Assembly (NCBI GenBank): GCA_964036045.1
Contig: OZ038379.1
Location: 66,526,001-66,590,000, forward strand
DNA: 64,000 bases
Source of the DNA: Eutreptiella sp. 'Long Island Sound 2002'
Lineage: Eukaryota > Protista > Euglenida
Reading direction: 5' to 3'
Part shown: positions 1-64,000 of the stretch, piece after piece
Position numbering within the stretch: the stretch's first letter is position 1
Layout of the letters: the number at the start of each line of letters is the position of its first letter
The notes under the pieces: model-generated
What the model was told of the DNA's origin: nothing
The model's database searches: none
The model's input: only the letters and a program-made list of their open reading frames with translations
Made by a program: the position numbers and the translations under genes

Positions 1-134
1 GCCTCAACTCTGCCTCTAACTCCCACCCACCCTCCCTCCTCCCCTCCATCCCATTATCTTGCTCGCTCTCTCTCCCTCCCTCCCCCCCCCCTCTCTCTCC
101 TTTTGTGCTTTGGGGAGGACCGCCTCACCCCACT

Positions 135-775
135 CAATAGCTTTTGACGGGTGTACATGGTCCAAATGTCCGCCGTGTAGCCTTACACAACATGGGGGGG
201 CAATTGTAGCTCACGTGTTTAACTTTTAAGGGGTGTGGCATGGTCCAAATATTCAACCCTTAGCCTGAGTACATGGGGGAGGGGGGACATTGCACCCCAC
301 ACGTTGAAGCTTTGAGGGGTGTGCATGGTCCACATGTTCCTTGCATGACCTCTTACACCTTCGGAGACACACAAACCCCACACGTTGATACCATGAGGGG
401 TGTACATGGCCAAGATATTGGACGAGAGTCCTCATGCAGCATGGGGGGGGCACTAAACCCCACACGTTGATGTTTTGAGGTTTCCATGGTGTTCACGTTC
501 GACACGTGCCCTTATAAATCATGTGCTCCCCTCACGTTTGACCTCTGAGTGGTGTGCATGGTACATACGATCGAAACGTAGCCTTATTCACGAGGAGGGG
601 GCCACTATACCTCACCAGTCTAAGTAGGGGTGTACACCATCCACACATTCAACACATGCTGTTATAGACCATAGGGGGAAGACTACACCACACGCGTTGT
701 AACCCTGAGGGGTGCACATGGTTTAGATGTTGTAGACCATGGGGGGGCACTGCACCCCACACGTTGAACAAACAT
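135..775. repeat. Degenerate tandem repeat, ~80-bp period
   Basis: Motif CCCCACACGTTGA recurs at ~295, ~376, ~459 and ~753, with GGGGTGT(A/G)CATGGTCC partners; copies are highly diverged. Confidence 0.65.
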
Positions 776-869
776 GAGCCACAAGTTGGCGTGTGGCTCA
801 ACACCCCAATTGGTGGGGCGCTACACACGACCGCAAAGATAGGTCCACACTCCTAGAGGAATGGGCATG

Positions 870-2150
870 TGGGGTGTACACGAGTCCTTTTCCCTTTACA
901 ATTTAATGCATGAGACCTAGAGGGGTTCGCACCCCTGTAGAAATTTACACGTGGAGTGTACGGAGGTCTGCCGTCCCCGTAGGAATGAATGCGTGGGGTG
1001 TGCCCGGGTCTACACCCCTATGGGATTTAACGCGTAGGGTGTACAAGGGTCTCCACTCTTAGAGTTTACAGGGGCTGCACCCCTTTGGGATTTAACGTGT
1101 GCGGTAAAGAGGGGCCTATAACCCTACATCTATTACGACGCAAGGTGTACAAAGCTCTACAGTAGTGGAGGACTTATTAAGTGTGATGTATAGACGTCTA
1201 TAGCCCCGCACGAATTAGCGCGTGGCGCGTACACACGTCTGCGCCCTTGTATGATTTAAGGCGCAACATGTAGATAAATGTACCTTTTGTAGGATTTGAA
1301 GCAGCGGATATAGAGGGGTCTACAGCCCAGTACGATCTAAGGCGTGCAATGTTGAGGGGTCTCTACTTTTGTGGGATGTATGGCTTAGGGCGCACAAGCG
1401 TCTACACCCTTGTAGTATTAACGCGGGGGATAGACATAGGTCTACACCAATCCTATACGGATCAATGCCTGTGGTGCACAAGAGTAAATACCCCTATGGG
1501 AATTTTCACGTGGTGTGCATGAGGGTCCATAGCCTTGTGCAATTTCAGGCATGGTGTATACAGGGATGTACAACCCTGTAGGAACTAACATGTGGGGTAT
1601 GATAGGTGTGCACCAATTGGCATGCGATGTGTACCAAGGTCTACACCCTTGTACGATTTTAGTGTGTTGTGTATAGAGGGGTCCACACCCCTATCGGAGC
1701 TAACACGTTTGGTGTATAGGGGTCTAAACCCCTGTAGGATTGTATACCCCCGTTGTGTAGCAGCCTGTGGTTTTGTAGGATGCAAGGTGTGGGTTGTAGA
1801 GGGGTCTACACCCTCAATAGGAAGGAACGCTTGAGTGGAAAGGGGCCTACACCCTTGTGGGATTTTAGGTTTGCAATGTAAAGAAGTCCGGCGCTTGTAG
1901 GGGTTATCCCTGGGGTGTAGATAGATCTACACCCCTGCCGAGCCCGTGATGTACAACGATCCACACCTTTGTGGTAATTAACACTTGGGGGTTAGGGGGC
2001 TCCACATCGATGTAGGCTTTACCGCGGCAGACTTCTTTGGATCTAGACCTCTATAAGAACTACTAGGCCGTTTGTATAGGGTCCACTCCCCCCTAGGATT
2101 CCGAAACTGCGGTGTACAAGCTTCAAGGTTCAAGGTAGGATTAGTGTTTA
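870..2150. repeat. Degenerate ~41-bp satellite (consensus approx. GGGGTGTACAAGGGTCTACACCCCTGTAGGATTTAACGCGT)
   Basis: Recurrent GGGTCTACACCC and GTAGGATTTAA motifs; same family as 42985-44480, 47475-47877 and 60824-61060. Confidence 0.8.
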
Positions 2151-2180
2151 GAGGTTACACGGGGCCACACGCTTATATAT

Positions 2181-2721
2181 GGGCGTTTTTACAGGGGGGG
2201 GGGTCATTTCTGGGGTTTTGACGCAAAGTGGGAGGTTTTTCCGCCGTTTTCCGAATTTCTCATGGGTGTCGGTAGGTCTACTAGTGAAAGCATGGGACCC
2301 CCCTATTTTGGACGTGGAGAATCCAAAAATCAAGGTTTCAGGCCGATTTGAAACAATGGCGGGCCTGTGCAAAGGCCAGAAGTCAAGGTCTTTCAGAAAA
2401 ATTCCTAGTTTTCTGGGAGCAGGTCAAGCAATTGCAGACGGAACACAACAAAACTCAAGGGCACTACTTTACTATCGTTTCACCTCAATTGGGTGCCCAG
2501 AACCCACATACCCCTTGTTCTTACAATCATCAAAGCGCTTTGCTTTGCAAAGGTCACAAAAACAGGGCAATGTGCGGGCCATGACATTATTTGGCTTACC
2601 AACCGATTTCCAATGGAAATTTTGGTGACGCCTCGGATGGTCTCCACTGCGAATGTGGTGGAGAACTGAAAAATCTCCCACATTGCGTCGGAATGACCCC
2701 CCCCCCCCCGTAAAAACGCCC
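2181..2721. mobile_element. 541-bp internally deleted TIR DNA transposon (MITE-like, possibly Sola2-type)
   Basis: TIRs GGGCGTTTTTAC(A)G-run-TCATT (from 2181) and AATGA-C-run-GTAAAAACGCCC (to 2721); ATAT flanks both sides (2177-2180, 2722-2725). An internal minus-strand frame encodes RTLPCFCDLCKAKRFDDCKN, resembling a Cys-rich transposase C-terminus. Superfamily inferred only from the GGG..CCC ends and 4-bp TSD. Confidence 0.75.
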
Positions 2722-2724
2722 ATA

Positions 2725-2754
<30 letters not shown>

Positions 2755-2755
<1 letters not shown>

Positions 2756-3604
2756 TGGAAAACAGGGGGGGGGTCAAGCAGGCTGATATCCACGTACTGC
2801 GCGAGATTTTTCCCGTTTTCGGAATTAATCTTACAATTCGTGGATTTTGGTGGTAGTTTTTGTTCCTTGTGATGGCTGCGTTTCAGGCTTTCCAAAAATG
2901 TGTCTCTTGGTTTCCAATTCGACGGGAATCGGGCTGTGCAGCGATGGGAAGTGAGGTGCCTCAAGTTGGTTTCAGGTAAATTTTTGCTGCAGAACTTATG
3001 ATTTGTCTTGCTTGTTGCTTGCTATGGTTTGGCCCCCTTTTGGCAGCTTTCTTCATTACTTTGGCTATTTTTGGCGACAATGCATGCCTGTGCCCTCTTC
3101 CAAACCCCCAAGAGACAATGATCTTCCTCCAAGGGACCATCATGATTTCTTCGGAAACCCCACCAGAATTTGGCTCGTCCAGCAGTGCCCTGCACAGCGT
3201 AAATGCAAAAATTCTTAAAAATATCCTTGAATTGGAGCCTACGACCAACATCAATGGGTTGGGCATAAAAAAAACGCATCTTTTTACTTTCTTCGAAATT
3301 GGATGTAGGGACAATATGTTCGAGATATGACCCCGGAACGGTCTCTAGGTACGTGCATGGTGTACAGCAAACCGGCAAAAGTGGGCCTGTGGCAGTAAGC
3401 CGTTTTTTTTTCCGCTCGGGCTGGTATTTTGACATATCGTTGAGTTAGACCCCAACTCAAATTGTGTTGCAAAGCCAACAACGCACTTTTTTCGGAAAGT
3501 GCAACATACTCCCCCCTCCCCGGAGCCATACTTTTGAGCAACGGGCCCGGTTCCGGCGAAACCTCGGCTAGTACGTGGATTTGACCCCCCTCCCTCGTTT
3601 TCAG
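2755..3604. mobile_element. Second short non-autonomous element with degenerate inverted ends, set between TG and CA microsatellites
   Basis: Left end GAAAACAG-G-run-TCAA...ATCCACGTACT; right end reverse complement GAAAACGAGGGAG-G-run-TCAAATCCACGTACT; no clear TSD. Confidence 0.5.
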
Positions 3605-3678
3605 ACACACACACACACATATAAATGTATACATACATACATACATATATAGTCATAGTCATAGTCATAGTCATAACC
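3605..3678. repeat. Compound microsatellite (CA)n-(TACA)n-(ATAGTC)4; possible 3' tail of the minus-strand LINE
   Basis: Tandem units read directly; tail interpretation is inference. Confidence 0.8.
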
Positions 3679-5559
3679 ACTTATCATGCCGTCTACTGGA
3701 GTTACCGGGCATCTTGGACCGACATGTGGTTCCTGCCTTGCTTGATCCCGTGGGTCCCAGGGCTGCCTGAGGTGGCCCATAGCATGACGGAGGACCCACA
3801 CGACCGGGGATACCGGCCAACCATGCATTGGGGGCAGTGGCAATCGCAGAGCGTTAGCCTTAGCAACGGCGACGAGCGCTGGCCCGTTGGATCGCCGGGG
3901 GTAATGGGGCAACACATAGCATCGTAGCAGCATAGCAGCAAGCAGCAAGCAAGGGCGCTTCTTGTGGGTGTGATGCAGCAACCAAGAAACAAAGTAGCAT
4001 GCATGCGGCGAAGCAAGAGCTGGCCCCATTATGGTGTCCTCCCCTGATGTGGTTTGGCATTTCATCTGCTCCGCCCATGTGTACCATGCAGCTGGTACCG
4101 CACATGCATAAGTCCACGGACGTGGAGCCATGGTTTGTGGGGAGCTCTAGCCTAGCCCCCAGCCTCCATTGCCCCCTTGTCCGCATCGTATAGGCCATCA
4201 GTACTATGTGCCCACCCCGGGCACCTCGTTTGGACCCCCAGACCGAGATACATCATTGTATATATGCAAGCGGTAATATTCCATTGCCACCAATGGCCGG
4301 CAGCCGCGCCCATGGTATACCGCCACCGGACCCCAAATATATAGGACTGTGTCCCTCTCCCCAAGGCAGTGACTTGAGACGACCCGTGGTAATTGTACAT
4401 ACTCTCTTATAATCTAACACGAGGGTCTACACGGGGGATGCCGACACCCTGTAGCATGAGTGGCACAACCCGTGAATTTGGCTGGCAGGGATTCGGGCTG
4501 GTGGGTGCCGTAGCTTGATTATCAACCCCCTTTAGGGGTACCCACCAGAATTTCGCTCCGGGCCGTGGTAACCAGGTTCACCCCATCTGGCCCACATACA
4601 GTGACCTGACGCCTACCCTGGACCCTTACCTTCAGCGATTGGCCAGCTCCGGTGGTTGGGCCATCTCCACCACAATGGCGGTCAAGCTGCAGGTTCGGCA
4701 TCCACCGACAAGGTGGCATGCCTACTTATAGCATGGGCCTATACCTCACCCCCCTGGACCTCTCATACAGGCACGATGTACAATGGTGCATCACGGGCCG
4801 CTCATGTCACTGTACCCTTACTTAGCTTTCCGTGCTCGCAATCACCACTAAGGTTGTGCTTCTGCTACCGCCACTGCGTTGCACCACCGCTTGCTCGCAC
4901 CGCCACCGCGCCGCCTCGCCACAACATTGGGCGCCGCGTCCACCCTGTACCCGCGAGTGCCTCACTCTGCGCCCATACTGCCATTGCCCCCGCCACCGTG
5001 CTACCGGCCATGTGTGCAAAGGTCAATCGGTTAGGCTATGTGCATGCCCGTGGGCAGAGTCCCTGTAGTTTGCTTGTGGGGCCGGGGGATGCCACAGTAC
5101 GCCCTTTGAGTTGTTTTAGGGGTCACAGGGACACTCCAGTACCTCCATGAGTGGTTCCCAATACCTGCTTGAGTTGTTCCTGGGGTCAAGCGGCAACCCC
5201 ATAGCGGCATGCCCCCGCTACCAAACCGCATACACGTACACCCGTGCAAGCCATAATGCCCGCCTTAGCCTTATTGGCCCACGTCCTTCTCCAGTCACCA
5301 TTCATCATCGATTTGTAACACCTTTGCATACGCAAGTGGCCATCCAAGCTGCGGCGACTGCACGCGCAGCCCGGCCCACCGAGCTGCTCCCCGCAGCCCG
5401 TGGCCAACACGAGTAGCGCCGGCATGGGAACATGTACTTATCTACTTAACCCCCCGGAGTAACCCGAGGATGAACCCCCGTGACTGCAGAAGCCAGGGCG
5501 CCAATATAGAGCCCGGTGCCATGGGAATACCCTACAGGGGTTTGGGCCTTATTACCCTA

Positions 5560-8423
5560 GTTGAGAAGACCCATGACACCTCACTATTCTAAGCGGCGAG
5601 CCCGGGCAGGCGGGCATAGCCATACTTTGTTCGGACCGTACATGCGGGGGCGGTACCGTGCACTATCAGGCCAGCACGACCTGCCACGTCGCGATGGCCG
5701 TCACATCACGCCCACCACTGCTGCACGCACAAGCCAGTACAAGGTCACGTCTCATATGCCATCTCCGTTGCTGCATCCACCAGACAGACAACACTCGGCA
5801 TTCCACCCACCGCTACACTTGGTCACATCGTATCATCCACGTACCCAGCCATCCCCCTATAAAACCGCCAAGTCCCCTCTGTGATGCATGAGCCAAAGGA
5901 CCCGGGAATCGCCGTCCAGTGCAGCCCACCATAGTAGCAAGGGAAGCACCGCAGTCGGGTCATCTTGGCGGCGCACTCCATCCACCTGTATATCCCGTAA
6001 GTCACGTTGGATTGCTTTCCACGCGCTCGACGACAGCTGTCCTCAATGCCGCGGCGCCCATATGGCTTTGGGCCACCCCCTGCCGGCGCGCTCTCGGCAT
6101 GACCCACATAGCACGGTAGAGGCACATTGGTGCATCCATACGGGCGCCGTAGTGCCGCAACCGCTACATACTAGCGGAAGTATCGACCGAGAGGGGACAC
6201 TGCCGCTTTCGCAGTGTTGAGACCACAGGTCCTCCCAAGCATCATTGCAGGCCCCGTGGCAGCGGAGAAGTGTAATCGTCAAGGCACAAGCGGTGGCACT
6301 ACTGTGCAAGCTCCGGTTCGCCTGGTCCCACGATGATGCCAGGGCGAGAACCGGGTGCCCGTCCAACCCTCCCGAGAGGTATTCGAGTAGCCGGGGCCAC
6401 CGCACTGCCCGGAGGCGCGGTGTACTCTGACATTTTTTTTTAGGTCCAAGGGGCCCAAGGGTTCCTTGATTTCACAACAACGAAAGTTCATCCCGCTCGA
6501 CGACATTCTCCGATGGTCCTGGATGAGCTCCGAAGTAGCGAGCCCCGCAACTAGCGTGGTTTCGTCCCTGACTTCTGCTTTTGCACCAGTGCTGGGTTGT
6601 GTCAATTTACCGGGGACTCCAAGCCCACGGGTGTCTCTTTAGAAAGAGAGATACGTTGCCACCGCTGAGGAGGGTGCGACTCTCATTGCATCCGCAGTGC
6701 ACCCGTGCGACACTCCATCAGAATCTCGCTCCCTATTCAAGCCCCCAGGCAGATCTTCCCCGAAAGTCCGTCCAGTAAATCCAAGCTCAGTTTCTCCAGC
6801 CCCTTCAAGTGCGTCCCCTGTCTTGGGGGATTGTTACCATGGCCCGGATGGGGCACGAAGCAACTCCAGGCAGTCCAAGAGACAAGGGATGTCCAAAGCA
6901 CACGATGCTTGTTCCTCGCGGTTCTCACATGTATCCCGAAGCCCTGGTAGTTCCACGATGGGAGCATACAACATGCCAGACCCAGGCGGTCTGTCTGTGC
7001 ATTCGGTGGCGTACAGTAGCTTCCATCCATAACCCTGCGGTATCTCCACGATGGCGTCTACTCCTGCTTGACTGGGGCTCTAAGCCAATGCGATCACCAA
7101 TCGCTGCCCCTAGACTGGGCCTCGAGTAACGGCTCTAGGTCCAAGGTATCCAATGTGCGACGGGCGTTTACTGACGCATTGTCATCCCCCTCCGGTAGCG
7201 ATAGCAACACCGCCGTAACGCGACCAGGTGCATCGTCTCCCTGGATCCGCGCAAGTTGCTTGGATCCCACCCCATGCACCTTTGCCCCTCCGCCACCGCG
7301 ACAACCCTTGGCGGCCGCCGGTCATACAACCACGATTGCTCGATGCCCAACACGCTGGCTATCGCTAGAACCGGGAGCGAACACAACGGTTGTTGGAGAC
7401 AGGCAGTACATCACTAAGCCAGCCCATGATGCTCCCGACTGCAGAATAGCCTACAAACACCTTGAGCCACGGTTCGTCATGGCCATCTCAGTTGCGCACC
7501 ATGGTACGGCGGATGGTGGCCTAAGACTACGCGGACACTTCACGGGACCGCGCCCGGAATGTGGCGAAGTCTTGGGCTACCCAAGACTCGATCCACTTGC
7601 TAACGGACTTTGCCGCTGCCGCCATCCATTGGGGAAATGTGGACATGGCCTCATTGTGCGTAATGTACGACTTGGACACCAGCAACGCATGCAGCGGTCC
7701 CCGCAGAAAGGCTGCTTGAACATCGCCAGGGAGGCCATGGAAAGGGCTACACGGCGGCAGTTACCTGACTCTGCCAGCCGGCGGACAAAATGGCGTATCA
7801 CCGCGCATGAATGGGCACGTAGCTTTCCTCCAGTCTCGCGACGGCAGCTGCATGGTCTTGGTGAGTCGATTATTTCTCCGGGCGTAGCCATCTTCCCCAA
7901 TCTGGATCACGTCCTCTAGAATCAGCCTTCGCCGGGCCTCGGGATGTGGCAATCAATACCCGACTCCCCCACGAACTGCGCTAGAGGAGATGCCTCACCA
8001 CATGCAATGACATACTGCCGCTCCCAGAGAAGGGAGGGGGATAGGAAGACACTACCTGCACACCACAACGGCTCGGGCGCGTCATCCCACAAAGAAAGGA
8101 CCTCCAGCCACGGGAGGCCACTGCGAAAAGCTACAGCCATGCCCTCTGTAGCCAGCGTGTTAGAATCCCTTTGCCACATGCTGGCTGGGGACTGATCGCC
8201 TGTGCCATGCCGTGCAGGCAGCCAATATTCGTACACACGCTGCACGACATTGAGTGCCAGCACGTACTGGGCCACGAGTGACACCTGACCCACCGCGTCA
8301 GCCCACACAACTGCACTGCCATGTTGTCGCACAGCACGTGGCCACTCTCCTAGTAGGTGCGCAGCAATAGCAGGAGAAGCAGCTTGGCAAGCCACTCCAG
8401 TTGTGTGTGTTGCTGCTCAACAT
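5560..8423 (-). pseudogene. C-terminal part of non-LTR retrotransposon ORF2 (post-RT region, probable RNase H, CCHC zinc knuckle), decayed
   Basis: Continues the reading interrupted by element A. VMDGSY (~7030), ETELG and RDSDG resemble RNase H acidic motifs (weak). VCSGCGTTAPVWMHQCASTVLC (~6210-6140) fits a CX2CX8H..C knuckle. Many stops and frameshifts. Confidence 0.55.
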
Positions 8424-8589
8424 GGGGTGCAGCCACGGAAGGGTGGCTTAGGAACCCCCCCCCCCAAAATGACATGGTAGTGCACCGCTAAAGTAGTGGA
8501 CCACACTTATTGGGGCTGTTTTCGGGGTCAAAATGAGCGTATCGGAGCTATCACCACCCCGGTTTCGGACCAAGGGGGTCAACTTTTTT

Positions 8590-8710
8590 CGGGCAGGAAC
8601 CCCCCTAGGAACCCCTACCTAGACCATTCCTGCACCCTTCTTGGACCCCTTTCTGGTAGGAACCCCCTTCCTAGACCCTTCCTAGACCCCTTCATGGGCA
8701 AGAACCCCTT
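8590..8710 (+). repeat. Subterminal AGGAACCCCC/CCCTTCCT motif array of element A
   Basis: Tandem motif copies; the AGGAACCCCCC motif is also part of the TIR. Confidence 0.7.
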
Positions 8711-9375
8711 CTTGTCCCTCAAAGGCAGCCCGGTTTTCCCAATGTCTGCCTGTCCCTTCGATGGGGTTTGGATGGAGGCCGTCACAGGCCCCGCCGGTAC
8801 ACGTGGCTGCTCCCTTCAGAAGGGGTAGACGTTCCAGGACACCGCCATCCCAACCAACTCCGCCGTGACTTGGCCGCCGGGCACAACCTCCTACGCTGAG
8901 CGATTGGAGAGCTCACCGGATTGCCGCGGATCGAAGCGGAACAACTTCCTCTTGGCTGCCTCCTTGTACCACCCCTCCTTGGCGAAACTGGCGGGCTTGG
9001 GCTTCGGGGCGGAGGGTGGTGAGCGGCTCGGCATCTACAGGGTGGGCAGCCATGTAGTGGCTGTGGATCTGCGCGTGGTCGCTGGGCAGGCGGGTGGACA
9101 GGGACTCCAGCAAGGAGGAGTAGTCCGCTCCGCCGTGCCGCACGTGGAAGGCGGTGATGTTGGGGTTGCGGCGCAATGTCTCCTCAATGAGGTTTGAGAG
9201 GGCATAGGGGTCCCTGTCGCGGATGAGGGACTTGGTGATGCGCACCCGGCCAATCGGCATCTCCAACAGGGGGTCGTCGTACGCGACAAAGAGCCGGTTG
9301 GAGGAGACAGGGAGGGCAAGCAGCCCGCTGGCCGCATAGGCACTCAGCACGGTGAGCCCGGGGCCGTCGCCGTCC
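8700..9375 (-). pseudogene. Coding-like fragment of unknown function inside element A
   Basis: ORF 8913-9350 (RLFVAYDDPLLEMPIGRVRITKSLIRD...) has GC3-rich codons and continues in a shifted frame toward ~8700; no recognised domain. Confidence 0.45.
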
Positions 9376-9394
9376 TACTGACTGCCCCAGTGCC

Positions 9395-10806
9395 GTGAAC
9401 AGCGACCCCGGCTACCTTGCCAGCCTGCAGCACTTGTTCATCCGGGGTTTTTCTGCGGAGTATGAGGTGGAGAAGGCGCACAAGGAGGCATTGGTGATCG
9501 CCGAGGAGCGCCAGGCCCGCATCTTCAACCACAACTGCCCAGTTGCTGGCCGAGCTCAAGACCCACCGGACCGCAAGATGGTGTGGGGGAAGCCGGAGGA
9601 CATGTCCAAGCATCCGGATGGGGATGAACACATCCAGCTGTGGGACCCGCCGCGCCTGACGCCCATGGTGACGCGGCTGAAGGCCAAGCTGGAGGAGATC
9701 TTGGGCAAGACGCTGCACGTCATGACCCAAGGGTACAGCGAGTCCATCACCCACGTTCGACAACTGCCGCACCGAGATTTGCCAACAGTGTCACTTCTTG
9801 TAGATGGCATCCCCCTCTCCGTGTTCTCGGCACTGTGGAAGGATAACCCTGACGATGATGTTTGCGCACAGTTCGTCGCCATGTCTGCCCGTGCCTTCCC
9901 TAGCCCTTGGAGCATCCATCGCATGCCAATGAAAAGGTGTTCCCTGTGGGTGATCTGCTCAACGGTGGTGCACAAAGGAGGCGGCCTGCCATTGGCTACG
10001 GAACCAGGGTCCCGCTGTATTATTGGGTTTTGTGGGCTGTCAACGCACACCGTGTCCTACACCACCACCCACGCCATCACCCCCCCCTTTTGGGCGCACA
10101 AGGCCGCTGTGAGTTGTGGAGCCCTCGGATGCCGCCGGAAGCCGACAAGTGAGTAGTGTTTTGGGTGTGGAGTCCACGTCCTTTGCCGCAATCACACGGG
10201 CATGGCGTGCAGCAAGTGCGACACTGAAACAGCAGCAACCGCAACATCCGATCCAAGGAGTGCCGAGGCCGCTGATCCGAGTCATGTCCCTGCTCTTAAG
10301 CACATGGTGACATGTTTGATTCCATCGGATGGGCAACGCTTTACACCGGGCATTACGAGGCAACGGCCGCACCACATGTGATTCCCGCTGACACAACCCC
10401 CAAGCCGGAGAGCTGCCCACTAGCGGGGCATGCACACCAGAGCGAGTGGCTGCCGTGGCCGAGATCGGAGCACCACGCCTTGTTGGTTACGCCGCTTGGG
10501 AGCATTGTGGTGGTGGTGAATAGCTGCTTCGGAGGATTCACCCGGGGTACCGAGGAGAACAGTGACTTTTTGGTGTACCGGATGGAGATGGCAGCAGCCG
10601 AGCCGAGACCCGTGGACCCGATCTTGTTGATGCCGGCCGGGGCGATCGTTCGCAACACCAAGGTGGCACAGGAGCAGGCCTTTTGGTGCGCATGCCACCA
10701 GGTTGACACTTTGGCCCCTTTGAGTCGGAGGGCCATTGGTTGGAGGGGTTTACAATGCAATGCGCCAAATATATGGTCAGTAGTGGTTGCCAAGGGTGAG
10801 CGGTAG
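9395..10806 (+). pseudogene. Cargo gene: 2OG-Fe(II) dioxygenase-like domain + Cys/His cluster + C-terminal domain (weakly SET-like); one in-frame stop and one frameshift
   Basis: QLPHRD (HxD, His codon 9770), PLSVFSAL, VVHKGG (distal His 9971) and GSRCIIGF (Arg 10013) match the HxD...H...R layout of double-stranded beta-helix dioxygenases. After the TAG at 10154 the frame reads CFGCGVHVLCRNHTGMACSKC; ORF 10312-10806 follows after a frameshift. Confidence 0.65.
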
Positions 10807-10883
10807 TCACAATGCAAGGGGAGGGCGGTTTGAGAGCTGGAACCGGGCACAGTGTGTGGGCTGTGGCATCCGCATGCCACTCA

Positions 10884-11125
10884 GGAACCCCCCCCTTCCT
10901 GCACAAGAGCCGTCCGAGGAACCCCTCAAGAACCCCCTTCCTGCATAGGAACCCCCCCCCTTCCTGCACAGGAACCATCGCAGGAACCCCCCAAAAACCC
11001 CCTTCCTGCACACGAACCCCCCCCCTTCTTGCACAAGAACCCCCCTTCCCGGACCCTTTCCCAAACCCTACCTAGACCCTTCCTGCACAAGAATTGCCCC
11101 CTTCTTGCATAGGAACCCCCCTTCT
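10884..11125 (+). repeat. Internal array of AGGAACCCCCC(C)TTCCTGCAC motifs in element A
   Basis: About 8-10 tandem imperfect copies, same orientation as the left subterminal array. Confidence 0.8.
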
Positions 11126-12284
11126 TGGACCACTTCCGGTTGCCTTCCATCACTGGCATTTTGCGTACTTCTCTTCAAGCCGACGTCCACGTGTACCCGC
11201 GGCTGGTCTTGAAGTCCGTCGACGAGCAGGAGCGGGCAGCTCCGCTGCCAGTAGCACCATCGGAGGCTGCGCGGACTGTGGATGGGCGAGCACCAAGTCT
11301 TCAAGACCCGCAGACATGGATGTTGCAATCGACGCTCACCATCACGGACATGCACAGTCCAGTGACCAGGCAAGGGGGCACGTTCTGGCATCGTGATTGC
11401 ACACTCACCGTTTGGAAGGGGAAAGCAGCCACTGCCCTGCAATTGCGGTTGCTAGGGGCATGTACGGACATGGCAAGACGTACGTGGTTGCGCAGTACTT
11501 GTGCCTTGTTGGCCAGGCCAAGGCCAGCAACACATCGTCTTTCTTGGTGTACAGCGAGCAGACAAGCTTCAAGACGCCGAAGAGTTTGGCAAGGCTAACG
11601 GGTTTTGATGCCGGTGTCCCCATTGAGATGCAGGACGCGGTTGACGAGTGGCTTGAGAAGTACCGCAAGCGGCAAGAACAAGGTCAACTGGTCGGACGCT
11701 CACACCCGAAGAAAGAGCTCCGCACAGAGGCAGGTACACAGCCACTGTGGTAGCAACCTGGGGCCCACGTCAAGTCGGAGCAATCAGAGAGGGCGGCCCA
11801 GGGATCCGTGAAGCGACCTGCCCCGATAACCGTCATCACCGACTCCCCCTCCAAGCGGCGCGTACCGGGCAGCCCGGGGCGGCCAAGTCCAATGGCAGTG
11901 GACACGGGGATAGTGGTCACGCAGCTGGCACGTGCGTTGCGGGAGGTCGTGCGCATGGCGTTGAAGGAGGTGTTGCCTGATGCCGTTGAGAAGGCGATGG
12001 CAAGTGGCGGCAAGACCCCGGTAGAACGGGCCATGGAGCACGCTACCAAGAAGGAGTGCGAAGCACGGGAACAGGTTCTGAAGCACGAGGCAACCATTGC
12101 AAGTGTGCGGGCACAAGTGATTGCCCTGGAAGACCGGTTGGAAGCTGCCGAAGACAGAGCGCGCGAGGCGCAGGCTGGCAAGGTCAAGGCCGAGGCTCTG
12201 CTGGCGGAGAAAGCTGCATAATGTGACCGGGCGCTGAGCATCCTCATCCGGACGTACGGCCAGGGCCCCAGCCCCAGTAGGTGA
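11125..12284 (+). pseudogene. Cargo gene with C-terminal coiled coil, unknown function; frameshift and in-frame stops
   Basis: ORFs 11125-11598, 11397-11753 and 11808-12221 join through one frameshift and TAG/TAA stops; heptad-like EQVLKHEATIASVRAQVIALEDRLEAAEDRAREA. Confidence 0.55.
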
Positions 12285-12884
12285 TGAGGAGTGGCGAGGC
12301 ACGGTGGTGTAGCAGCCTGGGCATGAGACGTGGAGAGACAACCCCTGGTGGCGCACTGAGAGGGAGGTGTGTCCCGGTGGTTGCAGTACACGCGTGCTGT
12401 GACCAGGCCACTCCCAAGATTGCACGCATGCATGCAAGGTTGTGCGAACGCGCCAAGTGGTGTGCGACGCAGTGCGCCCAAACAAATCCATCCCCTAACC
12501 CATAACCAATAACTAGGCCTTTTTGGCGTAATCCTAAAGCATCTCTAACCCTTATCTTATTTGGTGCGCGGCAGTCGCGTAGGATAGTAGTCACATGGTG
12601 CGCAAGGCGCGTAAGGTGGTGCCACGGGCGGGGAGCTTCACATAGCCTCACCCTTGGGGGCACTACCGAGATTTCCAAGCTTCATGTCATGAACTGTCAC
12701 CTTTCACTTCAAGTTCATTGATTCCTTCCTTCATGGACGCATTTGCATGGCATGTGTGGTTGGAATGCAGCCAGGGACACATTGTCTGGCCCCCATGTGA
12801 CAGCGGTGTTTGAAGGGACCCGGGTAACATCCGTGGTGGGTGCGATAGGGGCAGTACACCGAAACACCAGGTACAGGAAGGGGC

Positions 12885-13115
12885 GGGGGTTCCTGTGCAG
12901 AAAGTGTCTAGGAAGGGGTACAGGAACGGGCTTCTTGTACAGGAAGGGGGGGGGGTTCCTATGCAGGAAGGGGTCCAGGAACGGGTCCAGGAAGGGTTTT
13001 CCTGTGCAGGAAGGGGGGTTCCTGTGGGTTTACTGGGACAGTTCCTAGCCAGGAAGGGGGGTGGTCGTGTGCACGAAGGGCGTTCCTGCGGGGTTCCTGT
13101 GGCACTTCCTGGGCA
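12885..13115 (-). repeat. Internal array of the same motif in inverted orientation (GTGCAGGAAGGGGGGTTCCT)
   Basis: Reverse-complement copies of the 10884-11125 motif, ending just before the transposase ATG. Confidence 0.8.
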
Positions 13116-13119
13116 CATC

Positions 13120-14832
13120 ATGCCCTCACGATTCCTGGCAGGTTTTCATTTTCCTGTAATGCAAAAGCCCGTTGCCAATTTCTTTGCCAGTGTTGTTCGT
13201 GTGACCCCGTAATGGGATCTGGACGTTGATGCACGGCCACAAAGACGGAAATTAATTCGCGACGTTGTGGGCGCTGTGCTTGGAGATGACGACATCGTTG
13301 TGTGCACAACCGGTAACGGTATAGTGATTGCGTCCAGCAGCCACGAGGTGCGCGATGACGACGAGCAGCATGTTTCCGAGGAAGTGATCCAAGTGTTGCA
13401 AACGGCACACCACATGAGCCTCTCCACGCGCAACATGTTAAAATTGGAGCGCAATTGTACACGAAGGGAGTTATTGGACGGGCGCAGCAAGCTGTTGCCA
13501 TATGTCGCAACGGCCCTGGAGGTTTCATCGGGGGTGGTATCGCGCCGATCTGCCGTTGTATGTCCACTCCTTGAAGTAGTGCAAAGCCAGCTGACGTGGA
13601 GTAGGGCGTGCGGTATGTTTAGCATTTTGCCAAGACCGCCTCTTGATTATCATATGCGCAGATGCCACACCACTGTGGCAGACGTCGGCCACCAAGTACA
13701 TAATCCACGTGACCGTTTGGTCGGGGGTGTAGCGGCTGCAGGCGTCGTGCGACGCTGGGCGACGTGGTGGGCGCTTCATGGTCCGGATGACACGCACTGT
13801 CTCCTGGCCATTGACACTAAGGCAAACCTTAATTAGGATTTTTTGGATGTTTTGTCCACTGTGGATGTTGGTCCCTTAGGGAATCGTATCCCCAATGTAT
13901 GTGCCTTGATAGGTGATGGCAAAGCCATGCTTTCGGCCAATTACCACAAGGGAAAATGTTGGGAGGGCTGCCATTGCATTGATTCCTTGGCACGTGCCAA
14001 TTCTGTACCGGCCCAATGCAGGTGGGGCTCCTTTGTGAGGGCAATCGGACCATGCAAACGTGTTGGTGACGTGGAGCATGGCTTGTGTCGTATTGCGAAC
14101 GCAATTGTGAAGCGAGTCAATGAAACATTGAAAGATTTGATTGAAAACGGTCTGCCCGACGTCCCCCGTGCTGCAAGGGACGCAGGAAAAGGTTTGGTTT
14201 TGGAGCTTCACAAGCTTTTGGATAAGGTGAAAAACGATCCTCATGCCGAGCGGTTGGCTCCTAGGCCAACCAAGGCCGGAAAATTGCATATAACAGGTGG
14301 CAAAATATGGTTTGAAGACAGTGCATTACATTGCCGAGTTGTGGCCGTATTGCGGGACAACCTACCTGACGTGGCCTTTGGTGGCGTGAAATTTTTCCTA
14401 TTCATGAAGCATTTGTTATTATCAATGTATCGAATGCACGCGCTCTGGCGCAAGAGGGATTGGCGGACACAGTCTGAACTCAAGGAATTGGAGTCCGCGA
14501 GTGACCGTGTAGGGGAGTGTTGGGGTAAATTGCAATGGGGTGTGACATCTTGGGTACATTGGGCATGTTTTCACGGCGCATATTTTGCGTGTCGCTTTGG
14601 GAGTTTGTACATTTTTCGCAACATTCCGACGGAATACAGAAACCAAGCATTCAAGCGACATCTTAACAACTCGATGCGCGGTTGGTGCCTTCGGCGACCC
14701 CGCATCACACGCCTCGGAATGAGGCACGTGGTGCACACCGACGCATTGAGTGTCGGTTTGCAATTGTACGAGGCGCAACAAGGCCGCGGTGCGGCCGTTG
14801 TCAAGCGACGCAAGCGGCATGTGGACCAGTGA
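13120..14832 (+). pseudogene. RAG1/Transib/Chapaev-like DDE transposase (~570 codons, two in-frame stops)
   Basis: One frame from ATG 13120 with TAA 13210 and TAG 13834. Motifs parallel RAG1 core: LIGDGKAM (Asp 13915; RAG1 GYDEK), VGDVEHGLCR (RAG1 IDALHC), LLLSMYRMHALWR (RAG1 LMDLYLKMKPVWR), VHWACFH (RAG1 FHKTLAH), PTEYRNQAFKR (Glu 14632; RAG1 NESGNKLFRR). Confidence 0.8.
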
Positions 14833-15229
14833 CAACATCAATGTGGTGGCACAATGCCATTCAAGCCCCAGCGAACGGATTTGTGTGCTATTGCCTCGGG
14901 ACAAGAAGGGTCATAGGAAGGGTTCAGGAAGGGGGGTTCCTGCCCAGGAAGGGGTCTAGGAAGGGGGGGGCTCCTGCCCAAGAACCCCCCTAGGAACCCC
15001 CCTTCGTGGCCAAGAAAGGGGGTTGCTAGGGGGGTTCTTGCCAAAAATGGGGTTTCCAAAAACACCCCAAAATTGGGCATCACCAACCCGGGACCCAACG
15101 TCCCCCAAAGTAGGCGCATTGAAGGTGCGGTGTTTGTGTTCAAAGTCTTCGGGTGCCGTCGTAACTGCAGGAGTAGGAAAACCGTAGGAAAGGGGGGATT
15201 CATAGGCCATCCTTCCTTGGCTGCACCCC

Positions 15230-16709
15230 ACACCACAGGGGTGCCCCAGGAGAACGTCTTACAGTGCCCACACGCCGTGACGAAAACCAGCCCTAGCCCC
15301 CCTCGCTCACGCGGTACAATCAAGCGCGATGACGGCTCATGGCCTACATCTGTCGTGGCGAACACCTCGGCAAAAGCAAGAACGTCGTCCCTCAGTCTCA
15401 ACCCCCCCGCCCTTTCTGTTTGTCTGTATGCCCACACACCCCACTGCAACCCAAACTGCCAACACGACCGCTGCACCTCACTTCCGTCATTATTCAGGAG
15501 AGGTAATGAGGCCCCCCGCTGCAAGCGTAACACCCGACGCACTAGGGCGTTGTGACCCTCGAACGCCTCGAGATAACCATGCAGGAAGTTCAGCCTGCTT
15601 CGCCCACCGAGCAGTGGTGCGCCTCATCCTCTAGCCCAGACAGGAATGTAGAGGACCCCCAGCAAGGTGTCAGACGGCACACCCAAGATGATGCGGTACA
15701 TGCTATTGACCGCCGGCTGTAGCGCCGCTAGCACTTTGGGGGGAAGGAAGCTTCCCTGAGTCGCTGAGTCTGGTTTGGATACGACATACACCATTACACT
15801 GCGCGCCGCAAGCAAGAACACCGCCTGAAAACTACGCAAGAAGCGCTTCACGTACTCTGCGCGCGCGAGACACTTGGCCATCAGATTCGGCAGAGCCGTG
15901 TCGGGCTCCAAGGTGATGCCCACGATGACTGGGGGTTCGATGCACATGCGGATGATGCTGCCGAACACCGCAACTTCCGCCGTCACACGCTTGACCTCCC
16001 CCTCCCCAGTGAGCACCAGATGCGTGTACGCGAACTTGGCTTGGTTGCTGGGCGCGCACGCATCTTGCGCCAGTGCGTGCGCAGCCTCGGCCAAGCAGAT
16101 TCCCACAGGTATGGTGCAGCGTACCGCGCCATGCCGCCTACCACCGCTGCCATTACCTCGTGGGGCACTAATGCCGGCCCTAGGGTGTTCTTGCACCAGC
16201 CCAAGAGAGCTTCGCAGCGGAGCACATGTTTCTCCTTCATGGATGCCACCCGCTCCGGATCCAAGCTGAGGCCCACGTACGGCACGGTACTCTTGGTCAT
16301 CAGACAGACCCCTACACGCAGTACTTGCATCGTTCCGGTCTAGGTGCACCATGAGGGAGGGGATGCGTGTTGTAGTGGCGTACACACACTTGCCAACATT
16401 GAGGGACATGACCACGTCCGCCTAGTACTGCGCGATCACCTCTGTGTACTCTAGGAGCTGCGGCAGTGTGTGTGCTATCAGTAGGTGGACGTCGCAATAC
16501 TCCTGTACCAGGGGCGGCACCGCAGGGTGGGCATGTGGTTGGGCTGTGCGGGCAAGGCTCCGCAGGATGGGTCGAAGAGGAGCCGGTTGAGCACGGCGCT
16601 TTCCGCGCTGCCCTACCGTAGGCCACAATGGAGGCGGATGCTCGGGGTGGGGCCGTGCGCAGTGACGATGCGCACTGTGGAGCCACAACTGAGGGTATGG
16701 AAGCCCTAG
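15230..16709 (-). pseudogene. Non-LTR retrotransposon RT domains 4-7 and downstream region, decayed
   Basis: GLR*GSAES (GxxQG motif with a stop, ~16620), EYCDVHLLIA (degenerate YADD), MSLNVGKC, VPYVGL, then ERGGLGL (~15300). Confidence 0.85.
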
Positions 16710-19700
16710 AGACCTATGTTAAAACCAATATGTTTCATTTTTGAGGCAAAAATTAATGTGTTAACCCTAAGTTGACCCTTTTTTTGGGGGGGGGACGGGA
16801 GAAACTCTACTCCCACGGGGTACTTTGCGGGATCGGGTATCATTTTCACACGGGGGTTCGGGGGGGGTCCCACCTGCCTCCATGGAAAAAAATATTAAAA
16901 TTGTCCTCGGGTTTTATTTTTGATGTTAATTTTTCCTTTAATATTTGAAACATTAAAAATTAGAGCGTCGCCGACGTTAACATTAACCTATCAAATGTTA
17001 ACCCAAATTTCCACAAATTAACCCTCCCTCAAACTCCCTACAAGCACACAACAACCCACCATATGCCTTCTCAATGATATCCAGTATTCATTATTGGCTC
17101 CGATGCCAGTATAGCACCTATGCCACGGGTGGTACCACCCGTAGGTTACACCTATTGTGACCCCGTCTTGGGGTCCCACAATTGTTGCATTGGGTCAGGG
17201 GTGGGGTTAGGAGTGGGGCTGTTTTGTGCTGTGGGGTCAGTTGGCGGGTTAGTTTTGGGGTTTGTCGGGGGGTTAGTTTTGGGGTCAGGCTGGGGTTTAG
17301 TCTTCGGGTCATGCTGGCCCGACGGCTGCTGGAGGGGGGGTTGGCTTTCTCCTTGCCCTTGCGAACACGGTCCAAGTGTTCTTGGGCACCTTCGGGGGTG
17401 GGGAAGAGGAGGCTACGGGCCACCTAGTAGACCTGGAGGTTGTCTGGGTTTTCCACCCAGGTGACCCCCCCCCTTTTCTCGGGTGGACGCCGGTGACGGT
17501 GCCCACCTCCACGCCCCCGGAGTACGGGACGTGGACTTTGGTGCCGATGAGGGGGTCGTCGGCACCCCCCCCCCCCTTTTGGGGGCGGTTTGTCTTGTGG
17601 GCTGGGGTGGCCTTGGGGGCCGGGGTGGCCTTCGTGACCGGGGGGGGGCATTTTTTGGTGGGGGGGGGACGGCTCCATCCGTTGAGTCATCGTGCTCAAA
17701 ATGCCATCTAGAGCTTTTTTTGTCACCTATTTTGGTGACTGGGGGTTTGGCGGGTGGTGGTTTGGCCTTGGTGGGGTGGGGGGGGGGGGGCTCCTCATTC
17801 ACCGCTTCCTCACTGTCCCAATCACCCCCCACCCTCCATGCCCATATCTCCTTATCCTCCGCCCCCGTGTGCCCCGCTTGCCGTAACCTGGCCCACTCCA
17901 CAGCCCTGTGCCTCCGTGCACCCACCCACACCTCCGAGCACACCCTCCGCTGCTCCCAATCCCTCAACCCCCTCAAGATGGCCAACCCCAAGGGCGGGTT
18001 GGCGGGACGAGGCGGTGGAGGTGCCCGAGTGGCACCTCATGGGTTGCATCGCGGTCACGCTAGGACACGCGCACGGGACGCGCGTCTGTGGCGTTGATGA
18101 CGACATCCGTCGCCTGCAAAGAGACGGACAGGAGAACACTTAATTTTTATGATGATTTTTTTTAATTTTTTGAAGTTAACATTAACTCTTAACTTGTAAT
18201 TTTTGCGCCAGCGATAGAAAAATCAAATGTTAACCTACCAAAATTAACACAAAAAGTCGAAAGATTAACCCGCAAGCAAGCACATACCTCAAAACCCGTC
18301 GGCGCTACTTGCGCCCGGACAGCTGCCATTGCTGTTTGAAAGTGTGTGGAGGCCGTTGGGGCCTCCACGGGTTCTGCCATGACGTCGGGGGGGGCGGCGG
18401 GGGCGGCTGCGGCCGGGACGGCTGCCTTGGTGAACACAGCGGCGGTGTTCCGCGTGCCGCCCCCCAACCCCTCGTACTGGTGCTGCGCGGCGGGGTCGTA
18501 GACGTGGCGCGGGGGTGCCAGGACTGCAGTTCGCTGGACCGCAAAGTGGACCCCCTTCCCCTGCTGCCACTGACGACACCATCCGAGCGTGACCCAAAGG
18601 TGGAGGGCCACGTGGAAACGTACGGTCTGGAACTGCACACCCCGCGGGTCGCCGCACAAGTTGAGCCAGCTCAACGACCCGACGCTAATGCCGTCTGGCA
18701 CTGGGCTAAGGGGTTCGCCCGGGAGAGGGCGCCAGGTGCACCCGTCCCCTCGCTCGCTATCTCGCCGCTAGGTGCCCTTGTTTTTGCCGTGCCGGCGAAT
18801 TTGGCACCGCACGAGGCAGCGAAGGACCCACTCAAGGGTCATATGCGCGTGCGACGCGCCCGCAAAGAAGGACTGATCCTTTGCGCAGCCCTCTTGGAGG
18901 GCTTATGCCGACCACGTCACTAGTGCGGCCTTGCGGGCGGCCGCGGAAGTGGGCCCCACGGCTTTTGGGAACCACTGGCGGAGGGTTAGCTTGGTTCGGG
19001 GATTGGTGGGGGGGTTGGCCTCCACCACGTCTTCCTTGCCCTTCTCCAACACCCCATCCTCCCCCTTCTCCACCACCACCTCCCCACTCTCCTCCGCCAT
19101 GCCCCCCCCCCCTCCCGCTGGCCTAAGTGTCACCCCCATGGCTCTCTCTCCTTCTCTTCCTCTGCTTCTTCTTCTCCTTCTTCGTCTCCTTGCGCTCCCG
19201 CTGCCGGTCAGAGGAGTTGTCCCTTGACTCCCCTCCCCTTTGACTCGGCGGGGGAGCTCTCGTTGGTGGTGTTGGTGGTGTTGGTGGAGCTAGAGTTGCT
19301 GTAGGTGCTCGAGCTGCTACAGCTCGTAGGCGTTGCTCCACCTGGGACATTGGAGGAGAAAAAACAAAAAAATTATTTCTTCGCCTGCACGAATAATATT
19401 TGCGAGGTTAGTATTTAACCACTCAATATTAACTAATATATTAGATATTAAAAGCCGCCTGCGTTAATATCAACCTACAAATATTAATCGAAACTGCCCA
19501 AAAATTCACCAACACAAAACGCAAACAACAAGCAAAACAAGCAGACCAGGCGGTCTTCTTGGGCTTCCATCATCTCCCCCAAGAGGGCCTTTCGGCTGTC
19601 TTGGTCCATGGATCGGTGAAACAAGAGGTAGGGGTGGGGACGAGAAGGAAGAGGGCGGGGACTTTGGGTGGCCAGGGTTTTGGCCATAGTTCATGGGGCC

Positions 19701-21815
19701 GTATGTGGTACCCCATGGTGTTGTAACGGAAGGCCAAATTTCAAAAACGACCACTCCAACGCTTGCAACACCACCTCCGCCTCCCGTTCCAATGCCGTAG
19801 CCCCCGGCAACCCCCCCCCCCCCCCCCGCGCGGGCCGTGTGGTCGTTGTAGGCCCGCTTGAGGATGGCGTTGAGGCTCTCCACGACATCGGCGCACACTG
19901 CGCCCTACCCGACCCCAATCCGCGCCGCGTTAGCCACCGCCAATGTCACGTCCTCCTGCAAGTGGAAGAGGTAGTTCGATTGGCAGCCGGCCTTGCAACA
20001 ATGCATGCGGTATGCCCGCGCAACCTCCGCCGCTCGTAGGTCGGTACGCAGTGGGGTATCCGAGTACAAGTCCCGGAGGAGGTCCCGCATGGCAACCACC
20101 GCTTGCCACTCATCGTCCTCCGGGGCGTAGGCCAATAGTGGCCCGAGTTCCTCCCATGTGAGGAACAACGCCCGTGCCTCCTCCCCGTCGGGCGAAGCCC
20201 AGGCGCCCAACCGGACGCCTGTGCGAGCCCGGTAGAGCACGCGTTGCAGGGTCACGGCGTTGTCCTTCGGAAGGTTCCCTAGGCGGGCCTCAATGAAGGC
20301 CACTTGGAGGCAGCCTCTGGCCATGCAACAATGGAGGATGCATAGGAAGACCAAGCAGTGCTCCGCCACAACGTGTGGGTCTCCTGCGCACCGCCCATCC
20401 TCCAAGCTGAGGCCCGTCTCCCGATAGCGGCGACGGGCCACCGCCTCCCCCTCCAATGCGCGGCGGACCTCCGCCTTAATCCATGCCGCCGCAACTCTGT
20501 CCCACACACCCATATTGTTAATTAAGCCCACCATGGGCGATATAGAGACGCTCATGAGGCGCCTCACGAAGGGTTGGCCACCCCCGATGACCAACTGAGC
20601 GGGCACCCATTTGGTGCACCAGTAGAACTTCTTGCAGTCGTGGACGGGCTGCAACACCTACGAACAAAGGGGGATTGCGTTTTGCATTAATTTCTCGATG
20701 TTTATGTTAGATTGATTTTTCTGTTTGCGTTCATTTTTGCGAAACATTACGTATTAACCTCGCGAAATTACCGCAAAAACGAAAGCGGAATAAAACGACC
20801 GTATACCTGCGGTTTCTTGGACCATATTGACGCTAGCGCGGCCATGTCCTTATCCCCGCATACGGTGGTACCAATCGCCCATACGTAGGCGGGTGTTCGG
20901 GCGTGTGCACCGTGGTTGAGGAGCCCAATAGAAAGTTGGGTCCAACTTCCACCGGTGCACGGGTAGGTATCCCCATGGAGGAGGAAAGTGAGTGACCGCT
21001 TCCAACCGATGGTGTCCACAAGGGGTGGACGCGATTGGATTTAGCTGGCCCACAATTGCAACAGCCAAGAGCGGCCGCTTGTGGGGGGATCCACCACGTA
21101 CACGCGTCGGTCTAGCGCAAGCGGTTTGACCAACTCTTTCCATGTGTCCTGAAGAGGTCACCCGAACGGATGGGGCGGGCGAAAGTGAAGCCCGTTGCGG
21201 CGGTGTACGTGCCCCCCCGGCGGGTCATGAACTTCAACGCATGCCGCAAGCCGCCTTTGGGGACATTCAAGTCCATAAGTAACCCGATTAATCCGGGTAC
21301 GGGGAAGAGGACGGAGGCATATTGCTTCACGGCCTCTATTTGTTTGTTGCGGATGACAGGGAGTTGGGCGACCTTGGTGGCCTCGTCCCACCGGGTCCTT
21401 GGCCAAAGGGGACGAGGCCACCCACTCACCAAGGAGTTCGGGACCAAAGAGTCCCGCAAACCGTGGCTCCACTCAAACGTTTGAGCGTCATACTAAGCTC
21501 AAGAAGGGTATCACGAGAGAAAGGCATAACAAGAGCTACACCAAGGAAAAAGGAGGTTGGGAGTAGGGTGAGTGGGAGGACCTTAGAGGGATGTTTGGGC
21601 CTAAATAACCACCTAGAGGACTGTGCAACCCCTATAGCAACCCGTTCGGCACCCTATGACCACGCAAACACATCAAATGGGCATGGTAGCAGCACAAGCA
21701 AAGCGGGGCAAATGTGCCCAAATTGGGATAACGGGTTGATATTTGACTAGTTAATTTTTACACCCTTTGATATATCATATATTAAAATTACCCATATTGG
21801 TGTCAACGTAGGTCT
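16710..21815 (-). mobile_element. Element B: 5.1-kb DNA transposon inserted in the LINE RT
   Basis: TIRs (G)AGACCTATGTTAAAACCAATATG and CATATTGGTGTCAACGTAGGTCT(C), 21/24 identical. CTAG is duplicated at 16706-16709 and 21816-21819 (or a TA TSD with GAGACC ends). RT domains 0-3 and 4-7 lie on either side. Confidence 0.9.
17118..21527 (-). pseudogene. Spliced RAG1/Transib-like transposase gene with long C-terminal extension; introns 20658-20806, 19342-19546, 18114-18287
   Basis: FLLHGDTYP, VIGGGQPFVRRL (Asp apparently mutated), LCILHCCMAR and SNYLFHLQEDV...GAVCADVVESLNAILKR parallel RAG1 motifs. Three AT-rich GT..AG introns, all phase 0, restore the frame (KKPQ|VLQP, EDRL|VEQR, TGFE|ATDV). Terminal CNNCGTPRRGHNRC knuckle; several stops and frameshifts. 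Confidence 0.75.
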
Positions 21816-22720
21816 CTAGGGAGTGCCTTATAAGCTCCTCCAGGACCCCCATGTGGCGCCGGATGAGAGCTAGAGCCCCATGCGGGGCTGTGTTGAAAGC
21901 CTTGGAAGGTCAAAGGCCAGGGCGTGATTCTCCTCTTGACCCCGCTGCAGTGTGCGTTGTGCCAGGCACACCGGGGCTGCTGCCGTTGAGCCGGGCATGG
22001 CCCCGACCTGCCAGTCTGCAGCCATCCCTTTACCAGCCAGGACTGCCGTGCACCTCCGCATGAGGGGGGTCATAAGCATTCTCATGTCCTGGTGTCCGAA
22101 CACTATGTGCCCGTATGCATCCAAGTCCCCTGTGGCCATACCCTTGGGCATCAGCCAAAAAATGATGGCCTCATGCCATGACTCCGAGACTTCTGCCCCA
22201 TGGAGGATGGCTCCATAAGCATGTACCAGGAGCCCTTGCATTGGCTCTTGCAGCTCCGTGATGAGGGCCGCTGTAACCCTATTGGACCCCGGCGCTTTGT
22301 CGTCTGCCACCGCGTGTTTCACGACGACCTTGAGGTCGTGCAGGGTGTTGTCCTGCACCGACCTCCACTCGTCACGTACACCCCGAGGGATGTTGGCCCG
22401 GACCAGCCTTCCAAAGGCCCGTAGGTTCACGGGCCACTTGGCGTACAGCGACTCCCAGTACCTCTGGAGCTCCGCAATGACCTCCGAGGCCTCCATGAGC
22501 ACTTTCTCCTACTCCCGGACGCGCACTGACCATAAGCTGGAGGGAGCATAGCTGACCACATTGATCGCCCCGCGGATCGCCGTCCACCGTATTTGCATAT
22601 CCGGCACCTTGTCTCCGCAGTAGTCCTTGATTGACTTGGGCCTATTGCGCCGGAGGACGCCCTTGAGCTCTTCCACTCGCTGGTCGAGCTGCTGAAGCTG
22701 TTGATCCAGAGCATCGCTCA
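21816..22720 (-). pseudogene. Non-LTR retrotransposon RT N-terminal domains 0-3 plus linker
   Basis: DKAPGSNRVT, WHEAIIFWLMPKG..DLDAYGHI, WQVGAMPG and ALAFDL in ORF 21870-22502. Confidence 0.9.
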
Positions 22721-22949
22721 GTTCCTACATGGTGGCAGGAGACAGTTTAGGGTCTACCAGCTAGGTGCTGCAGAAGGGTGGCAGCTTCTCGGGAGGCGAA
22801 CGGTGCCCCCTCGGCGTCCCGTCTCCATAACTCCCGGGCCCGCCATAAGAGGGCCTGTTGATCCATGATTTCCTCGGATTGAGATGCTTCTGTATCCACC
22901 TGCCCATACGTGTGTTGCGGATCCAGGCCTGCGGGCATGCGAACCCCCG

Positions 22950-23690
22950 TTATTTGCGACACTTTGGCACCGAAGGCGTAGAGCACGTAGAAGACTACCT
23001 GAACCTCCGGCATGTCCATGATCGCCGCATCCTGGTCCGGCGAGCGCCACCTTTTAAGGGCCGGGTCATCACAGGCGCGCTGCAGCACCCTTCACGCGTG
23101 CGCTGCTGGGCTTCCTCCTCCGAGTGCCCCGCCCTCAAGAACCCACACTGTTCCCACAATGCCACGAAGCCTTCGTGGTGGGATGTCCCGGGGACTCCAA
23201 CCATACGTTGAAGTCTCCCCGGAGGAGCACTGGCGTCGTGCCTCCCGCGCTCTTGGCCGCCGCGTACATGGCCACGTCAGCCCAAACGATGCCTTAGACG
23301 CCTCCGCTCCCCGGACTGTGGACATTGATGACCGTGAGTGTCCCAAGGAAGGTCACCACATCGAGGGCCATGGGTTTGCTGGGCACAATGTCCACCACGT
23401 CTCCAACTTCCTCCGCAGCGAACACTTCCGCTCCCAAGGCTATCAAGAGACCACCACGCACAGGGGCCGTTGGCGCCGCCTGGGGGTCAGCCCCGAGGAA
23501 CGCATCATACACATGGTGGCGCCACTGATGTTCCATGCTTACCATGCCTTGGGGGGCCTGCAGGCCTGTCTCTTGGAATATACCAAGCACGGCACCTTCG
23601 GCGTCTAAAACGCCGCTACAACCGCCTCGCTATCAAGCATGCCCGGGGCCGTGGGCACGCCGTCTCCTTGCATGGAGCCTTGGACGTTCT
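22950..23690 (-). pseudogene. APE (AP-endonuclease-like) domain of the LINE
   Basis: Ordered motifs NVQG (~23688), GIFQET, LTVINVHSP, GDFNVW (~23220) and GDH (~23025), spread over shifted frames. Confidence 0.85.
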
Positions 23691-23699
23691 AATACACCG

Positions 23700-26600
23700 C
23701 AGCCCGCACGCCAAAGGCGGGTACCGTCGCTGCATTGCTGCTGCCGCGTCTGTATCATCGGCCTGGTCCTGTCCATTAGGAGGAGGGGGGCGCTTTTCAT
23801 CGGCACGGAGCAGCGGGTGTGATGCTCCCTCGGCACGACCCCACACCGAGCCCTGACGCGCACCCCTCGAAGACGCCGCCGCCGGACGCCCCTGGGTGAC
23901 GCCGAGAAAGCCCGAGCGGCACCCCTCTGGCCCGCATTTGGGTCCATGCTGTTTCCTCTTTTCGAGGACAGTGCCACGGACCCGCGTGCACCGCTCAACG
24001 CCGTTGACGAAGAGGCCTACTGCGCTCTCGAGGATTGCAGTCCCGAGCGCTGTGCGAGCGTCGAGAAACTAGCATTGGCCGCTGCAAAGGGCCCTGTCAG
24101 TCCACGAGGCATGACGCCAGTGATCATGTCCTCCGCTTGCAAACGCTGAGCTGGGTCCGACCCATGGACCCTCGCCAGGTGGTCGAGGAGGACCCCGGGG
24201 TTGAGGTGGTTGAGCTTCAGGTTGCAGCCAGCCCGCTGTTGACACTGGCCCACCCCCTCCAACCTGCATCAGGGGCAGGCGTTCACTTTGCTCACCCCAC
24301 GCTACTCCGTGGCTACATGCCCCCTGAAGTGCTTCAGTACCACCCGGATGTTAGAGTAGCTACCGTAAGGCAAACTGTGGTCCTTCATGGGGGCGGGCTT
24401 CGGCTCTGCCTTTGGGACCGCCTTCGCCATAACAACCACAGGGGCAGCCTGCTGAACCGGTGGCACTCTGGGCGGTGGTGGCAGGTGCATCGTCCCCTCC
24501 ACAGGATATTGCCCCTCTACCCACCGGCGCCACGCATGGGCGAACGTCTCCCGGTCGCCCGTGGCGGTCCACCGGGAACCAAAAAACGCAGGGAGACACG
24601 GCGCCATGGTCTCAGCCTTGAGCAGGCGAAAGGCGTCTCCTCCGTAGCTGTTGCAGAACCGAAGCGCCGCAGCACCCACCAATTCATCGGCACCGAGTAG
24701 CGGGTGCAATGCTCCCTCGGCACGACCCGACGCCGAGCCCCGACGCGCACCTATCGAAGAGGCCGCTGTCGGACGCGCCCCGCGTGACGCTGAGGAAGCC
24801 CGCGCGGCACCCTTGTGGCCCGCAATTGGGTCAATGCGTTTTCCTTCTGTGGAGGACACTGCCACGGACCCGCGAGCACCACTCAATGCCGTTGACGAAG
24901 AGGCCTCCAGCGCTCCCATGGATTGCAGTCCCGAGGGTTGTGCGAGCGTCCACGAACCGGCATTGGCCGCTTCGAAGGGCTCCGTCAGTCCACAAGGCAG
25001 GACGCCCGTGATCATGGTCTCCGCCTGCTCACGCTGAGCTGGGTCCGACCCATGGACCCTCGCCAGGTGGTCGGGGAGGACCCTGGGGTTGAGGTGGCCG
25101 GGCTTCGGATTGCGACTGGCCCGCTATTGACACTGACCCGCCCCCTCCATCCTGGACCAGGGGCACGCGTTCACGTTGCTCACCCCACGCTACTCTGTGG
25201 ACACATGCCCCCCTGAAGTGCTTCGGTACCACCCGGATGTTAGAGTAGATACCCCAAGGCAAACTCAGGTCCTTCATGGGTGCGGGCTTCGGCTCTGCCT
25301 ATGGGACGGCCTTCGCCACAACAACCACATGGGCAGCCGGCCAGACCGGTGGCAGGGTGGGCGGTGGTGGCACGTGCAGCATCTCCTCCACGGGAAACTG
25401 CCCCTCTACCCACCGGCGCCACGCATCGGCGAACGTCTTTCCATCGCCCGCGATGCTCCACCGGGAGCCAGAAAACGCCCGGAGCCACGGCGCCATGGTC
25501 TCAGCCTTGACCACGCGGAAGGCGTCTCCTCCGTAGCTGTTGCCGAACCGAAGCGCTGCAACACCCACTAATTCATAGGCACCGAGCAGCCGGTTCTATG
25601 GTCCTTCGGCACGACCCGACGCCGAGCCCCGACGCGCACCTCTCGAAGAGGCCGCTGCCGGACGCGCCCCGCGTGACGCTAAGGAAGCCCACGCGGCACC
25701 CCTGTGGCCCGCAATTGGGTCCATGCATTTTTCTTTTGGTGAGGACACTGCCACGGACCCGCGAGCACCGCTCAATGCCGTTGACGAAGAGGCCACCTGC
25801 GCTCCCAAGGATTGCGGTCCCGATGGCTGTGTGAGCGCCCACGAACCGGCATGGGCCGTTGCGAAGGGCCCCGTCAGTCCACGAGGAATGACGCCCGTGA
25901 TAATGTCCTCCGCCTGCTCACGTTGAGCTGGGTATGACCGATGGACCCTCGCCAGGTGGTCGAGGAGGACCCTTGGGTTGAGGTGGCTGGGCTTTCGATT
26001 GCGGCCGGCCCGCTATGGACAGTGAGCCGCCCCCTCCATCCTGGACCAGGGGCACGCATTCCCGTTGCTCACCCTACGCTGCTCTGTGGCCACATGCCCC
26101 CCGAACTGCTTCAGTACCACCCGGATGTTAGATTAGCTATTGTAAGGCAAACTCAGGTCCTTCATGGGTGCGGGCTTCGGCTCTGCCTTGGGGACCGCCT
26201 TCGCCACAAAAACGACAGGGGTAGCCGGCCGGACCGGCGGCACGCTGGGCGGTGGTGGCAGGTGCAGCATCCCCTCCACGGGAAACTGCCCCTCTACGCA
26301 CTGGCGCCACGCATCGGTGAATGTCTCCCCATCCCCCGCGATGGTCCACCGGGAGCCAGAAAACGCCTGGAGCCACGGCGCCATGGTCTCAGCCCTGACC
26401 AAGCGGAAGGCGGCTCCTCCGTACCTGTTGCAGAACCGAAGCGCCGTAGCACCCACCAATTCATCGGCACTCGGCAGACGGTTCTCTGCTCCCTTGGCAC
26501 GACCTGACACCGAGCCCCGACGCGCACCTGTCGAAGAGGCCGCCGCCGGACGCGCCCGGCGTGACGCCGAGGAAGCCCGCGCGGCACCCCTGTGGTCCGC

Positions 26601-27550
26601 AATTGGGTCCATGCCTTTTCCTTCTGTGGAGGACACTGCCACGGACCCGCGCGCACCGCTCAATGCTGTTGACGAAGAGGCCTCCGGCGCTCCCGAGGAT
26701 TGCAGCCGTGAGGGCATTGCGAGCGTCCACGAATCGGCATTGGCCGCTGCGAACGTCAGTCCACGAGGCATGACGCCCGTAATCATGTCCTCCGCCTGCT
26801 CACGCTGAGCTCGGTCCGACCCATGGACCCTCGCCAGGTGGTCGAGGAGGACCCTAGGGTTGAGGTGGCTGGGCTTCAGATTGCGGCCGGCCCGCTATGG
26901 ACACTCCATCCCCTCCATCTTGGACCAGGGGTACGCGTTCACGTTGCTCACCCCACGCTACTCTGTGGCCACATCCCCCCCGAAGTGCTTCAGTACCACC
27001 CGGATGTCAGAGTAGCTACCGTAAGGCAAACTCATGTCCTTCATGGGTGCGGGCTTCGGCTCTGCCTTGGGGACCGCGTTCGCCACAACAACGACAGGGG
27101 CAGCCGGCCGGACTGGTGGCAGACTGGGCGGTGGTGGCAGGTGCAGAATCCCCTCCACGAGAAACGGCCCCTCTACCCAACGGCGCCACACATCGGCGAA
27201 CGTCTCCCTGTCGCCCGCGACGGTCCACCGGGAGCCAGAAAACGCCCGGAGCCACAGCGCCATGGTCTCAGCCTTGACCACGCGGAAGGCGTCTCCTCCG
27301 TAGCTGTTGCCGAACCGAAGCGCCGCAACACCCACTAATTCATCGGCACTGAGCAGCCGGTTCTATGGTCCTTCGGCACGACCCGACGCCGAGCCCCGAC
27401 GCGCACCTCTCGAAGAGGCCGCCGCCGGACGCGCCCCGCGTGACGCCGAGGAAGCCCGCGCGGCACCCCTGTGGCCCGCAATTGGGTCCATGCCTTTTCC
27501 TTCTGTGGAGGAGACTGTCACGGACCCGCGAGCACCGCTCAATGTCGTTG
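23700..27550 (-). repeat. About 4.4 tandem ~885-bp coding modules in the LINE polyprotein, each with a Cys/His zinc-finger-like motif
   Basis: Anchor CG(C/T)TGAGCT at 24144, 25032, 25921 and 26803 (spacing 888, 889, 882). Module includes CPxC..GQCQ..A.CN.K..HLNPG.LL.HLARVH. Confidence 0.9.
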
Positions 27551-28189
27551 ACGAAGAGGCGGGTGGAGGACCTGGTGCCCATCCATGTTTTGGGCCACGC
27601 GGACATGCGACAGGTGGGGGTGTTGGAGGGCACAGAGTTTTGGGCTTGTTTGCGGGTGCAACGGGGGGGTCTGGATTGGATCGTGGTCACCGCAGAAAGG
27701 CTGGTGCGGCGGCAGTCCAAGGGGTCTGCCTGCTTTGGGTCCTCTGAGATCACCCAAGGTTCGTGGGCGCCGTGCGCCGGGCACATAGGTCTTCGCCCGG
27801 GGACGAGGCGCCAGCACGAGTCGTGTTCGGGGCGGTGACAGCGGAGCCCCACAATCCGGGGAAGGATGTATGGCCGGTGGTCCCCATCAACATCTGGCAG
27901 CCTGAGCACGAGGCCATCATGTGTGTGGCGTTGCAAGGACATGCAGCAGCCCTTCCTCGGGCCCGGCGGCGCAGGCGTCCAGCACCCGGCCGGCGGCGTC
28001 CTTGGTGATGCTGCAGGGAGCCTGGTGGGCGTGGTGCTGCGTTATTGTAGCGTTGGAGCCACCCTCCTCTGCGTTGCGGCTGTACCACCGCGGAAGGGTG
28101 CCGCAGCTCGCGATCCGCGCGGCGGCCCTGGAGGCCTTGCAGCTTGGTACCCTGAGCGGCAACGGGGGCACGGCGCTGTTCCTCCAGGG

Positions 28190-28655
28190 AAAATTGGTGG
28201 GTGCTGCGGCGCTTCGGTTCTGCAAGAGCCACAGAGGAGACGCCTTCCGCCTGGTCATGGCAGAGACCATGGCGCTGTGGCTCCGGGCGTTTTCTGGTTC
28301 CCGGTGGACGCTCACGTGCAACCGGGAGCGGTTCGCCGACGTGGGGCGCCGGTGGGTAGAGGGACAGTTTCGCGTGGAGGGGGCGATGCACGTGCCACCA
28401 CCGCCCAGCGTGCCACAAGTCCGGCCGGCTGCCCCTGTGGTCTTTGTGGCGAAGGCGGTCCAAAAGGGGGTACCGAAGCCCGCCCCCATGAAGGACCTCA
28501 GTTTGCCTTACAGTAGCTACTCTAACATCTGGGTGGTATTGAAGCAGTTCGAGGGGCATGTGGCCACAGAGCAGCGTGGGGTGAGCAACGTGAAGGTGTG
28601 CCCCTGGTCCAAGCTGGAGGGGGCGGGCCAATGTCCATAGTGGGCCGGTGCCATC
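28190..28655 (+). repeat. Inverted partial copy of the 885-bp module
   Basis: The plus strand reads KLVGAAALRFCKSHRGDAFRL...KDLSLPYSSYSNI, which the other modules encode on the minus strand. Confidence 0.85.
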
Positions 28656-28949
28656 GTTGGGCATGCTCCTCCCATGGCTGGGGGGCGTGCGGGCTCTGCC
28701 TCTGCAGTACGGTGTTGATGTGCTGCAGCAACACCGACAAGATCAGGGACATCCCCCCCTCTGCAGCTGCCACGCGCAGCAGGGCGTGCCGCAGCCGCGC
28801 ATCAGGCTGCTCTATGTGGTGCCCGACGTCCGCCACCACCATAGGAGCGCGGGGCGCCGCGAAGGCACCCAGTGCCGCCGCCAGCAACTCCCTCAGTGAG
28901 GGCAGGCGCATGATCGGCCCCATGTCCTTGTTGACGACCATCGCTGCCA

Positions 28950-29420
28950 CCCGCTGCCTCTCCACCGTTGACAAAAGGTTGCCCGGCCTTAGCACGCGGA
29001 GGAGGGTACCAACTGTCGACAGCAGCGCGTGCATGCCGCAGTCTGTGTTGTTGCCTCCCGGCCGTCGCACCTGCGCTGCCCTGGCCACCGTTAGCAGGGG
29101 CTCCGCACCCGGCCGCACCGACCCTTGTCCATGTGCAGCGTGCTGCCCGCCCTGTCCCACGTGCGTGGCAACTGGGGCGAGCTGCCCTCCAACGTGGGCG
29201 GGCCTAGGGGGTTCACAATCCGCTGCACATTCGGGGCCAGGAGGTGGTGGGCGGTCCAGTGCCCCACATCCTGCTCCAGCGAGCGGTCAAGGTACACAAA
29301 CTCCGAGCCGCCCAGCTCAACATACTGAGCAACGAGGGGGGCGGCCGGGCTTTATTCGTTTTGCGGGCCCTCCCACCCGTCACCCAGTAGGATCATGGCG
29401 TGGCGGGCCATGCATCGCGC
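28950..29420 (-). pseudogene. Ulp1/SENP-like (CE clan) cysteine protease domain in the LINE polyprotein
   Basis: EFVYLD...GHWTAHHLLAPNVQRIVNPLG (His, then Asn at the usual Asp position), followed after a frameshift by AQVRRPGGNNTDCGMHAL (Gln and DCG nucleophile motif). Confidence 0.6.
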
Positions 29421-32400
29421 CGCATCCGCCACCAGCGCCACCGTCCGGTCGCATAGCTTAGCCCCGTGGTCCGTGGCCACGAAGAAGTGGTGCCTTGGCC
29501 CGTGCTCACCGCCGGCCCCATACAGCCCCTCCAAGGCGCCGACCATCTGAGCCGCTGGCGGGTCGGCGTTTGTGCAATCCCGGAGACAAGGAAGCGCCCC
29601 CGGGAGCTGTCTTCCAACTTCCCCTTGCCACATGGTGGCGCGCAGAGCCGAGAGTTGCCTCCAGAGGTCCTTGGCAATCGGGTCCCGCTAGGGTTGCGGC
29701 CTCTCGGCATCCCACTGGAGGGAAACCACGCCTACCTGGGTGGTTAGGGGCTCCGCAGAGAGCTGTAGCGCCACCCTCCCATCTGTGTGCACGGCCGTGC
29801 CACGCGGGGCACGGAAGGCGTGTCCTCCAACTCCGCGGATCGTCACCTAGCCCCATAAGATCACAATGGTCTTCAGCTGGGGCCCATGGCCCGACCGCCG
29901 CGGCCACGTCGCCGGGTGGGTGCGGGCCGTTCGCCGCCCACAGCCTCCATTGTACCCCCACTAGCAGGTCGCAGCCCGGGGGGCGTAGGGACGCATCCCA
30001 CGAGCCCGGGAGCTAGCGTTGGACCACGGTCCACACCTCGGCTCTGTCACCGCGCCTCAAGCAGAGCCCTTCGAGGAGGCCCTGCGTCTTGGGGCTGGGG
30101 AGGCGAACGGACCGGACCCCCATCCCCGGGCTTAGCCAGACCCCCGCTCACCCTCGAGCGGACGGACGTCCGGGTCTACCACCCCCAGGCAGGCCGCGAC
30201 CATGGCGAAATGTATGGACATAGTCCACGGCTCGACTGTTACAGGCTTGCGGGGCAGCTCCGGACAAGCCGCCACGGAGCCACCATCTCAGTCCTAGCTT
30301 AGCGCCCTCTCCCACCACTGTGTCGAGGTAACATTCGCCGCGGGCAGCGGCCAGGACAAGCACGTCGTCACGGCCCGAGCTTGCCATTGCTGGAGGTCAA
30401 TGCTTGCAGGGTGCGTGTGCCACGTGCACACCCACCCTAGAGTTGCCTCCTGGAGGGACATCATGTAACACCATACGACCATTAGGAACGGGGTGAGCAA
30501 GGCCGCAACGCCGCATAGCAACGCCACTGCCCACAGGACTCTACGCGTGGGCGACCGCATACCCCATTGCCCGTAGCCCTCTAGTCTGCGCCGCCTCCAC
30601 CACATTGCACAACAGTCCGCCTGGCGAGCCCAACGGCTGAAGCGGAGGGCCCCCACACGGGCCCTCCGCCCAAAGTCCCAAGGACCAGCAATAGGTCTTG
30701 GGGTACTCCCGGGGGCACTTGGGGTTGAGGGTGGCCAACGAAGCACGCGCCAGCCCTCGTGCACAACCCTTTGGCCCGGGGCCGGCAGGTTTCCGCCTCA
30801 CTTGCCTTGGGCCGCAGCTTTTCCGGCACTCCTGTCGACCACGGCCTTACTTCGGGTGCCCCCCGTGCGCCCGTGATGTCGACCTCGTCATTCTCTCCAC
30901 CTCCGATGCCCTGTGCCGTTGCCGGCCTATTTGGCCTCGTTCCTCATCCTCCAGACCACCGCGGGTCGCTAGCCGTAGCAAGAACCCGCGCGAGGGGTGC
31001 CCCCACGTGGGCTTCAACATCAAATGCATCGCCCCGCCGCTCCGCAGGTCCGGTCGGGTCCTGACCCATCGCATGTGGTTGTTGTGCCAAAGGTTCTACT
31101 TCAGTAGCCGCTCCTGCAGCTCACTACGCTCCGCCTCTCGATGTGCCTCTGGCCATGTCCCCCTGCACCGCATTGCCGTGCTGCTCGGGCTCCCGCTCCC
31201 CGGTACCCGCGTCCTGGCGCGTGCGTGCCTACCACCACTAGTAGCAAGGGGTCACCAACGCGGTTCGGGAGGTGATAGCTGCTGGAGGTGGGGGCAAGGA
31301 CGGTGTTGCCGAATGCTAGCGACAAGTGCTCCTCGCCATCCGCGCCGCGGGCGAGCAGGACCTCCGTTGCTTCTGGATGCAGCGCCACCAGAACGGCATG
31401 TGACTCGAACACCGAAGGCGTGAAGGGCTGCCTGCCGTGGTTGGGGAGCTAGTCCTCTGCGCTGCTCCTCCATAGGGCCACGTAGAGGCCCTCCTCCGTT
31501 GCACCATCCAGCCCCGCCGCCTCAAGCAGGCGCCGCGCAGCCAGACGCACCGCCAGCGGGAGGCGCTCCTTCGGCTCATCCCCCCGGACGTCCCCTGGAT
31601 TGTAGTCCCGGACTGCTGTGTCCCCCAATGCGACACAACTGACCTTGTCGCCCGGCATGGGCACATCCGCCGGGCTCACCTCCAGGGCGACCCTCTCCGG
31701 CAGCTATAGCTCAAAGCGCTCCACGGCGCCTGCCAGCGACGTCGCCACTTGGTGCCCTCGATCAGAGAGGCGGTGCTCCTGGACGCCCTCGGCGGCATGG
31801 AACCCGCAGTGCCGCCTCTCACAACTCCCCAGGAGAGGTCATGGCACTGCACTAGGCATGCATAGCAGGGGTGCGTTTGCCGGATCCATGTCCATGCCAA
31901 CAGAAGCTTCGGGCCGAGGGTTGTCCTCGTACAGGAGCGCCATTGTCGAGTCGCAAGGCCCGTACTCCATCTCCTCCTCCACGTCCTCCTTGGCCACGTC
32001 CAACGACTCTGCACTGTCTGCGTAGCTGCTCTTGCCGGCGGTGAATCCGGCCGCCGGGGGTAGGGTGCAAGGGGCCGCTCTTTTGCGGCCTCCCTGCCCG
32101 CCGCTTCCACCCTATCAAGCCGCACCCTGAGGTTGGCTGGCGACCGGGCACGATTGATGCCCGTGGCCATGTCCTGGTCGTACTCCAACCCGGCCGGACA
32201 CGACTCCCCGGGCTGCACCACACGCCAAACCCTCCACTCCCACATCCATTCTGCCACCCCCATGGCAGCCGCGTGCGCCAAGCCCATCGCCACTACTCTT
32301 GGGCTAGTCCCCATCCCGCTCGCCTAGCCAACCGGCTCCTCCTGCACTGGTCCACCCGCCTCCGGCTCCCCATGCCCTCGCTCCTCATCGGCACTAGCCG

Positions 32401-32990
32401 TTTGGCCCACCCTCTCCCCCTCGCCAGGTACCCCCCCGGCATCAGTGGGAACCTACGCCGACAGCGCGTACCGCACACACTCTGCTGCCTCCCGTCGGTG
32501 GGTAGCGTGGGCATCTTCGAGCAGCACTGTGACAATCGGGAAGGCCGGCCGCGGCAACTCCTCCCGCCGCCGGCTTTGCTGGTACTCGAACAGCGGTACC
32601 AGGGGTACCCCTTGACGATGCCAGCTTACCTCCACTGGTTGTCTCCAGGGTCCGTTGCATCGGGGCCACCCGTTCCACTGCACCTTCTTGCCGGTGTCCA
32701 CGTGTACTATTGGCGCTGGCCGCTGCGAGGCCTGTGGGTGGGCGGCCGGGATCCGCGAGCCTAGGGCCCTCTGCCCATGGGGTGCTTCCGCGGTGATTGC
32801 CGGAGCCGATGACGCCACGTGCCCAGGAGGGCTCCTTTAACGTCGCCAGAGGTGGCTGAGATGCTGTGTCCGTTGCCGGCCGCACCCCGGCCACGTGCGC
32901 TTCCTCCTTCGGTAACCCCGGCACGCGGGGAGTCCCTGGCATCGCCAGAGGCGCCAGCAGCGCTGGCTCAGTTGTGCCCTTGGTATTGCT
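29420..32990 (-). pseudogene. Decayed N-terminal coding region of the LINE polyprotein, no domain recognised
   Basis: Overlapping coding-like minus-strand fragments (e.g. 30294-30764, 31101-31412, 31449-31679), collinear with the protease and ORF1-like regions. Confidence 0.4.
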
Positions 32991-32997
32991 TCCCCTC

Positions 32998-34494
32998 TCA
33001 GCCGTGGCGCTTCAACCCGGGACCGCCGAGGGCGTGGGGGCCACCCTCAGGGGCACTAGCGCTGCCTGCGCTCCTGGTTACGTACCCAGCACCTCTTGGA
33101 GCGCCCGCGCCACGTGTGCCGGAGGCACCCACGTCGGCAATACTAGGGGTACCCGTTCGGCTTGTGTTGCCGGCATCCCCCCACACACCATAGGGGGTGC
33201 GGACGCCACATGTGCTTGAGGTACTCACACCGGCATCACTAGGGGCACCCGTGCTACGTGAGCAGGCAGCATCCCCACAGGTATTGCATGGGGTACCGAT
33301 GCTACATACATGACCTGTGCCGGCGCTGCCTGTGGTTGTGGCAACCCCGGCGGCGCCGCATGGGGTGCGTGTGCCACTTGCGGGGGCTGCATTGCATGCG
33401 CCGAGATGGTGGTTTGGCCGTTGGTGCTGGAGGTGCTGCGGATGTGCATGGTGATGTACCGGTTGGTGAAGGTGGTGGTGGAAGTGGTGCAGGAAGGCTG
33501 GGTGGTGATGATGGTGGCAATGCACCGCGGCAGGCCCCATCGGGGGGAAGTGGTGGTAGTGGTGATGATGATGGTGAGGGGCCCCAAAGGGCACGAAGGG
33601 CACAGGCGGGAGGCCCATAGGTGGGGGCACCCGGAACATGTGTGCCCCAGGCGCTTGCTCTATCCAGCCCGATACCGGTCGTGCTAGCTGCCGTCCACGC
33701 TGCGGGTCCTCCAACGGCCCGTAGTCCACCTGGAGATGGTGGAGTAGCCGCTCGAGGATGGTGACCCCAAAGGGTGCCGCGCCCGCCGCAAACTGTACCT
33801 GCACGTCTGTTGCATTAAGCGACGGGGGTCGCTGCCCAGCACTCGTCGCAGGCAAAGGCCGACAAAGTGGTCCCACCCGCTGTTCCTGGATGGGCGATAC
33901 GCGCGCTTGGAAGGCAGCGTATGAGTGCTGCCCATGTATGATGAGGTAAGGCACCGCGTCCCCCAAGCGACGGGCATGCCGCTGGAGGGCATTCAGTTCC
34001 GTGTGGGTGGTCGGGTTTGGAGGCAACGACACGGCGTTTACGAGGCCTAGGCAAGCTATGGAGAAAAGGGCCGGGGGGGGGGGGGCAGATTTGCCCTTGA
34101 GGCCAACCCCGTGACGTGGGGTTGCGGAGGTCTGTGGCGAGGGTCGGTGTGGGGCCGGGAATTGCACACACCGAGCACGACACTTAGCACTACAATAGAC
34201 CGTGGGCTTTTTGTCACCGCCTCCCTGCCACCCGCTTCCCCCTCTTCCTGTCTCTGCCGGCTCCCCTGTGCCCCCTTTCTGCTTCGGTTTTTCCGGCGTG
34301 GGTTGGGAGGGCGCCAGCATTGGTCCCCGTCCCTCGGTGCTTCCCCTTTGGGGGGCCGGTGCTTGTACTCCCCGTTGGAGTGTAACGCTGTTGTACTGGC
34401 TGTCCATTTGTACCCGCTTCGTACAACTGGACACACGCCGTATCCTGGTACGCCGACCCTTTCCCACACTGGGGTCCCGTACACTTTGGGTCAC
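32998..34494 (-). CDS. 498-aa ORF1/gag-like protein of the LINE (Cys cluster, His/Pro-rich low-complexity tail)
   Basis: Longest open frame in the window; lies 5' of the protease-APE-RT region on the same strand; VYCSAKCRARC cluster. ORF1 identity inferred from position only. Confidence 0.5.
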   Translation of the reverse strand: MTQSVRDPSVGKGRRTRIRRVSSCTKRVQMDSQYNSVTLQRGVQAPAPQRGSTEGRGPMLAPSQPTPEKPKQKGGTGEPAETGRGGSGWQGGGDKKPTVYCSAKCRARCVQFPAPHRPSPQTSATPRHGVGLKGKSAPPPPALFSIACLGLVNAVSLPPNPTTHTELNALQRHARRLGDAVPYLIIHGQHSYAAFQARVSPIQEQRVGPLCRPLPATSAGQRPPSLNATDVQVQFAAGAAPFGVTILERLLHHLQVDYGPLEDPQRGRQLARPVSGWIEQAPGAHMFRVPPPMGLPPVPFVPFGAPHHHHHHYHHFPPMGPAAVHCHHHHHPAFLHHFHHHLHQPVHHHAHPQHLQHQRPNHHLGACNAAPASGTRTPCGAAGVATTTGSAGTGHVCSIGTPCNTCGDAACSRSTGAPSDAGVSTSSTCGVRTPYGVWGDAGNTSRTGTPSIADVGASGTRGAGAPRGAGYVTRSAGSASAPEGGPHALGGPGLKRHG

Positions 34495-35029
34495 GTGACA
34501 AGCCCTTGCGGGGCTGACGTGTCTCCTGCCGGCCCCGACGGACGATGTGCCCTAGCCGCAGCGCCTCACTGGGCACGAACTGCAGTACGTGCCGTGGGGA
34601 GCGCTCCGTGTGAGGCCCGTTGGGCACCCCCCCGGCCCGGTGCCACCAAGTGCCGCTGGCCTACGGTTGCAGTCGTATCCCGCCTTCTTGCGGCTGCTCA
34701 AGCGGGGCCAATGCGGTCACTTTGGGGGGCGGGGGGGCTAACTCCTCCACTCAGGTTCCATGCCGGCGTCCCCCTGTGTTTGTCGGGTGTTCGTTCGCGG
34801 CCCGCGCTGTCCTCACGCCTTTTGGTGCCCGTCTCCCCCGCTCCCCCTCTCTCTCGCCCCCTCTCATGGGGTCGGTCTCCAGCCCGTATCCGGCCTCCAG
34901 TTGCACCCTGCTTCATGTGTATCCGGTGTTGGCGATGTGGTTCTAGGTGCTGCTCTGCTAGGCCTAGGTTGTGGCCCTGTTGGGGCCGTGGGTTAGGGGC
35001 TGGGTCTTGCTTTCCTTCCTCTTGCCTCT

Positions 35030-35460
35030 TTTATAGCGCACATCGAGCGCATGAGGCAGGGATTAGCGTTGGGTATGGCACGGATTGATGACACGCAAGT
35101 AGCGAAGCAATAAGCAGGACAATGTGTAACCCCGGCCTTGGGTTGCCCATGTCCCCCCACGTGAGCCTCCTGCCCCCCGTTCCCCTGGTTGCCTATCAAT
35201 CTCCGGAGTGCGTTCGCCTGACACTGGTGGTTCGTGTCCGTTAATTCTGCCTGGGTTGTGTCTGTCTTGGCTGTGGGGGCCGTGGGGTAGCGGGCGGGTC
35301 TTGTTTTCCACCCTCTTGCTTGTTCTGTAGCGCATTGAGCGTAGCAAGTAAGGATTAGGGTGGGATATGGTATGGATCTAGAACACGCAAGTAGCGCTGC
35401 AATAAGCAGGACAATGGGTAACTCCCCGGCCCCGGGCTGTCCCCATCCCCCCATGTCAGC
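35030..35460. repeat. ~295-bp tandem duplication in the putative LINE 5' region
   Basis: ACACGCAAGTAGCG..GCAATAAGCAGGACAATG at ~35090 and ~35385; further short repeats GGATGGCGCCGTTGGTGC at ~36220 and ~36310. Confidence 0.65.
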
Positions 35461-37862
35461 CCCCAGCCACCCGCTCCCCCGGGCGGTTGTCGTTCGCCGG
35501 CTTACGCTTACCCTACTTGGCGGTTCGAGTCTGCTAGTTCAGCCCGGGGTGCCTCAGCTTTGTCCGCCCCCCCCCCCCCCCCTATTCTTTCGTGTTGGGG
35601 AGCGTGGGCTGTGAAGGGGGGGTGATATGCAGGTGCCTATCATCTCACCTTCCAGTGCACACGGCAATTAGCAAGCACGAAGCGAATCAATGGGGCAGGA
35701 GGGCAAGAGATAGTAAGTGGTTTCCTAGTCACCCATGGCGGTAGTTGCCTCGTGTCGGCTGAGTCGTCAGTGGCCCATGTCTGCTCCCTCCCGTGCCCTT
35801 ATTACTTATTGGAGGAGGAACGTACCCGGGTGGGGACGGAAAATGATGATGTGCGGGCAGCGGGGAGGACGTATTGTATGCCATAACGGCTTCTTGCGCC
35901 ATCCGTCGCCGTTGTCGAGGGGAGGGCGCGTGCGTTGGCACCTAACAGCCAGGGGGGCGGGAGTCGACATCCCATCCTTTCCCTCGTGTCTGTGTCTCCA
36001 CTTCCAAGCGGACTGATACCGGTGACTCAGTCTCCGCCCGTTGGTAGTGGCGGCTGCAAAGCGGTCGTTCGCTCTCGCCCCCCCGGGTCACTGTCACACC
36101 CCGAGCGTGATGGTTGCCACTCAAGTTGTTTGGCTGTGATACGGGGAGGCGGGCGGGGGATTTTTGGCATCCCCTGGACATCTCATTAGGCTGCATAGTC
36201 CGTGCCGAAGAGGGCCCACCGGATGGCGCCGTTGGTGCTCTTCCCCTCTGCCCGCACGCACAATCCGCCATCCATTCATGCTTCATGAACACAGACACGG
36301 GGGGCCCAACGGATGGCGCCGTTGGTGCCCGTCCCCTCCGCGATGTCTCTCTTTTTCATCTCCATGCCAGCTGAGAAGGGGCACCGCGGTAACTCCCGGC
36401 ATATGTTCAAGGTGCGGAATGAGCATGACACTCAACACAGCAATTTGTGACCCCCTACCTTCGCCCCTCTCTCTTCCGCTCTGCATTGTATCCCTCCCCT
36501 CTTCCGCCCCTCCGCCTTCCCTGGTGCGCGTTGCACTCAGCACAACAACCCTTGTTCCCTGTCTCTCTCTTCCGCCGACCCAGTCCCCTCCTGCCCCTGT
36601 TGTTGCTACCCTCTTGCCTTGCCCCTCCCCCTTCTCTGCACTTGTCTCCCTCCCTACCGCTTTCCCTCTCGGCACCCACTCAGCACTACGCGTTGCGAGC
36701 ACCAGCTCACCTGCTCTTACTTGCCTGTGCCCCCTCCATGCGCGCAATTAGCATGACACCAGTGCCCGGCGAGTGCGGGGGGTCCAGTGGATGGCGTCAC
36801 TGGCGCCCGTCCCCTTTGCGCGCCACATTCATTTCGCGGTACGGGAGGCTCTGCGGACGGCACCACTAGCGCCCTTCCTCTTCGTGCCCACACATCTTGT
36901 CCCCATTTGCGCCCGTCCAAGCATCCATGGTCACATTTTTGTCTTAATGTGACTGCAATGAGATATACTTCATACCCAGGTGGTACACATAGCATGTTCA
37001 TGTACATCAGGCCATGCAATTAGGACAACTCGGAGCAGGGCAAGCTAGGCCTACCCTCTCCTGCTCCTTGCCCCTCCCCTTGGTCCCTAGCACCGCTGCT
37101 CCCCTCTCTGCCCTCTCCTCCCTCCGTGTGCCCCCTTGCCCTCGTTCTATCACTTAGCTCTCTCATCCCCCTCCCCTCTCTTGGCAGCGTCCCGTGCCCT
37201 CCATGGCTGCCCTCCCTTGCCTATTTGTGCCAAGGGCAATAAGCATGACAATGAGCGAAGCAATCAGCGCGACAGCCCCGGCTCTATCCTACCGTTTCCT
37301 GTTCTTCCCCGTGCTTGGCTAGTTGGGACTTTGCCCCGCCGGTATTCTGGCCCCGTTGCTCCGTCCTACCCCGGCTCCCTCTTTCTGTGCGCACACTGAA
37401 TAAAGCATCTAGCGAGGTTTCCCCTTTCCCACTCCCCCCTCTCCCTTTCCGCGCCTGCGCCTTGGGCTTCCCCGGTGCCCTGGCCCTCTCTCTCCCTCTG
37501 GCTGTCATGCCCGTACCACCTGTGTTTGCACACACAGTAAGCAAGGCACTAAGCACAACATTGAGCGAAGCAATCAGCACGACACTCACCTGCACTACCG
37601 TCATTGTCACCGTTGGACTGCCCCATGAGCTGCATGAGTTGCCGCCCCATGTGGGCCGCACGGTGCGGCCGCCCGCTGCTCCCACAGCCCCAGTAGGAGC
37701 CGCTGCCGCGGGTGGCCGGTCCATGTGTCGCGGGGGGCACGGCCCTGGTAGACCCCGGCTGCCCCCTAGCCAAGGTTTCACTGTACCCCCCGCGGCGCGT
37801 GGTCGCCGGGTGGTATCCATCAAAAGTTCTTGCAAGAGATGGAAAAAAGAGTTACATACATA

Positions 37863-37865
<3 letters not shown>

Positions 37866-37892
<27 letters not shown>
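37866..37892. repeat. (CA)n microsatellite, near the possible 5' boundary of the LINE
   Basis: Seen directly. Confidence 0.9.
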
Positions 37893-37893
<1 letters not shown>

Positions 37894-38340
37894 ATCATCC
37901 AATCTACACCCCTCTCCCGAACTCTAGGTGGCTCCACCATAGGGCTCTAAGGTACGTGTAAAGGGTACCACTTGGTGCATACCTGTCGCGGAAGAGACAA
38001 AAATCGGTCAAAACGGGCTCAAAATGGGCTTATTTTCTTTTCTTGTGCACCGCAAATGGTCTAGGATCACGTTTGGAAAACACACTTTTGACCCGTTTTT
38101 GACCTTTTTTTGGTCCCAAAACGGCCCATTTTCAAGGCATTTGGGGACTTTCCCCGTGCCAAAACGGGTCACCACAGGCTCAAAATGGGCTAAACACTCT
38201 TGGTTGAGCACCCCAAGCGGCCAAGGAACAACTTTGGAAAAAAAATTCGCCCCTAGGACCTTGGCGGACCCATCGTTGGCCCCCACCGTGCACAGACCGG
38301 GCTGCCCCCCGGCTCCATCAAGTGACCACTGGTACGAGGG

Positions 38341-39528
38341 TCTAGGCGTCTCGTTGGGCGACTGCGAGGCTCGGAAACCACAAAAAGTGGGGGGTTGCAG
38401 GTGGACTAGGTGCACCCGGAATTCTGTTTTGAGCCACGTAGCCCAACATACGGCCCGTTCTTTGTTTTGGGGCTATTTGACACAAATAGCGCACATTCAA
38501 GCCATTTTTAGCCATTTTTGGGCCGTTTTTCGCACATATCGTGGAGTTAGAGGGCAACAAAGGGCTCTTGGTCACGGGGCAATCAAGGTGCAATGTGAAG
38601 TGTAGCCACCGTTTTCCTTCGTTTCGCCATCTTGGGTTGGTTTCGGGGCCGTTTTGGGCCAAAAAAGGCTGTTACGGGGCACCAAATCCTAGTTTTTTGG
38701 GGGGGGGTACCTCCGGACTTCGCGCCCCCGCCCCGGGCCGCCACCGGTGACTTCTTGGCTGAAAACTTGGATTTGGCGAGGGCACCACTTGGGCTCTAGG
38801 ATGGCTAGAGTAGAGTAGAGGCCGGAGCAATGTGGCGAAGCAATGGTCAAAACAAAAAGGAGAAGTGCTTGTTGTTGTTGTTGCTTGCTTGTTAGGTAGA
38901 TTTTTGTGGAGAGGGGTGTGGTAAATTTACTACACCCCTCTCCCCTTAAGTCTGGCGAACAACAAGAACAACAACAAGCAAGCAAGCAAGCTGGCACGTG
39001 ACGCGTGCGTTTTGGATGTTGCTCCGTCCCAACGACTCGGACCCGTCCCTAGTCTAATCATCGTATTTCCTAGGTGGTGGCCTTGCTGGATCCAAGTTTT
39101 GAGCCAAAAACTCACCGTGGTGCCCCGGAGCAGGGGCGCCAAGTCGGAAGGTGCCCTTCCAAAATTGCGCATTTTGTGCCCCAAACGGGCATTTTTTTTG
39201 GCCCAAAACGGCCCTCAAACCCACCCAAAATGGCCAAACGAAGGGAAACGGTTGCTGCATCGGGCGTGTGCCTTGATTGCCCGGTGATCAAGAGCCTTTT
39301 GTTGCCCTCTAACTACACGACATGTCCGAGAACCAGCCCAAAAAATGGCCAAAAATGGCTTGAATGTGCGCTGTTTGTGTCAAATAGGCCGAAAACCAAG
39401 AACGGGCCGTATCTTGGGCAACGTGGCTCAAAACCAAATTCCGAGAGCACCTGGTCCACCCGCAACGCCCTCCTTTTGGTGGTTTCCAAGCCTCAGAATC
39501 GCCCAAGGAGACGCCTGGACGCCCGTTG
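38341..39528. mobile_element. ~1.2-kb foldback (long inverted repeat) structure
   Basis: Arms ~38341-38800 and ~39065-39528 are diverged reverse complements. Central 36-bp palindrome GGAGAGGGGTGTGGTAAATTTACTACACCCCTCTCC (38908-38943, one G-T pair), flanked by TTG/GCTT and CAA/GCAA runs. Confidence 0.75.
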
Positions 39529-39529
39529 A

Positions 39530-42500
39530 TGTATGGTCGGGTCTAGATTTTGAAATGTATTAAGGGAGAGGGTCTAATCCCCTGCACAAATGCTTCGTTG
39601 ATGTATGGCAAGGTGTGCAGTCTACAACATCTCAGCACACTTGGTTTAGTACCCCTTACAAGTGCTGCGCCGAAAGGTTGTAGGGTCCAAAGCCTTCAAT
39701 GTATCAACGCAAGGGTTCCAATTCCCTGTACAGCTGTTGTGTTGATATATTGTAGGGTCTACACCCTCAAATGTATCAACGCAACGGGTGTAATCCCCTG
39801 TACAATCGTTGTGTTGAGACATATATACCCTGTAACCCTGTAACCCATCTATACCCTGTAACGTATTGCCAATGGCAGTCTATTCCCCTATACGAAGGCT
39901 CCGTTCATATATTGCATGGTTTGGATCTTGAAATTGATCAACGTAGGGGGTAGTTCCCTGTACATGAGCCGCGGTGATATATTGCAGCGTTTGAACGCTA
40001 AAGTCTATGAATGTAGGGGGTGTGTCCCCCTGCACAAGTGCTGTGTTGATATGTTGCGAGGTGTAAACGCTACAATCTATCAACACCGGGGGTCTACTTG
40101 TTTGTGCAAGGGCGACATAGATGTATTGAAGCGTCTAGAACGTGAAATGGATCAACATAGGATGTCTACTCCGGTGTACAAGTGCTGCATGATTACATTG
40201 CCGGGTGTAGACTGTGCATGTACCCATGCAGGCATTTTACTACCCTATACAAGTGCTCTGTCTCGCTATGGCTTCATCTAGACCCTACAATTTACCAATG
40301 CACAGGGCCTACTCCCATGTACAAGGGCGGCACGGATATATTGCAGGTTCTAGACCGTCACATGCATCAATGCACGGGTTCCACTCGCCTATACAAGTGA
40401 TGTGTGGATAGATTTGAGGAATTGCATTCTACATTTATCAACGTAGGGGGTCGCCTCCCGTGTGCAAGGGCTGTAGTGATATTTTCTAGGATCTAGACCA
40501 TGCAATATACCGAGGCAAGGGGTCTACTCCCTTGTACAAGTGCTCCGTTCATATATTGTAGGGTCTAGACCATGCAATGTATCAAGGCACAGGGTCTACT
40601 CCTCCTGTACAAGGGTTTTGTTGATACATTGTACGTTCTAGACTGTGCAATGTATCAACGCAAGGGGTGTACTCCCCTGCATAAGTGCTATGTTGATACG
40701 TCTCACGGTACAGACGCTTCAATGTATCACCCCAATTTGTTCAGTCCCCTGTACAAGTGGTGTGTTCATACATTGCCGGGTCTAGACTCTGCAACGTATC
40801 AATGCACGGTTTCTACTCCCTTGTACAAGTGCCGTGTTGATATATTGTAGGCTCTAGACCTGGAAATGTATCAAGGGAGGGGGTCTAGTGCTCGGTTGAC
40901 GTGCTAGGTTGATATATTGCAAGGTTTTGGAGCCTACAACATATCAGCACGCGGGGTGCATTCCCTTGTACAAGTGGTGCGCCAAAACATTATAGGGTCT
41001 AGACCCTTCAATGTATCAACGTAGGGGGTCAAATCTCCTATACAACGTTTGCGTTGATAAATTGCGAGGTCTAGACCTCGCAAAATATCAACACAGGCGG
41101 TCCCCTGCCCCGTACAATTGCTGTGTTGATGCATTGCAGGGTCTATACCCTTCAATGTCTCAACGTTGGGGTTCTAATCCCGTGTAAAATTTCTACGTTG
41201 ATATATTGCACAGTCCAGACCCTTAAATGTATGAACGCAGGGGGTCTGATCCCCTATTCAAGTGTTGCATTGATACATTGAAGGTTCTACACCCTGCAAT
41301 GTATACCGCATATGGTGTGCTGCCCCATAGAGGTGTTGTGTTGATATAGTGCCAGGTCTAGACATAGCAATGTATCAACGAACAGGGTGTACTCCCCATA
41401 GAGGTGCTGGGTTTGGACCTCGAAAGGTATCAAGGCAGGGGGTCTACTCCCCTATACAAGCGCTGTGTTGATGCATTGAAGTGTCTCCAGCCTCTAGTAT
41501 ATCAAGGTAGGGGCTGTGGTCCGCTGCATCAGTGCTGCGGTGATATCTTACGAGGTCTAGACGTTGCTATTTATCAACACCGGGTTCGACTCCCTTATAC
41601 TAGCGCCACGTGGATGTATTGCAGGCTCTAGCCAGTGAAATGGATCGACACGCGGTATCCACTCCCCTGTACAAGTGCTGCATGAATACATTGCCGGTTC
41701 TAGACCTTGGATGTATCCACGCAAGCGGTTTACTTCCGTGTTTCAAGATGGCAATGTCGAACCCCATAGGGACCCATAGGGTCTACTCCCATGTACAAGG
41801 GCGACCTTAATATGTTGCAGGATGTAGACCGTCAAATGCATCAACTCACATGGTCCACTCCCCTATACAAATGCCGTGTGGGTAGATTTCCGGATTTGCA
41901 TCCGACATGTATCAAGGTAGGGGGTGTGCTCCTGTGTACAAGGGCTGTGCTGATATATTATGGGGTCTAGACCATGCAATGTATCAAGGCAAGGGGTCTC
42001 CTCCCTTGTACAAGTGCTCCGTTCATATATTGTAGGGTCTAGACCATGCAATGTATCAAGGCATGAGGTCTACTCCCCCTGTACACGGGTTGTGTTGATA
42101 CATTGTACGTTCTAGACCCTGCAATGTATCAATGCAAGGGGTGTACTCCCCCGCATAAGTGCTATGTTGATATATCTTCCGGTATAGACGCTTCAATGTA
42201 TCACCGGATTTCGTTTCGTCCCAGTACGAGTGGTGCGTTGCTGTATTGCAAGGTTTAGATCCTTCAATATATCAACAGAGGGTGTCTACTCCCTTGCACA
42301 AGTACCACGTTGATATTCTGTAGGGTCTAGACCCTAAAATGTATCAACGGAGGGGTTCTAATCTCCTATACAAGTGCTACAGCGGCACGTTGTAGGGCGT
42401 GGAGCCTACGAGATATCGACTCACACGATTTATTTCCCTGGACAAGTGCTACATCGAAACGTTGCATGGTCTAGACCCCTGAATGTATCAACGTACGGCG

Positions 42501-42980
42501 TTGACTCACTTGTACATGGGCTGCCTTGATATTTTACGTGGTCTACACCCTGCAAAGTATCAACGCAAGGGGTCTACTTCCCTTTACAAGTGTTGCATTG
42601 AGATATTGCAGGGTCTAGACCCTTCAACGTATCAACGTAGGGCTTCTAATCCCATGTACAAGTGGCATGTTGATATATTGCAGGGTCTAGACGCTCAGAC
42701 ATATTAACAGGGGTGGTTCAATCCCCTGTACAAGTGCGGCATTGATACATTGAAGGGTTCAGACCCTGCAATATATCACTGCAGTCAGTTTGCTCCCCTA
42801 TACAAGTGTTGTGTTGATATATTGTCGGTTCTAGACGCCGCAGTTCATCAACACCGTGGGTCTACTTCTTTGTACAAGAGCGACGTTGATGTGTTGTAGG
42901 GTCTAGACCGTGAAATGGATCAACACAGGGTGTCTACCCCCCGTGTACAAGTGCCGCATGGACATATTGCCGGGTGTACA
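39530..42980. repeat. Degenerate 72-bp satellite with palindromic monomer and ~1.3-1.5-kb higher-order similarity
   Basis: TCTAGA anchors at 40637, 40709, 40781 and 40853 (72-bp spacing). Consensus GTTGATATATTGCAGGG-TCTAGA-CCCTGCAATGTATCAAC is a ~40-bp palindrome. Rare variant GTGAAATGGATC at 40142, 41635 and 42910. Confidence 0.85.
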
Positions 42981-42984
42981 AGTG

Positions 42985-44480
42985 CCTACACCGCTATAGG
43001 ATGCATCGTGTTGGGTGCATGGAGGGTGTACCCCCGATGGTATTGAATACGTGGAATGTACATGGATCTACGCCCCCATAGCCTTTACCCTTGGGGTATA
43101 GAGGGTTGTGCCCCCTTGTAGGATTTAACATGTGGGGTGTATAGAATTCTCCACCTTTGCATGGATCACGCGTGTGGTGTACCATGGCCAACACCTATGT
43201 CGGATTTAACGCTGGGGATGTTTCGAGGTGTACACCGATGTGGCATTTAATAGGTAGGGTGTACATGGGTCTACACCTCTGTAGGATTGAATGTGTGAGG
43301 TCTGGAGGATTGTGCATACCTACATGAATTAAGATGACGGATGTGCATTGCTCTACACCTCTATAAGAGTTAACAAACTGGGTGCAAATAGGTATAAACC
43401 TTTGTACAATGCCACGCATGAGGTAATCAAGGGCCTACACCCCTGTCGCCTGTATTGCTTGGGGTTTGGAGGGGTCTACACTTTTGTAGGATTTAATTTG
43501 TGCGCCGTTCAGGGTTCCACAAATGTGTTGTATTTTACGCATGGGATGTATAGTGGACCGGAACCCTATCCGATTGAACACATCGTGTGTACAAGGTACT
43601 AACCCCTACAAAATTTCATGCTTGGGGTATACACGGGTCCACACCACTACAAAATTTTCGTCTGGGATCTAGAGGGTTCTACGGCGTCGTAGGATTACCA
43701 CGTGGCGTGTACACGGGACTAGACCAATGCACGATTTAATGTGTGGGCTGTACATGGGTCTACACCCTTGTAAGGTTTAACATAGGATATAGAGGGGTCT
43801 ATGCGCCTTTGGGGATCAGTGGGTAGGGTGAATAGCGGCCCACACCGTTGTACACGTTGGGTAGAAAGGGGTTGACAACCCTTGTAGGATTTAATGCATG
43901 GGGTGTACACAAGTCCTCAACCCTATAGGATGTAACACGTGGGGTGTAGACGGGTCCGCACCTCTACAGGAATTAAAGCATGCAATATAGAGGGCTCCAC
44001 ACCCTAGTAGAATTTCACACGTGGGGTGTTCACGGTTTTACATCCCTGTCAGATTGAACGGGTGGGGTATTCAAGCGTCCTCAATCCTAAGGGATTTAGT
44101 TTTCGGGGTATAGAGGGGTGTGAAGCCTTGTAGGATTTAAAGCTTGGGTCGTACACGGTTCCACGCACTTGTAGGCTCCAGTACGTGGGGTCTACGCTGC
44201 GTTAGGATCCAACGCGTGGGCCGCACAAGGTTCCATTCCCCTATAGGATTTAAAGCATGGTGTGTACAAGGGTATGCACCAATGTGGGACTTAACGCCTT
44301 TGGTGTACAAACGCCCCCACCACTGTAGGACTAAATGTGTGGGGTGTTGAGCGGTTTACACCCGCGTAGGATTCAAAGTGTGGGGTATGGAGGGGATTAC
44401 ACTGTTGTAGGATTTACTGTGTTGGGTATACAAGGGTCACACTATTCTAGGAAGTACAAGTGTACAAGGGTCTCCACCAC
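42985..44480. repeat. Degenerate ~41-bp satellite
   Basis: Same motifs as 870-2150. Confidence 0.8.
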
Positions 44481-45097
44481 TCTGAGACGAGGTATGTCGG
44501 TCTGCACCCGCGCAAGGGGGGGGGGGAGGGTGCAAAAAAAATTGGCCGTATCACTGTTTTTTTGTTCCTCCCCCCTTGGGGGGAGTACAGCCCGGAAAAA
44601 AAACCAGTCCAAGGCCTAAACAAATTTCGAAACCCCAATTTTTTCCAAAGAACATTCCACGGACCACCTCTTGCAGCCCACTGGTTGCTTTTTCATGTGG
44701 TTTACGTGTAGCCTACATCATGCTTTGAGGTCCCCAAACGTTCCCCATTTTGCCGGTACAAATTTGGTAGTCTTGCATATTCCTATCCGCCCAAATTTCG
44801 GCCACCACAAAGCGAGGGTGCTTGCCATGGGGCCCCAAGAGTTTTGGCTTGGGGCAAAATTGGTCAAAATGACCTTGCGGTTTTCTAGGAGTAGTAGCAA
44901 TAGCACAAGTAGCAAACTGGGTGTGGCATAGGTGAGGGTTCGGCAATAGCACACGTAGCAAAGTACATGTGGCCTAGGTGAGGGTTCGGGAACCCTCCTT
45001 TGCATGCCATAGTGCTTCATACCGTTCCCTTGTTGCGGTTTTTTTTTTACTACCCCAGTTGAATTGGCAACGTTGCAACTAGTTTTGTGCACAAGCA

Positions 45098-46524
45098 ATG
45101 TTGAACCCCAATGCGGGCCTATTGGACATTGGTGGGGTGCAATGTAGTGGCATTGGCAGCCCATTTAGCGTGCTGTACGTTCCTGTTTTGGGCGCCACTA
45201 CCTCTTACACGACTTCTACAACATTGTTGACAACGGCACTGTCCTCAGCATGTATGCTGGTCATGCGGTACACCCCCCTAGAGGCCATTTGTGTTGCTAT
45301 TAGGGCAGAAACCACTTGGATCACACGAGGTGGCAGGTGGCGTGCTAATTGCACCGTTACGTCATTCCAAGTCCTGAAGTTGTTCGATGGCACCTCCTTT
45401 GAAGGCATGGAATTGATTCCTTGGGATAAAGCCAAGGAAACTTTGCTACGCCTTGCAACCACCCCTGCTCCACCAACCGCGCGCATTTGCTTGTTGATGG
45501 AGTACGAGGGTTTCTTGATTGGTGTGGGGAGCCGGAATGAAGGATGGTTTTATGTTGATGTACAAGGATCTCCCCGGGCTCCAAGTGGTGGTGCACGCTA
45601 TACCGAGTTTTCCACTATTGCGCAACTCGCCAACATTGTGCTACTTCCAGATGGTTTTGCATGGATCGCCACCTCAGCCCAAGCGCGGCGAATTTGGACA
45701 CTTACGGCCAGGGCCAAAAATTTGCCAAGCACAGTTGTACTATTCAAGACATCTGTTGGAGGCTTACTCGGGAGTGCGCAATGAATACACCAATGCTACA
45801 ATCTACACATATCATCACCACTCCTGCTGATGTGCATGAAGTTTTGCGCACCCTGGGGGTAGCAAATGCGACCAATTGCGCCACCTACGTTGCAAGCACC
45901 CATGCCCCCAAGTATTTCTTCGGCTTCTTCTACCCAAATAGTGCAGTCCGGCAACAATGTGAAAGAATACAAAAGGGCTTACAATGATGTTACTGGTGAC
46001 CATTGGTTTTGGTTGTGCGGGAAAAACTTGTCAAGATCAGTGCGGCCAAGTAGTAGCACGTTTGAGCAACATTGCAAGACCAGCCTGCAACACTTGCACT
46101 TCATGCAAGATAATCGCCCCCCTCAGCCACGGGACTCCACATTGTTGACCTTTTTTCCGGCAAAATGGTTCAGTGGGAATCCCAGCCCGCAATTGACTCC
46201 TACCATGCCTACGGCGACAACCACCCCAATTACCGAGCAATCCGTTGTGCGTACAAATTGCCACTCCCGCCCCCATCTTGTCCGAAAGTGCTGCCATTTG
46301 GAGTCAAAGATGCAAACCATTTCCGCCGGGCATATCCACTGCTACGCCACGAACATGAGAAGGCCTCATGGCGTCTAAGTGATGGCTTGGGCTTGGAATC
46401 GGCACACCCGCCGTGTACAGGCAAAGGATCCTATGGTTCCAAGGGGTGCATTGTACCATGTTTGGCATGTGCCGGTGTGAGGGGAAGTGTTGTGCTGCAT
46501 CATTGCATGGTTGAGGCTAGATAG
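45098..46524 (+). pseudogene. Accessory gene: papain-like/BPLF1 (C76)-like domain (weak) followed by a C2H2/U1-type zinc-finger-like motif
   Basis: GGVQC ... LIGVG....WFYVDVQGSPRAPSGGARYTEFSTIAQL resembles the QC...FDSH...G.A...F pattern but lacks the His. Downstream WFWLCGKNL.....TFEQHCKTSLQH; stops and frameshifts. Confidence 0.35.
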
Positions 46525-47128
46525 TCGTTGACCCAATTGAATGTAGCGGGCCCATGAGTGCACGGGCCAACTGCGGCCACTAGCGGTTTGGTCGTCCACG
46601 TTCACGGGGGGCTGCAGCTCTAACGGCTTAGCCATATCCTTCCACGTGTCCAAGAAGGCTTGCCGCGTTGGGATGGATCGCGGGAAAGTGTGGCCCGTAG
46701 CGGCCGTTCAGTCAATTTCCTCGCCGGGTCATGAACTTTGAGAGGTTGCGGAACCCCGTCTTTGTGACATTGAGGTCCATGAGGAGCCCAATAAACTCGG
46801 GCGCGGGAAAAAGGGGGGAGGCGTATTGTTTCACCGCCTCCACTTGCTTAGTACGAATAAGGGAGGGGTAGCTAACGTCCGTGGCCTCCGACCATCCCGC
46901 CCGGGCCAAGGGAGACGAACACACCCACTCACCAAGGAGTTGGGGGACCAACGGGTCCCGCAAACTCTTGGCTCCATTCAAACGCACAAGCGTCATGCTA
47001 AGCTCGAGAATAATGTCTCGAGGGAAAGGCATAACAAGTGCTACACAAGAGAAAAGGGGGTATGGAGTGGGGTTGGCGGTGGGCACGAAGAAGAGGACTA
47101 AGGCTTGGAGAGTACAATCGCCCGTCAT
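46520..47128 (-). pseudogene. N-terminal fragment of a transposase homologous to that of element B
   Basis: MPFPRDIILELSMTL..LLGEWVCSSPLA..KQVEAVKQYASPLFP..IGLLMDLNV..FMTRRG..DTWKDMAKPL aligns with B: MPFSRDTLLELSMTL..LLGEWVASSPLA..KQIEAVKQYASVLFP..IGLLMDLNV..FMTRRG..DTWKELVKPL. Catalytic core absent. Confidence 0.85.
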
Positions 47129-47474
47129 GGCCGTTCAGTACGTGACCCAAGTCTACTGTGGACCCCACGATGTCAATCTTCCCACCTGGCCCTTCCAGTT
47201 TCCTTGCCATTGTGTACATGTCCATTGCCTTACAGTGCTAGGTGATGGACTCCGCATGGTTCGGATGGCTCATCATGGCTGTTCAACGGGTGACCCATGT
47301 CCGTTGTGGACCCCACAACACCCATGTTTCCACCCGGTTGTTTCACTTCACACCATGAAACCATGGACACACCAGAGCCGTGGTGCCAAGGTATGGCACC
47401 CGCCCCACAACGACCTGCATTGGAGATCCAAGCTGGGTCACACAATGGAGATCCAAGGCGGGTTCACACAATGG

Positions 47475-47877
47475 AGATCCTCAAAGCATGGGGTATAGAC
47501 AGGTCTACACCTCTGTAGGATGTAACGCGTGAGGTATGTAGAGATTCACACCCATGTAGGATTTCACGCGGGGGTGTACATGGATATCCACCACTCTACG
47601 ACTCAATGTGTGCGGTCTACAGTGGTCTACACCCGCGGAGGATTGAAAGTGTGGGGTATAGAAGGGTCTGCACCATTTCAGGATTTACTGCGCGGGGTAC
47701 ATAGAGGTCCACATCCCTATATGAATTAACGCGTGGGGTGTACAAGGGTCTACACCACTCTCGGATTTAACGCGTCACTTGCTGCAGGGTCACCATTGTA
47801 GGATTCAATGCATGGGGTATACAAGGGTTTACACCCCTATATGATTTAACGGGTGCGGCCTAAAGGGGTCTACACTC
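47475..47877. repeat. Degenerate ~41-bp satellite (left flank of the hAT insertion)
   Basis: Monomer starts ~41 bp apart (47694, 47735). Confidence 0.8.
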
Positions 47878-48360
47878 CAGGATTGTGTATAGCGACCTAG
47901 TCGGCTATCAGACATCAGACATCAGACTTTTATGGACCATCACTCCCAACCCCCCCCCCCCACCCAACCCAACACCCTTTCTACCCCCCCCCCCCCGTGT
48001 CAGACTTCGCCCCCCCCTCCCCCGTGTCCCCCCCAATATCAGACTTGTCCCATTGTCACCACACCCTTGAGGTGTAGAAGTGGGTTGTGGTCTCAACCCT
48101 AGCGTCTGAAACCCAACCAGTGCTTGCAACCCCTTCAATGATGGTACGTGCCCCCCCCCCCCCACCCCACCCCACCCCATCTCTCTCACTCAAACCGATC
48201 GGGGGGCTCATATGTGACTGAAGACAAGTGGGAACAGAATCCTGATGTCTGGCCCAAGCAACCTCACCTGAGCTAATCGGGTCAGTTTTGCTGGTGGGGT
48301 GGGTGGGTGGGGGTTCATCGGTTGAGCCGGAACTGTGGAGAGGGGGGGTAGTGGGTTTCG

Positions 48361-48548
48361 AGCACGGCACAGCACAGCACGGCACAGCACAGCACATCAC
48401 AGCACATCACAGCACACCACAGCACAGCACAACATACAGCATAGCACAGCATATTACAGCACAACACAGCACAACACAGCCCCTACGGCCGCCCAAGAGA
48501 GCCTCCCTCCCTCCCTCCCTCCCTCCCTCCCCTCCCTCCCTCCCTCCC
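48361..48548. repeat. (CACAG)n and (CCCT)n simple repeats
   Basis: Seen directly. Confidence 0.9.
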
Positions 48549-48559
48549 ACCCTGTCATT

Positions 48560-49080
48560 TCCCTGCTTGTGTGGTTGAGGTTAGGGAGGGTATGCCTGTT
48601 TTTCTTTTTCAGGTTTGAACCATGACGATTGATCATATGCCGTTTCTTTATGGGTTGCCGGTGACAGCGTGTCACGGCACTGATCGAACGGTGGACCGTA
48701 GCTGCCCCCACATTTGCAAGTTTCTTTGTGCGTTTTTGAACCATGGTTAGGGAGGGTATGCCTGTTTTTGTTTTTCAGGTTTGAACGATGACGATTGATC
48801 GTATGCCGTTTCTTTATGGGTTGCCGCTGACAGCGTGTCATGGTGGATGTGGTGGATCATGGTGGGGTCATGGTGGACCGTAGTTGCCCCCACATTTGCA
48901 AGTTTCTTTGTCCGTTTTTGACACATGACAATTGATGATATGCCGTTTCTTTATGAGGTGCCTGTGACAGCGTGTCACGGCACTGATCGAACGGTGGACC
49001 GTAGTTGCCCGCACATTTGCAAGTTTCTTTTTCCGTTTTCCAACCATGACGATTGATCATATGCCGTTTCTTTATGAGAC
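48560..49080. repeat. ~120-170-bp tandem repeat, ~3.3 copies
   Basis: ATGAC(G/A)ATTGAT..TATGCCGTTTCTTTATG at ~48622, ~48789, ~48925 and ~49046. Confidence 0.8.
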
Positions 49081-49084
49081 CCCC

Positions 49085-52000
49085 ATATATATGACGGAAC
49101 CCCATCCGTCAAATATTTGGGGGCTGTAGACCCCCCAAATATTTGACGGAACCCCATACGTCAACTATTTTTGGGGTGTACAGCCCCCAAATATTTGACG
49201 GAACCCCATCCGTGAAATATTTTGGGGGTCTACACCCCCAAAATATTTCACGGATGTGGTTCCGTGAAATATTTTAGGGGTGTACAGCCCCCAAATATTT
49301 GACCGAACCCCATCCGTCAAATATTTTTGGGGTGTACAGCCCTCAAATATTTGACGGAACCCCATCCGTCAAATATTTGGGGGCTGTAGACCCCCCAAAT
49401 ATTTGACGGAACCCCATCCGTGAAATATTTTGGGGGTCTACACCCCCAAAACATTTCACGGATGTTCTTCCGTGAAATATTTGGGGGCCGCAGACCCCCC
49501 AAATATTTGACGGAACCCCTTCCGTGAAACATTTGGGGGCTGTAGACCCCCCAAATATTTGACGGAACCCCATCCGTCAAATATTTTGGGGGTCTACAGC
49601 CCTGAAATATTTGACGGAACCCCATCCGTCAAATATTTTGGGGGTCTACAGCCCCCAAATATTTGACGGAACCCCATCCGTCAAATATTTTGGGGGTGTA
49701 CAGCCTCCAAATATTTGACGGAACCCCATCCGTGAAAGATTTTGGGGGTCCACACCCCCAAAATATTTCACGGATGTGGTTCCGTGAAATATTTTTGCGG
49801 GTCTACAGCCCCCAAATACTTGACGGAACCCCATCCGTCAAATATTTTTGGGGTGTACACTGCCCAAATATTTGACGGAACCCCATCCGTGAAATGTTTG
49901 GGGGCTGTACACCCCCCAAATATTTGACGGAACCCCTTCCGTGAAATATTTGGGGGCTGTAGACCCCCCAAATATTTGGCGGAACCCCATCCGTCAAATA
50001 TTTGGGGGCTGTACACCCCCCAAATATTTGACGGAACCCCTTCCGTGAAATATTTGGGGGCTGTAGACCCCCCAAATATTTGGCGGAACCCCATCCGTCA
50101 AATATTTTGGGGGTGTACAGCCCCCCAATATTTGACGGAACCCCATCCGTCAAATATTTTGGGGGTCTACACCCCCCAAATATTTGACGGATCTCCTTCC
50201 GTGAAATATTTGGGGGCTGTAGACCCCCCAAATATTTGACGGAACCCCATCCGTGAAATATTTTGGGGGTCTACAGCCCCCAAATATTGGACGGAACCCC
50301 ATCCATCAAATTTTTTTGGGGTGTACAGCCCCCAAATATTTGACGGAACCCCATCCGTCAAATATTTGGGGGGTCTACACCCCCACAACATTTTACGGAT
50401 GTGGTTCCATGAAATATTTGGGGGCTGTAGACCCCCCAAATATTTGACGGAACCCCATCCGTCAAATATATTGGGGGTGTACAGCCTCCAAATATTTGAC
50501 GGAACCCCATCCGTCAAATATTTTGGGGGTCTACAGCCCCCAAATATTTGACGGAACCCCATCCGTCAAATATTTTGGGGGTGTACAGCCCCCAAATATC
50601 TGGCGGAACCCCATCCGTGAAATATTTTGGGGGTGTACAGCCCCCAAATATTTCACGGATGTGGTTCCGTGAAATATTTTGGGGGTTTACAGCCCCCAAA
50701 TGTTTGACGGAACCCCATCCGTCAAATATTTTGGGGGTGTAGACCCCCCAAATATTTGACGGAACCCCATCCGTCAAATATTTTTGGGGTGTACAGCCCC
50801 CAAATATTTGACGGAACCCCATCCGTCGTATATTTTGGGGGCCTACACCCCCAAAATGTTTCACGTATGTGGTTCCGTGAAATATTTTGGGGGTCTACAG
50901 CCCCCAAATATTTGACGGAACCCCTTCCGTGAAATATTTGGGGGCTGTAGACCCCCCAAATATTTGACGGAACCCCATCCGTCAAATATTTTGGGGGTCT
51001 ACAGCCCCCAAATATTTGACGGAACCCCATCCGTGAAATATTTTGGGGGTCTACAGCCCCCAAATATTGGACGGAACCCCATCCGTCAAATATTTTTGGG
51101 GTGTACAGCCCCCAAATATTTGACGGAACCCCATCCGTCAAATATTTTGGGGGTGTACAGCCCCCAAATATTTGACGGAACCCCATCCGTTAAATATTTT
51201 GGGGGTCTACACCCCCAAAATATTTCACGGATGTGGTTCCGTGAAATATTTTGGGGCTGTACAGCCCCCAAATATTTGACGGAACCCCATCCGTCAAATA
51301 TTTTGGGGGTGTACAGCCCCCAAATGTTTGACGGAACCCCATCCGTCAAATATTTCGGGGGGTGTAGACCCCCCAAATATTTGACGGAACCCCATCCGTC
51401 AAATATTTTGGGGGTGTACAGCCCCCAAATATTTCACGGAACCCCATCCGTGGAATATTTGGGGGGTCTACACCCCCAAAACATTTCACGGATATGGTTC
51501 CGTGAAATATTTGGGGGCTGCAGACCCCCCAAATACTTGACGGAACCCCATCCGTCAAATATATTGGGGGTGTACAGCCTCCAAATATTTGACGGAACCC
51601 CATCCGTCAAATATTTTGGGGGTGTACAGCCCCCAAATATTTGACGGAACCCCATCCGTGAAATATTTTGGGGGTGTACACCCCCAAAATATTTCACGGA
51701 TGCGGTTCCGTGAAATATTTTGGGGGTCTACAGCCCCCAAATATTTGACGGAACCCCATCCGTCAAATATTTCGGGGGTGTAGACCCCCCAAATATTTGA
51801 CGGAGCCCCATCCGTCAAATATTTTGGGGTAGTACAGCCTCCAAATATTTGACGGAACCCCATCCGTCAAATATTTTGGGGGTCTACACCCCCAAAATGT
51901 TTCACGGATGTGGTTCCGTGAAATATTTTGGGGGTCTACAGCCCCCAAATATTTGACGGAACCCCTTCCGTGAAATATTTTGGGGGTGTACAGCCCCCAA

Positions 52001-55000
52001 ACATTTGACGGAACCCCATCCGTGAAATATTTTGGGGGTCTACACCCCCAAAAAATTTCACGGATGTGGTTCCGTGAAATATTTTGGCGGGTGTACAGCC
52101 CCCAAATATTTGACGGAACCCCATCCGTCAAATATTTTGGGGGTGTACAGCCCCCAAACATTTGACTGAACCCCATCCGTGAAATATTTTGGGGGTCTAC
52201 ACCCCCAAAAAATTTCACGGATGTGGTTCCGTAAAATATTTTGGGGGTCTACAGCCCCCAAATATTTGTCGGAACCCCATCCGTCAAATATTTTGGGGGT
52301 GTAGACCCCCCAAATATTTGACGGAACCCCATCCGTCAAATTTTTTGGGGTCTACACCCCCAAAATATTTCACGGATGTGGTTCCGTGAAATATTTTGGG
52401 GGTCTACAGCCCCCAAACATTTGACGGAACCCCTTCCGTGAAATATTTGGGGGATGTAGACCCCCCAAATATTTGACGGAACCCCATCCGTCAAATATTT
52501 TGGGGGTGTACAGCCCCCAAATATTTGCTGGAACCCCATCCGTCAAATATTTTGGGGGTGTACAGCCCCCAAAATATTTGACGGAACCCCATCCGTGAAA
52601 TATTTTGGGGGTCTACACCCCCAAAATATTTCCGGATGTGGTTCCGTCAAATATTTTGGGGGTCTACAGCCCCCAAATATTTGACGGAACCCCATCCGTC
52701 AAATATTTTTGGGGTGTACAGCCCCCAAATATTTGACGCAACCCCATCCGTCAAATATTTTGGGGGTCTACACCCCCGAAATATTTCACGGATGTGGTTC
52801 CGTGAAATATTTGGGGGCTGTAGACCCCCCAAATATTTGACGGAACTCCTTCCGTGAAATATTTGGGGGCTGTAGACCCCCCAAATATTTGACGGAACCC
52901 CATCCGTCAAATATTTGGGGGCTGTAGACCCCCCAAATATTTGACGGAACCCCATCCGTCAAATATTTTGGGGGTGTACAGCCCCCAAATATTTGACGGA
53001 ACCCCATCCGTCAAATTTTTTGCGGGTGTACAGCCCCCAAATATTTGACGGAACCCCATCCGTGAAATATTTTGGGGGTGTACAGCCCCCAAATATTTCA
53101 CGGAACCCCATCCGTGAAATTTTTTGGGGGTCTACACCCCCAAAACATTTCACGGATATGGTTCCGTGAAATATTTCGGGGCTGTAGACCCCCCAAATAT
53201 TTGACGGAACCCCATCCGTCAAATATTTTGGGGGTCTACAGCCCCCAAATATTTGACGGAACCCCATCCGTCAAATATTTTGGGGGTGTACAGCCTCCAA
53301 ATATTTGACGGAACCCCATCCGTCAAATATTTTGGGGGTGTACAGCCCCGGAATATTTGACGGAACCCCATCCGTGAATTATTTTGGGGGTGTACACCCC
53401 CAAAATATTTCACGGATGTGGTTCCGTGAAATATTTTGGGGGTTTACACCCCCCAAATATTTGACGGAACCCCATCCGTCAAATATTTTATGGGTGTAGA
53501 CCCCCCAAATATTTGACGGAACCCCATCCGTCAAATATTTTTGGGGTGTACAGCCCCCAAATATTTGACGGAACCCCATCCGTCAAATATTTTGGGGGTC
53601 TACACCCCCAAAATATTTCACGGATGTGGTTCCGTGAAATATTTTGGGGGTCTACAGCCCCCAAATATTTGACAGAACCCCTTCCGTGAAATATTTGGGG
53701 GCTGTAGACCCCCCAAATATTTGACGGAACCCCATCAGTCAAATATTTTGGGGGTGTACAGCCCCCAAATATATGACGGAACCCCATCCGTCAAATATTT
53801 TGGGGGTGTACAGCCCCCAAATATTTGACGGAACCCCATCCGTCAAATATTTTGGGGGTCTACAGCCCCCAAATATTTGACGGAACCCCATCCGTCAAAT
53901 ATTTTGGGGGTGTACAGCCTCCAAATATTTGACGGAACCCCATCCGTCAAATATTTTGGGGGTGTACAGCACCGGAATATTTGACGGAACCCCATCCGTG
54001 AATTTTTTTGGGGGTGTACACCCCCAAAATATTTCACGGATGTGGTTCCGTGAAATATTTTGGGGGTGTACAGCCCCCAAATATTTGACGGAACCCCATC
54101 CGTCAAATATTTTGGGGGTGTACAGCCCCCAAAGATTTGACGGAACCCCATCCGTCAAATATTTTGGGGGTGTACAGCCCCCAAATATTTCACGGAACCC
54201 CATCCGTGAAATATTTGGGGGGTCTACACCCCCAAAACATTTCACGGATATGGTTCCGTGAAATATTTCGGGGCTGTAGACCCCCCAAATATTTGACGGA
54301 ACCCCATCCGTCAAATATTTTGGGGGTGTACAGCCTCCAAATATTTGACGGAACCCCATCCGTCAAATATTTTGGGGGTGTACAGCCCCGGAATATTTGA
54401 CGGAACCCCATCCGTGAATTATTTTGGGGGTGTACACCCCCAAAATATTTCACGGATGTGGTTCCGTGAAATATTTTGGGGGTTTACAGCCCCCAAATAT
54501 TTGACGGAACCCCATCCGTCAAATATTTTTGGGGTGTACAGCCCCCAAATATTTGACGGAACCCCATCCGTCAAATATTTTGGGGGTCTACACCCCCAGA
54601 ATATTTCACGGATGTGGTTCCGTGAAATATTTTGGGGGTCTACAGCCCCCAAATATTTGACCGAACCCCTTCCGTGAAATATTTGGGGGCTGTAGACCCC
54701 CCAAATACTTGACGGAACCCCATCCGTCAAATATTTTGGGGGTGTACAGCCCCCAAATATATGACGGAACCCCATCCGTCAAATATTTTGGGGGTGTACA
54801 GCCCCCAAATATTTGACGGAACCCCATCCGCCAAATATTTTGGGGGTCTACACCCCCAAAATCTTTCACGGATGTGGTTCCGTCAAAAATTTTGGGGGTC
54901 TACAGCCCCCAAATATTTGACGGAACCCCATCCGTCAAATATTTTTGGGGCCGTCCAGCACCCAAATATTTGATGGAACCCCATCCGTCAAACATTTTGG

Positions 55001-57793
55001 GGGTCTACACCCCCGAAATTTTTCACGGATGTGGTTCCGTGAAATATTCGGGGGCTGTAGACCCCCCAAATATTTGACGGAACCCCTTCCGTGAAATATT
55101 TGGGGGCTGTAGACCCCCCAAACATTTGACGGAACCCCATCCGTGAAATATTTTGGGGGTCTACAGCCCCCAAATATTTGACGGAACCCCATCCGTCAAA
55201 TATTTTGGGGGTCTACAGCCCCGAAATATTTCACGGAACCCCATCCGTGAAATATTTGGGGGGTCTACACCCCCAAAACATTTCACGGATATGGTTCGGT
55301 GAAATATTTGGGGGCTGTAGACCCCCCAAATATTTGACGGAACCCCATCCGTCAAATATTTTGGGGGTCTACAGCCCCCAAATATTTGACGGAACCCCAT
55401 CCGTCAAATATATTGGGGGTGTACAGCCTCCAAATATTTCACGGAACCCCATCCGTCAAATATTTTGGGGGTGTACAGCCCCCAAATATTTGACGGAACC
55501 CCATCCGTGAAATATTTTGGGGGTGTACAGCCTCCAAATATTTGACGGAACCCCATCCGTCAAATATTTTGGGCGTGTACAGCCCCCAAATATTTGCTGG
55601 AACCCCATCCGTCAAATATTTCAGGGGTGTAGACCCCCCAAATATTTGACGGAACCCCATCCGTCAAATATTTCGGGGCTGTAGACCCCCAAAATATTTC
55701 ACGGAACCACATCCGTGAAATATTTTGGGGGTGTAGACCCCCAAAATATTTCCGGATGTGGTTCCGTCAAATATTTTGGGGGTCTACAGCCCCCCAATAT
55801 TTGACGGAACCCCATCCGTCAAATATTTTGGGGGTGTACAGCCCCCAAATGTTTGACGGAACGCCATCCGTCAAATATTTGGGGGCTGTACACCCCCCAA
55901 ATATTTGACGGAACCCCTTTTGTGAAATATTTGGGGGCTGTAGACCCCCCAAATAGTTAACGGAACCCCATCCGTGAAATATTCGGGGGGTCTACAGCCC
56001 CCAAATATTTGACGGAACCCCATCCGTCAAATATTTTGGGCGTCTACAGCCCCCAAATATTTGACGGAACCCCATCCGTCAAATATTTTGGGGGTCTACA
56101 GCCCCCAAATATTTGACGGAACCCCATCCGTGAAATATTTTGGGGGTCTACACCCCCAAAATCTTTCACGGATGTGGTTCCGTCAAAAATTTTGGGGGTC
56201 TACAGCCCCCAAATATTTGACGGAACCCCATCCGTCAAATATTTTTGGGGCCGTCCAGCACCCAAATATTTGATGGAACCCCATCCGTCAAATATTTTGG
56301 GGGTCTACACCCCCGAAATTTTTCACGGATGTGGTTCCGTGAAATATTTGGGGGCTGTAGACCCCCCAAATATTTGACGGAACCCCTTCCGTGAAATATT
56401 TGGGGGCTATAGACCCCCCAAACATTTGACGGAACCCCATCCGTGAAATATTTTGGGGGTCTACAGCCCCCAAATATTTGACGGAACCCCATCCGTCAAA
56501 TATTTTGGGGGTCTACAGCCCCGAAATATTTCACGGAACCCCATCCGTGAAATATTTGGGGGGTCTACACCCCCAAAACATTTCACGGATATGGTTCGGT
56601 GAAATATTTGGGGGCTGTAGACCCCCCAAATATTTGACGGAACCCCATCCGTCAAATATTTTGGGGGTCTACAGCCCCCAAATATTTGACGGAACCCCAT
56701 CCGTCAAATATATTGGGGGTGTACAGCCTCCAAATATTTCACGGAACCCCATCCGTCAAATATTTTGGGGGTGTACAGCCCCCAAATATTTGACGGAACC
56801 CCATCCGTCAAATATTTTGGGGGTGTACAGCCTCCAAATATTTGACGGAACCCCATCCGTCAAATATTTTGGGCGTGTACAGCCCCCAAATATTTGCTGG
56901 AACCCCATCCGTCAAATATTTCAGGGGTGTAGACCCCCCAAATATTTGACGGAACCCCATCCGTCAAATATTTCGGGGCTGTAGACCCCCAAAATATTTC
57001 ACGGAACCACATCGGTGAAATATTTTGGGGGTGTAGACCCCCAAAATATTTCCGGATGTGGTTCCGTCAAATATTTTGGGGGTCTACAGCCCCCCAATAT
57101 TTGACGGAACCCCATCCGTCAAATATTTTGGGGGTGTACAGCCCCCAAATGTTTGACGGAACGCCATCCGTCAAATATTTGGGGGCTGTACACCCCCCAA
57201 ATATTTGACGGAACCCCTTTTGTGAAATATTTGGGGGCTGTAGACCCCCCAAATAGTTAACGGAACCCCATCCGTGAAATATTTGGGGGGTCTACAGCCC
57301 CCAAATATTTGACGGAACCCCATCCGTCAAATATTTTGGGCGTCTACAGCCCCCAAATATTTGACGGAACCCCATCCGTCAAATATTTTGGGGGTCTACA
57401 GCCCCCAAATATTTGACGGAACCCCATCCGTGAAATATTTTGGGGGTGTACAGCCCCCAAATGTTTGACGGAACGCCATCCGTCAAATATTTGGGGGCTG
57501 TACACCCCCCAAATATTTGACGGAACCCCTTTTGTGAAATATTTGGGGGCTGTACACCCCCAAAATATTTCACGGAACCACATCCGTGAAATATTTTGGG
57601 GGTGTATAGCCCTCAAATATTTGACGGAACCCCATCCGTCAAATATTTTGGGGGTCTACAGCCCCCAAATATTTGACGGAACCCCATCCGTCACATATTT
57701 TGGGGGTGTAGACCCCCCAAATATTTGACGCAACCCCATCTGTCAAATATTTTTGGGGTGTACAGCCCCCAAATATTTGACGGAACCCCATCC
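49085..57793. repeat. Young 52-bp satellite (~165 monomers) with two hairpins per monomer
   Basis: Consensus AAATATTTGACGGA-ACCCCA-TCCGTCAAATATTT-T-GGGGG-TGTACAG-CCCCC; near-identical 1300-bp (25-monomer) duplication at ~54760-56060 / ~56060-57360. Confidence 0.95.
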
Positions 57794-60500
57794 GGGGCCT
57801 ATGGGGACCTTTGGGGGCCTATGGGGGCCTATGGGGCCCTATGGGGGCCTATGGGGCTCTATGGGGACCTATGGGGGCCTATGGGGGCCTATGGTGGCCT
57901 ATGGGGGCCTATGGTGGCCTATGGGGACCTATGGGGACCTTTGGCGACCTTGGGGGACCTTTGGGGGCCTATGGGGACCTATAGGGGCCTATCGGGGTCT
58001 ATGGGGACCTATGGTGGCCTATGGGGGTCTATGGGGACCTATGGGGGCCTTTTGGCACCTTTGGGGACCTATGGGGACCTATGGGGGCCAAAGGGGGCCT
58101 ATGGGGGCCTATTGGGGTCTATGGGGACCTATGGGGGCCTATGGGGACCTTTGGGGGCCTATGGGGACCTTTGGGGGCCTATGGGGGCCAAGGGGCGCCT
58201 ATGGGGGCCTATGGGGACCTTTGCGGGCCTATGGGGACCTTTGGGGGCCTATGGGGGCCTATGGGGGCCTATGGGGCTCTATGGGGGCCTATGGGGACCT
58301 TTGGGGGCCTATGGGGGCCTATGGGGGCACGTGGGGACCTATGGGGGCCTATGGGGACCTATGGGGGCCTATGGGGACCTATGGGGGCCTATGGCGGCCT
58401 ATGGCGGCCTATGGTGGCCTATGGGGGCCAAGGGGGGCCTATGGGGGCCTATGGGGGCCAAGGGGGGCCTATAGGGGTCTATGGGGACCTTTGGGGGCCT
58501 ATGGGACCTTTGGGGGCCTATGGGGGCCTATGGGGACCTTTGGGGGCCTATGGGGGCCTATGGGGGCACGTGGGGACCTATGGGGGCCTATGGGGACCTA
58601 TGGGGGCCTATGGGGACCTTTGGGGGCCTATGGGGGCCTATGGGGGCCTATGGCGGCCTATGGTGGCCTATGGGGGCCAAGGGGGCCTATGGGGGCCTAT
58701 GGGGATCTATAGGGGTCTATGGGGACCTTTGGGGGCCTATGGGACCTTTGGGGGCCTATGGGGGCCTATGGGGGCCTATGGGGCTCTATGGGGACCTATG
58801 GGGGCCTATGCCGGCCTATGGGGACCTATAGGGGCCTATGGGGACCTTTGGGGGCCTATGGGGGCACGTGGGGACCTATGGGGACCTATGGGGACCTATG
58901 GGGGCCTATGGGGGCCAATGGGGGCCTATGGGGACCTTTGGGGGTCTATGGGGACCTATGGGGACCTATGGGGGCCTATGGCGGCCTATGGGGACCTATA
59001 GGGGCCTATGGGGACTTTTGGGGGTCTATGGGGACCTTTGGGGGCCTATGGGGACCTTTGGGGGCCTATGGGGACCTTTGGGGGCCTTTGGGGGCCTATG
59101 GGGACCTTTGGGGGCCTATGGGGACCTATGGGGACCTATGGGGGCCTATGGCGGCCTATGGGGACCTATAGGGGCCTATGGGGACCTTTGGGGGCCTATG
59201 GGGACCTTTGGGGGCCTATGGGGGCCGATGGGGGCCTATGGGGGCCTATGGGGACCATTGGGGACCTATGGGGGCCTATGGGGACCTATGGGGGCCTATG
59301 GGGACCCTTGGGGGCCTATGGGGACCTTTGGGGGCCTATGGGGGCCTATGGGGACCTTTGGGGGCCTATGGGGGCCTATGGGGGCCTATGGGGACCTATG
59401 GGGGCATATGGGGACCTATGGGGACCTGTGGGGGCTTGTGGGGACCTATGCGGGCCTATGGCGGCCTATGGGGGTCTATGCGGACCAATGGGGACCTATG
59501 GGGACCTATGGGGACCTATGGGGGCTTGTGGGGACCTTTGGGGGCCTATGGGGGCCATTGGGACCTATGGGGACCTATGGGGATGGGGGCCGATGGGGAC
59601 TCATCGGCATCTAGGGGGACCTATGGGGGCCTGTGGGGGCCTATGGGGGCCTATGGGGACCTTTGGGGGTCTATGGGGACCTATTGGGGCCTATGGGGGC
59701 CTATGGGCACCTTTTGGGGGCCTATTGGGGCCTCTGGGGGCCTATTGGGGCCTATGGGGGCCTGTGGGCGCCTATGGGGGCCTATGAGGGCCTATGGGGG
59801 CCTATTGGCACCTTTGGGGACCTATGGGCATCTTTGGGCACCTTTGGGGGTCTATGGGGACCTTTGGGGACCTATGGGGACCTTTGGGCACCTTTGGGGA
59901 CCTATGGGGACCTATCGGGACCTATGGGGGTCTATGGGGACCTATGGGGGCCTATGGGGGTCTACGGCGACCTTTGGGGACCTATGGGGACCTTTGGGCA
60001 CCTTTGGGGACCTATGGGCACCTATGGGGATGGGGGCCGATGGGGACTCATCGGCATCTAGGGGGACCTATGGGGGCCTATGGGGGCCTATGGGGGCCTA
60101 TGGGGGCCTATGGGGACCTTTGGGGGTCTATGGGGACCTGTTGGGGCCTATGGGGGCCTATGGGCACCTTCGGGGGTCTATGGGGGCCTATTGGGGCCTA
60201 TGGGGGCCTATGGGGACCTATGGGGACCTATGGGGGCTTGTGGAGGCCTATGGGGGCGTGTGGGGACCTTTGGGGACCTATGGGCACCTTTGGGGACTTA
60301 TGGGGACCTATGGGGGCCGATGGGGACTCATTGGCATCTAGGGGGACCTTTGGGGACCTATGGGCACCTCTGGGGACCCATGGGCACCTTTGGGGGCCTA
60401 TGGGGGCCTATGGGGCCCTATGGGGACCTATTGGCACCTTTGGGGACCTATGGGCACCTTTGGGGGCCCATGGGGGCCTATGGGGGCCTATGGGCACCTT
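57794..60500. repeat. 10-bp G-rich satellite (GGG(G/A)CCT(A/T)TG)n, ~270 copies
   Basis: Seen directly; abrupt junction with the 52-bp array at ~57793. Confidence 0.95.
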
Positions 60501-60823
60501 TTTGTTTGCCACTTTCCTTGCTCACACGTTTTCCCCATTTTCCCATTTTGGTGTTCAAAGTCTTTTTTACTTTTGTATTGCCATGTTTCTGATTGTCCAA
60601 GGTGGTTCCCCAATGATTTTTCAATTGTGTCCTCCCTTTTTGTTTTTTTCATTTGGGGGGGGTTGTTGATTTGGATTTAGGCATAGTTTCTCCCAATTTC
60701 CTCTGGGCATTAGACCCCTAGACCCACCTCCAGTAGATAAGAATATCAGACATCTTCTTGGACAGACCGCACACACAACATCCCTTATCAGACATCAGAC
60801 ATCAGACTTTATACACAATCCTG

Positions 60824-61060
60824 CTACACTCCTAAACGATTTAATGGTTGCAGTATACATGGGTCTATACCCCTATGGGATTTAAGGTGTCGACTGTACA
60901 TGGAACTACAATCCTAGACGAATCAGTGCTTGCGGTATACATTGGTCTACATCCCGTTAGGATTTAACGCGTGGGGTAAACAGGTGTCTACACCCTTTAA
61001 GAATTTGTTGCTCGGGGTATACAAGGGGGTTTCCACCCCTCAAAAAGGTAATACGTGATG
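60824..61060. repeat. Degenerate ~41-bp satellite (right flank of the hAT insertion)
   Basis: GGGTCTATACCCC and GGATTTAACGCGTGGGG motifs resume after the TSD. Confidence 0.75.
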
Positions 61061-61997
61061 TGTAGCCCCCTCATATAATTAGGGGCCGCGATGAATATTT
61101 GAGGCATGTAGGCCATTCCCTAATGTGCTTTTTTCCCTTTGATTTTCTTCTCTCAAGGGGGAAAGTGAATAACAGATCTTCCCCCTTTTTCCCCGCCATG
61201 ACCGGAGGAGTCTTGAATTTCCCCAAACCCTCCCCCCCTCCCGACCCCCATGCTTTTGTGCAATGCTGGATTGTTATTGACAATGATGTTCTCCGTGCAA
61301 TGTGATGTTCCCCATGCTCATGATGTGCTTGTCTTTTTCTTTCACTTTTCCTTTACTACGGGGTGAGGGAATATCGCACATTTTCCCACTTTCCTTGTTT
61401 TCCCATCCCATCCAACACTCCCAGGGCTAGAGGAGTCATGAATTTCTCCTGTGGGAGGCCACTGATTGTCCGAGGGGGGGTCCCAAAATTAACTTGTGGG
61501 CATTCCCCCTATTGGAAGGCCCCTACACCACATGAATAATTGTATGAGGTGGAAGGGGTGCCAACAATTGACGCGTGGGCATTTGCCCCCTTGAGGCGGC
61601 CACTACACCCCAATTGTCTGTGGTGTGTAGGGGGTTAAGATTCTATATCTCCTTTTTTTCCTAGTTTGCTACCTTTCCACTATCACCTATGATTTGCCAA
61701 GGTTTATCAGACATTTTCCATCACAACATGTAAGCGCCGGTGTGTAAACACAAGTTGCCACATTAGACATCAGGTATCACACTTTATACACATACCTGAT
61801 GGGGGCGGTGGCGTTGTGAATTAATGAACTCCTTTCTTTGTCCTCCGTGTAAACAGTGCACTGTCCACACATTGTCACCAGCAATCTAATACTTGCATTG
61901 TTGTGTCCTTGAATCGGCAATGTGCAAGCTCAACCACTCACCCCTACGTTCCCCATGAGTTGCTCAATTTGGACCTAGGAAAAGGAGACAGGCATAC

Positions 61998-62002
<5 letters not shown>

Positions 62003-62056
<54 letters not shown>
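62003..62056. repeat. (CT)n microsatellite
   Basis: Seen directly. Confidence 0.95.
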
Positions 62057-62059
<3 letters not shown>

Positions 62060-62982
62060 TCCACCCTGAGCGGGGGAAGGATGGACACAGGAGTGTGTGG
62101 GAGGGAGCGGGGGGGGGGGTGTTGGGAGGGGAGAGGGAGGTGGAATCCTGCACAAGAGGCCACTGGGGTGCATTTTGACACTTGAGCATGGCAATGCTCG
62201 CCGCCGATCCTTGAGCGTCCCCGACCCCTGATGTAGTGTGCCCATGGATAGGCCGTCAAGCCCCTCCGCCTTGCGAGCAAACCGCCATGGACGTAGTGTC
62301 GGGCAACGCTAGCCTTGTGCGTTCCGGGGTCGAGTAGGGGAGGGAGGGGAGGGAGCATCCGTGAAGGCAAGTCCTCCGCGGCAAGGCGTGGCATACACCC
62401 CGACTCCCACGTCTCCGGACCTCAGGAACGGGAAGGGCAGGGGACTTTGGCGGGTATGGAGGGGGTGCTGGATGGGGCTACTGGTTGGGGTGGTGCCGGA
62501 TGGGGGCTATGGTGGTGTGTGGCCCAGGAGGGGGCTGAGGGGGTGTGGGCTGTGGGTGGGGCGAGGGAGGGAGAGGTCACTGCAGTCAGCTTTGCTAGGG
62601 GTCGCTGACTTGTTCCCGTGCCCAGAGCGGCTTGTACTAGGGGGTGTGTGCTCCCTGGGGATGGTGTTTTGCGCTGGAGCACGCGTACACCCGACACGGT
62701 TAGTACACTGCTAGGTAACGGTGCCCAGGCCCTGTCGTGGGGGCTTTGCACCCGGCACCCAGCCCGTGGGTATTTCGCTAGGGAGTGCTCGGGGTGTGGT
62801 ATGGTGTGATGTGGTGTGGCGTGAGGTGGTAGTATGCACTTGATGGGTATGGTGTGATGTATGCTGCAGCATGGGTCATTGGACTGGAATCGTCTGCATT
62901 GAGATGTGGCCACAGTCATTGCTTTAATTTTCGTTATTGTGTGTGGTCAACGTGGAGATGCTAATGTGTGTCGCATCTCCAG

Positions 62983-63120
62983 GTGTGGTATGACCGAAAA
63001 CTGGTGGAGTTGGATGAAGCGGGAATGCAACAGGTGATCACAGATGCTCAATCCACAACACACAACACAGCGTTTGTCTTGGCGCTTGCATTGACTCTGG
63101 AAAAAAACTACCCCAAGCAG
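62983..63120 (+). CDS. Probable internal host-gene exon (46 codons, unknown protein)
   Basis: CATCTCCAG acceptor, open 138-nt phase-0 frame VWYDRKLVELDEAGMQQVITDAQSTTHNTAFVLALALTLEKNYPKQ, CAG|GTAC donor. Confidence 0.55.
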
Positions 63121-63880
63121 GTACATTGGTGCAAATGCTTGCACACATCGCGTCATTGGCCGTGCACAACTGTTATTTATCGGGTCCCAAACACCTTAAG
63201 CCCCAGGTTCCTCGCCCATTTTTCGATATTCCCCACCTTGCACGGCTTCTTTCTAGCAAGTGCAGACAGTCATTCAGCCTAGTCATCATGTGCACTTGAA
63301 GGCACGGTTTCCTCCAATCACGTTGAGATTCTGGTGAGAGTTGTCGTACAATGTGGTGGTATTTCGACCTCGAGCCTCATGCCAATGAGATTCAGTGATC
63401 GCCAGCTAGAGTGGTTGAGGGTCAGGGAGAACGATTGGGGTTGAGCGGTGCTGATCTCTGCGAGTTCCCTGCCGCCGGTGTTGTACCTGTGTTGTACGGA
63501 TTTTGCACCCATGTTGTACCCCAGTTGTATCCATGTTATATGTGTGTGTATATGTGTGTGTATGATCATGTCGAAGGATGTGCTTTGCAGTTGCATGAGA
63601 CCCTGTTACTGAGGTGCACCGGTCGCTCGTGTTAGATCACCTCATTATCCAACGACGACCCCGCCGGAACGCATATTTTAGCACCATCGGTCGCGCAGTC
63701 CTGGTGCGACAGAAGCGCACGTGTACAGGACAGTACAGTGCAGGCACTCAAGGTGGTTTTCATGGCTTTGGCCTGTTCGGATTATGCGCACATGCAATTA
63801 TCTCACCTCCATGGAGCCTCCTGTCCCTTGGTTTTGTGGGTTCTAACCAGCAGTCCACCCTGTCCTCATCTTCCCCGAAG

Positions 63881-64000
63881 GGAATATGCAGAGGCAGGAA
63901 AGTTGTGGGAAGAGCACCCGAAGCTTTTGGGTCGTTCAAGGGGCTTCTACAGAGGCGGGAGTGGGTATCATGTCCAGTAGTGCTGAAAAGTGTGGTCCGA
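63881..64000 (+). CDS. Possible next host exon, running off the window
   Basis: Pyrimidine tract plus AG at 63879-63880; phase-0 frame GICRGRKVVGRAPEAFGSFKGLLQRREWVSCPVVLKSVVR is open to the window end. Confidence 0.3.

Follow-up and report, generated by a model that had tools for sequence, protein, structure and literature searches.

A decayed copy of a giant APE-type LINE with a putative Ulp1-like protease domain in Eutreptiella

Organization of the locus

The window (the whole analysed stretch, 64,000 nucleotides of contig OZ038379.1 from Eutreptiella sp.) very probably carries, from 37856 to ~3605 on the minus strand, a single copy, old and dead, of a giant autonomous LINE of APE type; this is the best explanation of the region as a whole. 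The LINE sequence of the copy amounts to ~21 kb, is split by two foreign blocks (16704-21818 and 7952-16094) and is 75-85% identical to its nearest kin. Listed from the 5′ to the 3′ end of the element, the features are:

37857..37893, minus: 5′ flanking (TG)n(TATG)n microsatellite, target or flank outside the LINE (sequence read)
37841..37856, minus: decayed 3′ portion of the spliced leader, marking the 5′ end of the LINE (compared with a young copy and the published leader)
34036..37840, minus: long non-coding 5′ region with internal repeats, ~3.8 kb (homology to young full-length copies)
28645..34035, minus: ORF1 remnant, aa 2-1842 of the 2,373-aa ORF1 (tblastn against intact ORF1)
30916-30716, minus: CCCH finger region in the ORF1 remnant (Pfam on an intact copy)
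29264-29238, minus: Ulp1-like His motif, GHW (motif reading)
29219-29202, minus: Ulp1-like Asp position, Asn in the window copy (motif reading)
29073-29029, minus: Ulp1-like Q..DCG motif, Gln..Cys (motif reading)
27560..28634, plus: inverted segment, ORF1 aa 1842-2200 (tblastn match on the plus strand)
23796..27560, minus: 887-bp x 4.25 tandem repeat of ORF1 C-terminal units, aa ~2054-2340 (self-BLAST and tblastn)
23031..23721, minus: APE endonuclease domain of ORF2, aa 3-238, with stops (tblastn)
21819..23088, minus: ORF2 linker and N-terminal half of the RT, aa 300-720 (tblastn)
16704..21818, no strand: foreign insertion B, a transposase-bearing element that splits the RT (break in LINE collinearity)
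16095..16703, minus: C-terminal half of the RT, aa 722-923 (tblastn)
16496-16470, minus: decayed YxDD box of the RT (motif reading)
7952..16094, no strand: foreign block in place of ORF2 aa 924-1725 (without ORF2 homology; separate repeat families on both sides)
5842..7951, minus: ORF2 C-terminal extension, aa 1726-2228 (tblastn)
6165-6118, minus: Cys-rich motif of the ORF2 C-terminal extension (motif reading)
3673..5841, minus: 3′ UTR, ~2.2 kb (blastn collinearity with young copies to the common 3′ end)
3604..3672, minus: 3′ tail, (GACTAT)4 at 3649-3672 followed by a TA/TG microsatellite (alike in all young copies examined)

Natural intact copies from the same genome served as the reference. 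The window copy is collinear with them from ORF1 to the tail (blastn, tblastn), and its 5′ region is homologous to that of full-length young copies, with ~3.8 kb in the window against ~4.7 kb in the young copies. The junction between 5′ region and ORF1 is crossed unbroken in at least 10 other loci of the old subfamily to which the window copy belongs. The features found are those of a LINE: variable 5′ truncation, a common 3′ end with tail shared by differently truncated copies, and no LTRs or TIRs by self-BLAST. A discrete target-site duplication of the LINE is not readable because both flanks are TA/TG microsatellite, and Pfam matched none of the 20 largest open frames on the minus strand of the window, as frameshifts and stops pervade the copy.

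The original prediction of a single, exceptionally long APE-type element is thus borne out by collinearity with intact relatives of ~20.8 kb. The proposed spans also agree with the intact copies (~16 kb from ORF1 to the end of the coding part, ~21-22 kb in total), and both proposed ends, the spliced-leader remnant at 37856-37841 and the (GACTAT)4 at 3649-3672, belong to the LINE. As for the proposed domain order, ORF1, the protease-like motifs, APE and RT stand, while the tandem Zn-finger modules, the RNase H-like region and the CCHC motif do not hold for the window copy.

Rearrangements and foreign blocks

What had been read as tandem Zn-finger modules is an 887-bp x 4.25 duplication at 23796-27560 together with an inverted segment; intact copies hold one forward unit. 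The tandem units are 88% identical to one another in self-BLAST, each carries a Cys/His motif, and the four tblastn matches within the repeat all fall on one ORF1 interval. Self-BLAST also detects an inverted repeat at 28192-28648 against these units. The inverted ORF1 segment lies in forward order in the intact copies examined and in most old-subfamily copies; its orientation in the window is common to at least one other old copy (C1:139.26 Mb), and it represents a rearrangement in a minority of copies.

The RNase H-like region and CCHC motif claimed for the window copy are absent, together with ORF2 aa 924-1725 (~2.4 kb). LINE homology breaks off at 16095 and restarts at 7951, so the foreign block is 7952-16094. 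All old-subfamily copies stop aligning at ~16095-16100, and other old-subfamily copies have 2.2-2.4 kb between the points matching 16095 and 7951. The block consists of an 874-bp repeat (15220-16093), element A (~8424-15234) and 472 bp of other sequence. RNase H-like motifs read by eye at ~15300-15400 and 8250-8416 were rejected as parts of the LINE, since LINE homology is absent throughout 7952-16094 and 15220-16093 is a separate repeat family. The Asp position of the protease-like motif reads Asn in the window, and the RNase H-like region and CCHC motif are missing there; we therefore infer these domains from relatives.

The boundaries of insertion B overlap by 5 bp in reference coordinates, consistent with a target-site duplication. 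Under the best explanation, the copy acquired the inverted segment and the four-fold tandem duplication in the 3′ part of ORF1 after its insertion; a transposon landed inside the RT; 2.4 kb of ORF2 gave way to the 8.1-kb foreign block; and stops and frameshifts built up.

Structure of intact relatives

Intact relatives are arranged as follows: spliced leader, ~4.7 kb non-coding 5′ region, ORF1 (2,373 aa), one in-frame TGA, ORF2 (2,234 aa), a 2.3-kb 3′ UTR and a (GACTAT)n(TA)n tail. All young copies examined share an identical 3′ end sequence, followed by (GACTAT)3-4 and (TA)n. ORF1 and ORF2 lie in one frame with one TGA between them, which is kept in 7 copies, and the APE domain begins upstream of the first Met of ORF2.

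Between subfamilies, ORF1 aa 1150-1680 shows an excess of third-position substitutions (19/16/46) and zero indels; judged by this pattern, ORF1 is a real coding gene. Pfam detects a CCCH finger in intact ORF1, and the whole ORF1 searched against PDB sequences gave nothing beyond weak CCCH-finger matches. An extra gene in the 5′ region was considered and rejected: in young copies substitutions are even over codon positions and indels break the frame. The long ORFs of this region gave no Pfam match on either strand.

Two shorter arrangements, an 11-kb "short form" and a 16.4-kb "long form", were rejected as full-length elements, each being a 5′-truncated copy beside (TA)n. The common starts that such forms appeared to have are an artefact that arises when BLAST is queried with a truncated copy.

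Spliced leader at the 5′ end

The spliced leader of E. gracilis has been published (PMC6242988). In at least 90 loci, 24 nt of spliced leader are fused to the 5′ sequence of the LINE family. The junction between leader and element lies at a constant 13.1-13.3 kb upstream of the RT match in at least 9 loci, and 8 of these RT matches fall within an intact 2,234-aa ORF2. Subfamilies that differ in the adjoining element sequence have an identical leader part: ATGTCTTGCAG, ATCTCTTACAG, ATTTCTTGCAG.

This arrangement suggests that element RNA may receive the host leader by trans-splicing. It is also quite possible that the leader was captured once and is now inherited by transcription from an internal promoter, with trans-splicing having no role in the present life cycle. 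A copy that starts with the leader has no upstream acceptor, and a canonical AG is absent at the leader/element junction, both of which fit such a single capture. Against it, an identical leader over differing subfamilies fits renewal in each round, or else strong selection.

The protease-like domain of ORF1

The protease-like motifs lie where they had been placed: GHW at 29264-29238, the Asp position at 29219-29202 and Q..DCG at 29073-29029. In intact ORF1 they correspond to His1633, Asp1649, Gln1702 and Cys1710, which are nearly invariant in the family. His and Asp are 16 residues apart, Gln precedes Cys by 8 residues, and the context of the latter pair is QQ..G..DCG. This order and spacing agree with the motifs of the CE clan (Ulp1/SENP). 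All four residues are kept in the homologue P0189 at 29% overall identity. Among the neighbours of the region found with a protein language model (Atlas), 26 of 30 named matches belong to Peptidase_C48 (PF02902), with 181 shared features and a top score of 0.94; according to the statistics of the tool itself, a score of 0.9 is attained by 4-10 of every 100 shuffled proteins.

Profile methods did not give the expected C48/CE-clan match. Peptidase_C48 has no Pfam match in intact ORF1 even at E ≤ 5; a family profile of the region has none against PDB at E ≤ 10; a profile search of 1.84 billion proteins recovered fragments of the LINE family and zero C48 proteins; and a genome-wide six-frame PF02902 scan did not pick up the LINE. 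The AlphaFold models of the region are unusable (pLDDT 35 and 46, from 20 and 56 sequences), and Foldseek on the better one (pLDDT 46) returned noise. In these low-confidence models, predicted strands bear the His and Asp and a helix begins at the Cys.

The Ulp1-like assignment thus draws on motif order and spacing, conservation down to 29% identity and language-model neighbours, against which stands the missing C48 profile match. The domain is most likely a putative CE-clan (Ulp1/SENP-like) cysteine protease. That the H..D..Q..C pattern instead arose by chance in a lineage-specific domain with another function, or belongs to a relic that has lost catalysis, appears unlikely: the negative HMM and profile tests, the unusable models with no Foldseek match and the capacity of language-model neighbours to mislead all speak for it, whereas the retention of four residues at such divergence, their CE-clan arrangement, the tentative placement of strands and helix, the concentration of named neighbours in one family and the coding constraint on the region speak against it.

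ORF2, clade assignment and unity of the element

Intact ORF2 contains, in order, APE, RT, an RNase H-like region, a CCHC motif (aa 1638) and a Cys-rich tail of ~600 aa. Pfam identifies Exo_endo_phos at aa 11-254 (E 4.2e-9), N-terminal to RVT_1 at aa 621-866 (E 5.8e-19). The RT remnant of the window is 74% identical to intact ORF2 (tblastn), and the best PDB matches of the RT are R2 and L1 ORF2p structures.

PF00075 has no Pfam match in intact ORF2. D/E/D motifs of RNase H type are visible by eye, and 20 of 30 named Atlas matches of the region belong to RNase_H (PF00075), with a top score of 0.93 and 161 shared features, which is under the 170 mark. The region is termed RNase H-like on the basis of motifs and language-model features. 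Within the limited sensitivity of these searches, ORF2 aa 1000-2234 (1,235 aa) gave no match in Pfam or in PDB, including R2, and visual inspection beyond the CCHC motif showed no PD-(D/E)xK motif.

No protein found outside the LINE's own families exceeds 28% identity to the RT, the nearest matches being unnamed, so that an undescribed clade is plausible on sequence grounds. Searching the literature on Euglena LINEs with Ulp1 or a spliced leader yielded no description of the family.

A composite locus, in which the 5′ region and ORF1 with its protease came from another element or a host gene beside an ordinary APE-RT LINE, is highly improbable and already contradicted: the first Pfam scans of window ORFs were empty and two sampled young copies begin abruptly inside ORF1 or at its 5′ UTR, but both starts come from simple 5′ truncation beside (TA)n, five other copies extend upstream through the same sequence, the leader junction keeps a constant distance from the RT on different chromosomes, one conserved TGA lies in the frame common to ORF1 and ORF2, and at least 10 old copies cross the 5′ region/ORF1 junction.

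Comparison with known elements

Most LINEs are compact elements of ~5-8 kb, in which ORF1 is small and binds RNA and ORF2 holds endonuclease and RT; the window family is 3 to 4 times the usual size. A probable Ulp1-like domain in a huge ORF1 is unusual for LINEs of APE type. The family unites four features that seldom occur together: LINE organization of APE type, a probable Ulp1/SENP-like protease within a giant ORF1, an in-frame stop between the two ORFs and a spliced-leader 5′ end.

Dualen/RandI elements also carry a cysteine protease and are unusually long. They combine APE with a restriction-like endonuclease (RLE) and RNase H (PMC4640811). Like the window family, they are large LINEs of protists or algae with APE, RT and RNase H (RNase H-like in the window family). 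The protease type differs, and the second, restriction-like endonuclease was not found in the window family's ORF2 by Pfam, PDB or eye, at limited sensitivity.

The I group includes the APE-type LINEs Ingi, I, Tad1, LOA and R1; the listing of clades that bear RNase H follows PMC4640811. They share with the window family the ORF2 order of APE, RT, RNase H-like region and Cys/His motif, as well as two ORFs, 5′ truncation and a simple-repeat tail; Ingi likewise occurs in Euglenozoa (kinetoplastids). The window family's RT is at most 28% identical to any match found. In contrast to the I group, at the usual ~5-8 kb, the window family reaches ~21 kb, with a 2,373-aa ORF1 bearing a CCCH finger and a protease-like domain, ~600 extra C-terminal residues in ORF2 and a spliced leader at the 5′ end.

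NeSL and Utopia-1_TSP are restriction-like-endonuclease LINEs with an N-terminal Ulp1-like protease (PMC4640811). A Ulp1-like cysteine protease domain within a LINE, probable in the window family, is the common trait. They are short, single-ORF elements of nematodes, whereas the window family uses APE, and its protease-like domain, too far diverged to be caught by the C48 HMM, lies deep in a giant ORF1 separate from ORF2.

Dinoflagellate retrogenes carry spliced-leader relics, DNA copies that start with the host leader and represent reverse-transcribed trans-spliced RNA. Those are host retrogenes; in the window family the leader is carried by an autonomous LINE.

Proposed life cycle

If the leader is acquired by trans-splicing, the following cycle may be proposed. 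ORF1p would bind the RNA through its CCCH finger. Since APE starts ahead of the first Met of ORF2, translation of ORF2 would proceed either by reading through the TGA or by re-initiation. APE would nick DNA at TA/TG microsatellites, where the (UA)n tail of the RNA could pair and prime target-primed reverse transcription. Reverse transcription would often end early and leave 5′-truncated copies, complete copies retaining the leader. The putative protease might cut the giant ORF1p or an ORF1-ORF2 read-through product, or remove SUMO or ubiquitin-like tags.

The shared frame of ORF1 and ORF2, the one conserved TGA and the position of APE before the first Met lend new support to the idea of polyprotein processing. 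The most far-reaching reading is speculative and, taken as a whole, somewhat unlikely: no autonomous LINE known would be larger, and the family would be the first of APE type to work as a retrovirus-like polyprotein, a 4,608-aa ORF1-TGA-ORF2 read-through product being cut by its own Ulp1-like protease, or else host silencing factors being stripped of SUMO, with the RNA capped by the host spliced leader and not through a promoter of its own. If the protease is real, the use by LINEs of polyprotein processing, or of deSUMOylation to escape silencing, becomes directly testable. As a selfish element that would depend on trans-splicing, the family also lends itself well to study.

Abundance and activity

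Sampled young copies of the LINE are 99% identical, and more than 100 RT matches with identical scores lie inside intact 2,234-aa ORFs. To judge from these copies, the family is young, abundant and recently active in this genome. Its thousands of fragments clearly make it a major part of this 2.3-Gb protist genome.

Anatomy of the window copy

The minus strand of the window carries a single giant APE-type non-LTR retrotransposon (LINE), running from ORF1 to its tail as originally predicted and collinear with intact copies of ~20.8 kb from the same genome. LINE-derived sequence totals ~21 kb, and GC content is 0.56-0.67 across 3600-37900 versus ~0.48-0.51 in the flanks.

Parts of the LINE copy in the window
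37856-37841, minus: remnant of the spliced leader, preceded by a (TG)n(TATG)n microsatellite
down to 34036, minus: 5' region, 3.8 kb
34035-28645, minus: ORF1 aa 2-1842
27560-28634, plus: ORF1 aa 1842-2200, inverted
23796-27560, minus: four tandem 887-bp units, ORF1 aa ~2054-2340
23721-23031, minus: APE
23088-21819, minus: RT, first half
16704-21818: foreign insertion
16703-16095, minus: RT, second half
7952-16094: foreign block
7951-5842, minus: ORF2 aa 1726-2228
5841-3673, minus: 3' UTR
3672-3649, minus: (GACTAT)4
down to ~3604, minus: TA/TG tail

Both ends proposed for the element, at ~37860 and at (GACTAT)4, were borne out: the first is a leader remnant, and the second is the 3' end common to all copies examined (the same sequence, then (GACTAT)3-4 and a (TA)n-type microsatellite). 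The upstream and downstream parts likewise belong to one element, since at least 10 other copies of the old, decayed subfamily cross the junction of 5' region and ORF1 unbroken and the leader-to-RT distance is constant. The modules read as tandem zinc fingers are real as repeated units; their identity is that of four copies of an ORF1 segment.

Alignment of old-subfamily copies to the window ends at 16095 and restarts at 7951, with 2.2-2.4 kb lying between these points in those copies, which indicates that the window copy has lost ORF2 aa 924-1725. The RNase H-like and CCHC domains assigned to this copy fall in the missing part; both motifs are seen in intact ORF2. The foreign block includes an 874-bp repeat at 15220-16093, distinct from the LINE and from element A (a foreign element named in the original prediction), with at least three other copies elsewhere sharing its boundaries. 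RNase H-like motifs discernible by eye in its minus-strand translation suggest that it may be a piece of another retroelement. The stretch 7952-8423 (472 bp), which separates the LINE break from element A, matched none of the 40 candidates scored, all LINE copies.

Abundance and age of the family

Pfam returned no match for the 20 largest minus-strand open frames of the window; RT motifs are visible by eye at 21873-22508. A search of the 2.28-Gb assembly with this piece gave thousands of candidates, including more than 100 matches with identical scores, all within an intact 2,234-aa open frame. The window copy is thus a degenerate representative of a family with young copies elsewhere in the genome. 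Several old copies start at differing points within ORF1, as 5' truncation is expected to produce.

Full length and the spliced leader

Two copies first taken as full length were rejected as 5'-truncated beside (TA)n. Five others extend upstream across ~4.7 kb of common sequence that contains repeats, and one of them begins with the 3'-terminal 14-16 nt of the Euglena gracilis spliced leader (PMC6242988), joined to the element. Genome-wide, at least 90 loci have 24 nt of leader fused to 5' sequence of the LINE family, 32 of them without mismatch. At nine or more loci, spread over seven chromosomes, the junction lies 13.1-13.3 kb upstream of an RT match, which in eight falls in an intact 2,234-aa ORF2; with 7.5 kb from RT to tail, full length is ~20.8 kb. 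Across LINE subfamilies the leader part is identical although the adjoining 5' sequence differs. The leader-element junction has no AG.

Between copies, substitutions in the 5' region favour no codon position and indels disrupt the reading frame, and Pfam finds no match there; by these measures the region is non-coding. In young full-length copies (L029, reverse complement, ~430-2100; L030/L032) it holds ~700-bp tandem units whose number varies by copy, reminiscent of mouse L1 promoter monomers.

Coding capacity of the intact element

ORF1, in a copy on C10 where it lies upstream of ORF2, encodes 2,373 aa from an ATG. It contains a repeat region rich in His, Pro and Gln, a CCCH finger at aa 1122-1145 (sub-threshold in Pfam, with weak matches to CPSF30/Yth1 fingers), protease-like motifs at His1633 (HW), Asp1649, Gln1702 and Cys1710 (DCG), and a C-terminal unit carrying a Cys/His motif. 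Between subfamilies, aa 1150-1680 show a third-position excess of substitutions (19/16/46) and 0 indels. ORF1 and ORF2 share one frame, separated by a single TGA kept in 7/7 copies examined, and the APE motif SWNVQG precedes the first Met of ORF2. Translation of ORF2 would therefore need TGA read-through or unconventional re-initiation.

In one young copy used as reference (L006:521-7222), Pfam places Exo_endo_phos at ORF2 aa 11-254 and RVT_1 at aa 621-866; by PDB sequence search the RT resembles the R2 and human L1 ORF2p structures (E 1e-14 to 1e-17). Downstream of the RT follow RNase H-type D/E/D motifs (~aa 1399-1460), a C-x2-C-x8-H-x5-C motif at aa 1638 and ~600 more residues ending with a Cys-rich motif at aa 2125. 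The RNase H-like part has no Pfam match; most of its protein-language-model neighbours belong to PF00075 (20 of 30 named; top score 0.93, 161 shared features). Neither Pfam nor the PDB sequence search detected a second endonuclease in ORF2.

The protease-like domain

The proposed Ulp1-like protease is supported by its motifs and not by profile methods. In the family alignment the four catalytic-type residues rank with the most conserved positions, and a homologue of only 29% identity keeps them; their order and spacing fit clan CE (Ulp1/SENP motifs). Peptidase_C48 (PF02902) occurs in 26 of 30 named language-model neighbours (top score 0.94, 181 shared features). Against this, Pfam gave no match at E<=5, Peptidase_C48 included, the family profile met no PDB chain at E<=10, and among 1.84 billion proteins a profile retrieved just 117, each apparently a relative or a fragment from this family. 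Two AlphaFold models of the region were unusable and Foldseek returned noise. A CE-clan fold is probable; the putative protease may act in self-processing or in removing SUMO or ubiquitin-like tags.

A genome-wide PF02902 scan yielded 41 other sites, the giant LINE not among them. Matches lie in repeated open frames of 1,182 aa and ~350 aa on several chromosomes (e.g. an array at C13 7.0-7.6 Mb, and C1 84.2 Mb); a recognisable C48 domain is carried by further repetitive genes or elements in the genome.

Relation to known and neighbouring elements

A literature search found no paper describing this family. Among LINEs with a restriction-like endonuclease, NeSL and Utopia-1_TSP are described as carrying Ulp1-like domains (PMC4640811). 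The order APE, RT, RNase H-like region in this family is of the same type as in the I group, and its RT shares no more than 28% identity with anything beyond two related families, apparently from the same genome.

Adjoining the 5' flank of the LINE is a repeat family (37892-39526) arranged as a 1.2-kb palindrome (inverted repeat 38334-39526). In three other LINE copies (c5a, c8, c9) this repeat family comes immediately after the (TA)n tail, and it is also found ahead of c5a; the LINE may insert preferentially at its TA-rich end. On C5, a 5.4-kb element (76259381-76264756, minus strand; L001-L004) adjoins a truncated LINE copy. Similarity to the giant LINE is confined to ~200 bp at its start, where the leader end lies, and ~390 bp at its other end, the interior being different; the LINE may mobilise it as a non-autonomous derivative.
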